64,000 bases of DNA from a virus, in the IMG/VR virus record IMGVR_UViG_3300028596_000009, positions 1 through 64,000 of that record; one strand, 5' to 3'. Shown here piece after piece: positions 1 to 64,000 of the stretch (within the stretch, counting starts at the first letter, position 1; every line of letters starts with the position of its first letter). The notes under the pieces are model-generated. The model was given only the letters and a program-made list of their open reading frames with translations, was not told where the DNA came from and made no database searches. The translations under genes and the position numbers were made by a program.

Positions 1-15
1 GGCGGGACGTGCGCC

Positions 16-72
16 GGGTGGCGGGTCTGTGGTGGCGGGTGCGGGTGATCCGGGTGCGGGCGCGGGTCGGGT
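16..72 (+). repeat. CGGG(T) low-complexity G-tract cluster (G-quadruplex-compatible)
   Basis: Multiple GGG runs separated by short loops; almost no A. Confidence 0.5.
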
Positions 73-262
73 TCGGCCGGTCGGCGTGGTCGTTGTTCCG
101 GGTGTGCGTGCCGGTGTGGGTGGCGCGTTATCAGGTTCGGGAGCGGGTGGCCCGGGTGTGGGTGGCGGTGTCGGTTCAGTTCCGGGCGTTCTTCGCCGTG
201 GAATTGGGTTGGGTCCGCCAGTAGTTTCAGGTCAGTTTTTCCTTCGGAAAGGGGAAAGATCG

Positions 263-523
263 ATGGGCGTTTCTCTGGCGAAAGCGTTGGAGCCGGTCCG
301 TTCGGCCCGGGTGTTCAGCGCGAATCCGCTGTATCGGTGGTTCACGGTTACGGAGTTCAGCAACACGACCGTGCGCATCACCCTGGGTCGGCGTGACGGT
401 ACGTACATCAGCCTTCCGGCGGTCCGGAACAACTGGGAGAACACGTTGTCCGACTGGACGCGTGCGGAGCACGCGGGCGGGACGTTCATCCTCTCGGAGA
501 TGCTGTACGACACCCGCGCCTGA
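263..523 (+). CDS. hypothetical protein
   Basis: RBS GAAAGGGG; ATG at 263. Confidence 0.7.
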   Translation: MGVSLAKALEPVRSARVFSANPLYRWFTVTEFSNTTVRITLGRRDGTYISLPAVRNNWENTLSDWTRAEHAGGTFILSEMLYDTRA

Positions 524-625
524 CTGAAAATCGATCCCGCCACTAAGGGGTTTGGGAGTCGGGACGATAGGTTTCTGGTCGGGCCCGGGACGTGTTTCCG
601 GGCCCGGGGATTGGAGGAAAGCGGC

Positions 626-1033
626 ATGGACGCGTTGCAGTACGCGGGGCACATGGACGGTTCGTCGCTTCACCGGGACATCTACGGGGTGTTCGGGCCG
701 CGCCGGGGTGTGGTCCGGTCGGCGGACGCCAACGGCGGCACGGAGATCTTCGGGACGTACACGCGGGTGTGGCTGCACAACGGCTACGGGATTCTTGTGC
801 TCGCTGCCGAGTACCCGGACGGCGAGCCGACGGGGTGGCTGACCCTGTTCCCGATCAAGCACGTGGGACCGGGGCGCGCGGAAGACATGTTCCGGATCAT
901 CGGTACCGACTGGGAGCCGCTGGGGTTCGGGACGCGGGCGACGGGCCGGACGGACGCGGACGTGGGCGACGGGATCGACCTGTTGGCGGCGCTGTCGGAG
1001 CTGGACGGGCACTCGATGGCGGGTGTCGTGTGA
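626..1033 (+). CDS. hypothetical protein
   Basis: RBS GGAGG. Confidence 0.75.
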   Translation: MDALQYAGHMDGSSLHRDIYGVFGPRRGVVRSADANGGTEIFGTYTRVWLHNGYGILVLAAEYPDGEPTGWLTLFPIKHVGPGRAEDMFRIIGTDWEPLGFGTRATGRTDADVGDGIDLLAALSELDGHSMAGVV

Positions 1034-1377
1034 AGCCGGTGGAGGTGGCGCGGCAGGCGGCGGGGATCCTCTCCAGTCTGGGCGTGGCCGTGACCGTGGA
1101 ACGTGTGCCGGGCATGCCGAATTACCAGACTCTGGCGTGGCTGGGCAACGGGTTCGGGGTGTCGCTGGTCGTGTGGCCGGTGGACCCGTTCCCGGAGCTG
1201 CGGATCACACGGCGGGGTGTGGGGTGCGACTGGGCACCGCCGCGACCGGTGCGGGTCGGCATGCGCGGCATGGGCAAGGGGTCGGACGGTCACGGGATCA
1301 TCCGGGACGTGACGCCTGCCGAGGTTGCGGCGGTACTGGCCACGCTGAACGAGTGGCGGGCGGACGGCGGCGCGTGA
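1030..1377 (+). CDS. hypothetical protein
   Basis: GTGA overlap with upstream stop. Confidence 0.7.
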   Translation: MKPVEVARQAAGILSSLGVAVTVERVPGMPNYQTLAWLGNGFGVSLVVWPVDPFPELRITRRGVGCDWAPPRPVRVGMRGMGKGSDGHGIIRDVTPAEVAAVLATLNEWRADGGA

Positions 1378-1409
1378 GCGTCACTTATCGATTCTGGGAG
1401 GGATGGGCA

Positions 1410-1592
1410 ATGGAGCACATCACGCACGACGTGACGTCGGTGTGGCACGTGTTCGCGGGCGGTGAGTGGCTGGCCACGGAGTACGGCGGCTACGCCCCGG
1501 TGAATGTGTGGGTCGGTGAGCGGCTGGTTCCGGTGGAACGGCGGCACATGGCCTCGTCGGTATCGGCGGCCTGCGGCGTCTGCAACAAGTGA
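1410..1592 (+). CDS. hypothetical protein (C-terminal CxxC)
   Basis: RBS GGAGG after TTATC element. Confidence 0.65.
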   Translation: MEHITHDVTSVWHVFAGGEWLATEYGGYAPVNVWVGERLVPVERRHMASSVSAACGVCNK

Positions 1593-1689
1593 ATCCCGGT
1601 GGGGTTTCCGGCATGCGCGGATCACGGGGGTGCCGTGCGTGTCGGAAGTCCTATCGGATCCGGTGGGACCAGGAAAAGGGAGAAAGACA

Positions 1690-2052
1690 ATGCGGAAGAT
1701 CATGATGGCGCTCGGGCTGGTCGTCGCGGTGCTCATGGGCATGGGGACGGCGTCGGCGGCGGTGCGGCCGGGACCGGTCGCGAAGATCACCAAGCCGGTG
1801 ATGCGTCCGGTGGTGGTGCGGGTGTTCCACCCGTGCGACTTCAACCACAACACGGTCATCGGCGACGCGACGGAGCGTCTGTGCATGCGGGTCTGGGCCC
1901 ACGACGCGTACAGCGTGGACGGCTCGGAGACGCCCGCCGGTCCGGTGGTCGTGGTCGGGCTGATCGATGAGGCGCGGGTGGAGGGTGCCGGGGTCGCGTA
2001 CGTCCGTGAGGGGCTGCGCAACGAGGAGGCGAACTACAAGCTGCGTGACTGA
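1690..2052 (+). CDS. putative secreted protein
   Basis: Sec-type signal MRKIMMALGLVVAVLMGMGTASA-A; RBS. Confidence 0.7.
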   Translation: MRKIMMALGLVVAVLMGMGTASAAVRPGPVAKITKPVMRPVVVRVFHPCDFNHNTVIGDATERLCMRVWAHDAYSVDGSETPAGPVVVVGLIDEARVEGAGVAYVREGLRNEEANYKLRD

Positions 2053-2158
2053 TCGCGGCGTGGTCGTGTGACCACTCGGAGCGGCCGGGAATTGCGCGCC
2101 CGGCCGTTGCGACGGCATCACACGGTGACTTATCGAGTGCGGGACGAAAGGGAGAGGC

Positions 2159-2389
2159 ATGGACACCAGGACGACGGTCGGACGCTGGGAGTCGGACGGC
2201 GGGAAGTACTGGGTGGAGCTGTACCGGGACCGGTGGGGTTACGGCTACGACGCCAAGGGGAGCGGCGGGTTCATCGGCAAGCACGAGAACGTGAGCGAGT
2301 CGGACGCGGTCGACTACATCACGGCGCGGACGGCGGGCGGTGTCGGGTACTTCCACTCAGGCAAGCGGCCCATGCTCCGCACGGTCTGA
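2159..2389 (+). CDS. hypothetical protein
   Basis: RBS GAAAGGGAG. Confidence 0.75.
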   Translation: MDTRTTVGRWESDGGKYWVELYRDRWGYGYDAKGSGGFIGKHENVSESDAVDYITARTAGGVGYFHSGKRPMLRTV

Positions 2390-2432
2390 ACCTGCGGCAC
2401 GTACGTCAGTCATTTCGGAAAGGGGAGAGTTC

Positions 2433-2927
2433 ATGAGGGTTCTGGCAGTGGAGAGCGTGTCCGGTGTGCCGATCAATGCGGTACTGAACCGGGACAGCGG
2501 GCGGGTCATGTTCTACGACGCCCGCCACACGGGGGACGCGCCGTCCGGGTCGCGGCGGCAGGATCTGCGGACGCCGGAGGGGCACTTCATCGCGGAGTAC
2601 TCGACCGGCGACTACCTGATCGCCCCGACGACCGTGCTCTACGGGAACGACTACGACCGCAAGCTGACATCGGAATCCATGGACGCCGTGGTCAAGTGGC
2701 TCCGGTGTGCCCGTACCGGGAAGTACTCCACGGCCCGGGAGAACGGTATGGCGTTCATCGCGAACCGGTGGACGTACGCGGGTGACCAGGGGTACCGGGT
2801 GGTGCCGGACGGGACGCTGTGGCGGGTGGACTCGTACGCGCACACGGACTTGCGTCCGACGTCGATCGGCAGGCTGACGGAGGACGACGCGCACGACGCG
2901 GCATGGCGTCTCGCGTACGGGAAGTGA
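2433..2927 (+). CDS. hypothetical protein
   Basis: RBS GAAAGGGGAG. Confidence 0.75.
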   Translation: MRVLAVESVSGVPINAVLNRDSGRVMFYDARHTGDAPSGSRRQDLRTPEGHFIAEYSTGDYLIAPTTVLYGNDYDRKLTSESMDAVVKWLRCARTGKYSTARENGMAFIANRWTYAGDQGYRVVPDGTLWRVDSYAHTDLRPTSIGRLTEDDAHDAAWRLAYGK

Positions 2928-3015
2928 ATCGGTCGGCACATCGGGCGGGCAGGGGCGTGATCGTCCCTGCCGGTCCGTGTCCTTATCGATTCTGGGAAAG
3001 GGGAGAGGCAGAGAG

Positions 3016-3525
3016 ATGAACAAGATCAAGTTTGTGTCCGCGTACGACGCCGGGCATGTGCAGATGGGCGGTCACTGGCTGCGGGAGGGTGCCGCGCCGG
3101 TGATGAACAACACGCTGGACGCGTTGATGTCCCATGACCACGTGATCCTGGTCAACGCCGACGGGACCGTGACGGACAACCCGGACGGGGTGTGGGCGCC
3201 GGAGCTGAACGTCTGCGTGAACTGGGAGGGTCAGGAGGACCCGGGGACGGACGCCGACCTGATCGCGACAGCCAAGAGCGCGGGGTGGGACATCGCCTCG
3301 GGCTGGACGGGTCAGTACGGCTACTCCGGGATCGCCATGCACACGGACGAGCGGGTGGGCGGCGGTCTCGCGGAGCACGTGATCGAGACGCCCGGTTACT
3401 GGGTGGTGACGTCCCCCTCCGTGTTGCCGGGGCACTGCGTGGGGGCGGACGACGACTGCGACGAGTGCCGGATCCTGATGGAGCGCGGCGCGGACTACTG
3501 GCTGATCATGCACAAGGAGGCGTGA
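3016..3525 (+). CDS. hypothetical protein (acidic)
   Basis: RBS after TTATC element. Confidence 0.8.
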   Translation: MNKIKFVSAYDAGHVQMGGHWLREGAAPVMNNTLDALMSHDHVILVNADGTVTDNPDGVWAPELNVCVNWEGQEDPGTDADLIATAKSAGWDIASGWTGQYGYSGIAMHTDERVGGGLAEHVIETPGYWVVTSPSVLPGHCVGADDDCDECRILMERGADYWLIMHKEA

Positions 3526-3528
3526 GGG

Positions 3529-3882
3529 ATGAGCAACAACTACGCGATCACGGACGCGATGCTGGCCCGCCCGGTGGTGGACGCGGACGACGTGGACCGC
3601 TTCCCGGAGATCCTGGGGAAGTACGAGGAGGGGGACCGGGTCCCGGATCACTTCGGTTCGGTGGGCGCGTTCGTCGCGTTCATGTGGTCCATGGACTCCG
3701 CCCAGGACGAGGACTGCGGGGCGGCGACGGACGCCGGGGCGAGCTGGTACGGCGTGTTCTGGTCGGATCACGTGATCCTGCGGTGCGAGGGGACGGGGCC
3801 CATCTCCGCGTGGCGGGTCGGCCCGGACTACATCGAAGCGGCGTGGGCGAAGATCCAGGACGGTGCGGTCCACCTGGTGTGA
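3529..3882 (+). CDS. hypothetical acidic protein
   Basis: RBS AAGGAGG; D/E-rich. Confidence 0.8.
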   Translation: MSNNYAITDAMLARPVVDADDVDRFPEILGKYEEGDRVPDHFGSVGAFVAFMWSMDSAQDEDCGAATDAGASWYGVFWSDHVILRCEGTGPISAWRVGPDYIEAAWAKIQDGAVHLV

Positions 3883-3966
3883 CCTGGTGGGGGTTCGGTG
3901 GCGTGCGTTGGGGGGACGTGCGCTCGCCGTGGCCTTATCGAGTCCGGGAAATGGGAGGAAGACGGA

Positions 3967-4365
3967 ATGACGGAACTGGCGAGCAACGGGACGCCCATGG
4001 ACGTGCTGACGGAAGAGGACTGGGAGACGCCCTACGGGCTGGGCAAGTTCGACAGCATCGCGCAGGAAAAGCTGTACGTGTGGTCCCTGGACGGTGGCCA
4101 CAAGGACGAGACGGGCGGCGGGGAGTTCCCGTGGTCGTGCCTGTTCGTGCAGCCGGAGCGGGAGGCGGACCGGGTTCCGGCGCTGCGGGCCGGGGTGATC
4201 CTCACGGTGTCGACGGGTGGGGGCGTGTCCTCGGCGCGGTACGACACGGCGGAGGAACTGGCCGTCGCGTGGAAGGACCACGAGGACACCTACGCGCAGT
4301 GGTTGCACTCCGAGTGCGAGGACGGCGTCGAGTGCGACGGCTGTAACGCGTGTGAGAACGCCTGA
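3967..4365 (+). CDS. hypothetical acidic protein, C-terminal Cys cluster
   Basis: RBS GGAGG. Confidence 0.8.
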   Translation: MTELASNGTPMDVLTEEDWETPYGLGKFDSIAQEKLYVWSLDGGHKDETGGGEFPWSCLFVQPEREADRVPALRAGVILTVSTGGGVSSARYDTAEELAVAWKDHEDTYAQWLHSECEDGVECDGCNACENA

Positions 4366-4446
4366 TTCGGTCGGGTTGACGGCGGCGCATGTCGTGAGGC
4401 GTGCGCGCGCCGTGTCCTTATCGAGTCTGGGAAAGGGGACAGGGAC

Positions 4447-4905
4447 ATGCATGTCGAATACATCGGGGTCAACGATCGTCAGGTCGGGACGGGGACGCTG
4501 CACAAGGTGCACGCGCACTGGGAGTCGACAAAGACGGAGAAGGGGGAGGTCAAGCGGGCCGCGTCGGCGGCGGTGCGCAAGGTGGTCGGCAAGGGCGGGA
4601 GCGTCACGTTCTCGTCGTGGACGGTCGGTAACTACAACGCTCCGCGCATGGACGCGGCGATCCTGGTCCGTGTGCTGACGGACGCGCAGGTGGCGGCGCG
4701 CAAGGAACTCAAGTCGCTTCGGTTCACGGAGTGCGAGGGGCCGGGGGCCGACGGCAAGGGGTGCGGGAAGTTCCCCGGGCAGGTGGTCCGGATGACCGAC
4801 GGCACGGAGCAGCCGCTGTGTTTCGACTGCTGGAACCCGATGCGGGGGACCGGGGTCAAGGTCATGCACTACATCCAGCGTGACGGCCGGGTGCAGATCA
4901 ACTGA
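4447..4905 (+). CDS. hypothetical Zn-finger protein
   Basis: C-terminal Cys motifs; RBS. Confidence 0.75.
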   Translation: MHVEYIGVNDRQVGTGTLHKVHAHWESTKTEKGEVKRAASAAVRKVVGKGGSVTFSSWTVGNYNAPRMDAAILVRVLTDAQVAARKELKSLRFTECEGPGADGKGCGKFPGQVVRMTDGTEQPLCFDCWNPMRGTGVKVMHYIQRDGRVQIN

Positions 4906-4995
4906 GCGGGTCGGGTTCGTGGCGGCACGCATCGCACGGTGTGTGCGCGCCATGTCCTTATCGGCTGTGGAACCAACAAGGAAAGAGGTACGGAC

Positions 4996-5202
4996 ATGAA
5001 CGCGCGCGAAGAGCTGGTGGCGGCGGAGATCGCTTTCGACGAACTGACGGAGGGTGGCCGGAGCCTGGTGACGGCGGCGAGCGACCCGCAGGTGGCCTTC
5101 TGCGACGGGACGGTCACCAGGACGTGGGCGGAGGCGGCGGCGCACGCGAACCACCTGGTGGAGGTAACCCGGGAGCAGATCGCCAAGAACGAGTCCCGCT
5201 GA
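4996..5202 (+). CDS. hypothetical protein
   Basis: RBS AAGGAAAGAGG. Confidence 0.7.
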   Translation: MNAREELVAAEIAFDELTEGGRSLVTAASDPQVAFCDGTVTRTWAEAAAHANHLVEVTREQIAKNESR

Positions 5203-5238
5203 ACCTGATCTATCGGCAACGGAACCAAGGAGAGAGAC

Positions 5239-5610
5239 ATGGGCAAGCGTGTGGAGTCGGGCCGGGACGGTGTCCTGGTGGGCGGGAGCCTGGCGCAGAA
5301 CAACGTCTACATCTGGGTGATGAGCGACGAGCCGGTGTTGACCCGGATCCGCCGGATCATGGCGGGTGAGGACAGCTACCGGGGTGATCTGTCGGATCGG
5401 GAGGCGCGAGTTCTGGCGTTCGTCCACCACATCCTGTACGCGGACGACGGATCGGCGTACCGGGCGACGTGGCGGGCGTTCTACGGGGAGCCGGTATCGG
5501 GCTTCGACCCGAACATGCCGCGCAACATCCGTACGGACTTCACGCGTACGGACTTCGACCTGATCGACTGGGCGCGTCTGTGCCGCGACTTGGTGGAGGA
5601 CGGCAAGTGA
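5239..5610 (+). CDS. hypothetical protein (paralog of next gene)
   Basis: C-terminal FTRTDFDLIDWA. Confidence 0.8.
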   Translation: MGKRVESGRDGVLVGGSLAQNNVYIWVMSDEPVLTRIRRIMAGEDSYRGDLSDREARVLAFVHHILYADDGSAYRATWRAFYGEPVSGFDPNMPRNIRTDFTRTDFDLIDWARLCRDLVEDGK

Positions 5611-5939
5611 GCGACTTCGGGACCCTGGAGCACAGCATTCGGGCGTGGCTGGAAAACGACTACCCGCTCTATCGCGAGGTGCAGCGGATCGCGGCCCGGG
5701 ACAACCGGCATCACGTGCGGACGCGGGATGTCCAGCGGCTGGTGACGAGCATCCTGTACGGGCTCAACGGGATGTCGGACCTTCGGCACCTGTACCGCAA
5801 GGCGGCGGAGGAGAAGAACCGGGAGCCCCGTTCTCCGGACTGGGCGGCGCTGGGCAAGTTCCGTGACAGCTTCACGCGTACGGAATTCGACCACATCGAC
5901 TGGGCGCCGCTGACGTACGACCTGATGGAAGGGATGTAG
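5607..5939 (+). CDS. hypothetical protein (paralog of previous gene)
   Basis: GTGA overlap; C-terminal FTRTEFDHIDWA. Confidence 0.8.
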   Translation: MSDFGTLEHSIRAWLENDYPLYREVQRIAARDNRHHVRTRDVQRLVTSILYGLNGMSDLRHLYRKAAEEKNREPRSPDWAALGKFRDSFTRTEFDHIDWAPLTYDLMEGM

Positions 5940-6020
5940 CGGGCCCGACCGGGTTTCGGGAGGCCCCGGGTGACCGGGGTTTCCAGTGGCCTTATCGGTT
6001 CTGGAACAGGGAGAAAGATC

Positions 6021-6533
6021 ATGGGAAAGACGATGAACATCAACGGGCACACGGTGACGGCGACGGGCACGACCGCCAAGGGACTGCCGGGTAACCCGGC
6101 CCTGTACCGGTGCGAGGGGTGCGGGGAGACGGTGGCCGCGCCGTCGTTCGAGAACGGCCCGTACGGGTGCCCGGGTGACCCGGCGTCCACCGTCCTCCAG
6201 GTGTGCCCGGGCGGGGAGCGGTGCGAGGGACACAGGGACACGGACTCGGCGGAGTACCGGGCGTGGAAGGAGATCGCTTCGGTGTCGGAGGACACCATTC
6301 CGACCTACCGGCACGGGGACCCGGCGGACCGTAAAACGGGGCTGGCGTACCGGGCGGCGTCGGCGTACATCGCGTGGGCGGACGGCGTGGGCATGCGGTT
6401 CTCCGTGTGGGCGCAGGAGGGGTTCAAGGTCGGCCCGGACGGCGGGAAGGTCGCGGAGATGACGTTCCGGGGCGAGTCGTGGGCGGTGTGGGTGGACCAC
6501 TTCGGGCACATCACCGCGCGGCGGGACAACTGA
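6021..6533 (+). CDS. hypothetical protein
   Basis: RBS AGGGAG. Confidence 0.75.
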   Translation: MGKTMNINGHTVTATGTTAKGLPGNPALYRCEGCGETVAAPSFENGPYGCPGDPASTVLQVCPGGERCEGHRDTDSAEYRAWKEIASVSEDTIPTYRHGDPADRKTGLAYRAASAYIAWADGVGMRFSVWAQEGFKVGPDGGKVAEMTFRGESWAVWVDHFGHITARRDN

Positions 6534-6617
6534 CACCGGTAGGGGTCGGGGAGGGTGCGGGGCCATGTGCTCCGTAGCTTCCTCTGTCCTTATCAGTCTC
6601 GGGAAGGAGATGGACGA

Positions 6618-7016
6618 ATGAGCGGTTACCCGAAGGCGCGTTGGTCGGTCGGCAAGGACACCGTGGGTGCGTCCGTGTGGACACGGAAGCTGGAGGACCG
6701 GGCCGGAGAGGGTGGCGGGTACTTCCGCTACACGTGGGCGCGCGGAACGGGGCTGGTCGTGGTGGAGGAGCTGGTCTCGGCGGCCGGTCGGGAGCGGCGT
6801 CAGTTCCCGTACGGGGAGAAGAGCGCGTACGTGATGGTTTCCACGTTCCACGTGCCGACGGAGGTCCGGGGAGCGGACGGGCGGAGTCAGGAACTCGCAG
6901 TGGCGAAGCTGATCCACGCCGCCGTGATGGAGCGCTTCGGTCCGGTCGCGGAGTGGATCGGCTACGACAACGGCGGTCGCGCGGTGTGGTTTCACGCGCA
7001 GGTGACCGGCGCCTAG
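6618..7016 (+). CDS. hypothetical protein
   Basis: RBS AAGGAG. Confidence 0.75.
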   Translation: MSGYPKARWSVGKDTVGASVWTRKLEDRAGEGGGYFRYTWARGTGLVVVEELVSAAGRERRQFPYGEKSAYVMVSTFHVPTEVRGADGRSQELAVAKLIHAAVMERFGPVAEWIGYDNGGRAVWFHAQVTGA

Positions 7017-7060
7017 GGGCTCGTCGAGCCTTATCGATTTCGGGAAAAGGAGAAGGACGA

Positions 7061-7333
7061 ATGAGCGGTGCGTACTACACGGACGACATGCCCCCGCTGA
7101 TCGGGGAGGTCGTCAAGGTGCCGGACGGCGAGGGCGGGCAGTACGGGCGGTGTCGCCTGGGGTACTTCAACGGCAACCCGGACGCCGGGCACTTCGAGGT
7201 GGAGATGCCGGGCGGCGCGGTGCGCCTGGTGCCGTGGGCGGACACCCACAAGCCGTGGCCGGTGCCCTCGGGGCTGGACATCCCGTCCCGGCTCACGCCC
7301 TACACGCCGAAGTACGGGAAGCGGAGGGTCTGA
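7061..7333 (+). CDS. hypothetical protein
   Basis: RBS AAGGAG. Confidence 0.75.
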   Translation: MSGAYYTDDMPPLIGEVVKVPDGEGGQYGRCRLGYFNGNPDAGHFEVEMPGGAVRLVPWADTHKPWPVPSGLDIPSRLTPYTPKYGKRRV

Positions 7334-7335
7334 TC

Positions 7336-7722
7336 ATGGCGGATCGAGCGGTGTTCGTGGAACACGACGGGTACACGGTGGACGCTCACCGGACCTGCGG
7401 GGCGGAGACCTGCGTCAAGGAGGTGATGATCAAGCTGGGTGTGCCGGTTCTCGCGGCGGTGGAGCTGGAGGCCGGGAACCGGAAGTCGTACACGTTCAAG
7501 GACGGCGGCGACCTCGGGAACGTGGTCATCACGACCGGGGACCCCGGGGAGCCCAGCGGCGACGCGTACTGCGTGTGGTGCGGTGACTTCCTGGAGCACG
7601 GCACGGACTGCAAGCACACGGACAAGGGGACAGAGCTGGCGCCGCTGGCGTCCGGCGTCCTGAACCCGTACCCGGGGCGCATGAACCACAGCGACTATCC
7701 GGGCCGGTACAGCAAGCCGTGA
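7336..7722 (+). CDS. hypothetical protein (CxxC...H..C)
   Basis: RBS GGAGG. Confidence 0.75.
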   Translation: MADRAVFVEHDGYTVDAHRTCGAETCVKEVMIKLGVPVLAAVELEAGNRKSYTFKDGGDLGNVVITTGDPGEPSGDAYCVWCGDFLEHGTDCKHTDKGTELAPLASGVLNPYPGRMNHSDYPGRYSKP

Positions 7723-7808
7723 CGGCGTCGGTCGGTGTGCGGGCGGGTTCCGGGAGTCCTCGGAGCCCGTCCGGATCCTTATCGACACTGGGAAATGGAG
7801 GAAGACGC

Positions 7809-8003
7809 ATGGAGCTGGGACACCTGCCGGAGCTGCGGGCGAAGTTCGAGAAGTTCGCGGAGGCGGCGCGGGAGCTGGACTACGCGATCCAGGTGTACCG
7901 GATGCACTCGATCTGCCCGCTGGACGAAGCGACGGTGCAGAACATCACGCTCGCCCGGCACACGGCGGACAACGTCATGCGGAACATGGAGGAGGGCAAG
8001 TGA
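7809..8003 (+). CDS. hypothetical protein
   Basis: RBS GGAGG. Confidence 0.7.
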   Translation: MELGHLPELRAKFEKFAEAARELDYAIQVYRMHSICPLDEATVQNITLARHTADNVMRNMEEGK

Positions 8004-8281
8004 GCGAGACCAGCGAGGATGACGGTATCGACGTGAACTGCCTGGAGGTCGGTGACGTCGTCGGCCGGACCTGGGACCGGGACACTCGCGAGGAGGACTC
8101 GTGTCACTGCGACTTCCGGGCGATCGTGGCGTGGGTGGATGCCCGGCCGATGGCGGAGGGCAGGCGCACGGTGGAGGTGATCTCTCACGACCTGATGGCG
8201 GGGGACATCATCCGGGGCAAGGAGGACAACCCGGTCTCGGGTGACTGCCACTGCGACTACATTTTCACCGTGGAACGCTGA
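8000..8281 (+). CDS. hypothetical protein with internal repeat (CHCD twice)
   Basis: GTGA overlap. Confidence 0.7.
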   Translation: MSETSEDDGIDVNCLEVGDVVGRTWDRDTREEDSCHCDFRAIVAWVDARPMAEGRRTVEVISHDLMAGDIIRGKEDNPVSGDCHCDYIFTVER

Positions 8282-8372
8282 CGGTTTCCGTCGCGGGTCG
8301 GGGTGCAGTCGGGTTCCGGTGTCTGCCGGAATCCGGCCGGATCCTTATCGGTTTCGGGAAAGGTGAAACGAA

Positions 8373-8792
8373 GTGCTGGACAACTGGGTGATCACGGACG
8401 CTGACCCGGTGTGGGACTTCCGCGTGGAGATCAGGTACGACGCGGAGGCCGGACGGCCGGAGAACAACGGCGACGTGTACGACGCCGACATGATGCTGAG
8501 GAAGAGCGGCGAGGAGGCCGCGCGGTGGGCCCGGGACGCGGTGAAGGCGTGGGAACGGGACGAATGGTGTTTCGCCGTCATCACCGTGACGCCGGTGCGC
8601 AAGGATTCCGGGGTGGTGTTCGCGGGTTCCGCCGACTCGCTCGGCGGGTGCGACTACGGATGGCTTCCGGGCGACGTGGACGACAAGCCGACGAACACGG
8701 CCGATCACGCGTACATGCGTACGGCGTGAGTCGACGACATGATCGACATCGCTCGGGACAGCGCCACGGAAGTACTCGGGAAGATGGCCTGA
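8373..8792 (+). pseudogene. hypothetical protein with probable premature TGA at 8727
   Basis: Frame continues after the TGA with VDDMIDIARDSATEVLGKMA to a TGA ending at 8792. Confidence 0.5.
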
Positions 8793-8854
8793 AACCTGGT
8801 ATCCGTTCCGGTAGAAACCGGTAAGGATTCAGGTTCGAAAAGAGGATGGGAAGC

Positions 8855-9295
8855 ATGGAGTTCTGGCACACGCACTACGACCCGTACGGGCCTCCGCGCA
8901 AGGTGGCGGGAACGCTGCTGGACTGCGACCAGTGGATGTCGCACGACGTATCGCGCTCGGGAATCCACGCGGACTACCCGTACGCGCCCGAGCTGGTTCC
9001 GTCCAAGTCGACGGGAATGGACCCGGCGGCCGAACGCAGCCTGATGGAGCACATCACCGCCACGACGGACATGTCCCGGCCGCTGGGCATCACGGACGTG
9101 AGCGGGCCGCAGGACGACGACGGCAACGGGCGGGGAGCCCTGCGTTATCTGGTCCGGGTGTCCGCACGGACCCCGCACGGCGCCTGGGGAGTCATCACCT
9201 TCGGTCTGTACGACACGGGCTGGAACCGTGTGCCGGAGAACCCGCACCCCGGTTATCCGCACTGGTCCTCGTTCTGCGAGAACTGCGGCCACTGA
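8855..9295 (+). CDS. hypothetical protein
   Basis: RBS; C-terminal CxxC. Confidence 0.75.
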   Translation: MEFWHTHYDPYGPPRKVAGTLLDCDQWMSHDVSRSGIHADYPYAPELVPSKSTGMDPAAERSLMEHITATTDMSRPLGITDVSGPQDDDGNGRGALRYLVRVSARTPHGAWGVITFGLYDTGWNRVPENPHPGYPHWSSFCENCGH

Positions 9296-9327
9296 TCTAT
9301 CCGTTCTGGAACAAGGAGAAAGACACC

Positions 9328-9681
9328 ATGAGCACCTTCAAGTACTTCAAGCCTGCTGAGCTGATGCAGTACGGCGCCGGTGCCCGGGACTTCGAAACGG
9401 TGATCGGCCGCAAGGGCGCGGACGCCGAGCGGGTCGGGCTGAACAACGCCGCCAGGATCACCCGCACGCGGGAAGGGTTCGCCCGCAAGCCGGAGCAGAC
9501 GTGGAACGCCCGTTACGGCATGGGGCTGTACGGCAAGACGATCGACGGCGTCGAGTGGACGCAGGGCGCGCACCCGGACGCCGAGGACGGCATGGTGACG
9601 GTCCGGTTCGACGACGGGACGCAGGAGTACATCAGCCGGAAGGATCTGCTGTGCGTGGAGTTCGTCGAGATCGGTAAGTGA
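9328..9681 (+). CDS. hypothetical protein
   Basis: RBS AAGGAG. Confidence 0.8.
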   Translation: MSTFKYFKPAELMQYGAGARDFETVIGRKGADAERVGLNNAARITRTREGFARKPEQTWNARYGMGLYGKTIDGVEWTQGAHPDAEDGMVTVRFDDGTQEYISRKDLLCVEFVEIGK

Positions 9682-9778
9682 CGGGCCGGTCTTCGCGGCT
9701 TATCCGGTCTGGGTGCCGGGTCGGATGAGCCGAGTGGACTTACCCGCTGGGTGAGTACTGGAAAGGGAGGAAGGCGTC

Positions 9779-10183
9779 ATGGAGTTTTCCGAGTACGTGC
9801 GGGACATGGACGGCCGTACGGGCGCGGTGGTCACTACGTTCCCGGAGCAGGGCAAGTTCCACGTGGACTGGTTCGACGGTTCCCAGTCGACGGAGAGCCT
9901 GGCCGACGAGCGTCAGGAGAACGACGACCGCGACTGGTGGTGGGTCCGGCTGCTGGACCGGGCGACGGCGACCAGGTGCCGGGACGCGGTCCGGGCGTGG
10001 ACCGGGGACAACGCGGCGACGCTGCACGAGCCGGGGTTCCACGCCGACGGGTGGACGATCGCCCTGGAGAGCGGGCCGGAGGACTGGACCATCAAGATCT
10101 CGGAGCCGGGAGTCGCCCAGTGGCCTGCCGGGGTGGCTGTGGAGCCGCTGAACCATTGGGCCCTGTCCGTGTTCGTCGACTGA
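9779..10183 (+). CDS. hypothetical protein
   Basis: RBS GGAGG. Confidence 0.8.
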   Translation: MEFSEYVRDMDGRTGAVVTTFPEQGKFHVDWFDGSQSTESLADERQENDDRDWWWVRLLDRATATRCRDAVRAWTGDNAATLHEPGFHADGWTIALESGPEDWTIKISEPGVAQWPAGVAVEPLNHWALSVFVD

Positions 10184-10200
10184 CCGAAGGAGTTCGGGAC

Positions 10201-10491
10201 ATGACGCGGACGATCGCCGTGGATCCGTGGGGCTGCGGGTGCACGGAGTGCATCACGGGTGAGTATGTGCCGCTGCGCCGTGCGACGGACGACAACGTGG
10301 CAGATCTCCTGGCGGGCAGGATCGCTAACCATCTCGACAACGGAACCGAGCTGGACGTGATGGTCACGTACCGGACCGATTCCACCGGCAGGAACACGGT
10401 GCTGCGGGTCGACAGCGTGTCGGTCCGGTACACCCACCACGACGGACAGATGCAGACCTGGACGCCGGACCCGTTCCGGGCCGGGCTGTAG
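10201..10491 (+). CDS. hypothetical protein (GCGCTEC motif)
   Basis: RBS AAGGAG. Confidence 0.75.
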   Translation: MTRTIAVDPWGCGCTECITGEYVPLRRATDDNVADLLAGRIANHLDNGTELDVMVTYRTDSTGRNTVLRVDSVSVRYTHHDGQMQTWTPDPFRAGL

Positions 10492-10506
10492 GGGAGAGGG
10501 AGAAAG

Positions 10507-10971
10507 ATGCAGACGAAGGTCATATGTGCGCCGCTCGGCGGTGTGGGGGTTCCGGGGTTCGGCCTGTGGCTGGGACAGCGGGCCGTGGAGGTCGAGCGGG
10601 AGACCATCCTGGTCCGCAGCAGGCTGGAGGTGGACAACCCGCTGCGGATGGTGGCCGACGAGAAGCACCGCAGTTTCGCCGGTTTGCTGCACCGGTGGGT
10701 GCTGCTGACGAAGCACAGGACGTCGCCGGAGGGCGGACCGAACCCGCGCGCCGACTTCGAGAGCCACTTGATCGCGCAGGTGGTGACGGCGGCCGAGATG
10801 CACGAGAACGCTGCGAAAGGCCAGGTTCGCGGTCGGTCGATGGTGCTGATCAGCGCGGAGTACGAGTGGGCCCGGCTGTTCCTCGCCCGGTACCTCGGCA
10901 TCGACCCGAAGCGGGTGGCCGAGTGCGGCAGCAGGGCGGATGAGGTCGCGGCGCTCGGGGGCGTGCGGTGA
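10507..10971 (+). CDS. hypothetical protein
   Basis: RBS. Confidence 0.75.
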   Translation: MQTKVICAPLGGVGVPGFGLWLGQRAVEVERETILVRSRLEVDNPLRMVADEKHRSFAGLLHRWVLLTKHRTSPEGGPNPRADFESHLIAQVVTAAEMHENAAKGQVRGRSMVLISAEYEWARLFLARYLGIDPKRVAECGSRADEVAALGGVR

Positions 10972-11228
10972 GCCGGTTGAAGAGACTGGGCACTCCGGCG
11001 GGCATCACGCTGGCCGTCTGGGCGGTTCTCGCCGTGTTCATCGTGCTGGTCCTCAAGCCGTCGATGCGGGACAGCTTCATCTCGGGTTCGGAAGTGTCCC
11101 GGGATGTTCTGACGCAGTGCGAGCGGGGCCACGGGCCGTGTGACACGGCGCTGCGTGAGGCGAACGACCGGCTCCGTCCGATGGGTCTGCGGATCTTCGA
11201 GGACGGGAGTGTGGTGCAGGAGCGCTGA
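10968..11228 (+). CDS. membrane-anchored protein
   Basis: N-terminal TM helix; GTGA overlap. Confidence 0.7.
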   Translation: MSRLKRLGTPAGITLAVWAVLAVFIVLVLKPSMRDSFISGSEVSRDVLTQCERGHGPCDTALREANDRLRPMGLRIFEDGSVVQER

Positions 11229-11317
11229 TCGGTTGCGGCCGGGGGATGCATGAGGCGCCTTATCGGGTCTGGTGCTTCCTCCAGTCGTCATCTCGGCGAC
11301 GGGAAGGAGAGCTGAAC

Positions 11318-11575
11318 ATGCACGACTACGACGAGATGCGGACGTTCCAGTTCGGCGAGGAGCACCCCGGGTATCGGCGGGAGCTGGCCCCGATCACCCC
11401 GACGGCGGAGGACATCCTCGACCCGGACTGGCACGAAGCCTGGCTTGCGGCGCAGGAGCACACGGACGCGGAGAACGCGAGCATCTGGAAGTCCAACAAC
11501 CGGACGGAGGTCGCCCGGCTGCGCGGGATCCTCGCGGCGCACGGGATCGACCCGGACCAGGACGAGGAGGGGTGA
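11318..11575 (+). CDS. hypothetical protein
   Basis: RBS AAGGAG. Confidence 0.75.
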   Translation: MHDYDEMRTFQFGEEHPGYRRELAPITPTAEDILDPDWHEAWLAAQEHTDAENASIWKSNNRTEVARLRGILAAHGIDPDQDEEG

Positions 11576-11577
11576 CG

Positions 11578-11805
11578 ATGAGCGACCTTCTGTATCGGCT
11601 GATCAACGAGGCGCCGGACGGCGTCACGGTCAAGGACACGGGAACCCACAACGGTAGGCGGGTGATCCAGTGGTGGGCCTGTGAGCGGTACGGGATCAGC
11701 CTGCGCACCGGCGAGGGGTACCACTGGGCGGAGGCCCCGGCGGAAGAGGAACTGTGGTTCGGTCCGGCCGAGGCCCCGTTCCGGTTCGAAGGGGAGATGG
11801 GGTGA
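11578..11805 (+). CDS. hypothetical protein
   Basis: RBS GGAGG. Confidence 0.7.
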   Translation: MSDLLYRLINEAPDGVTVKDTGTHNGRRVIQWWACERYGISLRTGEGYHWAEAPAEEELWFGPAEAPFRFEGEMG

Positions 11806-12071
11806 GGGTCGAACGTCGGGCGGCGATACGTGAGCTGCTGCGTGAGCTGTTTCGGATACGGGCCAGCGCGGTGGCGACCACGGAGCGGATCGTGGCTGTC
11901 CTGCCGTCCGGCGAGGCGTGGCACGCGGTGTACCGGTTCGACGGGCCCGGTCTGGGGTGCTGGGACTTCTTCCCCCAGTCCCGTAACCCCGACTCGTACG
12001 ACCTGATGGTGTCCGATCAGCTCCGGACAACGAGGGAGGTGGTTGACCGCGTGCGGCGCATGATCGGCTGA
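11802..12071 (+). CDS. hypothetical protein
   Basis: GTGA overlap. Confidence 0.65.
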   Translation: MRVERRAAIRELLRELFRIRASAVATTERIVAVLPSGEAWHAVYRFDGPGLGCWDFFPQSRNPDSYDLMVSDQLRTTREVVDRVRRMIG

Positions 12072-12148
12072 ACCTGTGCGCCTTGGTGGGGCACCCGGCT
12101 TATCGATTCCGGGTGCCCTCGCCATTCCGTCCAGGGAGGGAGAGAAGG

Positions 12149-12352
12149 ATGCAGGACCAGTGTGTGAAGGGAGACGGCGGGGTGTGCGTGAAGCACGCGG
12201 CCTCGTTCGACGGCGGTCACACGGAGTGGGGCAACGAGCCGGTGTGCGACTGGTACGCGGGGATGTGGGTGCACGGTGAGTGCATGGTGTGCCCGGCCCC
12301 CAAGGTGTCTGCGCCGAAGAAGCGCAGGAGGAGGGAGAGCAGCGATGCATGA
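12149..12352 (+). CDS. Cys-rich hypothetical protein
   Basis: RBS. Confidence 0.6.
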   Translation: MQDQCVKGDGGVCVKHAASFDGGHTEWGNEPVCDWYAGMWVHGECMVCPAPKVSAPKKRRRRESSDA

Positions 12353-12659
12353 CGTGAAGGACCCGAGCGAGATTCTCGCCGGTCGCAAGGCGTACACCAC
12401 GTGTGGTGACACGGACTGTGACGCGTTGGTCCTGGCGTGGCTGGGCGTCGACATGAACGACGTGGACTCGGTGCGCATGGTCCGCAACCTTCCGGTGGAC
12501 GGCCGGATGGTGTCGTGTGTGCCGCTGGTGGTGCCGCAGGGCGCGGACATGTTCTGTGCCGTGTGCGGGATGTTCGTGATGCACGGCATCGCCTGCCGGG
12601 ACACCGAGGACCACCCGGGGACGGGTGCGCCGCACCCCGACTTCGCCGACCTGATCTGA
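12345..12659 (+). CDS. hypothetical Zn-binding protein
   Basis: Cys motifs; RBS. Confidence 0.7.
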   Translation: MHDVKDPSEILAGRKAYTTCGDTDCDALVLAWLGVDMNDVDSVRMVRNLPVDGRMVSCVPLVVPQGADMFCAVCGMFVMHGIACRDTEDHPGTGAPHPDFADLI

Positions 12660-12670
12660 GAGGGAACGAC

Positions 12671-12931
12671 ATGGCTTACGACAAGCGCGGGGACCTGACG
12701 CACCGCACGGTGACCTTCAGAGGGGATCCGGACCAAATCGGTCTGGTGGTCCACGACGGCAGCGGTGAGCGGGTCCGGGTGCGCTTCAAGGGCGCGGAGT
12801 ACCCGAACAGCCCCCACTACCAGCCCGGTGGTCCCGGTGAGTACGTGGACCGGGGCGCGCTGACCGACGTGACCGACGTCCGCGACCTGGCGGCGGAGTG
12901 GGGTTACACCGAAGAGGAGGACGAGGACTGA
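12671..12931 (+). CDS. hypothetical protein
   Basis: RBS. Confidence 0.7.
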   Translation: MAYDKRGDLTHRTVTFRGDPDQIGLVVHDGSGERVRVRFKGAEYPNSPHYQPGGPGEYVDRGALTDVTDVRDLAAEWGYTEEEDED

Positions 12932-13089
12932 TGGACAGCACGTATGTACTCGCGGAGCCGACCAACGCGCTGGAGCCCGGCGAGCCGGTGAAGATCAAGG
13001 CGATCGGGCCGTACGGGGAATCCAAGTGGGTCAGCGTCACGCCGGAGCGGTTCGGCCAGATTCTGGCGCTGTTCGAGAACGACAACTGA
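12931..13089 (+). CDS. hypothetical protein
   Basis: TGATG overlap. Confidence 0.65.
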   Translation: MDSTYVLAEPTNALEPGEPVKIKAIGPYGESKWVSVTPERFGQILALFENDN

Positions 13090-13114
13090 CGGGTTATCAG
13101 GAAAGGGAAAGACC

Positions 13115-13624
13115 ATGACCGAAAGCACCATCTGCCCGCTGTGCAAGATCAACGAGCGCGAGTACGACAGCGAGCCGTCCGGCCGGGGGAGCTACTTCTC
13201 CCACTGCACCCGGTGTTCGTCGCTGATCACGCAGTCGGAGCACAACCACACGGTCTACCCGTCCCCGGCGCAGGTGGCGGCCGGTTCGTACCGCGCAGGT
13301 CACTCCTGGCGGACGGCACAGACCACCATCCCGATCATGGAGTCGGGTGTGCACGTCGGCTACCGCTGCACCCGGTTCGAACAGTGCGGCTGGGAACGCC
13401 GCTTCACGCCGGAGGAGCTGGAGCCGTGCACCGAGCACACGGACCGCTTCGGGTTCCCGATCGAAATGATCAAGGGCCGGTGTGCCCGCCTGCACGTGGA
13501 CCGGCTGGCCCTCGGTGAGATCGACGGGCGGGGTTACATCACGGAGCACGGGCGTGGTGTGGAGGTGGCCCGCGAGATCGCCACCACGTGGGACCCCGGC
13601 CGGTACGTCGAGCCGGTCCGGTAG
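13115..13624 (+). CDS. Zn-finger hypothetical protein
   Basis: CPLC, CTRC; RBS. Confidence 0.75.
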   Translation: MTESTICPLCKINEREYDSEPSGRGSYFSHCTRCSSLITQSEHNHTVYPSPAQVAAGSYRAGHSWRTAQTTIPIMESGVHVGYRCTRFEQCGWERRFTPEELEPCTEHTDRFGFPIEMIKGRCARLHVDRLALGEIDGRGYITEHGRGVEVAREIATTWDPGRYVEPVR

Positions 13625-13724
13625 AGAGTCTGGTCGGGCTTCGGGAGGGCGCGGCTTGCCGCGCTTTCCAGTGGCCTTATCGGCTGTGGGCCGCCGGACG
13701 GCGGCTTGGCGGGAAGGGGAAGCG

Positions 13725-14051
13725 ATGATCGAGAGCACCGGCCGGGGGCACGGCCCCATGACGCAGAAGGTCATGGACTGGGTGGTGTCGACTCCGACGC
13801 TGCGGGCGTACCTGGCGCAGATCGCGGAGGGGGACAGGTTCAACTACGGGGACAACGCCCTCGCCGAGATGGTGATGAGCCTGCTGCACACGGAGCCGAA
13901 CGACCTCACGCTGGACATGCTGGCGGAGATGGGGGTCAGTCACGAGAGTGCCCGGGAGGTGGGTGCGGAGCTGGAGCGAACGGAGCGGTACTGGGTGGAG
14001 CACATCGACTGGGAGGCCGTCCGTAACTTCCTGATCGGAGGAAACGCATGA
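13725..14051 (+). CDS. hypothetical protein (C-terminal IDW motif as in 5239/5607)
   Basis: EHIDWEAV; RBS. Confidence 0.75.
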   Translation: MIESTGRGHGPMTQKVMDWVVSTPTLRAYLAQIAEGDRFNYGDNALAEMVMSLLHTEPNDLTLDMLAEMGVSHESAREVGAELERTERYWVEHIDWEAVRNFLIGGNA

Positions 14052-14539
14052 GCTGGATCCGGCACGGTTTCGCGCGAGACGCCGGAGACTTCGCCAATGA
14101 CATCCAGGTCGGCAGCTCGGCGGCAGTCTGGTTCGTGAATCCGGAGCTTCCGGGACGCCTGGTGACGGTGTACATGTGCCCGGTGGCACCGGTGCTGGAC
14201 TTCGATGACCAGCCGAAGTGTGAGCACCGGGCCGAACTCCTGGAGGACTTCGGGAACGGCGTGGGGCGCTACGCCCCGCTTCCGGCGGAGCACTGGAGCT
14301 GCACGCACAGGATGGGCGCGGTCGACATTCAGATGGTCACTGAGTTCATGATCTGTGACGACGTGGAGGATCCGGGTTCCACCGAGAAGTGGTCGGCCTA
14401 CGACCACCAGAGCCGGGAGACGCCTCCGTTCTCGGGAACGGTCGAGGAGATCATCAGGGCTGCGGAGGCCAAGGCCGTCACTCTGGCGGAGGGGTTCGAC
14501 GCGAACCTGTCGATCCACTGGGACGGCGAACGGTTCTGA
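14048..14539 (+). CDS. hypothetical protein
   Basis: ATGA overlap. Confidence 0.75.
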   Translation: MSWIRHGFARDAGDFANDIQVGSSAAVWFVNPELPGRLVTVYMCPVAPVLDFDDQPKCEHRAELLEDFGNGVGRYAPLPAEHWSCTHRMGAVDIQMVTEFMICDDVEDPGSTEKWSAYDHQSRETPPFSGTVEEIIRAAEAKAVTLAEGFDANLSIHWDGERF

Positions 14540-14684
14540 CGATCACCAACTGAAAAGCTGGCCTGATTTCGACCGCATCAAGGGCGCGCACGATGGATCT
14601 CTAGTAGGTTCTCGTGTGCGTCCTTGTCGTTATCGTGAGATGGCGGCTTATCGCTTTCGGAACTGAACACGAGGAGAAAACGAC

Positions 14685-15008
14685 ATGAAGGTAACCACCC
14701 GCTCGATCACCGTGGAGATCCTGGCCATGGAGCTGGCCAACCGCTCCGTGTGGCACGGGCAGAACATCCACGGGCACTCGGTGCAGGGCATCCACTTCGG
14801 CGGGCGGGGCATCCTGCCGGAGCCGTACTGGACGGCCGCCGAGGGCGCCGTGTACGCGGTCTACCACTACGAGACGCCGATCGCCTGGGAGGGCACCGGC
14901 GGCGCGTGGTACGTGCCGAACGAGCGCTACAGCCAGACCACCAACGTCTTCCGGAACAAGGTCGTCAAGGCTCTGGAGGCCAACGGTTACACGGTCGAGT
15001 CGATCTGA
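14685..15008 (+). CDS. conserved phage small protein (Y.TPIAW...YS.TT family)
   Basis: Motif YHYETPIAW...YSQTT; RBS GAGGAG. Confidence 0.75.
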   Translation: MKVTTRSITVEILAMELANRSVWHGQNIHGHSVQGIHFGGRGILPEPYWTAAEGAVYAVYHYETPIAWEGTGGAWYVPNERYSQTTNVFRNKVVKALEANGYTVESI

Positions 15009-15037
15009 GAAACCACCCAGGAAAGGACCGAAAGACG

Positions 15038-15727
15038 ATGCACGAGTACCCCGACAAGTACGTTCCGTTCGGTGACGTGAAGCCGATGAAGCACCCGTTC
15101 CAGCTCCGGGTGGAGGGGCACGCCTACCACTACACCGACTACTCCACGGCGCTGGAGGAGTTCCACGCGCTGACCGACGACGAGCCGGGAACACAGGTCA
15201 CGCTGTTCCAGCTCGGGTACTACGCGCCGGACCGGCCCGAGTGGTGGCTGATCTCCATCGGCAACATCAAGGAGACCTCGCGGCCGGTGTGGACGAACCT
15301 GTTCGCCGGGTACACCCTGTCGCGGCTGTTCTTCCTGCGCAACGCCGACCGCCGAACGCTTGCCCGCCTCCACTGGCCCGCCCCGCCGAACGCGGTGAGC
15401 TGGAAGTACGCCCCGGAGGTCCCGCCGCTGGAGCAGCAGGTGGCGGAGGCTCTGGAGCCGGGGTTCGCGCCGTACATGGCCTCTGTGGACGAGGTCGAGG
15501 AGCCGGAGCCCGAGGTGGCTCCCGAAGAGATCGACTTCGCCAAGGTGGCAGCCTCGCCGGGATGCCGGGTGGACGAGGCGACGCTCCGCCGCCGTATGGC
15601 GATGGGCTGGGATCTGGACCGGGCGATGACGACCCCCCTGCTCGGCACGAGCCTCGGTGAGGAGAGCTGGGTGAAGGTCAACGGCAAGTGGCGTCACGTA
15701 CCCGGAACCCCCAGCACCCGCTCGTAG
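15038..15727 (+). CDS. hypothetical protein with C-terminal phage DNA-binding motif
   Basis: TLRRRMAMGWDLDRAMTTP resembles the helical motif found in phage HNH-associated proteins. Confidence 0.6.
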   Translation: MHEYPDKYVPFGDVKPMKHPFQLRVEGHAYHYTDYSTALEEFHALTDDEPGTQVTLFQLGYYAPDRPEWWLISIGNIKETSRPVWTNLFAGYTLSRLFFLRNADRRTLARLHWPAPPNAVSWKYAPEVPPLEQQVAEALEPGFAPYMASVDEVEEPEPEVAPEEIDFAKVAASPGCRVDEATLRRRMAMGWDLDRAMTTPLLGTSLGEESWVKVNGKWRHVPGTPSTRS

Positions 15728-15767
15728 TCCACCGCCCGCCGCAGGCTTATCAGGAAAGGAAGAGGAC

Positions 15768-16061
15768 GTGGGACGGAACAGTCTGGATCTGGAGATCGGT
15801 GACGATTTCCAGGGTGGCAGCGTGATCGCAATCCACCAGCAGGAGAACCACGGCAGCGCTGGTGTGGTGCTGACGTTCAGCCACGAGGACCGGTACGTGG
15901 TGTGGACGGTGGACCCGCACCTGAAGGTCATCGACCAGGATCAGTACCCGGTCGGCACGTACGCCTACAGCCGGTACGTGGAGCTGGTGGCACATCAGCT
16001 CTTCACGCACTTCAACCAGGCGGCGCCGGGTGTGACGTTCATGGTCAAGAACAGCGGCTGA
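15768..16061 (+). CDS. hypothetical protein
   Basis: RBS. Confidence 0.7.
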   Translation: MGRNSLDLEIGDDFQGGSVIAIHQQENHGSAGVVLTFSHEDRYVVWTVDPHLKVIDQDQYPVGTYAYSRYVELVAHQLFTHFNQAAPGVTFMVKNSG

Positions 16062-16140
16062 CTCGGCTGGGGTTCGGGGGTACGCGGCCCGTTCCGTGTG
16101 CCCCAGTGCCCTTATCGGGTCAAGGAAAGAGGAGAAGGCG

Positions 16141-16434
16141 ATGAGCGAGAACGTGACGAACCAGGAAGTCAAGATGGTGTGGTTCCCCAGCGTGAAGCTG
16201 GGAGTGGACACCTTCGAGGAACTGCTCAGTGAGGCACTGTGCGAGGCTTCCCCGGCAGACATGCGGGCCGGTGCCACCAAGGCCGCCCGGTACATCGAGA
16301 ACGTCACCCAGGACGCCGGTCTGGACATGAACCGGATCAACAACGCCACGTCCACCCTGTGCAGGATCATCTCCTCCTTGTCCGGTCAGGTGGAGAGCCT
16401 GCGGGCGGAACTGGAGAAGGGCGAGGAGAAGTGA
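16141..16434 (+). CDS. hypothetical coiled-coil protein (paralog of 16685)
   Basis: GLDMNRINNATSTLC. Confidence 0.8.
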   Translation: MSENVTNQEVKMVWFPSVKLGVDTFEELLSEALCEASPADMRAGATKAARYIENVTQDAGLDMNRINNATSTLCRIISSLSGQVESLRAELEKGEEK

Positions 16435-16643
16435 CTCCGGCGGAGAAGAAGCGACTGGTGGCCAAGGCTCTGATCTACCAGGCAGGGAGTCTGGTCGAGT
16501 TCTGGTCCGACATGACAAGCAACCTCCTCGAACCGGAGGAGGCGGAGGAGATCTCGCCCGAGTTCGCACGGGAGTGCCTGAACACTTGGCTCAAGAACCT
16601 TCCCGGGGACTCCTGGGACACTCGGCTCGGGCCCGTCGACTGA
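16431..16643 (+). CDS. hypothetical protein
   Basis: GTGA overlap. Confidence 0.7.
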   Translation: MTPAEKKRLVAKALIYQAGSLVEFWSDMTSNLLEPEEAEEISPEFARECLNTWLKNLPGDSWDTRLGPVD

Positions 16644-16684
16644 CGGGGCCTGCGGCTTATCAGATCAAGGAAGAGGAGAAAGAG

Positions 16685-16957
16685 ATGGCGACCGAGGAGA
16701 ACTGGTTTCCTCGCTTCGAGCTGGGCATCGACAGGTTCAAGTGGTGCCTGGGAGAGGCGATGGCGCGGGCGACCCCGAGCGAGATGCGTGCTGCCGCTGC
16801 GCGTGCCGCCCATTGCATCGAGAAGGAGGCCGTGAGCGTCGGCCTGGACATGGACCAGATCAGCAACGCCACGGACACCCTGTGCACGATCGTCCGCGAA
16901 CTGGCCATCGAGGTGGAGAACCTGCGGACGGAGCTGGGGAAGGGTGGCGAACGGTGA
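16685..16957 (+). CDS. hypothetical coiled-coil protein (paralog of 16141)
   Basis: GLDMDQISNATDTLC. Confidence 0.8.
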   Translation: MATEENWFPRFELGIDRFKWCLGEAMARATPSEMRAAAARAAHCIEKEAVSVGLDMDQISNATDTLCTIVRELAIEVENLRTELGKGGER

Positions 16958-17262
16958 CGGGATACCCCATCGACCCGTACGAGGTGAACGAATTCCTCGC
17001 CCGGAACACGACGGTGCAGCGATCGGTCACGATCGCCCCCATTACGTGGTCTGCCGGATTCCTCGTCTACATCGGGAAGGAGGACCGGCTCCGGGTGGAG
17101 TACTGCCACGGAAACCGTCACCAGCGTAACGACGAGGTCGCGGCCGACGCTCTCGACCGGATGGAGAAGGCCCTCTCTGGGCGCTACACGGTGACGCGCA
17201 GGAGGGACCAGTACACCCCCAACTCGTGGAGTGACGAGTACTTGGCCATCACTCCGAAGTAA
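16954..17262 (+). CDS. hypothetical protein
   Basis: GTGA overlap. Confidence 0.7.
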   Translation: MTGYPIDPYEVNEFLARNTTVQRSVTIAPITWSAGFLVYIGKEDRLRVEYCHGNRHQRNDEVAADALDRMEKALSGRYTVTRRRDQYTPNSWSDEYLAITPK

Positions 17263-17289
17263 CCGAGAGCACAGGAAGAGGAGAAGGGC

Positions 17290-17754
17290 ATGCAGCACGA
17301 CTACGACACGTGGGTGACGGCGCTCGGAGAGGCCGAGGACGTTGACTTCGACGAGAACCAGTGCCAGGACGGCACTCTGGAGGCCCTGATCTCGCATCTG
17401 GTCCAGAACAACCCGGGCAACCGGAACGGCTACGGGCCCGACGAGGTGGAGGGGCTGTTTTCCGCCATGTACGAGAACGGGGTGCACGTGTTCTCGGAGG
17501 AGGCGGTCCAGCGGGCCCTCGCCTCGGAGATCGTCACGACGGACGAGGACTTCACCGAACTGTCCCACATGTACGCCCTCAACCTGGGTCAGGACTCGCT
17601 CGACATGATGGTCTCGATGGCGGATCAGATGGAGTGGGGTGACGGCGACTACGAGTCGTGGTACCGGGCTCACTGCCGCAAGGGCGAGGTGTCCGGCGAG
17701 GACTCGTCCGGGAAGCTGCACTGGTTCCAGTCGAACGTGATCAAGGCCAACTGA
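17290..17754 (+). CDS. acidic protein, possible DNA mimic or antirestriction-like
   Basis: Very D/E-rich; RBS. Confidence 0.55.
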   Translation: MQHDYDTWVTALGEAEDVDFDENQCQDGTLEALISHLVQNNPGNRNGYGPDEVEGLFSAMYENGVHVFSEEAVQRALASEIVTTDEDFTELSHMYALNLGQDSLDMMVSMADQMEWGDGDYESWYRAHCRKGEVSGEDSSGKLHWFQSNVIKAN

Positions 17755-17786
17755 GCTACCAGCTCGACCAGGACAAGGAGAAGGAC

Positions 17787-18140
17787 ATGACCAGCTACGC
17801 CGTAATCAGCCAGATGCGTGAGGCGGAGGCCGCCCCGTACGCCTGGATCATCGACATCGACCACACGGAGGAACCCACCTCCGAGCACAACGAGATGGGC
17901 ACCACCGGCCCCAGTTGGGCCACGGACGAGCAGGTCGCGCGCCTGGCCAACGACATGAGCCTCGGGCGCAGGTTCCGGATGCTCGACGACCGTGGCGAGG
18001 TGTATTACTCCGGCCGCCTGATCGACGAGCGCGACGAGAAGGAAGTGGAGTGGTTCGGCCCGCTGGACGACTTCGGGCACCCGAACGCCGGGGCCGTGAC
18101 CATCGAGTACCAGGAGAACGGGGAGTGGGTGAAGGTCTGA
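17787..18140 (+). CDS. hypothetical protein
   Basis: RBS AAGGAG; FRMLDDRGEVYYSG. Confidence 0.8.
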   Translation: MTSYAVISQMREAEAAPYAWIIDIDHTEEPTSEHNEMGTTGPSWATDEQVARLANDMSLGRRFRMLDDRGEVYYSGRLIDERDEKEVEWFGPLDDFGHPNAGAVTIEYQENGEWVKV

Positions 18141-18424
18141 TGGCTACGGAGGGTACGAAGTTCCATCTGGACAAGCACGGAGTGTCGGTGCACTGCACCC
18201 TGTGCTCCGACCACATTGAAACACGAGCACGGGAGGGCAAGCCGGTGAAGCGTCTGGAGCTGGAGATCGAGGGGCAGTCGGTCGGGGATCTGTACCGGAT
18301 GGTGCGGCACCTCGCGGAGAACATCCTCAGGGGCCACGATGAGGACGAGGGCGAGTACGTCACCGGCTGCGGGGACGGGCCCACGGCGCTGTACTTCTAC
18401 CGGATCACGGAGCTGGAGGGGTGA
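18140..18424 (+). CDS. hypothetical protein
   Basis: TGATG overlap. Confidence 0.7.
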   Translation: MATEGTKFHLDKHGVSVHCTLCSDHIETRAREGKPVKRLELEIEGQSVGDLYRMVRHLAENILRGHDEDEGEYVTGCGDGPTALYFYRITELEG

Positions 18425-18753
18425 AGACTCTGGCGGAGCGGATCGCGGAGGACGGGCTGACGGCCACCTCCATCCCGCTTATCAGCGATGGGCCGGTTCA
18501 GCTCCACGGTGTGGAGGTCCACTGTCCCGGCCAGCGTTCGCTCCGGCTTCCTGACGGCTTCCCCTCGTCGGAGGAGCCGACGGTGGAGCAGGTCATGCGG
18601 TACGTGCTGGACGGGTGCAAGACGGTGAACCGGGAGCGCCCCGAGGAGATGGAGATCTCCGCCTACCTGTACTGGGTCCGCATCGACGCGAAGCTTTTCG
18701 ATCTTCTGGGGTCCGCACGGAAGTGGGCCTATCTCAACGAGACGGAGTGGTGA
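18421..18753 (+). CDS. hypothetical protein
   Basis: GTGA overlap. Confidence 0.7.
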   Translation: MKTLAERIAEDGLTATSIPLISDGPVQLHGVEVHCPGQRSLRLPDGFPSSEEPTVEQVMRYVLDGCKTVNRERPEEMEISAYLYWVRIDAKLFDLLGSARKWAYLNETEW

Positions 18754-19112
18754 TGACTTCCTTCGATCTGCCGTACACCGACGGGAAGACGAAAGCGTTC
18801 TGGGCTTCCCAGACTATGGTGCCGGGTGAGCCGATCTTCGTTCTGATCCAGGACGACAGCTCGGACGGTAAAAAGTCCCTGTGCGTGACGTCGGGCTCTC
18901 TGAGCTGGATGAAGGACCAGGTGGACCAGCTCTGGAACGCGCCTGACGGCCTGGATTCGATGGCCATCAAGGTGTACGCCCTGCTGCCGAGTGAGACCGA
19001 GCTGTCGGAGTACGGCATCTCTGTGCGTCAGGCGGACGGCAAGGAAATCCTCCACCTCACCAAGATGCTCACTCCGACCCACAGCATCTCCATGTGGTCC
19101 TGCGAGCTGTAG
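18753..19112 (+). CDS. hypothetical protein
   Basis: TGATG overlap. Confidence 0.7.
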   Translation: MTSFDLPYTDGKTKAFWASQTMVPGEPIFVLIQDDSSDGKKSLCVTSGSLSWMKDQVDQLWNAPDGLDSMAIKVYALLPSETELSEYGISVRQADGKEILHLTKMLTPTHSISMWSCEL

Positions 19113-19121
19113 GGGGATCCG

Positions 19122-19571
19122 ATGGCGCGCAGCAGGATCACTCTGGAGACGGTGATCGAGGTCATGGACAAGGTCATCGCGGGCACACCGGCGGGCGCGG
19201 ATTCCCGGGTCGGCCGGAAGCTCGGTGGCCGGTACGCGGAGCACGGTAAGCCGTGCTGCCTGGTCGGCGTGATGCTTATCGAGTTCGGGGCGTCGGTCGC
19301 CACGCTCAAGGAGCTGGACCGCGAGGCGAAGTGGATCGAGGAATCGGTTCACCCGTACTGGCGCCGGTTCGAACCGCTCGCTCTGAGCTTGCTCGCCTTC
19401 CTCCAGCGCCAGAACGACAGCGGCGATTCGTGGGAGGAGGCAGCCCTCGCCGCCTTCACCGGCTCCTCGTACTGGAGGGACCTTCTGACCGGCGGAGAGG
19501 CGTACTACCTGGACCGGGTTTTCCGGGGACGCCCCTGGCTCACGGCCGACAAGGTGAGGAAGTGGAGCTGA
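19122..19571 (+). CDS. actinophage-type hypothetical protein (CLVG...Q..D.G..W)
   Basis: Motif and ORF context. Confidence 0.7.
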   Translation: MARSRITLETVIEVMDKVIAGTPAGADSRVGRKLGGRYAEHGKPCCLVGVMLIEFGASVATLKELDREAKWIEESVHPYWRRFEPLALSLLAFLQRQNDSGDSWEEAALAAFTGSSYWRDLLTGGEAYYLDRVFRGRPWLTADKVRKWS

Positions 19572-19572
19572 G

Positions 19573-19872
19573 GTGAAGTACACCGAGCACGTCCAGTTCA
19601 AGGAGCACCGGCGCTGGCTGTTCGAACAGGTGTGGTCCGGCGCGGCACTCCTGGCTCGACAGCCCAAGGATTACTTGGGCCGCGAATTCCTGGATGGTCA
19701 GTACCAGGGTTACGTGATGGCCCTGGCTCTGCACACGGATCGCGATCCGGACCGGATCCGTCAGCTCACGGACCGACAGGAACTGTGGGAGTTCTTGAAG
19801 AACGGCCCGTCCTGGAAGGCCAAGATAAACCGCGACTACGACCGTGCGATGAGGAAGGAGAGGGATGGCTGA
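19573..19872 (+). CDS. hypothetical protein
   Basis: Adjacent ORF. Confidence 0.65.
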   Translation: MKYTEHVQFKEHRRWLFEQVWSGAALLARQPKDYLGREFLDGQYQGYVMALALHTDRDPDRIRQLTDRQELWEFLKNGPSWKAKINRDYDRAMRKERDG

Positions 19873-20155
19873 CGAGATCATGCCTGAGGTCGAGGAGACG
19901 ATCCGGTACGGGAAGCGGGGTGTGCGGATCGCCAACGCCTACGCCTCGGAGTACGCCGACGCGATCAACTACTACGACCGAGACCGCTACGAGGCGTGGC
20001 AGGAGGACCGCACCGCCGAGAACGCCGAGGGGCTGCCGTACGAGGTCACTCGTGACGACAGGCGCAAGGACATCTCCTGGAACGAGGCGGAGACCCGCCT
20101 CATGCTGGCCCGGCTGACGGAGATCGTCGCCGGGTGGGATGCCAAGAAGCGCTGA
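19865..20155 (+). CDS. hypothetical protein
   Basis: RBS AAGGAG. Confidence 0.7.
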   Translation: MADEIMPEVEETIRYGKRGVRIANAYASEYADAINYYDRDRYEAWQEDRTAENAEGLPYEVTRDDRRKDISWNEAETRLMLARLTEIVAGWDAKKR

Positions 20156-20236
20156 CGGTGCCCGGCCGCGCACAGGGGATGCCCTCCGTGCGTGTGCCGA
20201 GTGCTCTCAGACTCAGAGGGCTGGAAAGGGGAGACG

Positions 20237-20680
20237 ATGTACGACCTGGAGAAGCTGATGCGGCTGCGGGAGTGGGCGCAGTACGGCGGCACGGAGAAGG
20301 AGCGGTTCGACTACGGCTGCTGGGCCCGGCAGGTCGCCGGTGGTGTGTCCCTGTGCTTCGCGGCGAAGACGTGCGCGGACGCCGGTGCACGGTTCCTGTG
20401 GCAGTTCAACACGGCCCGGGACGTCATGGACAAGGACGGACGACGTGTCTCGATCATGTCGTTCGCCGCGCGGGAACTCGGGCTCGGGGAGATGGAGTCG
20501 ACGGTCCTGTTCGCCCCCGACCACGAGGACGGTGACAACCTCGGCTGCGCGTTCGCGTTCCTGGATGTGCTGATCGAGCGGGCGCGGGCCAGCAAGGACA
20601 GCATGTCGAACCGGGAGGCGCTGGACTGGATGAAGGCGTGGTTCGAGGAGAACCAGGTGCAGGAGGAAGAGGAGAAGTGA
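20237..20680 (+). CDS. hypothetical protein (paralog of 21302)
   Basis: LCFAAK...LGLGEMESTVLF. Confidence 0.8.
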   Translation: MYDLEKLMRLREWAQYGGTEKERFDYGCWARQVAGGVSLCFAAKTCADAGARFLWQFNTARDVMDKDGRRVSIMSFAARELGLGEMESTVLFAPDHEDGDNLGCAFAFLDVLIERARASKDSMSNREALDWMKAWFEENQVQEEEEK

Positions 20681-21207
20681 AGCAGGAGCTGATCACGTTC
20701 CCGAGCGGGGGCGAGTGGGAGGACAGTGGCGAGGGCGGCATGTACGCGCTGCTGGTGGTGAAGGAGCCGCTGGAGTGGCGCACCAACTGCAACGTGGATG
20801 TGCACACGCTGATCCAGCGCAACCGGCCGGACGCGAAGCGCTCGACGACGGTCCGGATGACCCCGCACGACGTGTGCGTATCGAGTCAGGAAGCGAAGCT
20901 TCTGTGGGCTCCGTACAACTACCAGTCGTCCGGGTATCAGCACGATGCGGCGAAGGTGCTGCGGTCCAAGGGGATGGCTGTCGAAGCCCAGTGGGTGGAG
21001 CGCGCCGACGACCCGGATGACTACAGCACGTCGATGCTGGCCACGGCGTTTCTCGGGTCCACTTCGCAGTCGCTGTTCAGCGAGGAGCGGGGTGCGTACT
21101 TCGAGGCGACGATCGAGGATCTGACAGAGCAAGGTCGTGCTCTGCACCGGCTCTACAAGTCGGCGTACGGGATCAAGCCGGTGATCCTGACGTTCCTTGA
21201 CACCTGA
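20677..21207 (+). CDS. hypothetical protein
   Basis: GTGA overlap. Confidence 0.75.
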   Translation: MKQELITFPSGGEWEDSGEGGMYALLVVKEPLEWRTNCNVDVHTLIQRNRPDAKRSTTVRMTPHDVCVSSQEAKLLWAPYNYQSSGYQHDAAKVLRSKGMAVEAQWVERADDPDDYSTSMLATAFLGSTSQSLFSEERGAYFEATIEDLTEQGRALHRLYKSAYGIKPVILTFLDT

Positions 21208-21301
21208 CCTGACCCACGGGCGCGCACTCTGGTGGGTGCGCGCCTTCCTCATGCCCCGCGTTTCGGTGCGGCGGCTTATCAGGAAATGAAGGAGAAAGAT
21301 C

Positions 21302-21787
21302 ATGGGTTACATCCTGGAAGCCATGGAACCCCTGCTGGAGTGGGCGGAGCAGGGCGGCGACGAGGAGTACGAGTTCCACATGGGCGAGTGGGCGGCCCGG
21401 CCGAGGTACGGAGCGCCTGCCGAGGACTGCGGTACGACCCTGTGCCTGGCGGGCAAGGCAGCGCACAGCGGCGGGTACAAGATCGTCTGGGGCGGCAGGA
21501 TCAACGCCCGCGACAAGGAAGTGGCGCGTCACGCGCGCCCGATCAATCCGGACGGCAGCACCGGCTTTCTCCAGCCGATCAAGGAGGCTGGCAGGAATGC
21601 CCTGGGTCTGTCGTACGCGGAGTCGGAGGCGCTGTTCGTTCCGGACCTGGACGGGACCGACGAGGACCGGAAGTTCGCGGTGGCCTTCCTGGCCCACCTG
21701 ACGGACCGGGCGCGGGACGATCTGCGGAACATGTCGCCGACGGAGGTGGAGAGCTGGGTCGAGGAGTGGAAGGAGGAGAACGAGTAG
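21302..21787 (+). CDS. hypothetical protein (paralog of 20237)
   Basis: LCLAGK...LGLSYAESEALF. Confidence 0.8.
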   Translation: MGYILEAMEPLLEWAEQGGDEEYEFHMGEWAARPRYGAPAEDCGTTLCLAGKAAHSGGYKIVWGGRINARDKEVARHARPINPDGSTGFLQPIKEAGRNALGLSYAESEALFVPDLDGTDEDRKFAVAFLAHLTDRARDDLRNMSPTEVESWVEEWKEENE

Positions 21788-21954
21788 CACGACCTGAAAC
21801 CGGTTTGAAATTGGCTTGGTTTCATCTCAGCCGAGAACCGTAAAACAGGTCATGATTCCCCGGTGACGCCCTAGGATGGCCAGGTGCCTGTCACTTGGCC
21901 GTCCGGGAGCGTTCCTGGCGTGCAGGACGCACCGACAAGGAGAGAGGTTCTGAC

Positions 21955-22188
21955 GTGAGCATCAGGTTCGAGGCGAACATCGCCTCCGATCTGTCCCACT
22001 TCCTCACCGCCGAGGTCGAAGGATGGGACGAGGAGCGAGAGTCCACTGAGTGGATCATCTACCTCCTCGGGGTCGAGATGGACCGCGTGTTCAGCAGGAA
22101 GGAGAACGCAAACGCGGTTCTCACCGAGGGCAACTACTGGGCGAAGGCTGAGCGTGTGGTGAAGAGGATGTGGGAGGAGACGCCGTGA
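21955..22188 (+). CDS. hypothetical protein
   Basis: RBS. Confidence 0.65.
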   Translation: MSIRFEANIASDLSHFLTAEVEGWDEERESTEWIIYLLGVEMDRVFSRKENANAVLTEGNYWAKAERVVKRMWEETP

Positions 22189-22514
22189 ACGAGTTGAAGG
22201 CTGTGGTCAAGCAAGTGGTGAGCGTCCAGGTGGGGGACCTGGAGAAATTCGTCAAGGAGTGTTACGGCGTCGCCTCCTGGAACTTCAACGATCAGGCGAT
22301 GGGCCTGTACGACACCGACACCTTCGTGGTGTACCAGGTGGACGGTTCGACCGGCAAAGCGGGCATGGGCTGGCTGAACCGCTGGCTCGATAACCCTTCG
22401 GATGAGCTGGACCCGAACCCTCTCCTGGTCCTGAACGACCTGGCCCGGCGTGGTCTGATCGTCAAGGGCGAGTACCTGATCGAGGACCGGCGCTTCGGAA
22501 GCGGTATCTGGTGA
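22185..22514 (+). CDS. hypothetical protein
   Basis: GTGA overlap. Confidence 0.7.
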   Translation: MNELKAVVKQVVSVQVGDLEKFVKECYGVASWNFNDQAMGLYDTDTFVVYQVDGSTGKAGMGWLNRWLDNPSDELDPNPLLVLNDLARRGLIVKGEYLIEDRRFGSGIW

Positions 22515-22738
22515 GCGCCCGCCACGCCCGCTCCGAGGAGGAGATACGGGCCCAGGTCATGGCCACGGCGGAGTCCTTCGAGGCCCAGTGGGGGCACAGC
22601 CTGCGCATGGCACAGGGAGGGCCGAAGCGGTCTTTACAGGACCGGGTGAACGAGTACGTCGAGGCCCGCAGGCAGGACAACAAGGACTGGGAGAAGGAGG
22701 AGAAGACATGCCACTTCGGATTTTCGACCGAGGACTGA
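22511..22738 (+). CDS. hypothetical protein (contains TTA codon)
   Basis: GTGA overlap. Confidence 0.55.
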   Translation: MSARHARSEEEIRAQVMATAESFEAQWGHSLRMAQGGPKRSLQDRVNEYVEARRQDNKDWEKEEKTCHFGFSTED

Positions 22739-23064
22739 AGAACCCGGACGAGCTGAAGGTGTTCTTCCCGGAAGGCTGGTGGGAGTGGGACTTCGAGACG
22801 ATCCGTCTCGGCCACTTCATGGTGCCGATGGGCATCGGCCGCATCGCCGAACGCAACCTGAGCGAGGTGCTTCGGCGGTTGCGTGCCCTGGAGTCCATCG
22901 AGGGGCCTCTCGGGCTGGAGCCGGACGGCGAGCCGAAGCCCTACGACGAGATGATCGTGGTGCGCCGGGTCGGACTGGCGGCGGTCGTGAACGAGATCCC
23001 ACGCCCCAAGTTCGACGCCTGGATCAAGAGCGAGCAGGCCAAGTCGGAGAAGAAGGGGGTGTAA
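22708..23064 (+). CDS. hypothetical protein
   Basis: RBS AAGGAGG. Confidence 0.7.
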   Translation: MPLRIFDRGLKNPDELKVFFPEGWWEWDFETIRLGHFMVPMGIGRIAERNLSEVLRRLRALESIEGPLGLEPDGEPKPYDEMIVVRRVGLAAVVNEIPRPKFDAWIKSEQAKSEKKGV

Positions 23065-23066
23065 CC

Positions 23067-23384
23067 GTGGTGCCTCAGCAGGAGTCTCCGGATGAGCTGG
23101 TGGAGGCCATCGCCCGGAACCTCACGCAGCATCAGCGCAGGCTCCTGGTCGAGGCGATCGTCCGGGCGGACCCGAACGCGCAGGTCTGCCCGGTGACCGG
23201 TTCGCTGGATCTCCGGGTGATCAATCCGCTGATCCGGCGCCGGTCGCCGCTCGTTCAGGAGTGGCGTTTCTCTCTGTACCTGACCAAGCTCGGCGAGCAG
23301 GTGGCCAGGTATCTGAACCGGACGGGGGACTGGGAGGTCCCGAGGTTCATGCAGGTGAAGGAAGAGTTCGAGATCGAGGTCTGA
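23067..23384 (+). CDS. putative winged-helix protein
   Basis: LT..Q...L and YLTKLG motifs. Confidence 0.55.
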   Translation: MVPQQESPDELVEAIARNLTQHQRRLLVEAIVRADPNAQVCPVTGSLDLRVINPLIRRRSPLVQEWRFSLYLTKLGEQVARYLNRTGDWEVPRFMQVKEEFEIEV

Positions 23385-23406
23385 GTCCCATGGAAAGGGG
23401 ATCGAG

Positions 23407-23676
23407 ATGATCAAGTACGAGCTGAGCTGGAAGGCTCCCGAGGGCAAGACGGCGAAGGCCGAACTGGATGGCCTGAGGGTCGACGGTAACGCGCCGGTGG
23501 CGTGCAACACCTGGTGGGCGGCAGCTCTCCTGGCGGCCAAGATCGCCTTCGAGAACGAGTCCTTCACAGAGCGGGTGACGGCTGCCGCCGAGTACCTGGA
23601 CGACGAACTCCCGGTTCGTGAGGTCGAGGTCAACGGCTGGGTGTTCGCGGCCCGCGACGTCCAGTACTCCGCCTGA
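23407..23676 (+). CDS. hypothetical protein
   Basis: RBS. Confidence 0.7.
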   Translation: MIKYELSWKAPEGKTAKAELDGLRVDGNAPVACNTWWAAALLAAKIAFENESFTERVTAAAEYLDDELPVREVEVNGWVFAARDVQYSA

Positions 23677-23704
23677 GCGCGGTTATCAGAAAGGGGAAGA
23701 CACC

Positions 23705-23944
23705 ATGACACACCTTCCGTTCAACGAGATCGTCCGCCGGGCTGACGCACAGCTCCTGATGGACGCCCGCCAGTACGTGTCGGATGTCCTGCACGTGGCG
23801 CTGGACGACGTTCCGTTCATCACCGCCGTCGCCTACATCGACAAGCACTTCGAGCAGGGCACCTACTCCGGCTGGGAGGGCTGGGTCGAGATGGGTCTGG
23901 GCGACGAGGAGTCCGTGCGCCGGGCGAAGGAGCGGCAGGCATGA
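23705..23944 (+). CDS. hypothetical protein
   Basis: RBS. Confidence 0.7.
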   Translation: MTHLPFNEIVRRADAQLLMDARQYVSDVLHVALDDVPFITAVAYIDKHFEQGTYSGWEGWVEMGLGDEESVRRAKERQA

Positions 23945-24255
23945 ACTTCTCCCGCAGCGATGTGGGCAAGGTGATGAACCACGCCAACATCACCACGGGC
24001 TGGCAGCCGACCAACCAGGAGGCACAGGAGGTCATCCTCTCCGCGATCAAGTGCGGTGTCCTGCCTGGCGTCACGGGTTTCTGCATCACGCTGGACGGCG
24101 ACTTCCTCGTGGTCCTGACGCAGGACGGTTCCCTGTGCACGACGACCGCACCTGTCTCCACCCGCTATCTGTGGAGGTCGGGTCTGACCGGCTCGGCTGC
24201 CGTACGGGACATGCTCGACACCGTGGCTGACCTGACCGAGGAGGCTCGTAGCTGA
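23941..24255 (+). CDS. hypothetical protein
   Basis: ATGA overlap. Confidence 0.7.
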   Translation: MNFSRSDVGKVMNHANITTGWQPTNQEAQEVILSAIKCGVLPGVTGFCITLDGDFLVVLTQDGSLCTTTAPVSTRYLWRSGLTGSAAVRDMLDTVADLTEEARS

Positions 24256-24542
24256 TGAAGCAGATCGAGGTGGAGTTCGACCTGGGTAAACCGGGCGACG
24301 AAAACGTGACGTTCACCGTGAACTGGCCCTCCGGTTTCGATCTTCCGCGCGTTGGCGAGTGGGTCGAGTTCGATTCTGCGGGTGGGGTCATTCCTGATTT
24401 CCAGGTGAACATCCTGAAGCGTCACTTCACGACGGAAGGGAAGGCCATCGTGTTGGCGTACGCCACTCCCAGCGAACCGTTCACCCTTTCGGCGCTGAAC
24501 GCCCTGAAGAAGAACCCTTTGATCAAGGAGGTGGGGGAATGA
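24255..24542 (+). CDS. hypothetical protein
   Basis: TGATG overlap. Confidence 0.7.
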   Translation: MKQIEVEFDLGKPGDENVTFTVNWPSGFDLPRVGEWVEFDSAGGVIPDFQVNILKRHFTTEGKAIVLAYATPSEPFTLSALNALKKNPLIKEVGE

Positions 24543-24895
24543 GCGAAGCACGCGGCCGGGTGCATGCCCGGATCTGCAAGGGCTCCTGCATCGCGTACGG
24601 GGACACCCCGTCCGACCTGTGCCGCAGCGTGGACCGGCTTCTGGACCGAGTCGAGCAGGACGCTCTGCACATGGCGGCCCTGGACTTCGAGGCCCGGATG
24701 GATGCCCAGGGGTGGCCTCGCGGGATCGGGCCGGGGGTGAGCTACATGGTCCGGGAGATGGACCCCTTCGAGAAGATCGACGCCTTCGATCCGGACCTCC
24801 ACGACGTGCACCCGAGCGAGTTCTCGGACTGTCCGCAGTGCGCAGGCGGCGTGGAGCACTGGCACCACAAGGGAACGCAGGATCCGGTGCTGTGA
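24539..24895 (+). CDS. hypothetical protein
   Basis: ATGA overlap. Confidence 0.7.
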   Translation: MSEARGRVHARICKGSCIAYGDTPSDLCRSVDRLLDRVEQDALHMAALDFEARMDAQGWPRGIGPGVSYMVREMDPFEKIDAFDPDLHDVHPSEFSDCPQCAGGVEHWHHKGTQDPVL

Positions 24896-24981
24896 TGGCG
24901 CCCCGGGATGGACGGCTCTGGCCGCCTGTCCTGGAGTGCTCTCACCAGCCAGGCGAGAGACATGGAAAAGGAGAAAACGAC

Positions 24982-25327
24982 ATGAAGACCCTGACGGAGG
25001 GCTGATGTGGGCGTCGAGATGACCAGGTACCTGTTCGAGAGCGTGGCCGAGGAGGCCGGGTTCGATCTCGACAGGATCAAGATCCGGAACTACCACGGTC
25101 GCGGTCCGGGCCACGGACACACGGGACTGGTCGGTGTGCCGGAAGCCATCTTGAAATTCTTCGCACTCCTCGGTCAGGAATCCCTCGGGGGTAGCGCCGT
25201 CAGCATGGACGGGATCGAGGAGCTGGCCGACGGTATGGCCACGAACGCCATGGGCGTGAACTCCGAGGGCCGCACCGAGTTCATCTACTTCTGGAATATC
25301 GACACCCTGAACCTGAAGGAGAACTGA
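24982..25327 (+). pseudogene. hypothetical protein with probable +1 frameshift near 25000
   Basis: Strong RBS and ATG 24982 give MKTLTEG-stop; deleting one G joins it in frame to ORF 25007-25327. Confidence 0.45.
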
Positions 25328-25329
25328 CC

Positions 25330-25611
25330 ATGAAGTACCGCACGCACCAGGACGACGAGCAGATCACGGTGGAGCAGGTGGACGAGAAGGGGACCGTGAC
25401 CGGTCACATGTCGACCGCCCGGAACGACTTCCTGTACCTCCAGAGCGCCGGTGTGAGCAACGAGGTGGTCCTCCGGATGTTCAACGACGGTGAGGTGGCG
25501 CCGGGCGGCATCTTCGACCACACCGCCGCTGCCAAGCACATGGCGGGCAAGGCCGTGAACTGGACCGGCGAGCACACCCCGACGGGCTTCGTGTTCGTCG
25601 TCGCCCAGTAG
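25330..25611 (+). CDS. hypothetical protein
   Basis: RBS AAGGAG. Confidence 0.75.
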   Translation: MKYRTHQDDEQITVEQVDEKGTVTGHMSTARNDFLYLQSAGVSNEVVLRMFNDGEVAPGGIFDHTAAAKHMAGKAVNWTGEHTPTGFVFVVAQ

Positions 25612-25637
25612 GAACCCAAGGAGAAGGAGACAGAGAC

Positions 25638-25892
25638 ATGGCCATCACCAGGGACGACATCATCTGGTTGGAGCCGGGCTTCAACACCCCGCAGCGTACG
25701 GCCGACGAGGACGCGAAGCGGTGGGACATCTGGGCCGACATGACCGGCACCCCGTGGGAGAGGAGGAATCACTTTCCGTTCGCCCTGGTCGCCACCATGC
25801 AGGGAACGGAGGCTCACTTCCTCGTGGAGCGCCTGTACGAGCTGAACGGCGACAAGGTCCGGTACGGCCTGTACCACGCGTGGACCGCCTGA
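25638..25892 (+). CDS. hypothetical protein
   Basis: RBS. Confidence 0.75.
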   Translation: MAITRDDIIWLEPGFNTPQRTADEDAKRWDIWADMTGTPWERRNHFPFALVATMQGTEAHFLVERLYELNGDKVRYGLYHAWTA

Positions 25893-25929
25893 GCGCGTCC
25901 GCTTATCAGCAACGGAAAGGGGAGGGAAC

Positions 25930-26307
25930 GTGAACGACGAGGAGCTGAAGGACTTCCTGGGGCCGGTGGCCTGGGAGAAGTACGGAAGGATCTCCGAACT
26001 GGAAAAGGGGCGCGTCCAAAAGTGGTGTGCCGAGGTGGCAGCCATGAGCGATGCCGAGCTGGTCCGGGCAACTGCTAGTCAGGTCACCGGCGAAGCCGTC
26101 CTGTCGAGCCGTGGTGTGTACAGCACCTACGACGACATCCTCACGACGGTCTGCTACCAGGAGTCCGGAAGGCGTCACGTGAAGGCCGGACACACTGAGG
26201 AGTGCCGGGGCGACACCCTCTACAGCAAGGGGCACAGCCGGGCTGTCCGAGAGGCCGGGTTCACGGCCTCGGATCCGTACCCGTGCGACTGCGGGGCGGT
26301 CTCGTGA
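25930..26307 (+). CDS. hypothetical protein
   Basis: RBS. Confidence 0.75.
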   Translation: MNDEELKDFLGPVAWEKYGRISELEKGRVQKWCAEVAAMSDAELVRATASQVTGEAVLSSRGVYSTYDDILTTVCYQESGRRHVKAGHTEECRGDTLYSKGHSRAVREAGFTASDPYPCDCGAVS

Positions 26308-26474
26308 TGCCCGGAACCCGGTACGACCACGTGCGCGCGTTCACGGAGAACGGGTGGCGTGTGCTGCGGGTGGGTCCGAAGGGCGGCCACACCACGGTCG
26401 CCGTCTACGAGACGGAAGAGGCTGCCGCTGAGGTGGCCGAGGTGCTGAACCGGCTGATCCGGTTCGAGAAGTGA
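26307..26474 (+). CDS. hypothetical protein
   Basis: TGATG overlap. Confidence 0.6.
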   Translation: MPGTRYDHVRAFTENGWRVLRVGPKGGHTTVAVYETEEAAAEVAEVLNRLIRFEK

Positions 26475-26484
26475 GGGGAGAAGG

Positions 26485-26673
26485 ATGAGCTGGATTCCGC
26501 CGGACTGGGAGACCAGCCGGGCCTCGGGTTACTTCGAGTTCCACTACCTGACGCACACGCCGTGCGGATGGACCTCGCACAACTACTACGACCTGGTGCT
26601 GGATCTGTCGTCCCTGGGGCGGCAGCAGGCGAAGAACGTGGTCTACAGCCACCGATGCGACGGAGAGGACTGA
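26485..26673 (+). CDS. hypothetical protein
   Basis: RBS. Confidence 0.6.
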   Translation: MSWIPPDWETSRASGYFEFHYLTHTPCGWTSHNYYDLVLDLSSLGRQQAKNVVYSHRCDGED

Positions 26674-26675
26674 TC

Positions 26676-26912
26676 GTGAAGAACGACCAGGAAGTCTGCT
26701 GGGTCAGGACCGAGGCGGAAGAGAACTTCTTCGGAACGTTCGATGACACGGTGCGCTTCCTCAACAAGCAGCACGGGATGGATCCCTTCCAGGCGCAGAA
26801 GTGGTTGCAGGGCCTCCTGAGCGCTCATTCTGCGTTCGTGGAGGAGCGGATTCGGGCTGGCATCTGGCCCGGCTGGCAGAACCCGACGACCCCGAAGGGA
26901 GTCAGCGAGTGA
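26676..26912 (+). CDS. hypothetical protein
   Basis: RBS. Confidence 0.6.
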   Translation: MKNDQEVCWVRTEAEENFFGTFDDTVRFLNKQHGMDPFQAQKWLQGLLSAHSAFVEERIRAGIWPGWQNPTTPKGVSE

Positions 26913-27112
26913 TCGAGCGAGGTATGGAACAGGGTGAGGCGCGGCGCCGCGCCAAGGAGCTGGGCGGGATCGCCGTCGAGGCGCGCTGGTCGGAGAAGGC
27001 TGGTACGTGGCTGACCGGTGGGTGGGCCAGCGCACGAGGCAAGGCGTGGATCGTCGTGTCACTCGACCACATGGTGGTCCTGGCCGATGAGCCGGAGGTC
27101 AAGCAGGTCTGA
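26909..27112 (+). CDS. hypothetical protein
   Basis: GTGA overlap. Confidence 0.6.
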   Translation: MIERGMEQGEARRRAKELGGIAVEARWSEKAGTWLTGGWASARGKAWIVVSLDHMVVLADEPEVKQV

Positions 27113-27198
27113 CGGACTCGGTTCGGCCGCGCACAGGGACCCCTCTGTGCGTGTGCCGTGTCGCCTTCGTCGGAGGCTTATCAGGGAGGGGAAGGGCA

Positions 27199-27507
27199 GT
27201 GGAGTACAAGCAAGCGGTCGAAGGTGACCAGGAAGCGCTCAGGGAAGCGGCCCGGATCGTGCGTCTGGTCAACCGCGACAAGGACGGCAGGCCGGATGCG
27301 CAGCTCGACTGGGAGCTGAACGGCTGGATGATGGGCGGCCAGTACCGGATGGCTTCGGTGGCGTCCGTGGAGCTTGCCGATGTACTGGCCGACATGTTCG
27401 ACGCGTGGGCTCGTATGGGCGAGCTGGACCTCGACATGCTCAACCGGGTCGGCGGCACAGAGCTGGTCGCGATGGCCCGGATCATCGTGAAGGGAGACCA
27501 GGGGTGA
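27199..27507 (+). CDS. hypothetical protein
   Basis: RBS after TTATC. Confidence 0.7.
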   Translation: MEYKQAVEGDQEALREAARIVRLVNRDKDGRPDAQLDWELNGWMMGGQYRMASVASVELADVLADMFDAWARMGELDLDMLNRVGGTELVAMARIIVKGDQG

Positions 27508-27785
27508 GCTTCGACAGGTGGGCCGAGGAGGTCCGCACCGCGCTGAGGACGTACGGGCGCACGAGCGAGGAGCTGCGAGTCGCCATGGTACGGGTCGGGG
27601 TGGAGAGCGGGAACACGGTGGTTCTCCACTGGCGCCGTAAGTGCTCCTGCTGTGCCGACGAGAACCCGCGCCTGGCGCTGGAGCAGTTCTCCGACGCGAA
27701 CGCGGCCCGGTTCGAGTGGTCGCGCCAGGAGATGAAGCCGGTCCATTCGGTGACCTTGGGCACGTGGCTTGAGCTGGGCGGCTGA
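27504..27785 (+). CDS. hypothetical protein
   Basis: GTGA overlap. Confidence 0.65.
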   Translation: MSFDRWAEEVRTALRTYGRTSEELRVAMVRVGVESGNTVVLHWRRKCSCCADENPRLALEQFSDANAARFEWSRQEMKPVHSVTLGTWLELGG

Positions 27786-27816
27786 CGGCCGCCGGTTATC
27801 AGAAAGGGGAAAGAGG

Positions 27817-28173
27817 ATGGACTGCCACGAGGATTCTCTGTGCCACCGGTTTCCGGTTCTGTCCGGACTGTTCGAGCATGACCGGGTTGGCCACACGGCG
27901 TTCAACGCCCTCCTTCGGGGAGTGACGCCCCTCCACGGCATGCGCAGCGAGAAGGAGTACATCGAGATCCTGGCCGTCATGGAGGAAAAGGGCATGCGCT
28001 CTCTGCCTCACGTGGGTGAAGTCCGGATCCAGCGCCTGGCGGAAGCGAAGGCCGAGGCCCGTAAGTGGATCGAGTTCAACCGCACGCCGAGCTACTGCCG
28101 TGGTTGTGCCGGTACGTGCTGCACGGGGGTCGGCTCCGATCCTTGCACTTGCGAAGGCACCGAGGAGGAATGA
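27817..28173 (+). CDS. RNA polymerase alpha-CTD-like (HhH) protein with Cys-rich tail
   Basis: HTAFNALLRG...IEILAVM..KGMRSLPHVGEVRIQRL. Confidence 0.5.
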   Translation: MDCHEDSLCHRFPVLSGLFEHDRVGHTAFNALLRGVTPLHGMRSEKEYIEILAVMEEKGMRSLPHVGEVRIQRLAEAKAEARKWIEFNRTPSYCRGCAGTCCTGVGSDPCTCEGTEEE

Positions 28174-28174
28174 C

Positions 28175-28387
28175 GTGCCCAAGTGGGAGTGCGAGCTGTG
28201 CCCGTACGAGGTGCAGGACGAGGACCGCGACAAGGTTCCGGCGCTGAGGGATTTCCACATGCGAACCAAGCATGGTTCGGATCAGGTGGTTCCGGCGTCG
28301 GGCCGGAAGCCCAAGGAGAGGGACAGCGAGTTCATGGAGGCGGTCGGCTACGTGGCCACCCTCATCTTCGGCAAGAGCTTCGACTGA
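28175..28387 (+). CDS. C2H2-like Zn-finger protein
   Basis: CELC...FHMRTKH. Confidence 0.55.
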   Translation: MPKWECELCPYEVQDEDRDKVPALRDFHMRTKHGSDQVVPASGRKPKERDSEFMEAVGYVATLIFGKSFD

Positions 28388-28399
28388 GGAGAAGGAGAC

Positions 28400-28564
28400 G
28401 TGAAGGTACACACCACGAGCAACGGCCGGAAGTGGGCCAACATGCAGGTCACCCATCGGGTGAACCGCTTCTCCATCGCCGACTGCCTGTGCTTCATGGC
28501 CACGCACAGTATCGGTCCCATCTACATCAACGTTCCGGAACTTGTCGAGGAGGCAGCGGGATGA
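28400..28564 (+). CDS. hypothetical protein
   Basis: RBS AAGGAG; ATGA overlap with next gene. Confidence 0.5.
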   Translation: MKVHTTSNGRKWANMQVTHRVNRFSIADCLCFMATHSIGPIYINVPELVEEAAG

Positions 28565-28914
28565 GCGTGATCGAGGCGGGGACGCGAGTGTTCTACGCCA
28601 GGAACGCCGGTGAGGCGGACTTCCCGTGGCATCGGGCCCGGGTGGTGTCCTACGATCCGGCGGCCCGTGAGTACGTACTGAACGCGCAGCGAACGCCGAC
28701 GGTCTACTGGTGCGAGGAGATCCGTGTGCCGCAGGACTGGGTGCAGCGGGAGACCTCGGACGACTGCATCCATGAGGAGATGGACTACACGGGCAAGCCT
28801 CTGCTGGCGACGCATCCGATTCCTCAGACGTGGCTGGCCGGAAGTCCGGTGATCCCGGGAAGTGTGTGGTGCTGGTCGCATGGCCGCCACGAGACGGTGG
28901 AGGTGAAGGCATGA
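28561..28914 (+). CDS. hypothetical protein (SH3/Tudor-like N-terminus)
   Basis: GTRVFYA...WHRARVVSYD. Confidence 0.6.
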   Translation: MSVIEAGTRVFYARNAGEADFPWHRARVVSYDPAAREYVLNAQRTPTVYWCEEIRVPQDWVQRETSDDCIHEEMDYTGKPLLATHPIPQTWLAGSPVIPGSVWCWSHGRHETVEVKA

Positions 28915-29135
28915 AGCGGCTTCCGATCAAGGTCGGCACTGTGGTGATCTACACCCGGCAGGCCGTCGAGTGGCTGGACGGGATGGTCCGGCCCCAGGGC
29001 AAGCCCCGGCTGGCCAGGGTGGTCGGCTACGACATGTTCCGCAGCAAGTACCACTTGGGCCTGGAGTACGCGCCGGGCCTGTTCGCCGATTCCGGTACGT
29101 GGGCGTTCGACAAGGAAGTGGAGGTCAAGGCGTGA
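28911..29135 (+). CDS. hypothetical protein
   Basis: ATGA overlap. Confidence 0.65.
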   Translation: MKRLPIKVGTVVIYTRQAVEWLDGMVRPQGKPRLARVVGYDMFRSKYHLGLEYAPGLFADSGTWAFDKEVEVKA

Positions 29136-29422
29136 AGCCGACCAGGTCCGTGGACGGCGTGATGCGGGTGAACATTCAGATCACGCATCGGGTGGACGGC
29201 GACGACTTCATCAATGTCCTGTGCTTGGAGCACCAGAGTGACGATGAGGATGAGCTGCCGGACCTGACCCGGGCGCAGATCGAGGAGAAGATCCGCAAGG
29301 TGCTGGCGCAGCGCCCGGACAGCCGTCACTGGTGGGGAGACGAGCTGAATGAGGAGGGCATCGGCATGCCCAGGAGGTGGGCGGACGAGCTGGTCCGCCG
29401 CCGTTTCCCGGAGCTGTTCTGA
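29132..29422 (+). CDS. hypothetical protein
   Basis: GTGA overlap. Confidence 0.65.
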   Translation: MKPTRSVDGVMRVNIQITHRVDGDDFINVLCLEHQSDDEDELPDLTRAQIEEKIRKVLAQRPDSRHWWGDELNEEGIGMPRRWADELVRRRFPELF

Positions 29423-29453
29423 CATGCAGCAGAGCTGATCAAGAAGGAGAGGG

Positions 29454-29714
29454 ATGGCAAGCATCAGGATGGATGAGATCGAGGGCCTGGTCTCGGCGGA
29501 CTACACCTTCTGGCACGGCAAGGAGCAGGCGGTTCTGTCGTTCCTGGGTGAACCGGTGCTGTACGGCCCGCCCTCGTTGATCAAGGGCAGGCATCTGCGT
29601 GAAGAGGCGGAGCAGGAGTTCAAGGAGCGGATCGCCCGCGTCCTGGGGCGGCTCCTGATGGCCGAGGGCGGCCTGGGTGACTGGCAGACCGAGCCGCTGA
29701 GCGACGAGGACTAG
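29454..29714 (+). CDS. hypothetical protein
   Basis: RBS AAGGAG. Confidence 0.65.
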   Translation: MASIRMDEIEGLVSADYTFWHGKEQAVLSFLGEPVLYGPPSLIKGRHLREEAEQEFKERIARVLGRLLMAEGGLGDWQTEPLSDED

Positions 29715-29726
29715 GGAAGGGGAGAG

Positions 29727-29888
29727 ATGGACAGGATGCAGATCGAGCGAGCCGTCCGGATCGAGTGGGCGGAGAAGATCCGTCTGGAGTTCGGCAAGTA
29801 CCACAACCACAGCGACAGCGGCGGGGAGTGCGGCTCCTGCGGCGCCGTCCAGGCTGCGAACTTCATGGATCCGGAGGTCGAGGGGTGA
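29727..29888 (+). CDS. hypothetical protein
   Basis: RBS; GTGA overlap with next gene. Confidence 0.55.
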   Translation: MDRMQIERAVRIEWAEKIRLEFGKYHNHSDSGGECGSCGAVQAANFMDPEVEG

Positions 29889-30139
29889 CCTACAGGAAGG
29901 CTTCGCCTGAGGAGATCATGGAGGATCTGATGGGGCGTTACAGCCTGGCCAGCCTCCTGGAGTTCCAGCAGAAGATCGGTCAGGCCGTGTGTGCTGAGGT
30001 CGTCAGGGAGCTTCGCTACAAGCATGATCACTTCAGGAGGGGTGACGATTTCGCGGACGGTTTCGCTGCCGCGATCGACTACCTCGACCCTGACGAATCC
30101 GCCTGGGAAGGCCCGCTTCCGTCGGGCATCGTGAAGTGA
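29885..30139 (+). CDS. hypothetical protein
   Basis: GTGA overlap. Confidence 0.6.
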   Translation: MTYRKASPEEIMEDLMGRYSLASLLEFQQKIGQAVCAEVVRELRYKHDHFRRGDDFADGFAAAIDYLDPDESAWEGPLPSGIVK

Positions 30140-30210
30140 CGCACCCTCACTGACCTGCGGGTTATCAAGAACGGGATCCTTCGGGGTCCCGTTCTTCCAT
30201 CAACACCACC

Positions 30211-30271
30211 TTGACCAACGAAGAGTTGTCGCTGTACAACTTGACGTACACGATGACCAACAGGATATAGT
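30211..30271 (+). promoter_or_regulatory. Candidate housekeeping-sigma promoters
   Basis: TTGACC-18nt-TACAAC and TTGACG-19nt-TATAGT upstream of 30309. Confidence 0.45.
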
Positions 30272-30308
30272 CCTGGCAACGGAGAAAGACCGGAAGGAAA
30301 AACAAGAT

Positions 30309-31400
30309 ATGTCCGAGATCGGCACGTTCAACCCGAAGGCCGTCAGCCCGATCGAGAAGGAGCTGGGCTTCGCCTTCATCTCCGACCCGCGCGGCTCCCG
30401 CTTCGCCCTGCCGGAGGTCCCGGCCGAGTACGCCGACGCTTTCCCCGGTGAGCCCTACAGCCAGCCGGTCGACATCACGCCGGAGAAGGCCCGTGACTGG
30501 CTGATGTACCGGGTGATCCGCGAGGACCGTACCCCCAAGGAGCTGAAGACCGACGGCTTCCGCCCCAACCGCAACTTCGTCATGGGTGCCCTCAAGGGCA
30601 ACTCGAACAAGAAGGGCTGGATCTCCACCGTCGAGGACGGCGAGCTGAAGGTGACCCACCAGGGCCTGGCCTTCACGCCCAACGGCTTCCTGTCCGACGG
30701 CCAGCACCGCCTCGCCGCCATCGCCCTGGCCAACCTGGACAAGCCGGTTCGCATCCAGGTCTCCGTGAACGTGCCCTGGGAGGGCTTCGCGTACATGGAT
30801 TCCGGCCGCATCCGGCAGGCCGGTCAGATGCTGGGCACGATCCCCAACGGCACCGCGTGCGCTGCCTCCGCCCGCTACATCTTCCCCGTCTTCGACGGCG
30901 TCGAGCGCCGTGAGTACATGATCAAGGCCCGGACCAAGCAGGAGGTCATCGATCTGGTCATGGCCACCCCCTTCTACCGGGCCCGCTGGAGCAGGGAGGT
31001 CTACACCGCCGCCTCGGGCTCCAACGTCCCCCACACGATCCTCCTCGCCCACATCATCATGGCGCTGGCCGCCGGTGCCGACGTCTTCAAGGTCCAGAGG
31101 TTCCTGGACGGCCTGAAGAGCGGAAAGCGCATCGACCCCAGCGACTTCAAGGGGTTCGGACAGAACGGTAAGGACCCGCGCTGGATCCTGCGTGGACAGT
31201 TCATGAGCAAGAAGACCTTCTCCCCGGCGGAGATCTACGGCAACGTCGGACTGATCCGGCGGGCCCTTCAGATCTGGCTCGACGAGGAGGAGGCGGGCAG
31301 CTTCCTCCGCACCCCCACGAGCCGGGCGCTTCCGCCGGTCTGGCGGGAGGAGAAGGTCCGCGAGTACTTCGCCGGTCTCGGCTTCAAGATCAACTACTGA
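30309..31400 (+). CDS. ParB/Srx-like (DGQHR) domain protein
   Basis: ITPEKARDWL...NR...THQGLAF..NG.L.DGQHRLAAI...MDSGRIR. Confidence 0.75.
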   Translation: MSEIGTFNPKAVSPIEKELGFAFISDPRGSRFALPEVPAEYADAFPGEPYSQPVDITPEKARDWLMYRVIREDRTPKELKTDGFRPNRNFVMGALKGNSNKKGWISTVEDGELKVTHQGLAFTPNGFLSDGQHRLAAIALANLDKPVRIQVSVNVPWEGFAYMDSGRIRQAGQMLGTIPNGTACAASARYIFPVFDGVERREYMIKARTKQEVIDLVMATPFYRARWSREVYTAASGSNVPHTILLAHIIMALAAGADVFKVQRFLDGLKSGKRIDPSDFKGFGQNGKDPRWILRGQFMSKKTFSPAEIYGNVGLIRRALQIWLDEEEAGSFLRTPTSRALPPVWREEKVREYFAGLGFKINY

Positions 31401-31429
31401 GCGCGCGGACCAAGAGGAGAACCGGAAGC

Positions 31430-31861
31430 ATGAGCACCAAGACCTACATCAAGTGGATCGACCCCGAGCGTGAGGGCGAGGAGGTCGAGACGCAGCAGCA
31501 GACGGCCGCCCGGCTCGGTCTGGACGTCGAGACCCTCAAGTCGTACGTCTACCGCTACTCGGGCGAGTACCCCACGGAGATTGCCTACCTGATGCCGACG
31601 CGTCTGCGCCTGCGCAGCGTGAAGGAGCTGGGGGAGTTCTTCGAGTGGCTGGCCAACAAGCCGAAGCTCCGCAGCGCCGCCGAGATCAGCAAGGGTGAGG
31701 TCGTACGCCTGGAGCGGTCCATGACGGCCGCCGAGAAGCGCCGAAAGCGGCTCCAGCGGGAACTCGACGGTGTGGACCAGGAGCTGAAGCGCCTGAGGAC
31801 CCTGCTGCGCAAGGAGAAGGAGAACCTGAGCATCCTGACCTTTGGGGAGTCGGATGCCTGA
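31430..31861 (+). CDS. HTH DNA-binding protein with coiled coil
   Basis: TAARLGLDVETLKSYVYR; heptad-rich C-terminus. Confidence 0.6.
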   Translation: MSTKTYIKWIDPEREGEEVETQQQTAARLGLDVETLKSYVYRYSGEYPTEIAYLMPTRLRLRSVKELGEFFEWLANKPKLRSAAEISKGEVVRLERSMTAAEKRRKRLQRELDGVDQELKRLRTLLRKEKENLSILTFGESDA

Positions 31862-31966
31862 GAGGCACAAGGTCTTCATATCGAACCTCACCGCCTGATG
31901 CGGTGAACAGTGGCGGCGCCGGGCGGTTCTTCCGTCCGGCGCCGTCTTATCAGGAAGGGGAAAGAC

Positions 31967-32386
31967 GTGAACCAGACCGAGGTCGACGCCATGCTGGCGA
32001 CGTTCGAGGACATGGACTACAGCGCCCACCCGGCGCTCCAGGATCTGGGCCGGGGCACGATGCTCGCCGCTGGACGCCTGCTGTGGGAGAAGGACGTCAA
32101 GCTGTCGTCGGACAACCTGAAGCGAGCTGTGCTGGCGTTCTACGGCTACCTGATGGACGAGAACACCTTCGCCTGCTCCGAGGACCAGAAGTTCATGGAT
32201 GCAATCGACGTGCGCAAGTTCGGCGCCTTCCTGGTGGACGAGATCGCCAAGAAGGTCACCGACAACAAGATCCACGAGTTCCAGCAGCGCGGCTGGTACG
32301 TCGTGAAGCTGCGCGCCAAGCACGCCGGAGTCGACGAGAACGACGAGGGCTACTACATCTTCACCGACGCGGCCATCGCCAAGTAA
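31967..32386 (+). CDS. hypothetical protein
   Basis: RBS after TTATC element. Confidence 0.75.
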   Translation: MNQTEVDAMLATFEDMDYSAHPALQDLGRGTMLAAGRLLWEKDVKLSSDNLKRAVLAFYGYLMDENTFACSEDQKFMDAIDVRKFGAFLVDEIAKKVTDNKIHEFQQRGWYVVKLRAKHAGVDENDEGYYIFTDAAIAK

Positions 32387-32416
32387 CAGCACACCAACCG
32401 GAAAGGGAAGACGCAC

Positions 32417-32653
32417 ATGCCGAAGATCGAGATCGAGGTTCTGTACACCCGTCTGGTGCGAGAGGAGGGGTCCGCCGTCATCACGGTGAACGTTCCGGCC
32501 GCCATCGCGGACGACGAGAACGAGATCCAGGGATGGCTGGACGAACAGATTGAGGAGAACAAGATCGACGTGATGAAGGACATCTACAAGCACGGTGAAC
32601 TGTCCGACGAGGACGAGCAGATCCAGGTCGACGAGGTGCATCTCACGGAGTAA
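32417..32653 (+). CDS. small highly acidic protein
   Basis: D/E-rich; RBS. Confidence 0.7.
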   Translation: MPKIEIEVLYTRLVREEGSAVITVNVPAAIADDENEIQGWLDEQIEENKIDVMKDIYKHGELSDEDEQIQVDEVHLTE

Positions 32654-32661
32654 CGGTGGTG

Positions 32662-32711
32662 GCCCAGCCCTTCGCAGGGGGTTTTGCGGGGTTCGAATCC
32701 CCGTCTGGGCG
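32662..32711 (+). ncRNA. D-arm-less tRNA-like structure
   Basis: Acceptor-like GCCCAG/CTGGGC, hairpin CCCT-TCGC-AGGG, T-arm CGGGG-TTCGAAT-CCCCG. Confidence 0.45.
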
Positions 32712-32728
32712 CGGAAAGGAGACGTCTC

Positions 32729-33016
32729 ATGGATGAGAACGAAGAGATCACTCGGCGTCTGGGCAGGATCAAAGCAGAGAACGAGTGGATCCGGGCCAAC
32801 CCGGAAAACCCTTCGTGCCGGGGCTGTAATCGCCGGGAGCTGGCCGACAAGCTCACCGGCGGGATCTGTGTTGAATGCCAGGACACGGTGAACTACCTGC
32901 GCACCGGATGCCGGTTCGCGGAGACCTCCGGCTGCACGCATCCGGACTGCCAGATGCCGTTGGATCCGGACGAGTACCCGCTGGTCGAGATGTTCAACAG
33001 GGGTGAGATCCAGTGA
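32729..33016 (+). CDS. Cys-rich Zn-finger protein
   Basis: CRGC, CVEC; RBS AAGGAG. Confidence 0.7.
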   Translation: MDENEEITRRLGRIKAENEWIRANPENPSCRGCNRRELADKLTGGICVECQDTVNYLRTGCRFAETSGCTHPDCQMPLDPDEYPLVEMFNRGEIQ

Positions 33017-33164
33017 GTGAGCTGTTCGTGGCCCAGATCGATGGAAACACGTTCCTCTCCCCGCAGGAGGTGGAGGAGTACTACGAAATGATGGCCGAAA
33101 GGGCTCAGGCAGAGGCCGAAGAAACCTACTAGGATCCACCTGGAAACCGGATAAGGAGAAGGAC

Positions 33165-33509
33165 ATGTTGAACATCAAGTTCCGCCAGGAGGGCGGCCCG
33201 GCGATGGATGTCTTCGTCGTCAAGAAGACGTACGACAGCATGGTGACCAGCGCCCTCACCACGAGCGGCTACATCCTGGAGATCGCCGAGGTCGAGAACC
33301 CGTGGCAGGCCGTCGCCGTCAGTACCCTGGACCGGGTGGACTCCAAGTCCGGCGACGGCATGATGCTCCTCGTCAGCCCGCAGCAGTTCGGTCCTGAGAG
33401 GCCGGTGGAGATGGTACTGAAGGCGATCAGCATCTACTCCCCGCAGGTGGCCAACGACACATGGCGGACGATGCACCGGCCGGTCCACCACGAGACGCAG
33501 GACCGCTGA
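33165..33509 (+). CDS. hypothetical protein
   Basis: RBS. Confidence 0.7.
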   Translation: MLNIKFRQEGGPAMDVFVVKKTYDSMVTSALTTSGYILEIAEVENPWQAVAVSTLDRVDSKSGDGMMLLVSPQQFGPERPVEMVLKAISIYSPQVANDTWRTMHRPVHHETQDR

Positions 33510-33745
33510 TGTTCCAGGTCCCCAAGTACCGGCCTGGAGGGTTCGAGATCGAAGTCTGGCCTCCCGAGGGAACTCAGGTTCCGATCCTTCCGCTCATGGC
33601 GGTCGGTCAGATGATCGCAGAAGCCACCCACTCGAAGCCCTTCCGGATCACCGAGGTCACTGTGCGAGAGCACCGTGCCCCCGACAGCGCACCGTTCAGC
33701 TTCTACTACTCGTACCTCTACGAGGTCGTCGAGGTGGATGACTGA
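33509..33745 (+). CDS. hypothetical protein
   Basis: TGATG overlap. Confidence 0.6.
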   Translation: MFQVPKYRPGGFEIEVWPPEGTQVPILPLMAVGQMIAEATHSKPFRITEVTVREHRAPDSAPFSFYYSYLYEVVEVDD

Positions 33746-33945
33746 TGGGCATCTTCCGGGACCAGGCCCGCAACATCGCGACGTCGGCCGTCGTGTCGGC
33801 AACTCTGCCGGAAGAGATCAACCAGGCGAAGGACGTTGTCTGGGAAGCGTTGCCGGAGAACATGAAGGCCGCCGTCGCGGTCTCGTCGATAGCGGCCTCG
33901 ATCGCGTACGGGGCCATCAAGGAGAGAGGACAGGAGCAGGCATGA
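33745..33945 (+). CDS. hypothetical protein
   Basis: TGATG overlap. Confidence 0.6.
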   Translation: MGIFRDQARNIATSAVVSATLPEEINQAKDVVWEALPENMKAAVAVSSIAASIAYGAIKERGQEQA

Positions 33946-34163
33946 GCAGCACGGCCAAGAGCAACGAGCGACTGATGGCGTTCTTCAGCAACCTGGCGGC
34001 CACGCTGGAGCGGGAGGGCGGCATTTTCCAGGATGACAACCTGACCCCGGTCGAGGTGAAGTCGGCCGTCGGGTTCTTCCGGGCGCGGGCCCGTGAGCAC
34101 GAGCAGCGGATGCTCGAAGCGGAAGCCCGGGACCGGGTCAACCAGCAGAACAACGAGAACTGA
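33942..34163 (+). CDS. hypothetical protein
   Basis: ATGA overlap. Confidence 0.65.
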   Translation: MSSTAKSNERLMAFFSNLAATLEREGGIFQDDNLTPVEVKSAVGFFRARAREHEQRMLEAEARDRVNQQNNEN

Positions 34164-34175
34164 AGGAGAAGGATC

Positions 34176-34340
34176 ATGGGCGTCTTCAAGCGTGGCGGCG
34201 GTTCCAGCGGCTCCGGCAACAGCGGAACCTCGACGAACCGCGACCCGTACATCAGCGGCAACCGGGACGACTGGAACAACCGGCCGAAGTCCGACGGCGA
34301 GAACTTCAAGACGGACAAGAAGGACAAGGACAAAAAGTGA
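34176..34340 (+). CDS. small disordered basic protein
   Basis: RBS AAGGAG; MGVFKRGGGSS...KKDKDKK. Confidence 0.6.
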   Translation: MGVFKRGGGSSGSGNSGTSTNRDPYISGNRDDWNNRPKSDGENFKTDKKDKDKK

Positions 34341-35188
34341 CGCAGCGTCGGATCCTCTTCGCCGGAGACACCCACGGGAACTTCGGCCACATGCAGTTCC
34401 TGTTGAACGTCGCGGCGAAGGAGGATGCCGACGCGGTATTCGTCCTCGGTGACTTCGGCATCTGGGACCACGACGACCAGGGCTCCTTCACCGACGCGGT
34501 CAGCAAGTACAGCGTTCGAGCGGGCAAGCCGGTGTACTTCCTGCCGGGCAACCACGAGAACTACGACCTGCTGGAGCAGTGGGAGAAGGAGAACGACCGG
34601 GACGAGGACGGCTTCGTCATCGTCAAGCCGAACGTCCTGTACTCGCCTCGCGGCCACCGCTGGTCGTGGGGCGGGGTCCGGTTCATGTCGCTGGGCGGCG
34701 CGTACAGCGTCGATCTGGACGCACGGAAGAAGGAGGACGCGGCAACTCTGGAGGGCGCTCGGCGCAAGGTCGGCGTCGGGCACAGGGTAAATGCCAGGCA
34801 GCGCTACCTGCTGAAGTTCGGTCACTACCTGTGGTGGCCGCAGGAGGAGATCACCGAGGACGATCTGGTGCACGCACTGCGTCCGGGCGCGGTGGATGTG
34901 CTGCTGACGCACGACAAGCCGCGCGACTCCGACCCGGGCTGGAACAGGAAGGACTTGTTCCGGTGCCACCCGAACCAGGACAAGATCCAGAAGGTGGTCC
35001 ACGCCAAGCGGCCTCAGGTTCTGCTGCACGGTCACCTGCATCATCCGTACGAGCAGATGGTCGGTCAGACCTGGGTGCGTTCCCTGAACTGCGATCCCGA
35101 GGCTTCGCTGAAGTCGGGTGGTTCGGGTGACCGGCACAGCTCGTACACGGTGATGTCGTTCGAGAACGGCTCGGCCGACTTCGCGTGA
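34337..35188 (+). CDS. calcineurin-like metallophosphoesterase
   Basis: GDTHGN, LGDFG, GNHE, THD and HGHLH motifs. Confidence 0.9.
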   Translation: MTQRRILFAGDTHGNFGHMQFLLNVAAKEDADAVFVLGDFGIWDHDDQGSFTDAVSKYSVRAGKPVYFLPGNHENYDLLEQWEKENDRDEDGFVIVKPNVLYSPRGHRWSWGGVRFMSLGGAYSVDLDARKKEDAATLEGARRKVGVGHRVNARQRYLLKFGHYLWWPQEEITEDDLVHALRPGAVDVLLTHDKPRDSDPGWNRKDLFRCHPNQDKIQKVVHAKRPQVLLHGHLHHPYEQMVGQTWVRSLNCDPEASLKSGGSGDRHSSYTVMSFENGSADFA

Positions 35189-35288
35189 TCCGTACATGGG
35201 GCCGCCTGCCTTCGGGTGGGCGGCCCTCGGCTTATCAGAAACGGTGCACACGTTCTCCACCGCTCAGCACCCGGACAGAAGAGGAGAG

Positions 35289-35594
35289 ATGGAACTCAAG
35301 AAGTGGCTGGGGATCGGAAAGGCTTCCCCCGAAGAAGAACTGAAGTGGCCGCAGAGGCAGATCGAGGCCATTCGCCGTGATCCCAAGAAAATCGTGACCA
35401 TCTACAGGTGTGCGTCCATGAACGGGGCGATTCGCGAGGCGCAGAAGATCAACCTCGGACTGGAGTCGCTGTTCGATTCGTCGACCTTCTGGGCTGGGTA
35501 CCTGCGCGACGAGAAGGCCCGGGATTACGTGGTGGTCCTGGGGCTTCGCAGTCACCTGCCGGAGGGTTGGCGCAAGTTCGTCACCGGCGCCTGA
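35289..35594 (+). CDS. hypothetical protein
   Basis: RBS GAGGAG. Confidence 0.7.
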   Translation: MELKKWLGIGKASPEEELKWPQRQIEAIRRDPKKIVTIYRCASMNGAIREAQKINLGLESLFDSSTFWAGYLRDEKARDYVVVLGLRSHLPEGWRKFVTGA

Positions 35595-35626
35595 CCGGTT
35601 ATCAGAAACGGAAAAAGGAGAAGGAC

Positions 35627-36187
35627 ATGACCACGTTCAGCGCGAAGAACAAGCTGACCCGGTTGGAGCGCGTACCTGTGCCGATGGACCGCTGGCACAA
35701 GGACCACTGGTCGATGCTGGCCTACCTGGAGGTGGGTGAGGTCGACTACCACGGCATCGTCGACTGGGACCACGTGCGTGTCTCGGAGAAGAACTGGGGC
35801 GGCGTCTACAAGGCGCGCTCGGGATGGGCCAGGAGCAACTTCGACAAGGACGGCGCCGACTACGGGCTTCGGGTGCGTGGGGAGGGCAACTTGATCTTGC
35901 GTCAGATGGGCCACTGCGAGGTCGACGCCATCATGGACATGGTCGACGCCGGTCTGGTGGTCATCGAGCTGCCGAAGCTGGCCAAGAGCGGCGACTACTA
36001 CCTGAAGCCGAACGGTACGCCGCTCTCGCGGCCCGGAGACCCGGATCCGGCGGACGAGCCGGACGACATGGACTTGCTGCCGTACTCGGCGTTCCGTCTG
36101 ACCGAGCGGGGTCGCGAGATCGAGAACCGGCTCCGGAAGCACAAGGCGGACGGCCAGAACTACGGCACGTTCAAGCCGGAGGTCTGA
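35627..36187 (+). CDS. conserved hypothetical protein (KDHWS.LAY, wHTH-like C-terminus)
   Basis: RBS; FRLTERG. Confidence 0.75.
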   Translation: MTTFSAKNKLTRLERVPVPMDRWHKDHWSMLAYLEVGEVDYHGIVDWDHVRVSEKNWGGVYKARSGWARSNFDKDGADYGLRVRGEGNLILRQMGHCEVDAIMDMVDAGLVVIELPKLAKSGDYYLKPNGTPLSRPGDPDPADEPDDMDLLPYSAFRLTERGREIENRLRKHKADGQNYGTFKPEV

Positions 36188-36189
36188 CG

Positions 36190-36537
36190 GTGAGGAAGTT
36201 TCAGACCGTGAGCGACCCGAGACTGGGTGCCGACTGGGTTCTCCGGCGGCGCCGGATGATGCTGGCGGAAATGCGGCCGGTCATCGATAACGAGTCGATG
36301 GGGCCGGTCCCTGATTCTCCGGCCCGGTTCGACTTCTTCTGTGATCTGCGGACGGCTGCCGGTGTGCACATGGGTCCCCTCGGCAGCGCGTACGGGGAGG
36401 ACGACGAGGCGCCGGAGAACGGCGAGATCGTGAAGGTGAACGGGATCCCTGTCCGCGTGCTGAAGGTGACGACGCTGATGCGGAGCGACTACAGGCTCGT
36501 CCGCTACGAGATCGAGATCGAGAGGGCTACGGCATGA
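36190..36537 (+). CDS. hypothetical protein
   Basis: RBS GGAGG. Confidence 0.65.
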   Translation: MRKFQTVSDPRLGADWVLRRRRMMLAEMRPVIDNESMGPVPDSPARFDFFCDLRTAAGVHMGPLGSAYGEDDEAPENGEIVKVNGIPVRVLKVTTLMRSDYRLVRYEIEIERATA

Positions 36538-36773
36538 GCGAGGCCGAGGAGAAGTTCAACGAGGAGTTCGCCCTCGTGGCGGGTTCGATCTTCGAGGACA
36601 CGATCGTGAGCCTGGAGGATGCCGAGGAGTCCGTGCGGGACCTGCTGCGGGCGCACGCCGCACTGCTGGCGGAGAGGATCCTGGCCAACACCCAGCACAT
36701 CCGCTACGGGTGTGCCACGGACTACGCCGAGCGCTACTCGAAGTTGATCACGAAGGAGGGAGAGGAATCGTGA
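36534..36773 (+). CDS. hypothetical protein
   Basis: ATGA overlap. Confidence 0.65.
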   Translation: MSEAEEKFNEEFALVAGSIFEDTIVSLEDAEESVRDLLRAHAALLAERILANTQHIRYGCATDYAERYSKLITKEGEES

Positions 36774-36931
36774 CCCGGCGCGAGGAGGTGATCCAGGGCC
36801 TGATGAAGGGCGAGATGTCCCGGGAGGAGGCGAGCAAGCTGGTGAAGGAGCTGTGCGAGGAGTACCGCTCCGAGGGGTGGAGTGAGGGCTACGACGAGGG
36901 CTACAGGCAGGCTGAGCGCGACGCCGAGTGA
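36770..36931 (+). CDS. hypothetical protein (EG..EG repeats)
   Basis: GTGA overlap. Confidence 0.6.
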   Translation: MTRREEVIQGLMKGEMSREEASKLVKELCEEYRSEGWSEGYDEGYRQAERDAE

Positions 36932-36953
36932 GATTCATGACGAGAGGAGAGCT

Positions 36954-37232
36954 GTGAACAAGGTGACGATCCCCGAGGGGGTCGAGGGGTTCTCCCTGGC
37001 GCAGGAGGAGGGCCAGCATTTCGTGTTCCTGGCCTCTGCGGAGGACGGAAACTACGTCATCGTCTGTGCCGATTCTGACGGATTCGTCCTGATGCGGTAC
37101 GCGGTAAGGCGCAGCGGTTCGGTGTGCGTCACCCAGTCCCTGGAACTCAGCTCGGACGACTTCTCCGAGGTGTTCGGCCGGATGCTGGACCTGGACGCGA
37201 AGGTTTCGGAGAGGGGAAGCAAGCATGCGTAA
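36954..37232 (+). CDS. hypothetical protein (possible paralog of next gene)
   Basis: KVTIPEG. Confidence 0.65.
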   Translation: MNKVTIPEGVEGFSLAQEEGQHFVFLASAEDGNYVIVCADSDGFVLMRYAVRRSGSVCVTQSLELSSDDFSEVFGRMLDLDAKVSERGSKHA

Positions 37233-37458
37233 GGTGGCAATCCCGAAGGGCGCCGAGTGGATCGGCCTGGAGGGTATGGCGGGCCGGTTCTACCCGATCG
37301 CCCTGGCGGGCTCGGTGGTTCTGGTGGACGACTTCGGCTCGGTGTGGGCAGAGCTGTTCCACACGGATCGAACGAACCTGCTGTTCCGCACGTTCCAGCC
37401 CATGAGTGACGCGAACGTGAAGTCGGCGTTCTCGTACCTGATGGAGGACGCCAGGTAG
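37225..37458 (+). CDS. hypothetical protein (possible paralog of previous gene)
   Basis: KVAIPKG. Confidence 0.65.
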   Translation: MRKVAIPKGAEWIGLEGMAGRFYPIALAGSVVLVDDFGSVWAELFHTDRTNLLFRTFQPMSDANVKSAFSYLMEDAR

Positions 37459-37708
37459 GGGCCCCTTCCCGGGTCCTCCGGCCCTGCTGTACAGTCCAGC
37501 TCACAAGACCCGTCCGGCCTCTGCGTGCATGCTGCCGGGTTATGGATGACCGAAGGTCCACTGGTGCTCAGGCCGGTGGGCCTTCGTCATTTCCTGGTTC
37601 AGAGTACCCGCCAGCGGGTATTGAGTTTCCTTTCGACCGTCCCTGCTGTGACATTTTTACGCTTTAGAAAAGAGGCAGAAACTAGGCCCCGAATCAGTCA
37701 GGAGAATC

Positions 37709-37921
37709 TTGGTGCGTTTCATTCACTTAGCCCAGTGTGCGGCCTTCTCACTGTTTGCTCTGGTCACCACCTTCGCCCTCGGGTATGCCCTCAGCAGGGA
37801 TCTTGTCCCATCGGTGATCGTTGCAGTTGCATGCTCGGCCATCACCCTCCTCTACACGGGCACGGTGTACTGTTGGCTTTACCGCCGCACGCGTGCTGGA
37901 ATCCACCGGAAGTCACGGTAA
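37709..37921 (+). CDS. small two-TM membrane protein (TTA codon)
   Basis: Two hydrophobic segments; RBS AGGAG. Confidence 0.5.
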   Translation: MVRFIHLAQCAAFSLFALVTTFALGYALSRDLVPSVIVAVACSAITLLYTGTVYCWLYRRTRAGIHRKSR

Positions 37922-37980
37922 GATCTTTGCGTTAACGTGGTGGGAAACACCATTGATGATGCAGAGAAAGGGGACACACT

Positions 37981-38433
37981 GTGGCCCGAGTACGTGATGT
38001 TGTTGTGCGTGACGCCCCCGATGGTCCCCCCGGACAGGGTGTGTACACGACCAAGCTCCAGGCGCTGGCCGTGGATCCGACCAAGACGGTGGTCGACGCA
38101 CGGTTCGACACCCTCAAGGCCGTCGAGGACGCCGCATTCCGCGTGAACAGCGGACAGCGGAAGGACTGGCCGAACGACAAGTACTACGCCGCGTTCGACT
38201 ACGACATCGCCGACGAGTCGATCGAGGGCAGCAGCGCCGGGAAGTGGCTGCTTCTGATCGGTCTGAGGGAGCACGCCCCGGTCGGCTGGCAGCCGGTGAT
38301 CAATGCCCCCGGCAGCCGCAAGCGGCGGAAGTCGGCCAAGGCGGAGACAGAGATCGAGCAGAGCGTCGAGCAGGACGCCGACGAGCAGTCCGAGGCGGAG
38401 AACGCCGCCTTTTTCCAGGAGCCGACGGAGTAG
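37981..38433 (+). CDS. hypothetical protein
   Basis: RBS GAAAGGGG. Confidence 0.7.
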   Translation: MARVRDVVVRDAPDGPPGQGVYTTKLQALAVDPTKTVVDARFDTLKAVEDAAFRVNSGQRKDWPNDKYYAAFDYDIADESIEGSSAGKWLLLIGLREHAPVGWQPVINAPGSRKRRKSAKAETEIEQSVEQDADEQSEAENAAFFQEPTE

Positions 38434-38790
38434 AACCTCTGGTTCACCTTGCGGTAGCCGCAGAGCCCATCCTCACGGAAAATGAGGGTGGGCTTTGTCG
38501 TTGCCATCGTCTAGTTGACGGAGATCGAATCGTTCTGACGTGCGTGTTCGCCCTGTCACGCTACGTGAAGTCACCTTGCGGACCTGCGAGTTGACCAAGG
38601 AAAGACTCAACTTCCCTACCGGTTTCCGAGTTCTACTCCCAAGGTGATTCGATGGAACCTGGCACACGAGGGACGTACCCGTGGCACATGCGGTACCTTC
38701 GGCTTGCCGACACAAAAACGATCCTCCCGGTCGGGGGGTTTCCGGTCACACGGGGAATGAGTCTCACCGGGTCAGCGCAGGGGAGTGGGG

Positions 38791-39183
38791 ATGGCAAGAC
38801 CTTCGGGGCCGCTGAGGAGATACAGCGTCTACTGTGTGTGGCCGGTGCATCCCGGCCAGTGGAGGCTGACGGTCGACATGATCGACGGACCTACGGCAAG
38901 AGAGAGTGCGGCGGCACTGCGGAGGATGAACTACCCGGTACGGGTTGTCACGATTCTGCTCCGCCCCACCACTGCCCGGACTCTCGAAGCACGTTTCCTG
39001 GCCGCCGAATGGGACAGATACGGCAGGGTGGTCTACCGCTACGACGGCGAATACGCCAAGTACGTGGCACCGTGGGCTCTGGGGGAAGAGCCCCTGGAAA
39101 AGGAGAAGGCCGGTGGAGCAGCAGGAAGGATCGTTCGACGACCTCGTGAGCCTGGTGGAATCGCTGCCCGACAGAAGCGATGA
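38791..39183 (+). CDS. hypothetical protein
   Basis: ORF with RBS GGGAG. Confidence 0.5.
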   Translation: MARPSGPLRRYSVYCVWPVHPGQWRLTVDMIDGPTARESAAALRRMNYPVRVVTILLRPTTARTLEARFLAAEWDRYGRVVYRYDGEYAKYVAPWALGEEPLEKEKAGGAAGRIVRRPREPGGIAARQKR

Positions 39184-39287
39184 CGTGATGTGGCCGGTGC
39201 TCGACGACTACGACTACGAAGAGCGCGACTGAACATCAGGGACCGGTCCTTCGGGGCCGGTTCCGCTTTATCGTGAGGGAACAGACG

Positions 39288-39746
39288 ATGTCAGGAGCCC
39301 TCATGGCCAGCACTTTCCAGCTCATCGGCAACTACCTGAAGCCGGACGGTTCTCCGCACAGCGGTTTCATCACCATCACCCCCGAGCCGGTCTCCGTGCA
39401 GGACTCCGGTGTGGGCGGCGTGGTCACTCTCCAGACGACGCGCATTGAACTCGACAGCGAGGGCGGCGTGTACGTCGATCTCCTCGACCCGAACGACCCG
39501 GGCCTGACGCCCGGCGGCGCGTCCGGCAATCCGTGGTCCTACTGCATCCGCGAGTCGCTTCAGGGATCGGCGGTCATCGGCTGGTGGCTGCGTCCGCAGA
39601 ACATCACGCCCGTCACCGATCTCGCCACGGTGGAAAGGTCGGATCTGACGGTGGTCCGCCCGGCGGACTGGTTCCCGCACCACTGGATCGACTCCGCCGC
39701 ACAGGCCGGACGCATCTCGCCGACGATCGGTTTCCTCAATTCCTGA
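39288..39746 (+). CDS. virion/minor-tail-like beta-sandwich protein
   Basis: G.YL.PDG.P..G.ITITP...LD..G...V.L...W.Y.IRE pattern typical of actinophage tail or appendage N-termini. Confidence 0.5.
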   Translation: MSGALMASTFQLIGNYLKPDGSPHSGFITITPEPVSVQDSGVGGVVTLQTTRIELDSEGGVYVDLLDPNDPGLTPGGASGNPWSYCIRESLQGSAVIGWWLRPQNITPVTDLATVERSDLTVVRPADWFPHHWIDSAAQAGRISPTIGFLNS

Positions 39747-39867
39747 GAAGCGGAAGGGGAACACGACCGACTCCCTCTGAAGCCGTGTTCCCCTCCTATC
39801 GCTTCGAGCTGCCTGAGCGATGGGACGATTGGATCATCTGGAATCGCTTAAGGCAAAGGAGTGCACG

Positions 39868-40377
39868 GTGACGTCCTACCCGAATGTGTGCGGTGGCTAC
39901 GGAATTCCCGGACCGCCTGGACCGCCCGGCGCTCCACTCGCCGCGACCGGCGCCGCCCTGTATCTGACCTCTCCGGTGTCCGGCATCACGACCGGTGTGC
40001 CGACACTCCTGTCCCCGATCGCGGTGGAGTACGAGCACGGCGTGGTGGACACAGAGACGTCGCCGCTCGCTGTGCTGCTCTCCATCCCGGGCCTGTACCT
40101 CGTGGAGGCGAGGGTGGTGTGGACCGAAGATCCCGGCGAGGTCGCCGAGGGCACGGTGCGGACGATGACGGTCAGCCTGCCCGACGGCGTGGTGCCGACA
40201 CTGACCCGTTCCTCCGGAGGTTCGACCACGACGCAGAGCTTCACGCGGGTGATCGAGGTTCTCTCGCCCGGCGCCGTCGGCATGCTGTCGGTTTCGCACA
40301 TGTCGGCCGAGACGCTGTCGGTGGCCTCGGCCCGGTTCAGCGTGACTCTGCTCGGTGAGGTGGAAGGGCCGTCCTGA
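39868..40377 (+). CDS. collagen-like repeat plus C1q/BclA-like C-terminal domain protein
   Basis: GIPGPPGPPGAP; PGLYLVEARV jelly-roll motif. Confidence 0.55.
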   Translation: MTSYPNVCGGYGIPGPPGPPGAPLAATGAALYLTSPVSGITTGVPTLLSPIAVEYEHGVVDTETSPLAVLLSIPGLYLVEARVVWTEDPGEVAEGTVRTMTVSLPDGVVPTLTRSSGGSTTTQSFTRVIEVLSPGAVGMLSVSHMSAETLSVASARFSVTLLGEVEGPS

Positions 40378-40494
40378 CCAGCATGTTCTGATCCGTCAAC
40401 AGCCCTCGTTTCCGGGGGCTGTTCTGCTTCCTAGGGGCGTTGTCAGTGGCGGGTGAGAGAGTGGAACCACTGCCTGAGGGAAGGGGAAAACACC

Positions 40495-41556
40495 ATGGCG
40501 GGGAACCAGAACTACATCAACCACGTCGCGCTCGTCCTCGACGCCAGCATCTCGATGGCGCACCTGAGCCGGAAGGTGATCGAGGTCGCCGACCAGCAGA
40601 TCACGTACCTGGCCCGCCGTTCCCAGGAGCTGGACCAGGAGACCCGGGTCACCGTGTACGTCTTCGACGACGAGGTGCAGTGCGTGGTCTACGACAAGGA
40701 CGTGCTGCGGATGCCGTCCATCGCCACCCTGTACCGGCCGAGGGGGAACACCGCTCTGCTCGCCGCCACCCTGAAGTCGCAGGCGGAGCTGGCGGAGACG
40801 GCGCAGCGGTACGGTGACCACTCGTTCCTCACCTTCGTCCTGACCGACGGCCAGGAGAACAGCTCCCACCGCGCCGAGGGCTACCGTCACCTCATGCAGC
40901 ACCAGCTCCGGGCGGAGGTGGCGCAGATGATCCAGACGCAGGACGACAACTGGACGCTGGCCGTTCTCGTGCCGGACCAGATGGGCAAGCGTGAGGCCAT
41001 GCAGTGCGGCTTCCCGAAGGACAACATCGCCATCTGGGATGCGACCTCGACGCGCGGCATGGAGGAGGCCGGGGAGGTCATCAAGCAGGCCACCGAGAAC
41101 TTCATGCAGGCGCGCACGCGCGGCATCCGGGGCACGAAGTCGGTGTTCTCCAACGGCGCTGAGGCCGTCAACGCGAAGACGATCCAGTCGGCCGGTCTGA
41201 AGGCCGTGGACCCGAAGTCGTTCATGCTGGTGCACGCCACGAACGACGGCGTGATGCGCAACCCGGCGATCCGCGAGTGGGTCATGAACGAGGCCGGGCA
41301 CACGTACCGGACGGGGATGGCCTACTACGAGCTGACGAAGTCGGAGAAGATCCAGCCGCAGAAGTCGGTGATGGTGATGGACAAGAAGACGAAGAAGGTC
41401 TACGGCGGCGAGGAGGCCCGAAACCTGCTGGGCCTGCCGGACATGGAGGTCCGCGTGAAGCCGGACTTCAACCCGGACTTCAAGATCTTCGTGCAGTCCA
41501 CTTCCACGAACCGGAAGCTGGTGGGCAACACTCAGGTTCTGCTCATGACTCGATGA
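40495..41556 (+). CDS. vWA (MIDAS) domain protein
   Basis: LVLDASISM (DxSxS), GNTAL, VLTDGQEN. Confidence 0.9.
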   Translation: MAGNQNYINHVALVLDASISMAHLSRKVIEVADQQITYLARRSQELDQETRVTVYVFDDEVQCVVYDKDVLRMPSIATLYRPRGNTALLAATLKSQAELAETAQRYGDHSFLTFVLTDGQENSSHRAEGYRHLMQHQLRAEVAQMIQTQDDNWTLAVLVPDQMGKREAMQCGFPKDNIAIWDATSTRGMEEAGEVIKQATENFMQARTRGIRGTKSVFSNGAEAVNAKTIQSAGLKAVDPKSFMLVHATNDGVMRNPAIREWVMNEAGHTYRTGMAYYELTKSEKIQPQKSVMVMDKKTKKVYGGEEARNLLGLPDMEVRVKPDFNPDFKIFVQSTSTNRKLVGNTQVLLMTR

Positions 41557-41581
41557 GCAGTTGCATGGAAAGGAGAGAAAG

Positions 41582-41860
41582 ATGCAGGACGCCGAGGCGA
41601 GGGTTCGCAAGGCTCTGAAGGTGCTGATGGAGGACGGCTCGATCGATGGCGCACACCACAAGATGTGGGTGATCGACCAGGCGGTTCGTGCACTGACCGG
41701 ATGCCCGGAGGAGATCGTGAAGGTCATGACGAGTGCCGGTACGGAGCGTACGTACGAGGAGCTGGGTGAGTCCGAGGAGTACCGGCTTCTGATCGCCGAC
41801 TTCTGCAACGGTGAGGAAGGGCCGGAGACGTACACGTGGGACACCGGCATCGAGCCGTGA
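41582..41860 (+). CDS. conserved phage protein (IDGAHHK.WV.DQ)
   Basis: RBS; motif. Confidence 0.7.
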   Translation: MQDAEARVRKALKVLMEDGSIDGAHHKMWVIDQAVRALTGCPEEIVKVMTSAGTERTYEELGESEEYRLLIADFCNGEEGPETYTWDTGIEP

Positions 41861-41882
41861 ACACCTCGGAAAGGGGAAGGAA

Positions 41883-42329
41883 ATGATCCACCCGGCGAAC
41901 AGGATGCTGTCGACGAGCAGGTCTCTCGACATGGAGGAGAAGGTCGAAAGCCTTGAGAATGAACAGGAACGGCTGAAGGTCCTGACGGAACCGGTCAGGG
42001 CGATCGTCGAGATCCCCATGGAGAATCTTCCCGACAGTGACAGCCGGTGGGACAAGGTCTCCGAGGCTTCGGCCTGTCTGGGTATGATCGCTGACGAGCT
42101 TCGCGGGAGGCACGATCACACCATCAAGGGCTTCTACACCCTCGGCAGGGTGACCATCTCGCATGAGCTGTGGGCGCTGGCTCTCGACGGAGCGGACGCG
42201 CTGATCAAGGCGCACAACCATCCGGACATCTCGGCGGGATGGAGCCTGGAGAAGCAGCACAAAGAGCATCTGGGAGAGGTGAGGCGCACGCGGCGACAGA
42301 TCCTCTCCAGGGAGCCGGTAACCAGGTAG
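41883..42329 (+). CDS. hypothetical protein
   Basis: RBS. Confidence 0.7.
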   Translation: MIHPANRMLSTSRSLDMEEKVESLENEQERLKVLTEPVRAIVEIPMENLPDSDSRWDKVSEASACLGMIADELRGRHDHTIKGFYTLGRVTISHELWALALDGADALIKAHNHPDISAGWSLEKQHKEHLGEVRRTRRQILSREPVTR

Positions 42330-42371
42330 CCTGAGTCTGCGCGACCAACGCACTGGCACTCATGCCACGCT

Positions 42372-42403
42372 AAGGGGCCTCCACGACGGTGGGGGCCCTT
42401 TTT
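42372..42403. terminator. Intrinsic terminator between convergent genes
   Basis: AAGGGGCCTCCAC-loop-GTGGGGGCCC-TTTTT. Confidence 0.75.
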
Positions 42404-42409
42404 CGGTTG

Positions 42410-42871
42410 TCACTTCGTGGTCGCCGTGACATCCATGTCGGGGTACCTGGACTTCACCTTACGAACGAGCTGGACGTACTTCTCTCGCGGAAGGAACTGC
42501 TGACCACGAGAGAGGGCAGATCTGGCGCGGGCAGGCGTATCGATCGGGTAAGAGCGATCCTCAGGGAAGGCGAACTTGGTGGACGACAGGGCGTTGCGGC
42601 GCTTGGCGTTGAGAGGCGCCTCGCACATCTCGCTGTCCCAGTCGTCCCAGTCGTTGTCCATGCTGTGACCGCCCATGTGCCGGTCGTCGCGGGGCGCGAA
42701 GTACTGGAGCAGGAAGGCGAGGTCGTCCGAGCTGATGGACTCGGTGATGTTGGAGTTGACCGCCTCGCGGGGGCGGATCTGCGGATCGGTGACAGGCTGC
42801 GGCGCTCGCTGCGGAGGTGCCGTACGGGCCTTCGCCATGTAGGCGAGTGACTGTGCGTCGTATCCGTTCAT
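42410..42871 (-). CDS. DUF6582-like protein
   Basis: R..L....FAFP..R.YPI....ARSAL.R motif. Confidence 0.6.
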   Translation of the reverse strand: MNGYDAQSLAYMAKARTAPPQRAPQPVTDPQIRPREAVNSNITESISSDDLAFLLQYFAPRDDRHMGGHSMDNDWDDWDSEMCEAPLNAKRRNALSSTKFAFPEDRSYPIDTPARARSALSRGQQFLPREKYVQLVRKVKSRYPDMDVTATTK

Positions 42872-42906
42872 GTCCCAAAGGTAAGGCTCTGGAATACGAT
42901 ACGGCT

Positions 42907-43617
42907 ATGGCCGATTTCATCATGATCATCCCCACCAGGGGACGCCCGCACGCTGTCCGTCAGCTCGCCGAGGCTTTCTCCCTGGCGTGCACCGCTGACA
43001 CCTGTCTTCTCATAGCCGTGGACAGCGACGATCCCGAACTTCCCGCCTATGAAGAGGCGGTGGTTTCCTCCCGCGAGGTGTTCGCCGGAATCGACCTGAC
43101 CGTGCGCCCGACGCCCGGCAACATGGCGACCGCGCTGAACATGGCGGTCGAGGTGGCGCTCAACGACTATCCGGACGCCAAGGCGTTCGGCTTCATGGGC
43201 GACGACCACCGCCCGAGGACGACTTCATGGGACGCGCGTTATCTGGAGACGCTGGTCGGCACTCCCGGAATCGTGTACGGAAACGACCTGATTCACGGAG
43301 TGAATCTGCCGACGCAGTTCGCGGTTTCCGGCGAGGTCGTCCGAGCGCTGAAGTTCATGTCCCCGGCGGGGCTGCGGCACATGTACATCGACAACTACTG
43401 GCGGGACATCGGACGCCTGACGAAGAGCCTGACGTACGTCTCGGACGTGGTGGTCGAGCACATGCACCCGGTGGCCTCGAAGTCGGAGTACGACGAGGGC
43501 TACGAGCGGGTGAACGCGCCGGAGGTCTTCGCGCACGACGCGGCGGTGTACGAGAAGTACATGAAGGAGCGGTCCGACGCCGATGTGGCGACGATCCTGA
43601 CGGCGATCGGCCGGTGA
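42907..43617 (+). CDS. GT-A (GT2-like) glycosyltransferase
   Basis: IIPTRGRP, IAVDSDD, FMGDD, VEHMHP. Confidence 0.8.
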   Translation: MADFIMIIPTRGRPHAVRQLAEAFSLACTADTCLLIAVDSDDPELPAYEEAVVSSREVFAGIDLTVRPTPGNMATALNMAVEVALNDYPDAKAFGFMGDDHRPRTTSWDARYLETLVGTPGIVYGNDLIHGVNLPTQFAVSGEVVRALKFMSPAGLRHMYIDNYWRDIGRLTKSLTYVSDVVVEHMHPVASKSEYDEGYERVNAPEVFAHDAAVYEKYMKERSDADVATILTAIGR

Positions 43618-44165
43618 TCAGGCTTCGGCCGAGGTGGTCGGACGAGGATCTGAAGAGGATCTACGCCCGGCCGCACGACCACCGGAAGTGGCGTGACCAT
43701 CATCTGCGGATCGGCGTGACGACGGCAGTCGGCGTATGGATGGCGGATCAGGGTCTCGGATCGGCGGCCGACCTGTCGTGCGGGAACGGCGCCGTGCTGA
43801 ACGCGGTGAAGTCGACAACGAAGTTCTACGGCGACTACGCGCCGGGGCACAGGTACACGGGCCCGATCGAGCAGACGGTGGAGCAGATCCCGCATGTGGA
43901 CCTGTTCATCTGCTGCGAGACGCTGGAGCACCTGGACGATCCCCTGTCGGTACTGGAGCAGATCCGGGCGAAGGCTTCGATGATCCTTCTGTCGACGCCG
44001 GTGGACAATTGGGGCGACACAAACGAAGAGCACTACTGGTCCTGGTCGAAGAGCGACGTAGACGGACTGCTTACGAAGGCCGGGTTCCGGCACTGGCTGT
44101 ACACCGAAGTGGATCCGCGCCCGAGCGAGGGCCCCTACAAGTACGGAATATGGGGTTGGCGATGA
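43614..44165 (+). CDS. class I SAM-dependent methyltransferase
   Basis: DLSCGNG; DLFICCETLEHLDDP; LSTP. Confidence 0.8.
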   Translation: MIRLRPRWSDEDLKRIYARPHDHRKWRDHHLRIGVTTAVGVWMADQGLGSAADLSCGNGAVLNAVKSTTKFYGDYAPGHRYTGPIEQTVEQIPHVDLFICCETLEHLDDPLSVLEQIRAKASMILLSTPVDNWGDTNEEHYWSWSKSDVDGLLTKAGFRHWLYTEVDPRPSEGPYKYGIWGWR

Positions 44166-45046
44166 AGAAGGCACTGGTGACGGGCTCGACGGGGTTCGTC
44201 GGTCGGCACATGACCGAGGCCCTGACCAAGAAAGGCTACGAGGTGGCGCTGTGCGACATCGCGGATGCGCCTCCCAGGGATGCTCTGGATCTCTTCCATG
44301 AGGACACCACGGTCTACGACCTGGTGGTCCACGCGGCGGCCACGGCTCCGCACCGGATGGCGATCGACAACGTGCCGCTGAACCTGGTCTACGACGCCCA
44401 CCTGGACGCAGCCATGTTCGAGTGGGCGGTGCACACGAAGCAGAAGCACGTCGTGTACCTGTCCTCGTCGGCGGCTTACCCCGTGGAGTTGCAGAGGCGC
44501 GGGCTGACGGACCGGCTGCGGGAAGGCGACATCGACCACACTCGTCCGGAGCCGGGTGACGCGGCGTACGGCACGGTGAAGCTGATGGGCGAGAAGATGG
44601 CCCGCGAGGTGGACCGGTCCGGCCTTCCGGTGACCGTGGTCCGCCCGTTCTCCGGATACGGCGAGGACCAGGGGGAGAACTGGCCGTTCGGCGCGTTCAT
44701 CGGCCGGGCGCTGCGCCGCGAGGACCCGTTCACGATCTGGGGCGATGGTTCGCAGACGCGGGACTGGGTGCACATCGACGACGTCGTGGGTGCGATTCTG
44801 GCGCTGGTCGACGAGCAGGTCTACGGGCCGGTGAACCTGTGCACAGGGGTCGGTACCTCGATGGTGGAGGTCGTCCGTGAGGTGTGCAGGCAGGTCGGTC
44901 ACGAGCCCGCCTTCGACATGAAACTGGATGCGCCGGAGGGTGTGCACTACCGGGTCGGTGATCCGGCGCTGCTGAACCAGTACTACATGCCGAAGGTGTC
45001 GCTGGAGGAGGGCATCGCGCGGGCGCTCAGCGCACGAGGGAAGTGA
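44162..45046 (+). CDS. NAD-dependent nucleotide-sugar epimerase/dehydratase
   Basis: VTGSTGFVG, SSSAAY, YGTVK, RPFSGYG, GDGSQTRDWVHIDD. Confidence 0.92.
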   Translation: MKKALVTGSTGFVGRHMTEALTKKGYEVALCDIADAPPRDALDLFHEDTTVYDLVVHAAATAPHRMAIDNVPLNLVYDAHLDAAMFEWAVHTKQKHVVYLSSSAAYPVELQRRGLTDRLREGDIDHTRPEPGDAAYGTVKLMGEKMAREVDRSGLPVTVVRPFSGYGEDQGENWPFGAFIGRALRREDPFTIWGDGSQTRDWVHIDDVVGAILALVDEQVYGPVNLCTGVGTSMVEVVREVCRQVGHEPAFDMKLDAPEGVHYRVGDPALLNQYYMPKVSLEEGIARALSARGK

Positions 45047-45968
45047 CCGGGCCGTAGTCGGCGTCGAGGTCGGCCCACGTGTAGTCGCGGGTGATCTCGT
45101 CGGAGAGGGCGTTGAGGTCTTCGGCCTTGAGGCTGAGCAGGTGGTGCGCCCTCTCCTCGACGGTTCCGGTGAGTTCGTTGCCGTGGCGGTGCGGCCCGTT
45201 GTTGATGCCGTCGCGGGTGTTCTCGTTGTTGCAGGCTCCTCCAGCACAAGGGGCGCTGACGTACCCGGCGTGGTAGGCCCGGTTGACGACCGGGTACACG
45301 GTGGTGAGGTTCATCCGGCGCCGGACGCGGCCGAAGGCTCCGTCGATCCCAGCCCATTCGTGGGGCCCGCAGGGGTGGTCGCGGAACACGCGGGCGTTGT
45401 AGGCGACCATGTCGTCCAGGTAGCTGAGTGGCAGCCACTTGAGGATCCTGGCCAGCATCTCGGTGCGAAAGCTGATGGCGACGGTGGGGGCGTAGGGCCT
45501 GAGGGTGGCGAGGCTGTGGTCGGAGGGGTGGAACGGCATCTTGGGCTGCGGCGTGTAGGCGGTGGTGCAAAACGCCTGGGGGTTCAGCCGGTGCGCGGTG
45601 CGGTGGTAGTCGAAGTAGTGCTTGTTGATGAAGATGTCGTCCTCGATGGAGTGGACGAACTCGGCGCCGTACTCCATCGACTCGTGCAGGGCACACAGGA
45701 TGTTCCGGGTGGGGCCGGGATTGTGGTGCGGTTCCCGTTCGATGAGTTCGACGTTGTCGGCGCCGACGGCTTCGGCGAATTTCCCGATGGGCGGGTAGAT
45801 CTCGTCGTCGGCACCGTGGTCGATGTTGATCCGGTAGTGGATGCCAGTTCGGTGTGCGAGGGCGAGTCGAATCAAGGTGGCGCGCAGGAAGTCGGGCCTT
45901 CGCCAGGCGATGACGTTCACGACTTCGGTGGGGCCCGCTTTCGGGTACGTGACATGATTGATCGACAT
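45027..45968 (-). CDS. GT-A glycosyltransferase, GnT-I/GT13-like
   Basis: VIAWRRPDFL, IEDDI...YFDY, YPVVNRAYHAG; paralog of 49877. Confidence 0.7.
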   Translation of the reverse strand: MSINHVTYPKAGPTEVVNVIAWRRPDFLRATLIRLALAHRTGIHYRINIDHGADDEIYPPIGKFAEAVGADNVELIEREPHHNPGPTRNILCALHESMEYGAEFVHSIEDDIFINKHYFDYHRTAHRLNPQAFCTTAYTPQPKMPFHPSDHSLATLRPYAPTVAISFRTEMLARILKWLPLSYLDDMVAYNARVFRDHPCGPHEWAGIDGAFGRVRRRMNLTTVYPVVNRAYHAGYVSAPCAGGACNNENTRDGINNGPHRHGNELTGTVEERAHHLLSLKAEDLNALSDEITRDYTWADLDADYGPVTSLVR

Positions 45969-45995
45969 CGCCCAACCCTAGCTGTGGGGTCCGAC

Positions 45996-46319
45996 ATGAG
46001 CCTGATCGATGTTTCTCCTGCGGTGATGGCCCGGCGCCTGACCGAACTGGCCGGACCGTCCCTGGTGTTCTTCCACAAACAGGGCTGTTCTCCATGTGCC
46101 GCCGTGATGCCGCAGGTGCGTGAGGTGGCGGGCCGTTTCCCCGGGGTCGACGTGTTCACGGTGGACGTGACGGATTCGCAGGCCGGTGTGGAGGGTTACA
46201 CGGGGTCCGGCACACCGCTGGTGGTGCTGTTCGACGCGCGGGGCCTGGAGGAGTGGCGCTGGCGCGGGGGTTCAGTGACGGCGGACAAAATGGCCGCGCA
46301 GATCGAGGAGGTCGTGTGA
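45996..46319 (+). CDS. thioredoxin-like protein
   Basis: LVFFHKQGCSPC; cis-Pro GTP. Confidence 0.8.
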   Translation: MSLIDVSPAVMARRLTELAGPSLVFFHKQGCSPCAAVMPQVREVAGRFPGVDVFTVDVTDSQAGVEGYTGSGTPLVVLFDARGLEEWRWRGGSVTADKMAAQIEEVV

Positions 46320-46453
46320 GCGTGACGACGGCTCTGGTGCTGGTGGTCGGGATCCTGGGCGTGACCCTGTCGATGGTGGTGGGTGTGGCGGCCCGGTCTG
46401 CGGTGAGGATCGCAGAGATCCGGCGCGGTCAGGATCCGGCGCGGCGCACCTGA
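46316..46453 (+). CDS. small membrane protein
   Basis: Single TM helix; GTGA overlap. Confidence 0.5.
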   Translation: MSVTTALVLVVGILGVTLSMVVGVAARSAVRIAEIRRGQDPARRT

Positions 46454-46620
46454 CGGACTCGGCCGCCCTGTGCCATCCTGGTGTCCGCAGGATCCCATGT
46501 TCCTCTCGGTGGTGCTCAGGGGCTCCTGCTCTCCTCGGACCCTCGGCTTCGGCCGGGGGTTTCCGTGTGTCCGGGCATGGAAAAACCCGGCCCTCGAAGG
46601 ACCGGGCTGGTAGGCGGAGT

Positions 46621-47094
46621 TCAGTCCTTGGACTTCTCCAGTTTCTCGTTGCGGGCCCTGGCGTAACGCATGATGTCCATCGGCCGGTAGAGCGGCGTGC
46701 CGTCCTGGAGGTGCATGACCACCTCAGGGAAGTCGGGGTCCTTCTTGGCAAGCTGGGCCACGCGCTGACGGGATACGCCGAGCCAGAAGGCGATGCTGCT
46801 CTGCTTCTCCAGGTCGTCCGTCTCGGTCGGCTGCTCGTAGTCCTTGATCTCCATGTGGGCGATCGGCTCGTCGCCGTGGCCGACGGTCGAGAGGTACTTC
46901 CGTGCCTGCTCGGCGGCGGTCCTGGTGACCTCGTCGAGGGTGTCGGCGTCCTGTTCCCACATGAGAGTGAAGGACTTGAGCGGCCCGTTGTAGGTCAGGC
47001 CGCTTCCGGTGACCCCCATCAGTGCGCTGATCTTGTCGTCGTCCATGTCCTCGGGGAACGGGGCGAAGGTGACGCTTACGGCCCAGTTGGGCAT
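46621..47094 (-). CDS. HTH (AlpA/Xis-like) DNA-binding protein
   Basis: IAFWLGVSRQRVAQL....DFP. Confidence 0.75.
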   Translation of the reverse strand: MPNWAVSVTFAPFPEDMDDDKISALMGVTGSGLTYNGPLKSFTLMWEQDADTLDEVTRTAAEQARKYLSTVGHGDEPIAHMEIKDYEQPTETDDLEKQSSIAFWLGVSRQRVAQLAKKDPDFPEVVMHLQDGTPLYRPMDIMRYARARNEKLEKSKD

Positions 47095-47326
47095 GCGAGT
47101 CCTTTGTCGGTCGGATGACTTCGACGGGACCGTATCGAGGGGGTTGCATGGACGTCAAGCCCCTGCAAGGAGAAGCCGCCCCGTCTGTCGCACAAGGCGG
47201 CTTTCCCGTACCACCAGGTCCCGGCAAGGACATGGTGTTTCCTGCTGGCCTGGCAACGGAGAAGGCCCACTCGCACAGTACAGATTCAGGTGGTGGTCGT
47301 CCAACTCCTTGGTTTGTTCGGGGAGA

Positions 47327-47521
47327 TCAGTCGCACCCTCCGCCGGAGGAGCCGGAGTCCGACGAGCTGGACGAGGAGCAGTCGGAGGACGACGAGGAGC
47401 TGAACAGGTTGCCGGTCGAGGCGAAGTGGCTGGCCTCGTCGGTGTAGGTGGTGGTCGGCCGGTACCCGTTCCGGCGCTTGCGGGCCTCTTCTTCGCGCTT
47501 GGCGCGCTCGTTCTTGGTCAT
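47327..47521 (-). CDS. small Ser-rich protein
   Basis: Basic N-terminus; SSSS-D-GG tail. Confidence 0.5.
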   Translation of the reverse strand: MTKNERAKREEEARKRRNGYRPTTTYTDEASHFASTGNLFSSSSSSDCSSSSSSDSGSSGGGCD

Positions 47522-47660
47522 GTGACGAGGATGCCCGTCCCGGCGGGGACTCCATACTCCTCTTGAGCTAGTTCAGAGGTACGGTTCTGTGTGGAATCGG
47601 GTGTGGTCGGTGACGCGTAGTCTGGCCTTCTCCCCGTCGTCAACGAAAGGATGAAAGCCG

Positions 47661-48566
47661 GTGAGTTCACCGACCGTCCACCTGATCAGCAACGACAACG
47701 GCGTGGGCCTGAGCACCGACATGCAGCTCCTGGAGGACATGCTCACCGCAGCCGGATATGCGGTGCGGCGGTTCCACTGGAAGCAGACGGTCATGCCGCG
47801 CTGCGACATAGCCATTTTCCTGGAGCTGTACAACCACGCTCTGGCCAGGTACGCCGACAAGAAGATCGGCATTTTCAACCTGGAATGGTTTCCCGTCGTC
47901 TGGCGCCCTTACCTGAAAACGTTCGACCAGCTCTGGGCCAAGTCGCTGGAGGCGCAGGATGTTTACCGGCGCTACGGTCTCCCGGCGCATCTGACGGGCT
48001 TCATGACGCGCGACCTGTACGACCCGTCGGTGAAGAAGAAGCCGCACTGCCTGCACCTGCGGGGCAAGTCGTCACTGAAGGGCACCGAAGCGGTGCTGTC
48101 GGCGTGGCAGACACACAAGGATCTCCCGCCGCTCACGATCATCTCCGCCGATCCGCTGAAGGTCCCGGCCAACGTTCGTGTGCTGCCGAGGATCCCGCAG
48201 GAAGCCCTCGTGCAGGAGATGAACTCCCACGCAATCCACGTGTGCCCCTCGAAGTCGGAGGGCTGGGGCCACTACATCACCGAGGGCATGTCGACCGGCG
48301 CGCTGGTGGTGACGACCAACGCCTCGCCGATGAGCGACCACGTCCAGCCCGGCCGGGGCTTCCTGGTTCCGGTGCGCGGGGGGATGGCCCGGCACATGGC
48401 CCGCGAATATCACGTGGCGGCCGACGACCTCGCGGACACGGTTCGCCTGGCCTCTTCCCTTCACCCGGCACACCGCCACTCGGTGTCCACCCAGGCGCGG
48501 CAGTACACGCTCGACGCCACCGCCGCCTTCCAGATGAAGGCGCTGGAACTCCTGAAGGAGCTGTGA
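47661..48566 (+). CDS. GT-B (GT4-like) glycosyltransferase
   Basis: CPSKSEGWGHYITEGMSTG (E-x7-E motif). Confidence 0.85.
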   Translation: MSSPTVHLISNDNGVGLSTDMQLLEDMLTAAGYAVRRFHWKQTVMPRCDIAIFLELYNHALARYADKKIGIFNLEWFPVVWRPYLKTFDQLWAKSLEAQDVYRRYGLPAHLTGFMTRDLYDPSVKKKPHCLHLRGKSSLKGTEAVLSAWQTHKDLPPLTIISADPLKVPANVRVLPRIPQEALVQEMNSHAIHVCPSKSEGWGHYITEGMSTGALVVTTNASPMSDHVQPGRGFLVPVRGGMARHMAREYHVAADDLADTVRLASSLHPAHRHSVSTQARQYTLDATAAFQMKALELLKEL

Positions 48567-49174
48567 AGCCCATGCACATGAACGAGCTGCTGAACGGTGA
48601 GCTGGAGAGACTGGCCGAGAAGCTGGGGAAGAAGGATCTGCGGATCCTGGAGACCGGCTGCATCCGCAACGGCGGCGAGCAGTACCGGATCAACGACGGC
48701 TGGTCGACGTGGACGTTCGCCAAGTGGGTGCAGGCCAACGGCGGCATGTCGGTCTCGGTCGATCTGGACGTGTCGGTGGCACACATGGTCCTGATGCGTG
48801 ACGGCCTGATGGACGAGGGTCCGGGCCTGGAGCCGACGCAGGAGGGGACGATCCTGACGAAGGGCGTCGAACTCCATCAGGGCTACAGCGTGGATGTCCT
48901 GGCGAAGCTGATGGCCTCCGGCGACTGCCTGTTCGACGTGATCCTGCTGGACAGCGACAACGACCCGAACCTGATCCTGCACGAGTACTTCATCGCCAAG
49001 CACCTGCTGGACGACGGCGGCATCATCCTGATCGACGACGTCGGCGGCACGGAGGGCGACGCCACGAAGGGCGATGCGATCGTCCCGTGGGCGCAGACCC
49101 ACTCGATCCCCTACCGGACGCTGACGCGGACCGGCGACGGCTACGTTACGAGCGTCGTCGTGCTGGACGTGTGA
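48563..49174 (+). CDS. class I SAM-dependent (sugar O-)methyltransferase
   Basis: ILETGC, SVDL, FDVILLDS, L..GGIILIDD. Confidence 0.75.
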   Translation: MKPMHMNELLNGELERLAEKLGKKDLRILETGCIRNGGEQYRINDGWSTWTFAKWVQANGGMSVSVDLDVSVAHMVLMRDGLMDEGPGLEPTQEGTILTKGVELHQGYSVDVLAKLMASGDCLFDVILLDSDNDPNLILHEYFIAKHLLDDGGIILIDDVGGTEGDATKGDAIVPWAQTHSIPYRTLTRTGDGYVTSVVVLDV

Positions 49175-49181
49175 CATGAAG

Positions 49182-49211
49182 AAGCCCCGCAGACTGCACC
49201 TCTGCGGGGCT
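49182..49211. terminator. Hairpin between convergent genes
   Basis: AGCCCCGCAGA...TCTGCGGGGCT. Confidence 0.6.
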
Positions 49212-49217
49212 GTGTGC

Positions 49218-49523
49218 TCACGGGTCGACGTGGGCGCCGATGTACTCGATGTCGAGAACCTGGATCTCGCCGGTGCGGTCCCCGTAGGCCCAGACTATGC
49301 GTTCGCCGCCTGGTCCTGTGCGGATGTAGGAGATCCAGCAGTTGGCGCGCCCGAACGGCTTGCCGGTGGCCTGGTGCGACTGGAGCGAGGGGTATGCGGG
49401 TCCTTCGTTCTCCAGCAGGTTCAGGGCCTTCTTCATCTGCTTGATCTTGCCCTGATTACCGGACTTCTGGATCTTGGCCCGTCCGGCGTGGGCTCGCCTG
49501 GTGAACGCCAGTTGGAATTTCAC
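49218..49523 (-). CDS. RelE/ParE-family toxin
   Basis: L.FT..A...K..KALNLL...P.YPSL.SH...W.SY...RIVW.Y...IG.H. Confidence 0.7.
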   Translation of the reverse strand: MKFQLAFTRRAHAGRAKIQKSGNQGKIKQMKKALNLLENEGPAYPSLQSHQATGKPFGRANCWISYIRTGPGGERIVWAYGDRTGEIQVLDIEYIGAHVDP

Positions 49524-49804
49524 TCGTCCCTCATCTTGTCGAGGCGGGCGAGGTACTCCTCCAGGTTCTCGTCCAGGTCCCGCCGGATCATCTCCCCGGA
49601 GCCCGGGGTGTCGGACTGCCGCAAGATCTCGGCACCGGTCCGGCCGAACGCGGTTTCCACGGACATGATCGGCACGACTTCGACGCGGACCGGGGTCAGC
49701 TCGATGTGCCCGAAGTCGTTGATGCGGCCCTCGTACAGCCCGTGTCCGTCGGTCAGGGACTTGGGCAGGGTGGCCCGGCCCTTGGAGTCCAGCTTGATCA
49801 GCAT
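49520..49804 (-). CDS. AbrB/MazE-like antitoxin
   Basis: KLDSKGRATLPK...G.IELTP; GTGA overlap with toxin. Confidence 0.7.
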   Translation of the reverse strand: MLIKLDSKGRATLPKSLTDGHGLYEGRINDFGHIELTPVRVEVVPIMSVETAFGRTGAEILRQSDTPGSGEMIRRDLDENLEEYLARLDKMRDE

Positions 49805-49876
49805 GTCGTACCTCCTTCTTCGTGGAGGAGCAGGCTACCACCCACAGTGGTCTAGAGGGAATGAGGGATAGAGGGA

Positions 49877-50776
49877 ATGGATCTCGTGCTGGTGCCGCTG
49901 TGGAAGCGGCCGGGCTTCGCCCGCGCGTGTCTGAAGCGTCTGTCGGCCGCCGCCGCGCAGTACGACGGGAACCTGATGTTCCGGTTGCTGCTGGACGAGG
50001 GCTACAGCCCGCTGGTGGAGAAGGAGGCCGTCGACTTCGCCACGAACGAGAACGTCTTCGCCGACGTGACGGTCCGGCCCAAGCGGTACGGGCGCGGCAA
50101 CTCGTACAACATCATGAAGGCGCTGGCCGACGCGTCGACCGGACCGTGGAAGCGGGTGCACATCGTCGAGGAGGACATCTTCGTCTCCGACGGCTACTTC
50201 GACTTCCACCGCCGCACCCACGCCCTCGCGGGCGACTCGGTCTTCGCCATCTCCGCCTGCCGCAACCAGAACGAGCCGACGCCTGAGCCGGGCGCGCCGC
50301 ACCTGCGGTGGTGGAGGTACGCCGACGACGAGAAGATCCCGGACGAGCACTGGGAGACGGTGTGGCGGCACACCTCGTACCAGTCGCTGGGCGTGTCGCT
50401 GCCGATGGACTCGGTCCGGGCGGTCGTGCCCCACGTGACGGACAAGTACTTCTTCGACCCGGTCGGCTACTGCCGGAAGTACTTCCCGGGCTCCGAGATA
50501 CCGGCGCCGCACGCGGAACAGGACGGTGTGCTGAACCGGCTGCGTGAGCGGGCGGGCATGTCGACGGTGTATCCGGTGGCGCCGAGGGCGTACCACGCGG
50601 GGTTCACGGGCTACAACCGGGCGGGGGTCGCGGCGATGGACGGTTCTCCGGCGGAGCAGGCGGAGGCGTTGCTGAGGATGAACTCGGCGGAGCTGAACAG
50701 CATGGCGTCACACGAGTTCCGTGACCATGAGGTGGTTCCGCTGCACACACTCCGGCCGGTGCGGCGTATGGTGTGA
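49877..50776 (+). CDS. GT-A glycosyltransferase, GnT-I/GT13-like
   Basis: VPLWKRPGF, VEEDIFV..GYFDF, YPVAPRAYHAG. Confidence 0.7.
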   Translation: MDLVLVPLWKRPGFARACLKRLSAAAAQYDGNLMFRLLLDEGYSPLVEKEAVDFATNENVFADVTVRPKRYGRGNSYNIMKALADASTGPWKRVHIVEEDIFVSDGYFDFHRRTHALAGDSVFAISACRNQNEPTPEPGAPHLRWWRYADDEKIPDEHWETVWRHTSYQSLGVSLPMDSVRAVVPHVTDKYFFDPVGYCRKYFPGSEIPAPHAEQDGVLNRLRERAGMSTVYPVAPRAYHAGFTGYNRAGVAAMDGSPAEQAEALLRMNSAELNSMASHEFRDHEVVPLHTLRPVRRMV

Positions 50777-51203
50777 GTGCTGCCAGGGGCCGTGGGCTTC
50801 TGGAAGCGGGGCCGGAGAACCTGGGGCAGACCGGGTTCCCGGCCTCGCGCTTTTCCCCGGACATGCTCGCGGCGGAGCCGGATGATTCCCCCCAAGGACC
50901 GACTCCGCCGCTGTGCAACGAGGCGAGCGAAACGTAGCACGCACCCGTTCGAAAACACCACTCTGACCTGTGACGTTTCATCAGGTCCCGGAAAAGCGGA
51001 ACGGCCCGCACCAGGAAGGTGGGGCCGTAACCTGCGCAAGCTCATGACCTGCGTCGTGCAATACATCTAGAAGAGAAGCCGCTCGGGGAAGTTTGCGAGA
51101 CGAAACCGGGCGGTTTTCTCGTGGCAGGGAAGTTGGATAAATCTTGGCGACCCCCTACCATGTGCCGACTGTACCAAGTGGCTTCCTGTCGGTCCAGAAC
51201 CCG

Positions 51204-51467
51204 TCAGACGAGCTTCACCCAGTCGGCGCCGATCCAGTGGATCAGGGAGATCGACTTCAGCTCGCGCAGGTCGTCGTCGCTGTAGTCGAAGTCGTCGAGG
51301 CCGGTGACCTTCACGTCGTCGAACGCCTGGCAGGTGAGCCGGACGAGGGCCACGGTCGCGGACGGGCTGACGCCGCTCCTCAGGACCGACATGCCAAGGC
51401 GGCCGATCGAGTCCGCGTGGCTGGTGTCGTTGAGGAAGCCGACGGTGTTGATCCGGGTGGTGCTCAT
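51204..51467 (-). CDS. hypothetical protein
   Basis: RBS AAGGAG on - strand. Confidence 0.65.
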   Translation of the reverse strand: MSTTRINTVGFLNDTSHADSIGRLGMSVLRSGVSPSATVALVRLTCQAFDDVKVTGLDDFDYSDDDLRELKSISLIHWIGADWVKLV

Positions 51468-51567
51468 CGTTTTCTCCTTCCGTGCCGCGCGTTTCGCGAC
51501 AGGAGGAGCATGTCGTTTCCCGCTGACGGACGGTGCCCACTACTGGGCACGGAGTACGTGACGGCGG

Positions 51568-51813
51568 TCACGTCCGGGCGGCGGTCACGCAGGCGTCGAT
51601 GAACGCGGTCTGGTCGGTGTCCTCGTCGTAGAGGTCGATGGACCGGGAGATGCAGGCGGCGTACTGGTCGGCGCTGACGCCTTCGTAGTCGACCGGCGCT
51701 CCGGGGTTTCTGATGGTCTGCCCGTAGTCGCGGCCGACGTCCTCGGGGGCGGTTCCGCATCCGGCGAGGAGGAGAAGAAGGGCAGCGACGGCGGCAGGGC
51801 GTATGAGTCTCAT
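51568..51813 (-). CDS. small lipoprotein
   Basis: Signal peptide MRLIRPAAVAALLLL plus lipobox LAGC. Confidence 0.7.
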   Translation of the reverse strand: MRLIRPAAVAALLLLLAGCGTAPEDVGRDYGQTIRNPGAPVDYEGVSADQYAACISRSIDLYDEDTDQTAFIDACVTAART

Positions 51814-52033
51814 GGTGTCCCGGTTCCGATCTTGACAGGTGATCGGAAGACTATCGGTGCACATGGAAAAGCCGGGTGATGTAAGCCTGTGAACCGACGC
51901 GCCAACATCGATCCACACATCACCCGGCTGGATGCAGCCACCCTAGGTGCCAGTAGAGCCTAGAGGGGGTTTCCCGAGGTGAACCTAGCAGGAACCGAGC
52001 CGGTTTCCAACCCGGTCCCTACCGGTTTTCGAA

Positions 52034-53308
52034 CTAGACCTCGGTGCGGAGGAGGTCGTTGGCCTTCCGGCGGTTCTCGTCGGCCTCGCGCCAGGCCCTG
52101 AGGGCGGAGGTCTCGGTCTCCGGCGGCTCGGTCATCTTGAACCGGGTGGCCACGGCCTGGCGGCACAGGGCCCTGGCGGTGAGCGCGTCGGTGGTCTCGA
52201 CGACGTCGTTGCCCTTCATTGCCGTCTTGGTGCGGGGGCCGGTGGCGGCCTGGGTGTTGCAGAAGAAGCAGCCGCCGTTGACCGGGTCCTTCTTCGGCGC
52301 CTGCTGGTGACCGGGGTGGTTGCACAGGGGGACGACCGGCTTGGGCGCGTCGGGCAGGCCGCCGAGGTGCCGGGCGTACCAGGTGGGCACGGCGCCGGGG
52401 TTCTTGGCCTTGGTCGGGTCGATGAGGGGCTTCAGCCAGGTTCGGAGGGTGTCCTCGGTCCACCCGGCGTCGAAGGCTTCAACCACCGATTCGGCCAGGA
52501 AGCCGTAGGAGCCGTTCTGGAGGCCGTTCAGGCCCGGGAGGGTCCCCAGGAACCCCAGAGCCCCCAGCAGGGCCTCCTGGACCCCGTCAGTGGCCTCCTC
52601 GAAGGCAGCCCGCCCGGCGCTCCACTCCTCCGGCGGAGCCGAGGGGGTGTGCTTGTCGTCCCTGCCCTTCATCTCCTCCTCATCCTCCAGCGGCGCCTCC
52701 GGCGTCGCGTCGTGCGAACCCGCACCGACGGAGGAGGGAGGAGGAGGAGTGTTCTTGCCTGCCTTCAACGGAGTAAAGGCATGGTCTTCTACGAAGGGAG
52801 TCTTCTTATGTGCCCGATCGGCCTGACCAGGATCAGCCTGATCAGGAAAACCGAGGATAGGTACAAATCCCCCACCCTCCACCTGTGCAGGAAAATCGCA
52901 TTCAGGCTCTGACCTGGGCGTTTCCTTGGCGGGCTCCGAGATTTCCAGACCCTTGGCCAAAAGTTCGTTCAGCGCGGGAAGTCCCTGCGGCATGTCGGTC
53001 AGCAGGTAGACGGCCTGTCCCAGGTGACCCTTCTCGTTTCGCTCGCGATCACGCCTCAGGTAACCCAGCTTCTCCAGCTCGGCCAGGCCGGTGGAGACGG
53101 CATTCGCACCTCCAAGCCCAGCCGCCACCATGGCGGCCACCGAGAATCCGAACCCGTCTTCGTGCGTGAGCGACCACGCGAGGATCCCGCGCGCCTTCGC
53201 GCTGAGACGGCGGTCGCGGAGGGCGCCGTTGTAGATCTGGGTGAAGTGCTTGCCGATGACATCGGCGCCCATGGGGCCACGCTTCAGGCGGCCCGGGTAA
53301 CTGCTCAT
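52034..53308 (-). CDS. HTH replication initiator-like protein
   Basis: FTQI.N..LRD.RLSAKARGILAW...L.ELE..GYL.R; central Pro-rich linker. Confidence 0.7.
   Translation of the reverse strand: MSSYPGRLKRGPMGADVIGKHFTQIYNGALRDRRLSAKARGILAWSLTHEDGFGFSVAAMVAAGLGGANAVSTGLAELEKLGYLRRDRERNEKGHLGQAVYLLTDMPQGLPALNELLAKGLEISEPAKETPRSEPECDFPAQVEGGGFVPILGFPDQADPGQADRAHKKTPFVEDHAFTPLKAGKNTPPPPSSVGAGSHDATPEAPLEDEEEMKGRDDKHTPSAPPEEWSAGRAAFEEATDGVQEALLGALGFLGTLPGLNGLQNGSYGFLAESVVEAFDAGWTEDTLRTWLKPLIDPTKAKNPGAVPTWYARHLGGLPDAPKPVVPLCNHPGHQQAPKKDPVNGGCFFCNTQAATGPRTKTAMKGNDVVETTDALTARALCRQAVATRFKMTEPPETETSALRAWREADENRRKANDLLRTEV
52822..52895. repeat. Three CCTG-NN-CAGGA palindromes inside the initiator gene (candidate iterons)
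   Basis: At 52822, 52837 and 52882. Confidence 0.5.
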
Positions 53309-53462
53309 CAGTACCTCTTTCGGTGGAGAGGCACCGCAGCTCACGTGGTTTGGCACGCGTCAAGCGTGGTACGTTCCGGGTGGTCGGATGTCCCGGATCC
53401 TCGTGATCTGCGGTGCCAAACTCTAAGGGCTCAGGAGTGCGAATCCTGGGCCCTTTGGCATG

Positions 53463-53744
53463 TCAGAACTTGTTGGGGGTGTTCGTCGGAATGTACTCCG
53501 TGAACACGATCTTTCCGTTCCCGTCGAGCGTCCTCTTGCGCAAGAGGTAGCCCGCCTCCTCCAGTTCGATGAGCGACGTCCTCACCGACTCGGGGCCGCC
53601 AAGTCCGGCCTCCTTCATCCTCTTCATGGACACGAACAACTGGCGCTCCCGCGCCCAGAGAAGCCACACAAGGACCCCCCTGGCCTTGGCGCTCAGGTTC
53701 TTGTCGGTGATCGCGGTCTCGCTCACGAGTACGGGCTTCGGCAT
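53463..53744 (-). CDS. short paralog of the initiator N-terminal wHTH
   Basis: LSAKARGVLVW...ELEEAGYL. Confidence 0.7.
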   Translation of the reverse strand: MPKPVLVSETAITDKNLSAKARGVLVWLLWARERQLFVSMKRMKEAGLGGPESVRTSLIELEEAGYLLRKRTLDGNGKIVFTEYIPTNTPNKF

Positions 53745-53799
53745 GTCTTCCTCCCTTTCCGGTGATCACCATACAGACCGACCTGGATCTTGGGTAGGG

Positions 53800-53843
53800 G
53801 TGGTCGGATTTCCGTCTACCCCCGTGACGTGGTCGGATTTCCG
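53800..53843. repeat. 15-bp direct repeat GTGGTCGGATTTCCG x2
   Basis: 53800-53814 and 53829-53843, in a divergent intergenic region. Confidence 0.7.
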
Positions 53844-54017
53844 GCCCCCTATCTTGACCTGCGGTTTTGTGCGGAGAGTGGCAGGTCGACTACAGGACGA
53901 CCCGGCGTGTTGTGACGGGGGTCACATGAGCACATGAACGCCCAGGTCAACCGGCCGTTACGGTTCATATACACCCCGTGAATCCCCGATTCCGGGTGCC
54001 CAGAAACGCCTTGGCGG

Positions 54018-54047
54018 TTGTCTAACGTCTCGACCCGATGCTAGCTT
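54018..54047 (+). promoter_or_regulatory. Candidate housekeeping promoter for the right arm
   Basis: TTGTCT-18nt-TAGCTT. Confidence 0.4.
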
Positions 54048-54096
54048 GGTCATCGTCAAAGCGACACGGCAGCAACAACAAACGAAGGAGACAGAC

Positions 54097-54219
54097 ATGG
54101 GCTGGAAGGACTGGACGTCCAGCGGCGCCGAGAGCACCGAGACGATCGAGCAGACCGTCCGCGACATGCACGACGAGCAGGACGACGGCCCCCTCCCGGG
54201 CACCGAGGACAACAAGTAG
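54097..54219 (+). CDS. small acidic peptide
   Basis: RBS AAGGAG; MGWKDW... Confidence 0.55.
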   Translation: MGWKDWTSSGAESTETIEQTVRDMHDEQDDGPLPGTEDNK

Positions 54220-54281
54220 TTCGCCACCGGCAACGGGGCGCCTGTCCACCGAGACGGGCGCCCCACCAGGAAGGGAACACC

Positions 54282-54761
54282 ATGAACTTCAACATCGTCA
54301 CCTTCGCCCTGGCCAAGGGCTACGCCGCCGTCACCGGGGCACACAAGGAAACCCACGGTGGCACGGACCCCGCGCTCTCCGTCTACAACCACCGGCGCTC
54401 CGTCTTCGCGGCGAACCGGGGCGAGAACCCGAGAATGGCATCCCGGGCCACCGGCTCTGCGGGCGTCGCCATCGACAAGAAGAACCTGTCCGGCGCCATC
54501 TGGTTCGCCGACGACTACGCCACCGAGTACCAGGCGGTCGAGGAGAACCTCATCCACGTCCGAGGCGGAGGCAACATCTACTTCGCGGACCTCGTGCTCG
54601 GCATCCCGCAGCTCATCGCCGCTGTGCCGGTCGGCGTCTGGTCGATGAAGGAGGAGGAGGTCAGCTCCTACCTCTCCATGGGCAGCGTCCTGGCGTCGGG
54701 CTCCAGTCCGGGCATCGCCTACCAGGAGGCCGTCGTCGCCCTGAAGAAGCTGCGCGCATGA
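54282..54761 (+). CDS. hypothetical protein
   Basis: RBS. Confidence 0.75.
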   Translation: MNFNIVTFALAKGYAAVTGAHKETHGGTDPALSVYNHRRSVFAANRGENPRMASRATGSAGVAIDKKNLSGAIWFADDYATEYQAVEENLIHVRGGGNIYFADLVLGIPQLIAAVPVGVWSMKEEEVSSYLSMGSVLASGSSPGIAYQEAVVALKKLRA

Positions 54762-55009
54762 ACGACGAAACTCCTCCGTTCCGGTTCAGAGCCGAGCGGA
54801 CCATCCACGTCGGACTCCACGAGCGAGGCGTGCAGGCACTCGACCAGATCACCCAGATGACCGATCTGGTCGAGGAGGACGCGGTGAACATCGCCCTCCA
54901 GGCATACGCCCTGATCGTCGAGAAGCTGAAGGAAGGCAGCGACGTCGTCTTCCGTCACCCCGAGGGGCCCAACAGCAAGCTGTCGATCTCCTACTGGAGC
55001 GAGCCGTGA
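54758..55009 (+). CDS. ribbon-helix-helix-like DNA-binding protein
   Basis: RTIHVGL...ALD.I..MT.....DAVN.AL..Y. Confidence 0.55.
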   Translation: MNDETPPFRFRAERTIHVGLHERGVQALDQITQMTDLVEEDAVNIALQAYALIVEKLKEGSDVVFRHPEGPNSKLSISYWSEP

Positions 55010-55356
55010 TCGAGACCCGCAACGGTGAGGTCATCAACCCGAACCGGCCCCGCTGGATCGAGCACAGTGACATCCGGCGCCGTACCGACGTCACGCCCTA
55101 CCAGGCAACGACCATCCGCGACGCCATGGCGCGGGGCAGCCAGGTCAACTACTTCACAGGAGTCGACGACACCCGCCCCGGCAGCAGACCGGCGGTCCGC
55201 GAGACCGACCTCACCGTCTTCCTGTGCCCTCTTCTGAGGATGGGCCGCTACGCGGTCCGTGTGCAGTGCGAGACAGGGTGGTGGATCCGGGACTTCGAGT
55301 CCGAAGAGGCCGCTATCACCTACCAGAACTCCGAGCGCAACCGCCTCGCCATCTGA
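55006..55356 (+). CDS. hypothetical protein
   Basis: GTGA overlap. Confidence 0.65.
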   Translation: MIETRNGEVINPNRPRWIEHSDIRRRTDVTPYQATTIRDAMARGSQVNYFTGVDDTRPGSRPAVRETDLTVFLCPLLRMGRYAVRVQCETGWWIRDFESEEAAITYQNSERNRLAI

Positions 55357-55369
55357 CAGGAGAACATCC

Positions 55370-56518
55370 ATGAACGAGCCCACCTTCTACAAGGTCGACA
55401 CCGACATCGACGCGCTCTACCCGTACGACTCGCTCGATGACCACACCGTCCTGCACATCACCGACCAAGTGTGGGGCGACCCGCTGGAGGACGGCGGCGA
55501 CTTCTACGGGCAGAACGTGGCGCGGGCCAGCGACGAGGAGCACACCCGCTGGACCGAGGCGTACCAGACCTTCCTGACCAACATCGGTGAGGTCGCCGCC
55601 CGCCGTGACGCCGCCCAGGAGGCGTACGAGAAGGCCCTGAAGGAGTGCGAGGAGGCAGCGGGCACCATCTGGGCCGCCTACAAGGGCACCGTCGACCGGA
55701 TCCAGGCCCGCAACGACGAGGTCGAGGGGATGCGCGAGGCGCACCGTCTCAACGAGATCTCCAAGCAGGAGATCGCCGCGAAGATGGCACAGGACGCCGA
55801 GGACGCCGAGCTGGGCCCCCGGACCTGGGTCACCTACCACCCGAACTCGTCCGAGGTGAAGGTCTCGCCGACCATGCTCCAGCCGGTGATCCACCTGGCC
55901 GTGTGCCCGATGGTCGCCGACAAGGTCGACCGGAACTACCAGATCAAGTACCACTACGCCCGCCGGGACAGGGTGCAGGACGTCCTGCTCGAAGGCGCCC
56001 CGCTGATGAGTGACGGGCGGGCCACCCGGGACCGTGTGCCGACCAAGCTGTGCGGCCGGTGCAAGCCCCACGCCAGCCTGAGCGAGGCGCTGGGCGAGGT
56101 GTTCGACAACTGGCTCGTCGAGGTCGAGTCCGTCCAGGAGCCGATGCCGAAGACCGGCACGTACAGGCAGGTGGAGTTGCTCGCGGGGAAGCTCGGGCTG
56201 GCTGACGAGTGGAGGGACGTCTCTCGTCGCAAGGACGGGTACACCATCGTGTTCGACCGGTCCTTCCGCGCCGAGCGCCTGATCGAGCCGTACGAGCTGC
56301 TGCTCGGCTGGTCCATCTTCGACGAGTACGGCAAGTCCGTGGTCAGCATCGATCACGAGGACAAGCTGGAGCGCCTGATCGAGGAGCTGCCTGCTCGTGG
56401 GTTCATTGCGCGGCACATCAACGAGCCGCAGTCGTACCGCACGGACGGCCGCCAGTGCCTGTCGTCGGTGGCCGTGCGCCGGATGACGAAGCACGAGATC
56501 CGGATGTACAAGGGCTGA
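55370..56518 (+). CDS. hypothetical coiled-coil/Zn-binding protein
   Basis: RBS AGGAG; H...C and CGRC. Confidence 0.8.
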   Translation: MNEPTFYKVDTDIDALYPYDSLDDHTVLHITDQVWGDPLEDGGDFYGQNVARASDEEHTRWTEAYQTFLTNIGEVAARRDAAQEAYEKALKECEEAAGTIWAAYKGTVDRIQARNDEVEGMREAHRLNEISKQEIAAKMAQDAEDAELGPRTWVTYHPNSSEVKVSPTMLQPVIHLAVCPMVADKVDRNYQIKYHYARRDRVQDVLLEGAPLMSDGRATRDRVPTKLCGRCKPHASLSEALGEVFDNWLVEVESVQEPMPKTGTYRQVELLAGKLGLADEWRDVSRRKDGYTIVFDRSFRAERLIEPYELLLGWSIFDEYGKSVVSIDHEDKLERLIEELPARGFIARHINEPQSYRTDGRQCLSSVAVRRMTKHEIRMYKG

Positions 56519-56588
56519 CCAGCCCGCGTTTACCGGGCGCCTGGACCGAACCGGGCGCCCGGCCCCACACCACTGAGAGCGGAGCGGA

Positions 56589-56816
56589 ATGGCCATCACG
56601 ATCGGAAGTGACCCGTACCACCGGCCCCGGAGGACGGCCCTGATCACCGTCCACCTCGCGTGCAAGTGCACCACCAAGACGCGGGTCGTACCGTTCCACG
56701 GCGCCAAGTTCGGATGCGGTTCAGGTCTGGGGCATGGCTACCAGGTCGACTGGGTCCAGGCGGAGCAGCCCAACGGAATCACGATCATCAACAGGAAGAT
56801 GCGAGGAGAGAAGTGA
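56589..56816 (+). CDS. Zn-ribbon protein (paralog of 57377)
   Basis: CKC...CGSGLGHGY. Confidence 0.7.
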   Translation: MAITIGSDPYHRPRRTALITVHLACKCTTKTRVVPFHGAKFGCGSGLGHGYQVDWVQAEQPNGITIINRKMRGEK

Positions 56817-57103
56817 TCACCTACGACGACGAGCCGGTCCTGTGCACCTTCGAGTCCCGGCCCGGAACGCTGGAGACGCCACCGGAGTACTGCGACGAGG
56901 AGGTGGCCGAGACCGACGAGTACTGCCCGACTCACCGCCAGCTCGTGGCCGACATGGAGGCGCTGGAACTGTGCCGCTGCGGTCACACCTTCAAGCAGCA
57001 CCAGGGTCCCGAGGGGCTGGGCGGCGCGCAGTGCAAGGTGTGCCCCGGCGACTCCGAGCGTTCCTGGCGCCACCCCTTCACCCCGAACGATCAGGAGGAC
57101 TGA
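56813..57103 (+). CDS. Cys/His-rich protein
   Basis: CRCGH...H...C..C. Confidence 0.65.
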   Translation: MITYDDEPVLCTFESRPGTLETPPEYCDEEVAETDEYCPTHRQLVADMEALELCRCGHTFKQHQGPEGLGGAQCKVCPGDSERSWRHPFTPNDQED

Positions 57104-57104
57104 C

Positions 57105-57377
57105 ATGAGCAAGCACATCCTGCGCCACGACGCCGCGACGATAACGCCGGTGAAGTGCCTGAAGTGCGGCGACATGATCGTCTACAACGGCAACTTCTAC
57201 TGCAACTCGATGGACGCGATCGGCTTCGACAAGGAGAAGCGCGACATCTACATCATCCCGGGATCGTGCGACTGGGCCCTCCAGCAGCCGCCTACCCGCC
57301 GCAAGGACCGCGAGATCGAGATCGCTCTGCATGCGGCGGGCCGGTACCCCAGCAACGAGTACCTGATGGAGGACTGA
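57105..57377 (+). CDS. Zn-ribbon protein
   Basis: CLKCG..IVYNGNFYC. Confidence 0.7.
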   Translation: MSKHILRHDAATITPVKCLKCGDMIVYNGNFYCNSMDAIGFDKEKRDIYIIPGSCDWALQQPPTRRKDREIEIALHAAGRYPSNEYLMED

Positions 57378-57592
57378 TGGCCCGCAAGGTTGCGCGAGTG
57401 TCAGTCCGCGATGTCGAAGTGACTCTCATCTGCGGCTGCCGAATCCTCCTCTGTGAACGACCGAACTCTCCAGGCTCCAAGCTCGCATGCCCGAACAAGC
57501 TGGGCCACGGCTACAACCTCGAATGGGTCAAGTGGCGCGACGTCAACACCGAGGCGTCCGGCGACAACCCCATGAGTACGAAGGAGATCTGA
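57377..57592 (+). CDS. Zn-ribbon protein (paralog of 56589)
   Basis: CGC...CPNKLGHGY. Confidence 0.7.
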   Translation: MARKVARVSVRDVEVTLICGCRILLCERPNSPGSKLACPNKLGHGYNLEWVKWRDVNTEASGDNPMSTKEI

Positions 57593-57595
57593 ACC

Positions 57596-57997
57596 ATGAA
57601 CCGCACCGAGTACAGCATCCTGCTGGACGCCATGATCCCGCCGCAGATCGACAGCTACGCCTTCCGTGAGGGCCCCCGCATGCTGACGCTGCTGCTGGGC
57701 TACACCTGCGACCGCAGCACTTTTCACGTCTACCTGAAGGACAGCCTGATCCACCGCCTCGTGTTCGACGAGAAGGCGCAGGGGTCCGTGGTCCGCTCCT
57801 ACGACTACTTCCGCGCCTGGGACGCGCTGCGCCTGGTCCCGGACAAGCGGGTCTACCCCGAGTCCACCACGGCCCTGATGGCCCTGCTGCTGAAGCGGTC
57901 CGGCGCTGACGTTCCGTACCTGCCGTTCGACGACAACCGGTTCAAGCGCGTCGAGAACTTCCACCTGCACGCCTCGATCCGTGAGGAGATCGGGTGA
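57596..57997 (+). CDS. HVYLKD..IHRL family protein 1
   Basis: TLLLGYT...FHVYLKDSLIHRL. Confidence 0.8.
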   Translation: MNRTEYSILLDAMIPPQIDSYAFREGPRMLTLLLGYTCDRSTFHVYLKDSLIHRLVFDEKAQGSVVRSYDYFRAWDALRLVPDKRVYPESTTALMALLLKRSGADVPYLPFDDNRFKRVENFHLHASIREEIG

Positions 57998-58167
57998 ACC
58001 GGGACGAGATCCGCGCCATGATCCGCGAGGAACTGGTGGCCGTCCTGAAGAACCTCGCCAGATCCTCCACCGCCGTCTGGGACTACAACACCGAGATGTG
58101 GGGGCCGCCGGACATGGAGAGCGTGTTCCACAGCGCGGCCGACGAACTGGAGAGGAGGCTGACGTGA
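57994..58167 (+). CDS. hypothetical protein
   Basis: GTGA overlaps at both ends. Confidence 0.55.
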   Translation: MNRDEIRAMIREELVAVLKNLARSSTAVWDYNTEMWGPPDMESVFHSAADELERRLT

Positions 58168-58553
58168 ACCGCGAGCAGCTCGCCACCGTGCGGACCCTGG
58201 GCGGCAAGGCCCAGACGATCCGTGCCGACGATCTGGTGCACGACCTGGACCGGACTCTGCTCGTCGGCTCGATGGCCAACGGCCACGGTATCCACATCTA
58301 CCTGAAGGGCCACGAGATCCACCGGCTGGTCCACGACCACGCCATGGGTCTGAGCGAGTACACCCACCGCCCCACCTGGTTTGTCGGTGAGCTGGTCCAC
58401 GGACACTGCTTCCGGGCCGAGTGGTCGGACTTCGACTTCGTGTGCCAGGCGGCGGCGAAGGGGGCCTGGTTCTTCTGGCTCGGGTTCGTCGACTCGCTGT
58501 ACCGCCAGTCCTGGCACAGGGACTTCCAGGGACCGATCAGGGAGGAATTCTGA
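58164..58553 (+). CDS. HVYLKD..IHRL family protein 2
   Basis: RTLLVG...HIYLKGHEIHRL. Confidence 0.8.
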   Translation: MNREQLATVRTLGGKAQTIRADDLVHDLDRTLLVGSMANGHGIHIYLKGHEIHRLVHDHAMGLSEYTHRPTWFVGELVHGHCFRAEWSDFDFVCQAAAKGAWFFWLGFVDSLYRQSWHRDFQGPIREEF

Positions 58554-58948
58554 TGGACCTCTCCGAGATGGAGGAGGTGGAGAGGATGAAGAATCCCGAC
58601 ACCATGATCACGTGGGACGCCACCCCTTCCCTGCACGAACGGACGCTTCTGTGCGGCGTGACCACGCAGCGCGAGGTGTTCCATGTCTACCTCAAGGACC
58701 GTCTGATCCACCGCTTGATCTACCGGTCGGACACCGACCAGGTCATCGACTACGCGGCCTACCCGGCGTGGAATGCGAACCGTCTTGTGCCGGAGGGCGG
58801 CATGGTCCACCCCGAGTACACCTCGGGCGCTTTCGCCCGGGAGCTGGCCGCCCGGAACGTGGAGTTCGAGTTCGGGCCCTACTTCGACCACCTGTACTGC
58901 GAAGCGCGGAGACGTGACTTCCAGGCCAGAACCAAGGAGGAATTCTGA
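58553..58948 (+). CDS. HVYLKD..IHRL family protein 3
   Basis: RTLLCG...FHVYLKDRLIHRL. Confidence 0.8.
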   Translation: MDLSEMEEVERMKNPDTMITWDATPSLHERTLLCGVTTQREVFHVYLKDRLIHRLIYRSDTDQVIDYAAYPAWNANRLVPEGGMVHPEYTSGAFARELAARNVEFEFGPYFDHLYCEARRRDFQARTKEEF

Positions 58949-59304
58949 TGGAACGCAAGGACATCTACGTCGGTATGAAGGTCAAGGTCTTCGACGTCAA
59001 CGGGCGCCGCCTCGGTCAGCCCGACGAGGGCTGGGACGGTGAGGTTGTGGCCGTCCGGCGCACCAAGTGCGACATCGAGTACGGCAGCGGCGACCCGCGC
59101 CAGCGGACGTTCGACATCGACAGCCAGCACGTCGAGGACAACTACCGACACCGCTACTTCCGGACGCTGGAGGAGGCCGAGACGGTCGCACGCACCAGCG
59201 CTGCCCGTGCGGTCATCAACGACAAGATCGTCCGTGAGGGCATGTCCCGCATCCCGCTGGAGAAGCTGGAGGCCATCGCCGCCATCCTCCAGGAGGAGAC
59301 GTGA
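58948..59304 (+). CDS. SH3/KOW-like beta-barrel protein
   Basis: DIYVGMKVKV...GEVVAV.R. Confidence 0.6.
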   Translation: MERKDIYVGMKVKVFDVNGRRLGQPDEGWDGEVVAVRRTKCDIEYGSGDPRQRTFDIDSQHVEDNYRHRYFRTLEEAETVARTSAARAVINDKIVREGMSRIPLEKLEAIAAILQEET

Positions 59305-59543
59305 GGCGCCGGGCGCTGGAGCGCAAGGGGACCTGCCGGGTCTTCTGGGGATCCCACGGATGCTCCAAGCAGCGCGGACACATTGGGCAGCACGTGTGCT
59401 CCACAGGGTGCATCCCGTGCCCTGAGCAAGGGGCGTTCGGATCGGACTGGAACGAACAGTCCTACGCCGAGCAGCTCCAGGACTGGAGGCGGCACCGCGC
59501 CGCCATCGGCAAGCCGTCGGATCTCGACCGGGATCCCTGGTGA
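59301..59543 (+). CDS. Cys/His-rich protein
   Basis: GTGA overlap. Confidence 0.6.
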   Translation: MRRRALERKGTCRVFWGSHGCSKQRGHIGQHVCSTGCIPCPEQGAFGSDWNEQSYAEQLQDWRRHRAAIGKPSDLDRDPW

Positions 59544-59628
59544 GCCACTGGTACGGGGCCTTCTGCCCCACGTGTGCCGCCTTCAGCAACACCATCAGGT
59601 AACACCACACAGGAAAGCGAGAAAGACC

Positions 59629-59793
59629 ATGGGTTGGCTCAAGCCGTCCTCGTCCACCACCACCACCACCGAGGGGCAGTCCCCCACCGTCGGCGCCAAG
59701 CAGGACGCCAAGGTCAAGAAGAACGAGCGCGACGGCATCACCTTCTGGTCCGAGTCCACCTCGGAGAACAAGGCGCCGGAGGTCAAGAAGTGA
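59629..59793 (+). CDS. small disordered protein
   Basis: MGWLKP... Confidence 0.55.
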   Translation: MGWLKPSSSTTTTTEGQSPTVGAKQDAKVKKNERDGITFWSESTSENKAPEVKK

Positions 59794-59915
59794 GCGACTA
59801 CAACGAGCCGGTTCCGGACGTTCCCGACCTGGGCGCCGAGCTGGTCCAGCAGTGTCACGACCTGCACGCGGCGATGCACGCGGCGATCGATGCCCGCGAG
59901 GAGGAGCAGAAGTGA
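59790..59915 (+). CDS. hypothetical protein
   Basis: GTGA overlap. Confidence 0.5.
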   Translation: MSDYNEPVPDVPDLGAELVQQCHDLHAAMHAAIDAREEEQK

Positions 59916-60136
59916 GCGAACAGCCGGACTGGTCGAAGTTCCCCGACTCGATGCTCGTGGCCGTGGCCGGGGAGATGGCTCTGGAGCGGAAGCACTCCGA
60001 GGAGTTCGCCGAGGCCCTGCGTGCGATCGGCTTCCCCGAGACCCTGGCTGCGGTTCGCGAGGGCAGGGTCAGGCCGTTCATGGAGGCCGTCGAAGAGGAG
60101 TGGGCGAACCTGAGCGCCGAGGGGGAGCAGGGCTGA
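59912..60136 (+). CDS. hypothetical protein
   Basis: GTGA overlap. Confidence 0.6.
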   Translation: MSEQPDWSKFPDSMLVAVAGEMALERKHSEEFAEALRAIGFPETLAAVREGRVRPFMEAVEEEWANLSAEGEQG

Positions 60137-60291
60137 TGGGCTTCAAGGTGAACTGGTCGAACTACCCGGCGACCGCTGCCCGGGTCGAGGAGAAGAAGTT
60201 ATCGGCGGAGGCCGGGCAGTACCTGGCCTCGCAGTCCGGTGAGGAGTCGTCCGGCAACAGCCAGGCGCATACCGAGGAGGGGGAGGAGTGA
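60136..60291 (+). CDS. small protein (TTA codon)
   Basis: TGATG overlap. Confidence 0.5.
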   Translation: MGFKVNWSNYPATAARVEEKKLSAEAGQYLASQSGEESSGNSQAHTEEGEE

Positions 60292-60550
60292 CGCTCGACC
60301 GCATCCCCGTGAACCACGGACACAGCGAGGACGGGTCGACGGGCGGCGGTTCGGATACCACCGAGCCGGACGGACATCCCGAGGACTGACCTCGGCACAC
60401 AGGACGCGGCTGCTGAATGTCGGCGGTCGCGCCCACCCGTGCCTGACACTTTCTAACCGGAGACGGTTGCGAAGTGTCGGTGCGTGTGTCACTATCTACT
60501 TAGACGATCGCCAAGGGGAACGGCGGTCCAAGGAAACGGAGAAAGAACAG

Positions 60551-61186
60551 ATGACCACGGTTGACTTCAACAAGCACCTCGCGAGCGGCAACTCGCTCAC
60601 CCTCGACGGCCACATCCGACTGGGCGCCGCGTGGGACGTCTCCTCCCGGGGTCAGGGCGGCCTGAAGGGCATGCTCTCCCGCTTCGTCGGCGCCGACATC
60701 GACGCGGTCGCCCTCATCGTGGAGAACGGCCAGCCCACCGCTCTCGCGGGCCTGAACAACAACGACCCGCTGGACAACGGTTCCGTCCTGCACTCCGGCG
60801 ACAACGAGAACGGCAAGGCCGACGGCGACGACGAGATCATCGACCTCCACCTCGGCCGCATTCCGTCCGGTGTCGACAAGATCTACCTCGCCATCACGGC
60901 CTACAAGAAGATCAACCAGGCCATGAACAAGATCACCGGAACGTCCGGCTTCGGCGGCGCCGACAACCCCAAGTTCAAGCTCTACGACATGGCCTCCGAC
61001 GCCAAGAACCCGATCTTCACCGTGAAGCCCCCGATGACCTCCACCGAGAACACGTGGGTCATGGGCGTTCTCACCCCCACGCCCGGGAAGCCCGGCTTCT
61101 GGGAGCTGACGAAGGTCGACAAGCGCATCGACGTCAAGTACGACGACCGCGACGACCTCGTCCGCCAGATCATGGCCTCCGCCTGA
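60551..61186 (+). CDS. terD: TerD-family stress protein
   Basis: G..WD, DIDAVA, HSGDN..G..DGDDE.I...L..IP.GV.KI. Confidence 0.85.
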   Translation: MTTVDFNKHLASGNSLTLDGHIRLGAAWDVSSRGQGGLKGMLSRFVGADIDAVALIVENGQPTALAGLNNNDPLDNGSVLHSGDNENGKADGDDEIIDLHLGRIPSGVDKIYLAITAYKKINQAMNKITGTSGFGGADNPKFKLYDMASDAKNPIFTVKPPMTSTENTWVMGVLTPTPGKPGFWELTKVDKRIDVKYDDRDDLVRQIMASA

Positions 61187-61273
61187 CCTGCGAGTCCTCT
61201 CCGTCTTCGGCACACCGCCGGAGGCGGGGGGAATCCGCAGATCATCGCGGTACAACCGAAGGAGAAAGACAGC

Positions 61274-61939
61274 ATGGGTTTCTTCACCAAGAAGGACAAG
61301 GACATCCCCGCCGACATGGGTGCGCTGGTCGAGAAGGCCCGCATCTCCCTGGTCAAGCACGGCATCGGCGACCTGAAGGCGGCCGTCTACCTGGTCCTGG
61401 ATCACTCGGGATCCATGTCGAGCTACTACCGCAACGGTGACGTGCAGAAGCTTGCCGAGCGGGCGCTGGGCCTGTCGGCCAACCTCGACGACGACGGCAT
61501 CGTGCCGGTCGTGCTGTTCGCCGACCACGCCGAGAAGATCCAGGAAGTCAGCGTCACCGACTACATCGGCGCCGCCGAGCGGCTGTCCTCCCAGGCGCAG
61601 TGGGGAGGTACCAACTACATCGCCGCCATCGACGCCATGGTGGAGCACTACGGGAAGTCCGGCTCCACCGACCCGGCCCTCGTCATCTTCCAGACCGACG
61701 GCGACCCCGCCTTCAGGGCCGAGACCACCGAGAAGATTCGGTCGCTGCGCGGCAAGAACGTCTTCATCGCCTTCGTGTCCTTCGGTTCGAGCGTGCCCTA
61801 CCTCAACACCCTCGACAACCTCGGCACCGGCCGCGAGGACATCGTCTCGCACTTCAGGGCGCCGAAGCCGTCGCAGGTGACCGACGAGGAGCTGTACGAC
61901 GGCATCACCGGCGAGTTCGCTCGGTGGGTCAAGAGCTGA
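61274..61939 (+). CDS. vWA protein (TerF C-terminal-like)
   Basis: YLVLDHSGSM, LDDDG, GGTNY, IFQTDG, L..LDNL. Confidence 0.85.
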   Translation: MGFFTKKDKDIPADMGALVEKARISLVKHGIGDLKAAVYLVLDHSGSMSSYYRNGDVQKLAERALGLSANLDDDGIVPVVLFADHAEKIQEVSVTDYIGAAERLSSQAQWGGTNYIAAIDAMVEHYGKSGSTDPALVIFQTDGDPAFRAETTEKIRSLRGKNVFIAFVSFGSSVPYLNTLDNLGTGREDIVSHFRAPKPSQVTDEELYDGITGEFARWVKS

Positions 61940-62038
61940 TTTCGCATCAGAAACACCTAGTAACACCCGCTGAAAAGCGGTAGGGTTCCACTACTTCCTG
62001 ACGGCATCGGATGGCGAAGGCCGGTGTCGTCGGGTTCA

Positions 62039-62112
62039 CGAGATGTAGCTCAGCCTGGTAGAGCACCGCCCTGATAAGGCGTTTGTCGCTGGTTCGAATC
62101 CAGCCCTCTCGA
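62039..62112 (+). tRNA. tRNA-Ile(GAT)
   Basis: Cloverleaf: D-arm GCTC/GAGC, anticodon loop CTGATAA, T-arm GCTGG-TTCGAAT-CCAGC; no encoded CCA. Confidence 0.85.
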
Positions 62113-62116
62113 CAAG

Positions 62117-62149
62117 GAACCCGCCCTCGGCTCCCCCGGGGCGGGTTTC
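62117..62149 (+). terminator. Hairpin downstream of the tRNA
   Basis: GAACCCGCCCTCGG...CCGGGGCGGGTTTC. Confidence 0.55.
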
Positions 62150-62177
62150 GTCATATCCGGACAACGAAAGGACCGAC

Positions 62178-62930
62178 ATGCAGGAAGTTATAGGGGGGTT
62201 CGTCAAGACACTCGAAGAGTTCGAGACGCATCTGAACCGACACGGCTGGACGACCTCGCGCGAGGAACTCCGGTCCAAGGACAAGCCCCTGCTCAAGCAG
62301 ACCGTGACAGGGCGACAGGGCGAGTTCTGGGCCCGAGCCGTCTACACGCGGCGCAAGGTGGAGACCGACGCCGACCAGATCCACTTCGACTACACAGGCG
62401 CCTACCTGCCCGAGGGCGGGGACCAGCCACGGTGGTCGGTGTTCAAGACCTACGACGACATCATGCGGTTCGTCCACGAGTACGACATCACGCTCCTGGT
62501 GGCTTCCGGGCCCCCACCCACGCCGAAGTCCCATCAGTGCAGGTGCGGGAAGGTCCGTCACACCAAGGCGATAGCTCACGGGATCCTGCGCAAGTCGCAG
62601 CGAGAACGGCGCCGCATGGGACCGAGCAGCAACCGGATGGAAGAGCGGGTCTACGCCTGCCCGACCGACAGCAAGGTCTTCCATCTGACCTCACGCAAGC
62701 ACTGGACCGAGGAGACACCCGAGGGGAGGGAGAAGACCGATGGGCGCAGCACCGGCGATCCGGATGCCAGCGGAGTTGGAGCAGTTCGACCGGCGGATAC
62801 GGCTGATGGGGTGGGCGACCGAGCGGTGCCTGGAAAGGGACGACGTCAACCTCAGGTACCGAAGGCACGTGACCGCTCGCCGGGGCGGCTTCCGGGTGAA
62901 GGTCCTGATGGTGAAGAAGGTGATGTCTGA
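62178..62930 (+). CDS. Zn-binding protein (paralog of next gene; true stop likely near 62741)
   Basis: CRCGK...RVYACPTDSKVFHLTS. Confidence 0.65.
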   Translation: MQEVIGGFVKTLEEFETHLNRHGWTTSREELRSKDKPLLKQTVTGRQGEFWARAVYTRRKVETDADQIHFDYTGAYLPEGGDQPRWSVFKTYDDIMRFVHEYDITLLVASGPPPTPKSHQCRCGKVRHTKAIAHGILRKSQRERRRMGPSSNRMEERVYACPTDSKVFHLTSRKHWTEETPEGREKTDGRSTGDPDASGVGAVRPADTADGVGDRAVPGKGRRQPQVPKARDRSPGRLPGEGPDGEEGDV

Positions 62931-63303
62931 CGGATCGTCGATCACCAACACCTGGCATCTCGGCTCGTACACCTTGAGCGGCAAGCCGCACTGGTGCTAC
63001 CTCAGGAGCGAGTACGACATGTGGGCCTTCGCCGAGACCTTCGACACCAGCCTGCTGATCTCCCCGTTCACCCACGAGCCTGTCATCTTCCGTGTGCCGC
63101 CTCCCGCACCTCCTCCGGAGAACGTCTCGAAGTGCATGTGCGAGAAGGAGGAGCTGACGGAGCGGGAAGCCCGTGAGGCTGTCGAGCAGGCGCTGATCCG
63201 CAGGGTCCTGCGGGGGTCAAGGAGACGCCAGGAGCGATCCCACTACCCGTGCCCCACTCAGCCCAAGGTTTTCCATCTCACGTCCCAGGAGGACAGGTAC
63301 TGA
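62740..63303 (+). CDS. Zn-binding protein (paralog of previous gene)
   Basis: CMCEK...YPCPTQPKVFHLTS. Confidence 0.7.
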   Translation: MGAAPAIRMPAELEQFDRRIRLMGWATERCLERDDVNLRYRRHVTARRGGFRVKVLMVKKVMSDGSSITNTWHLGSYTLSGKPHWCYLRSEYDMWAFAETFDTSLLISPFTHEPVIFRVPPPAPPPENVSKCMCEKEELTEREAREAVEQALIRRVLRGSRRRQERSHYPCPTQPKVFHLTSQEDRY

Positions 63304-63581
63304 TGAGTGGCACATCAAGGCGCCACCGGCGTCGCGATCCTCACTGGAGGACGCTTCGCGACCTGCTCAACGACGGGCGCCCAGGCCCCACGGCTGCGCA
63401 GATCACGCACACCCTCTTCGACGCCGGGGTGACCTCTCCGGAGAAACTGCGCCGGATGACGCCCGCTGAAGTGAAGGCGATCGAGGGCCTGGGGGCCAAG
63501 GCGCAAACCCGAGTGATCTTGCTCAGGAAACGTCTGGACGACGCGGCTCGATCCAGCACCGACACGGACAAGGAGAACTGA
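63303..63581 (+). CDS. HhH / RNAP alpha-CTD-like protein
   Basis: LFDAGVTSPEKLRRMTPAEVKAIEGLGAK. Confidence 0.6.
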   Translation: MSGTSRRHRRRDPHWRTLRDLLNDGRPGPTAAQITHTLFDAGVTSPEKLRRMTPAEVKAIEGLGAKAQTRVILLRKRLDDAARSSTDTDKEN

Positions 63582-63582
63582 C

Positions 63583-63975
63583 ATGAGCGCATGGTCCGAC
63601 CGTTTGATGCAGGGCTCTCGCGCCAGGATCGTCGATCACGGCAACGGAGTAGTCGTCCACGGATCCGGCGAGCCGGTGCTGTCCGTGCTGGACGTCCTGG
63701 GCGCCGAGCTGGAGGACATCTTCGTCATCGGCATCAACGACCGGTGCGGATCCCTGGTCGTCCCCACCCAGGAGAAGGCGGAGCGCCTGGGTGTGCTGAT
63801 GAACCCCGCCTACAAGGTGAAGATCAAGGCTCCGGAGCGAGGTACCAACTGGAAGGTCGACTACGACCAGAGGAACCTCGACGGCACCGTGGACAGCAAC
63901 TTCATCATCAACGTCACGCTGAAGGACGGGCGTGTCGTCATGAAGGACGGCAAGTGGATCGAGAAGGAGAACTGA
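63583..63975 (+). CDS. hypothetical protein
   Basis: RBS AAGGAG. Confidence 0.75.
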   Translation: MSAWSDRLMQGSRARIVDHGNGVVVHGSGEPVLSVLDVLGAELEDIFVIGINDRCGSLVVPTQEKAERLGVLMNPAYKVKIKAPERGTNWKVDYDQRNLDGTVDSNFIINVTLKDGRVVMKDGKWIEKEN

Positions 63976-64000
63976 CATGGCGGAGCTGACGAAGGTGAAC

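Follow-up and report, generated by a model that had tools for sequence, protein, structure and literature searches.

In the uncultured, giant, Streptomyces-type phage analysed here and in its metagenomic relatives, a strand-specific sequence box, often situated at the base of a covarying RNA hairpin, marks about 40 of the gaps that separate small early genes. The window, a 64,000-nucleotide stretch of the 166.8-kb phage genome, contains 37 matches to STTATCR, 33 of them on the + strand, compared with 7.3 ± 2.5 expected. Nearly all are confined to positions 1–36 kb, which agrees with the enrichment reported in the initial annotation. Across the whole genome, TTATC occurs 46 times on the + strand and 14 times on the − strand, and 36 of the + copies lie within the first 40 kb. 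The extended motif TATC-N6-GG is present in 40 + and no − copies in the first 40 kb of the window; the corresponding +/− counts in the relatives L175, L176, L178, and L179 are 5/0, 7/0, 29/2, and 24/0. The arm at 54–64 kb lacks the element, as described initially, save for a single copy, at 60199, which overlaps called ORFs and lacks the context of Shine-Dalgarno sequence and start codon.

The conserved unit is a rigid box of two parts, C-(T/C)TATC-R and a GG exactly 6 nt further, and its halves start 11 bp, or one helical turn, apart. The syntenic relatives L175–L180 share the box in 91 TTATC copies, 81 of which have the GG at +11/+12. W occupies position +8 in 87%, a pyrimidine position +10 in 68%, and G positions +11 and +12 in 91% and 97%, respectively. 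Variant cores are CTATC, ATATC, and GTATC; these and the fixed GG were overlooked by the initial annotation. The GG forms the opening of a purine tract complementary to the 3′ end of 16S rRNA, also in orphan copies, which read GGGTG or GGTG. The box was correctly placed ahead of the Shine-Dalgarno sequence and start codon, 20–38 nt before the latter in most copies. The distances are bimodal (20–22 and 28–30 nt); about 75% of the copies lie 13–40 nt ahead of a start codon, and about 20% lie 46–147 nt from any start.

Ten copies in the window form a structured repeat family of ~75 nt on the + strand. Cassettes of type A precede the genes 3016–3525 (2918..2995; covariance model (CM) R1 46.5 bits, fold), 3967–4365 (3873..3947; CM R1 23.1 bits, fold), and 4447–4905 (4356..4430; CM seed 84.6 bits, fold). 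Another follows the last of these genes (4896..4970), and its hairpin is orthologous to that after the same gene in L175. Additional type A copies are positioned at 6525..6602 (TTATCA; CM 23.4 bits, fold), 7717..7791, and 8283..8357 (both CM and fold). The cassette at 2918..2995 is composed of an outer helix from the upstream stop, a GC-rich apical stem, CC-TT-ATCG, and N6-GGG. A hairpin with TTATC occupies the matching position before the orthologous gene in L175, where the hairpin instead matches that after window gene G. The cassette between genes J and K (5934..6004; CM) is of a TTCGGGAGG..TTTCCAGTGG subtype and is missing in L175, in which the two genes overlap. The hairpin and TTATC after gene 13115–13624 (13620..13689; CM) have orthologs with compensatory changes in L177, L178, L179, and L180. 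In the cassette at 16052..16124 (CM, fold) the GG is moved to +12/+13. The examples quoted in the initial annotation, at 2983, 4418, 7779, and 16112, are present as described, as are the minimal CTGA..TTATCAG copies and the loop copy at 12100.

Further hairpins accompany boxes on the + strand, with the variant CTATCG-N5-GG at 1593..1668 and with TTATC at 2130 in 2067..2147 (fold at the 6th percentile). The hairpin at 12076..12131 (RNAalifold) holds CTTATCGNNN in a 10-nt apical loop and the GG of the box in its 3′ stem. It is conserved in L178 and L179, with 20 pairs in RNAalifold, 4 of them altered on both sides. TTATCAG boxes are combined with a hairpin without similarity to type A (16595..16671; 2nd percentile), with two unrelated hairpins (21207..21290; fold), and with one unrelated hairpin (27112..27192; 1st percentile). 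At 31885..31961 (fold) TTATCAG-GAAGGGG directly follows a strong unrelated hairpin, and at 35190..35246 (fold) the TTATCAG box is 4 nt from a UUCG-loop hairpin, with the next start 57 nt away. The last copy of the arm (39239..39282), with the GG at +9, is a terminator-like UUCG hairpin followed by GCTTTATCG.

The other boxes on the + strand include the first of the arm, positioned 128 nt from the contig end (127..141). Start codons are at +25 from the box at 1384..1398 and at +30 from that at 7030..7044, neither of which has a strong hairpin. The boxes at 5209..5223 (CTGA..CTATCG-N5-GG) and 9296..9310 (CTGAT-CTATCC-N5-GG) are minimal variants. An orphan box at 9699..9713, with a similar copy in L179, is 79 nt from the next start, and the 58-nt leader behind the box at 11259..11273 is conserved in L178 and L179. 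At the site orthologous to the minimal box CTGA-CGGG-TTATCAG-GAAAGGG (13093..13107), L178 has ATATC, L179 has CTATC, and L177 lacks the box. Twin TTATC boxes stand behind a conserved TAGTAGGT block (14629..14661). Minimal boxes were also found at 15746..15760 (hairpin-less, 99th percentile; start at +21), at 23682..23696, 25902..25916, and 27795..27809 (all CTGA..TTATCAG; starts at +22, +27, and +21), and at 35598..35612 (CTGA-CCGG-TTATCAG; start at +28). The box at 30161..30175 has a UUCG hairpin on its 3′ and not its 5′ side, and its next start is 147 nt off. The copy at 19275..19289 is located within a conserved gene as codons L-I-E-F-G, also in L178 and L179, and is possibly kept by the protein alone.

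The initial annotation stated that each box closes an inverted repeat, which proved too general. An upstream hairpin counted as strong when its fold fell under the 5th percentile of the background; such hairpins accompany 14 of 30 window copies and, with the relatives added, 34 of 81 (~42%), leaving 58% without. The box is displayed in an internal loop, in an apical loop, or unstructured. Together with the hairpin-less majority, this varied display indicates that structure is not the recognition element. The proposed covariation of the outer arms holds for the structured subfamily, and not for the remaining boxes. It is weak within the ten window copies (p ~0.02–0.03 in register; 84% paired, compared with 75% when shuffled) and clear in the 33 structured + strand copies found by the CM search in 6 contigs, in which 87.6% of the cells are paired, compared with 66.9% in shuffled controls (0/500). 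The pairing drops to 37–49% when the partners are slid. In the outer helix of the 33 copies, to which ATC(G) of the box and the N6 belong, pairing reaches 82%, and 7 of 10 pairs are altered on both sides. Because this covarying helix spans the box, the transcript must extend from the upstream stop across the box. Folding that depends on G.U pairs and is restricted to the + strand, as claimed initially, is strongly borne out: the sense strand folds better in all 33 copies (−40.1 compared with −26.3 kcal/mol), and the difference of −13.7 kcal/mol contrasts with −3.5 in random windows. The active form of the hairpin is therefore RNA or + strand single-stranded DNA. UUCG, GNRA, and CUUG loops are seen in the hairpins. 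The suggested pairing of a CTGA stop with TCAG fits the window, where CTGA is present in 11 of 13 copies (8 from the table, 3 by eye) against a background of 45%. It is not a general rule, since in the larger set CTGA lies within 22 nt of merely 8 of 38 TATCAG copies, and of 11 of 75 TATCGR copies. A canonical U-tract is absent, as noted initially, but T is enriched in type A copies, where the 11 nt past the inner hairpin are ~47% T (hand count).

The gene order varies among five relatives, and the rearrangement junctions fall inside the cassettes, in line with the shuffling anticipated by the initial annotation. The crossover points vary within the cassette, and the shuffling resembles ordinary recombination among cassette repeats, as in the PeSLs of T4-type phages. 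In L176, an overlapping gene upstream contains one box within its 3′ end. The box is absent in the cultured relative Satis and in five Satis-like IMG/VR genomes. Satis nevertheless retains related hairpins, which argues for a phage reader that co-evolves with the box.

Neither sigma-70 consensus nor sigma-A-type promoters were found in the arm, no conserved −35 element is present upstream of the box, and TANNNT occurs in just 8 of 39 gaps, which fits long transcripts. No gene for sigma-70 region 2 or 4 or for a T7-type polymerase was found in the phage. Searches of 88% of the genome identified no tyrosine recombinase or integrase and, among the few families searched, no nuclease or RNA-binding gene, RNase III included.

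The box and hairpin form a real, previously undescribed regulatory cassette, which has no match in Rfam and is not described in the literature searched. The position of the box in an apical loop conserved with compensatory changes in three phages, and the covarying sense-only fold, make an RNA-level signal plausible. The mRNA-processing or translation signal proposed initially is strengthened by the same two features and weakened by the absence of the stem from 58% of the boxes. We tentatively favour the box as an RNA-level tag on early messages, a reading to which we give somewhat less than an even chance. The cassettes would act on the transcript; they separate the cistrons in a long array of small early genes that all point the same way. 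Each would combine a sense-strand RNA hairpin at or adjoining the upstream stop codon (in ~40% of cassettes), the rigid box C-(U/C)UAUC-R with five further bases and GG, and an extended Shine-Dalgarno sequence and start codon 20–22 or 28–30 nt from the box. The arm would be transcribed as a long polycistronic RNA, and the box may be bound as a class tag by a sequence-specific reader; the clade specificity of the box makes a phage-encoded reader most likely. Within this reading an endonucleolytic cut in or just past the box is preferred, although taken by itself it is rather doubtful. After the cut, a protective hairpin would close the upstream cistron, and the downstream cistron would begin near its ribosome-binding site. 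The tag may alternatively allow early messages to be switched off in the manner of RegA or RegB. Repetition of the cassettes would, as a by-product, supply crossover points at which ORFan genes are reshuffled. A model based on RNase III only cannot account for copies that have no hairpin. With host RNase E as the sole enzyme, so exact a 5-nt core would not be maintained, and the absence of the box from the Satis-like relatives would stay unexplained, although the hosts may differ. Cutting also does not explain why TATC, W at +8, Y at +10, and the fixed GG are arranged like a −10 element and start site, and a cut at the intragenic box of L176 would truncate the upstream message.

RNA polymerase prefers Y(−1)R(+1) and G(+2) at start sites. 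The preferences at +8, +10, +11, and +12 match such a start, and the 3′ C of the box stands a rigid 6 nt before the GG. It is possible, though on balance unlikely, that the cassette is an attenuator and promoter, with TATC as a −10-like element (~−10 to −7), the N6 as discriminator, and the GG as the start of transcription. An unrecognised phage sigma-like factor or appropriator would redirect host RNA polymerase, which would be the reader, and the hairpin would be an I-shaped terminator or attenuator of upstream transcription that overlaps the promoter. This reading was not considered in the initial annotation. It accommodates boxes without hairpins, at variable distances from the start, and even inside an upstream gene, as well as the lack of sigma-A-type promoters in the arm. 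The 127 nt ahead of the first box contain no TA dinucleotide, so that no −10 element could precede the box there. PeSLs likewise carry a stem-loop overlapping a −10 box (PMC2839356, PMC4122927), terminator-like hairpins of Satis hold a −35 hexamer in the loop, and actinophages can encode sigma-displacing proteins missed by sigma profiles (bioRxiv 10.64898/2026.10.05.756390). However, no register of the core fits TANNNT, the −35 element is missing, phage sigma and polymerase genes were not found, and transcription of genes that seem early would be expected to rely on host polymerase in unmodified form. A type B message would open with its own Shine-Dalgarno sequence in a 9–11-nt leader, and the covarying outer helix and the conserved apical-loop box require the extra assumption that terminator and promoter overlap.

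A translational operator or enhancer, in which a protein or the 30S subunit binds UAUC-N6-GG beside the ribosome-binding site and raises or shuts off early translation without a cut, is improbable; it is the same as the translational share of the RNA-level tag and is counted once. The proximity of most copies to start codons, the complementarity to 16S rRNA, the restriction to one strand and one gene class, and the close formal parallel with the SAS/ESAS elements (PMC3203893) agree with it. The bimodal distances, the distant fifth of the copies, the GG at +11 of type A, which is not a working Shine-Dalgarno sequence, and the dispensability of the box at orthologous sites do not. Plain intrinsic terminators, composed of a GC-rich hairpin and a weak U-rich tail (UUAUCGAUUCU) with the outer helix as A-tract/U-tract pairing, are very unlikely. 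TTATC is directly 3′ of the hairpin in structured copies, the tail is enriched in T (by hand count), and the sole canonical terminator call of the arm ends in GCTTTATCG, but most boxes are hairpin-less, several others are 3–24 nt from their hairpin, the fixed GG is unexplained, and use as a tail would block the outer helix, which covaries. About 40 asymmetric sites that all face the same way with respect to transcription, occupy short intergenic gaps in a single arm, and have half-boxes one helical turn apart would suit a phage repressor or silencer that blocks elongation through the early arm. This reading is equally hard to credit, since a sense-only hairpin containing the box would have no role, the box goes together with ribosome-binding sites, and no integrase was found in the searched 88% of the genome. 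The initial annotation also proposed folded single-stranded DNA recombination sites bounding mobile gene cassettes. Resemblances to such a system are the gene orders that differ at the sites and the location, between co-oriented ORFs, of imperfect inverted repeats in which the ends are conserved, the centre varies, and the TT is unpaired. It is nevertheless the least credible reading and can be nearly dismissed: the recombinase was not found in the searched 88% of the genome, RYYYAAC/GTTRRRY cores were not seen by inspection, most boxes have no repeat, the varying crossover points are as homologous recombination between repeats predicts, and the UUCG and GNRA loops point to RNA.

Integron attC sites share the imperfect inverted repeats with the cassette and differ in having core sites and a tyrosine recombinase. 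The stoperators of mycobacteriophage L5 are the analogue of the oriented repressor sites. PeSLs extend from stop codon to ATG (PMC2839356, PMC4122927), and their shuffling was described as recombination between repeated cassettes (PMC2839356). The start-associated sequences (SAS/ESAS) of Cluster K phages are asymmetric repeats in one orientation in the non-structural arm, half of them preceded by inverted repeats (PMC3203893). For the box as an RNA-level tag, T4 RegA and RegB provide the analogue of an early-message switch-off or translational target, and the RNase III sites of T7 that of the outcome of cutting, a hairpin-ended upstream cistron and a downstream cistron that begins near its ribosome-binding site.

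The record from which the window is taken has a length of 166,823 bp, is classed as linear and is estimated to be 88% complete; the window represents its first 64 kb. The G+C content is about 65% genome-wide, and the left arm (positions 1 to about 40 kb) has a strong skew of G over C. The genome encodes a portal protein, a protease/capsid fusion, a 1,782-aa tape measure protein, a terminase, a DNA polymerase, a primase and 10 tRNAs. The nearest cultured relatives are the Streptomyces siphophages Satis, JustBecause, Kradal, Kela and Frankenweenie (genomes of 185–200 kb; portal identity 65%). The left arm contains about 90 small genes, all on the + strand and very few of them assignable to a PHROG or Pfam family. 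It corresponds positionally to the right arm of Satis, which is itself read inward from the genome end; only eight left-arm proteins have Satis homologues, in roughly collinear order. Pfam matches within the window, all on the + strand, identify a calcineurin-like metallophosphoesterase (34337–35188), a group-1 glycosyltransferase (47739–48566) and a TerD-domain protein (60551–61186). Three tandem paralogues of about 130 aa are located at 57596–58948 (+), and a diverged inverted pair of genes of about 300 aa occupies 45027–45968 (−) and 49877–50776 (+). The left end of the contig (1–127, +) is G-rich, with repeated GCGGGT-like units and zero TA dinucleotides, and the syntenic metagenomic contig L178 likewise ends about 200 nt ahead of its first box. 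These ends may reflect either a physical end of the genome or a terminal repeat that breaks assembly.

The gaps between the left-arm genes contain a two-part box with the sequence C-(T/C)TATC-R, followed six nucleotides on by GG. The enrichment of TTATC-core copies described in the initial annotation is borne out, as STTATCR occurs 37 times, 33 of them on the + strand, against 7.3 ± 2.5 expected. Genome-wide, TTATC is present in 46 copies on the + strand and 14 on the − strand, and 36 of the + copies lie within the first 40 kb. TTATC is contained in the 7-mers and 9-mers that are most over-represented in the left arm, and these words do not occur on its − strand; no comparable intergenic word was found in any other block of the genome. 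When the window copies are aligned on TTATC and numbered from its first T, GG is positioned exactly at +11/+12, a feature absent from the initial annotation. The pattern TATC-N6-GG is found 40 times on the + strand and never on the − strand of positions 1–40 kb, compared with nine and 11 times in the remaining 127 kb. Three gaps that had seemed free of the element contain CTATC-N6-GG.

Boxes of type A (0–16 kb) read CC-TTATCG-(A/G)(T/G)TCT-GGGAAAGG, and those of type B (13–36 kb) read G(G/C)-TTATCAG-(G)AAAGGGGA. In most window copies the start codon follows 20–38 nt past the first T. Among 91 TTATC copies from the window and its relatives, 81 have GG at +11/+12, and the base preferences are C at −1 (79%), R at +5 (91%), W at +8 (87%), Y at +10 (68%) and G at +12 (97%). 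The distance from box to start codon is bimodal in this set, with maxima at 20–22 and 28–30 nt, and is 46–147 nt in about 20% of copies. The aligned window copies have no conserved position upstream of −3 and therefore no −35-like element, and none is conserved across the 91 copies either. The DnaA box (TTATCCACA) and the WhiG −10 element (GCCGATAA, which would fall on the strand opposite to the box) were ruled out as the identity of the box on sequence or orientation. In Rfam searches only tRNA reached the gathering score and the cassette, the box with or without its upstream hairpin, had no match; at E values up to 1, positions 1–40 kb gave a single chance-level match to PtaRNA1. No report of the box or cassette was found in the literature searched. 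The box is established as a clade-, class- and strand-specific element with rigid spacing, and the cassette as lying where one cistron gives way to the ribosome-binding site that follows.

A hairpin precedes some of the boxes. The earlier claim that each copy closes an inverted repeat stands for 14 of 30 window copies, in which the upstream 62-nt fold is below the fifth percentile for windows taken at random from this arm; several copies have no hairpin at all. With relatives included, 34 of 81 boxes follow a strong hairpin by the same threshold, and the other 58% do not. Ten window copies are diverged repeats of about 75 nt that form one family, with pairwise identities of 60–76% against a background of 56 ± 5%. 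A covariance model seeded with four equal-length copies recovers precisely these ten on the + strand and has no other match in the genome. Gene duplication does not account for the repeats, because the flanking genes are not paralogues.

RNAalifold detected no structure in a plain MAFFT alignment of 12 copies; independent minimum-energy folds of the ten structured copies agree with one another. The 5′ strand of the outer helix overlaps or abuts the upstream stop codon, and its 3′ strand is formed by the ATC(G) of the box together with N6. Further inward are a small internal loop containing the TT, a short GG/CC helix, and a GC-rich apical stem of 9–15 bp capped by a tetraloop. The apical stem co-varies strongly within the window (93% paired versus 62% when shuffled, 0/2000). 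Covariation of the outer arms, proposed from the initial reading, is modest within the window (84% paired versus 75% shuffled) and becomes clearer with relatives (82% paired). For the outer helix of the window copies, an in-register partner-swap test gave p of about 0.02–0.03, and an unconstrained duplex test of arm pairing, which is noisy, gave p = 0.01, or p = 0.06 with ATC excluded. Pairing of CTGA with TCAG as a general rule fails on the larger set that includes relatives.

The covariance model identified 33 + strand structured copies across six contigs. In the alignment of these copies, to be read with some caution because it was fitted to the model and includes one reverse-strand row, 87.6% of cells are paired, compared with 66.9 ± 1.1% after shuffling (0/500) and 37–49% with the partners slid; 19 of 23 pairs change on both sides, including seven of the ten pairs of the outer helix. 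The sense strand folds better than the antisense in 33 of 33 copies (−40.1 versus −26.3 kcal/mol), a gap four times the composition effect of random windows, which confirms that the + strand is what folds and therefore places the structure in RNA or + strand single-stranded DNA rather than in a duplex palindrome. The box at 12100 lies within the 10-nt apical loop of an 11-bp stem (hairpin 12076–12131), which is kept with compensatory changes in L178 and L179. It is established that a co-varying family of sense-strand hairpins incorporates the box in about one-third of cases, and that unrelated hairpins precede some of the others.

Relatives reached via the portal protein contained the structural region only or were Satis-like and box-free, and the protein encoded at 30309–31400 retrieved no locus from public viral contigs. 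Homologues of two left-arm proteins led to six metagenomic contigs, L175–L180, with left-arm synteny and 35–91% protein identity. In all of these except the short L177 the box is numerous and has the same strand bias, with + and − counts of TATC-N6-GG of 5 and 0 in L175, 7 and 0 in L176, 29 and 2 in L178, and 24 and 0 in L179. An exact scan for the box pattern gave no match in public viral contigs and at least 120 single matches in metagenome contigs, most of them of low GC and, among those listed, none clustered; these matches look like chance. The conserved gene at 13115 occurs in no cultured phage of the INPHARED set.

The box is absent from Satis and from five Satis-like IMG/VR genomes, and a search of the 50-kb Satis arm with the covariance model at E ≤ 0.01 detected no structured cassette. 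The Satis arm keeps related hairpins, including a TTCGGGAG..stem..TTCCAGTG subtype shared with the window copies at 5992 and 13677. It has an intergenic motif of its own, GGCCTAGGYC, in 12 copies, several of them directly after SigA-like −10 hexamers. The 12 CCTAGG sites of this arm (Satis MH576962.1, 136703–186702, − strand) take three extended forms, TGGCCTAGGTCA, GGCCTAGGCCGAT and GCGCCCTAGG. The same strand has terminator-like hairpins whose loops contain a −35 hexamer (TTGACG, TTGCGA), followed by TACGAT or TATCTT, and the extended Shine-Dalgarno sequence of Satis, cGGAAGGGAGA, is highly uniform.

Gene order differs between the relatives, and the junctions fall at cassettes. Six consecutive genes of the window phage, C (2433–2927), D (3016–3525), E (3529–3882), F (3967–4365), G (4447–4905) and H (4996–5202), are arranged as C G D E .. 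H in L175, G x D E H in L176, C G D E F H in L178 and C D G H in L179. At the junctions the hairpin stays with the upstream gene: the one after G is orthologous in the window and L175, and five phages retain the one that follows the 13115 gene. From GG onward the leader, such as that of H, stays with the downstream gene. The crossover lies within CC-TTATC-N6, at a point that differs slightly between pairs. The association of cassettes with rearrangement junctions is established; the hybrid junctions are inside cassettes, but selection by itself also leaves junctions between genes.

Individual cassettes turn over as well. A full cassette separates genes J and K in the window phage, and the same genes overlap in L175; in L176 an upstream gene overlapping the next start has one box inside its 3′ end. 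At the minimal box ahead of the 13115 gene, the sequence is TTATC in the window, ATATC in L178 and CTATC in L179, and L177 has no box there; the core is therefore TATC, and an individual copy is dispensable. A small Cys-rich ORF (..C.C.CDPD..GYGCES..C..), not present in the window, is found at differing positions in L175 (about 2880–3030) and L176 (about 2055–2160), an example of a mini-cassette moving between elements.

Two other conserved sequences accompany the boxes. The 58-nt leader after box 11260 (GGGTCTGGTGCTTCC....GTCGTCATCTCGGCGA; window 11266–11317, +; L178 about 8192–8240; L179 about 8188–8240) is near-identical in three phages whose proteins are only 40–60% identical, and is a candidate structured leader or tiny ORF. 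The block TC-TAGTAGGT-TCTCGTGTGCG precedes twin TTATC boxes in three phages (window 14590–14625, +; L178 12675–12705; L179 11528–11560), with another occurrence close to the beginning of the L178 arm (30–60); one TAGTAGGT of the window, at about 33131, is on the − strand. The block may represent a different kind of promoter or operator.

Our tentatively preferred reading, which we rate somewhat below an even chance, is that the box acts as an RNA-level tag for cleavage or translational control. The outer helix co-varies and contains the box plus N6, and the functional transcript therefore spans the region from the upstream stop through the box. An RNA-level role is also favoured by the display of the box in a conserved apical loop at one locus, by an arm without recognisable promoters, and by the gaps of the Satis arm, which are likewise mostly hairpin-only. 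Within this reading, cleavage taken by itself is rather unlikely; translational control without a cut, at once a rival to cleavage and a part of the same estimate, counted once, is less likely still. A role of the cassette as promoter plus attenuator is possible but doubtful. The last base of the box is 6 nt ahead of Y-G-G, with an almost invariant second-position G; the box depends neither on the hairpin nor on the start-codon distance, and the first copy is preceded by 127 nt without any TA. The stem-loops overlapping the −10 box in PeSLs (promoter-early stem-loops) provide a precedent (PMC2839356). However, the box does not fit TANNNT, type B copies would get very short leaders, and neither sigma-70 region 2 nor region 4 was found in the 88%-complete record. 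A search for a T7-like RNA polymerase gave no match but was uninformative, as its PF00940 control matched nowhere. A strict scan of positions 1–40 kb found no consensus sigma-70 promoter; for comparison with the Satis arm, for which that scan is too strict, a looser TTGNNN/TANNNT count gave 1 of 39 gaps in the left arm and 2 of 41 in Satis, with no clear difference.

That the cassettes are terminators only is very improbable. Terminator-like sites are no commoner than in shuffles, and only the one at 39239–39264 coincides with a box; the cassettes lack the GC-rich hairpin directly followed by a U-tract of canonical intrinsic terminators. Equally improbable are DNA sites resembling the stoperators of L5-type phages, to which the box is similar in being asymmetric, in one orientation relative to transcription and in intergenic gaps; no integrase was found in the 88%-complete record. 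The analogy to integron attC sites drawn in the initial annotation is not borne out, and such a role has a very small chance: the cores RYYYAAC and GTTRRRY are absent from the repeat ends, where the arms read CGGTCGG and CCTTATCG, and no match to the tyrosine recombinase family PF00589, which includes the IntI type, was found in the 166.8-kb, 88%-complete record, for which the controls were positive. Mycobacterial RNase E cuts 5′ of C in single-stranded intergenic RNA (PMC10641625). Simple host RNase E is disfavoured as the reader, since the core is too exact and the box is missing from Satis-like phages.

The phage encodes a tRNA-Ile(GAU) at 62039–62113 (+), nucleotides 32–39 of whose anticodon arm read CUGAUAAG. 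The box consensus C-UUAUC-A-G is the exact complement of these nucleotides, and type A boxes (UUAUCG) would pair through G.U33. Similarly to a T-box specifier, the core reads as an AUC codon between U and a purine. There is a slim chance that the box is a tRNA-binding tag through which about 40 early messages pair with, sense or sequester tRNA-Ile. The core is displayed in the apical loop at one conserved locus. With 10 phage and about 45 host tRNAs, a chance 5-nt match is not rare. If true, it would be a tRNA–mRNA contact outside the ribosome and outside T-box riboswitches.

To our knowledge, the gene regulation of actinobacteriophages is almost unmapped, especially that of 150–200 kb Streptomyces siphophages, whose early arms are, as far as we know, rows of ORFans without recognisable promoters. 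With about 100 instances and solid covariation, the cassette is a cis-element found across the clade. The fixed two-part box, a tag for one temporal gene class, must have a specific reader, such as a redirected RNA polymerase, a nuclease or an RNA-binding protein, and is a clear target for reporter and 5′-end mapping work. If the cassettes prove active, they may serve as portable insulator-plus-expression parts for Streptomyces engineering.

In the early region of T7, hairpins that are RNase III sites separate the cistrons of a polycistronic early transcript, and their upper and lower stems are split by a small internal loop with conserved bases. As in T7, the hairpin of a cut cassette would be left to stabilise the 3′ end of the upstream message. 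About two turns of interrupted double-stranded RNA with an internal loop are present in the ten structured copies (33 with relatives) and not in the 58% of boxes without a hairpin. The T7 sites number 5–10, whereas the window has about 40 boxes, some without any double-stranded RNA; a profile search of the 88%-complete record found no RNase III gene in the phage. In the RegB/RegA systems of T4, a phage protein recognises a short sequence in the ribosome-binding regions of numerous early mRNAs and inactivates that class, RegB by cutting inside GGAG. The box differs from these targets in its position upstream of the Shine-Dalgarno sequence and its fixed two-part form.

[quoted passage not shown] 2011, PMC3203893; PMC11373665; PMC12699233). 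SAS is likewise an asymmetric short actinophage repeat, present in 11–19 copies compared with about 40 in the window phage. SAS/ESAS, like the box, are restricted to the non-structural arm, have one orientation, lie just ahead of start codons, and are preceded by imperfect inverted repeats in about half of the copies. However, SAS is a 13-bp sequence, GGGATAGGAGCCC, that includes the Shine-Dalgarno and is positioned 3–9 bp from the start, whereas the box has a different sequence, lies 20–30 nt from the start and, in type A, is separate from the working Shine-Dalgarno. The ESAS repeats are conserved in sequence, whereas the stems of the window are variable in sequence and co-varying, with folding restricted to the sense strand. 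The later interpretation of ESAS is a SigA-like promoter accompanied by an operator-like inverted repeat, and SAS is still unexplained (PMC3203893, PMC11373665, PMC12699233).

PeSLs (Arbiol et al. 2010, PMC2839356; Comeau et al. 2014, PMC4122927) and the window cassettes are both repeated elements of ORFan-rich early regions that fill the space from the upstream stop to the downstream ATG. Both consist of a stem-loop, which can overlap the signal, a short conserved signal and a Shine-Dalgarno sequence, and in both the junctions of gene gain, loss and rearrangement between relatives fall in the cassettes. The two have no sequence homology. PeSLs contain a consensus sigma-70 −35/−10 promoter and an AT-rich upstream region, whereas the window cassettes have no −35 and their TATC fits no known −10; promoter and terminator activities of PeSLs have been measured. 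The cassettes would represent a second, unrelated example, after the PeSLs, of regulatory cassettes doubling as recombination modules that reshuffle ORFans. They lack the defining sequence features of both PeSLs and SAS/ESAS and lie outside any described family; the PeSLs of T4-type phages are the closest in form and evolutionary behaviour, and SAS/ESAS of Cluster K the closest within actinophages.
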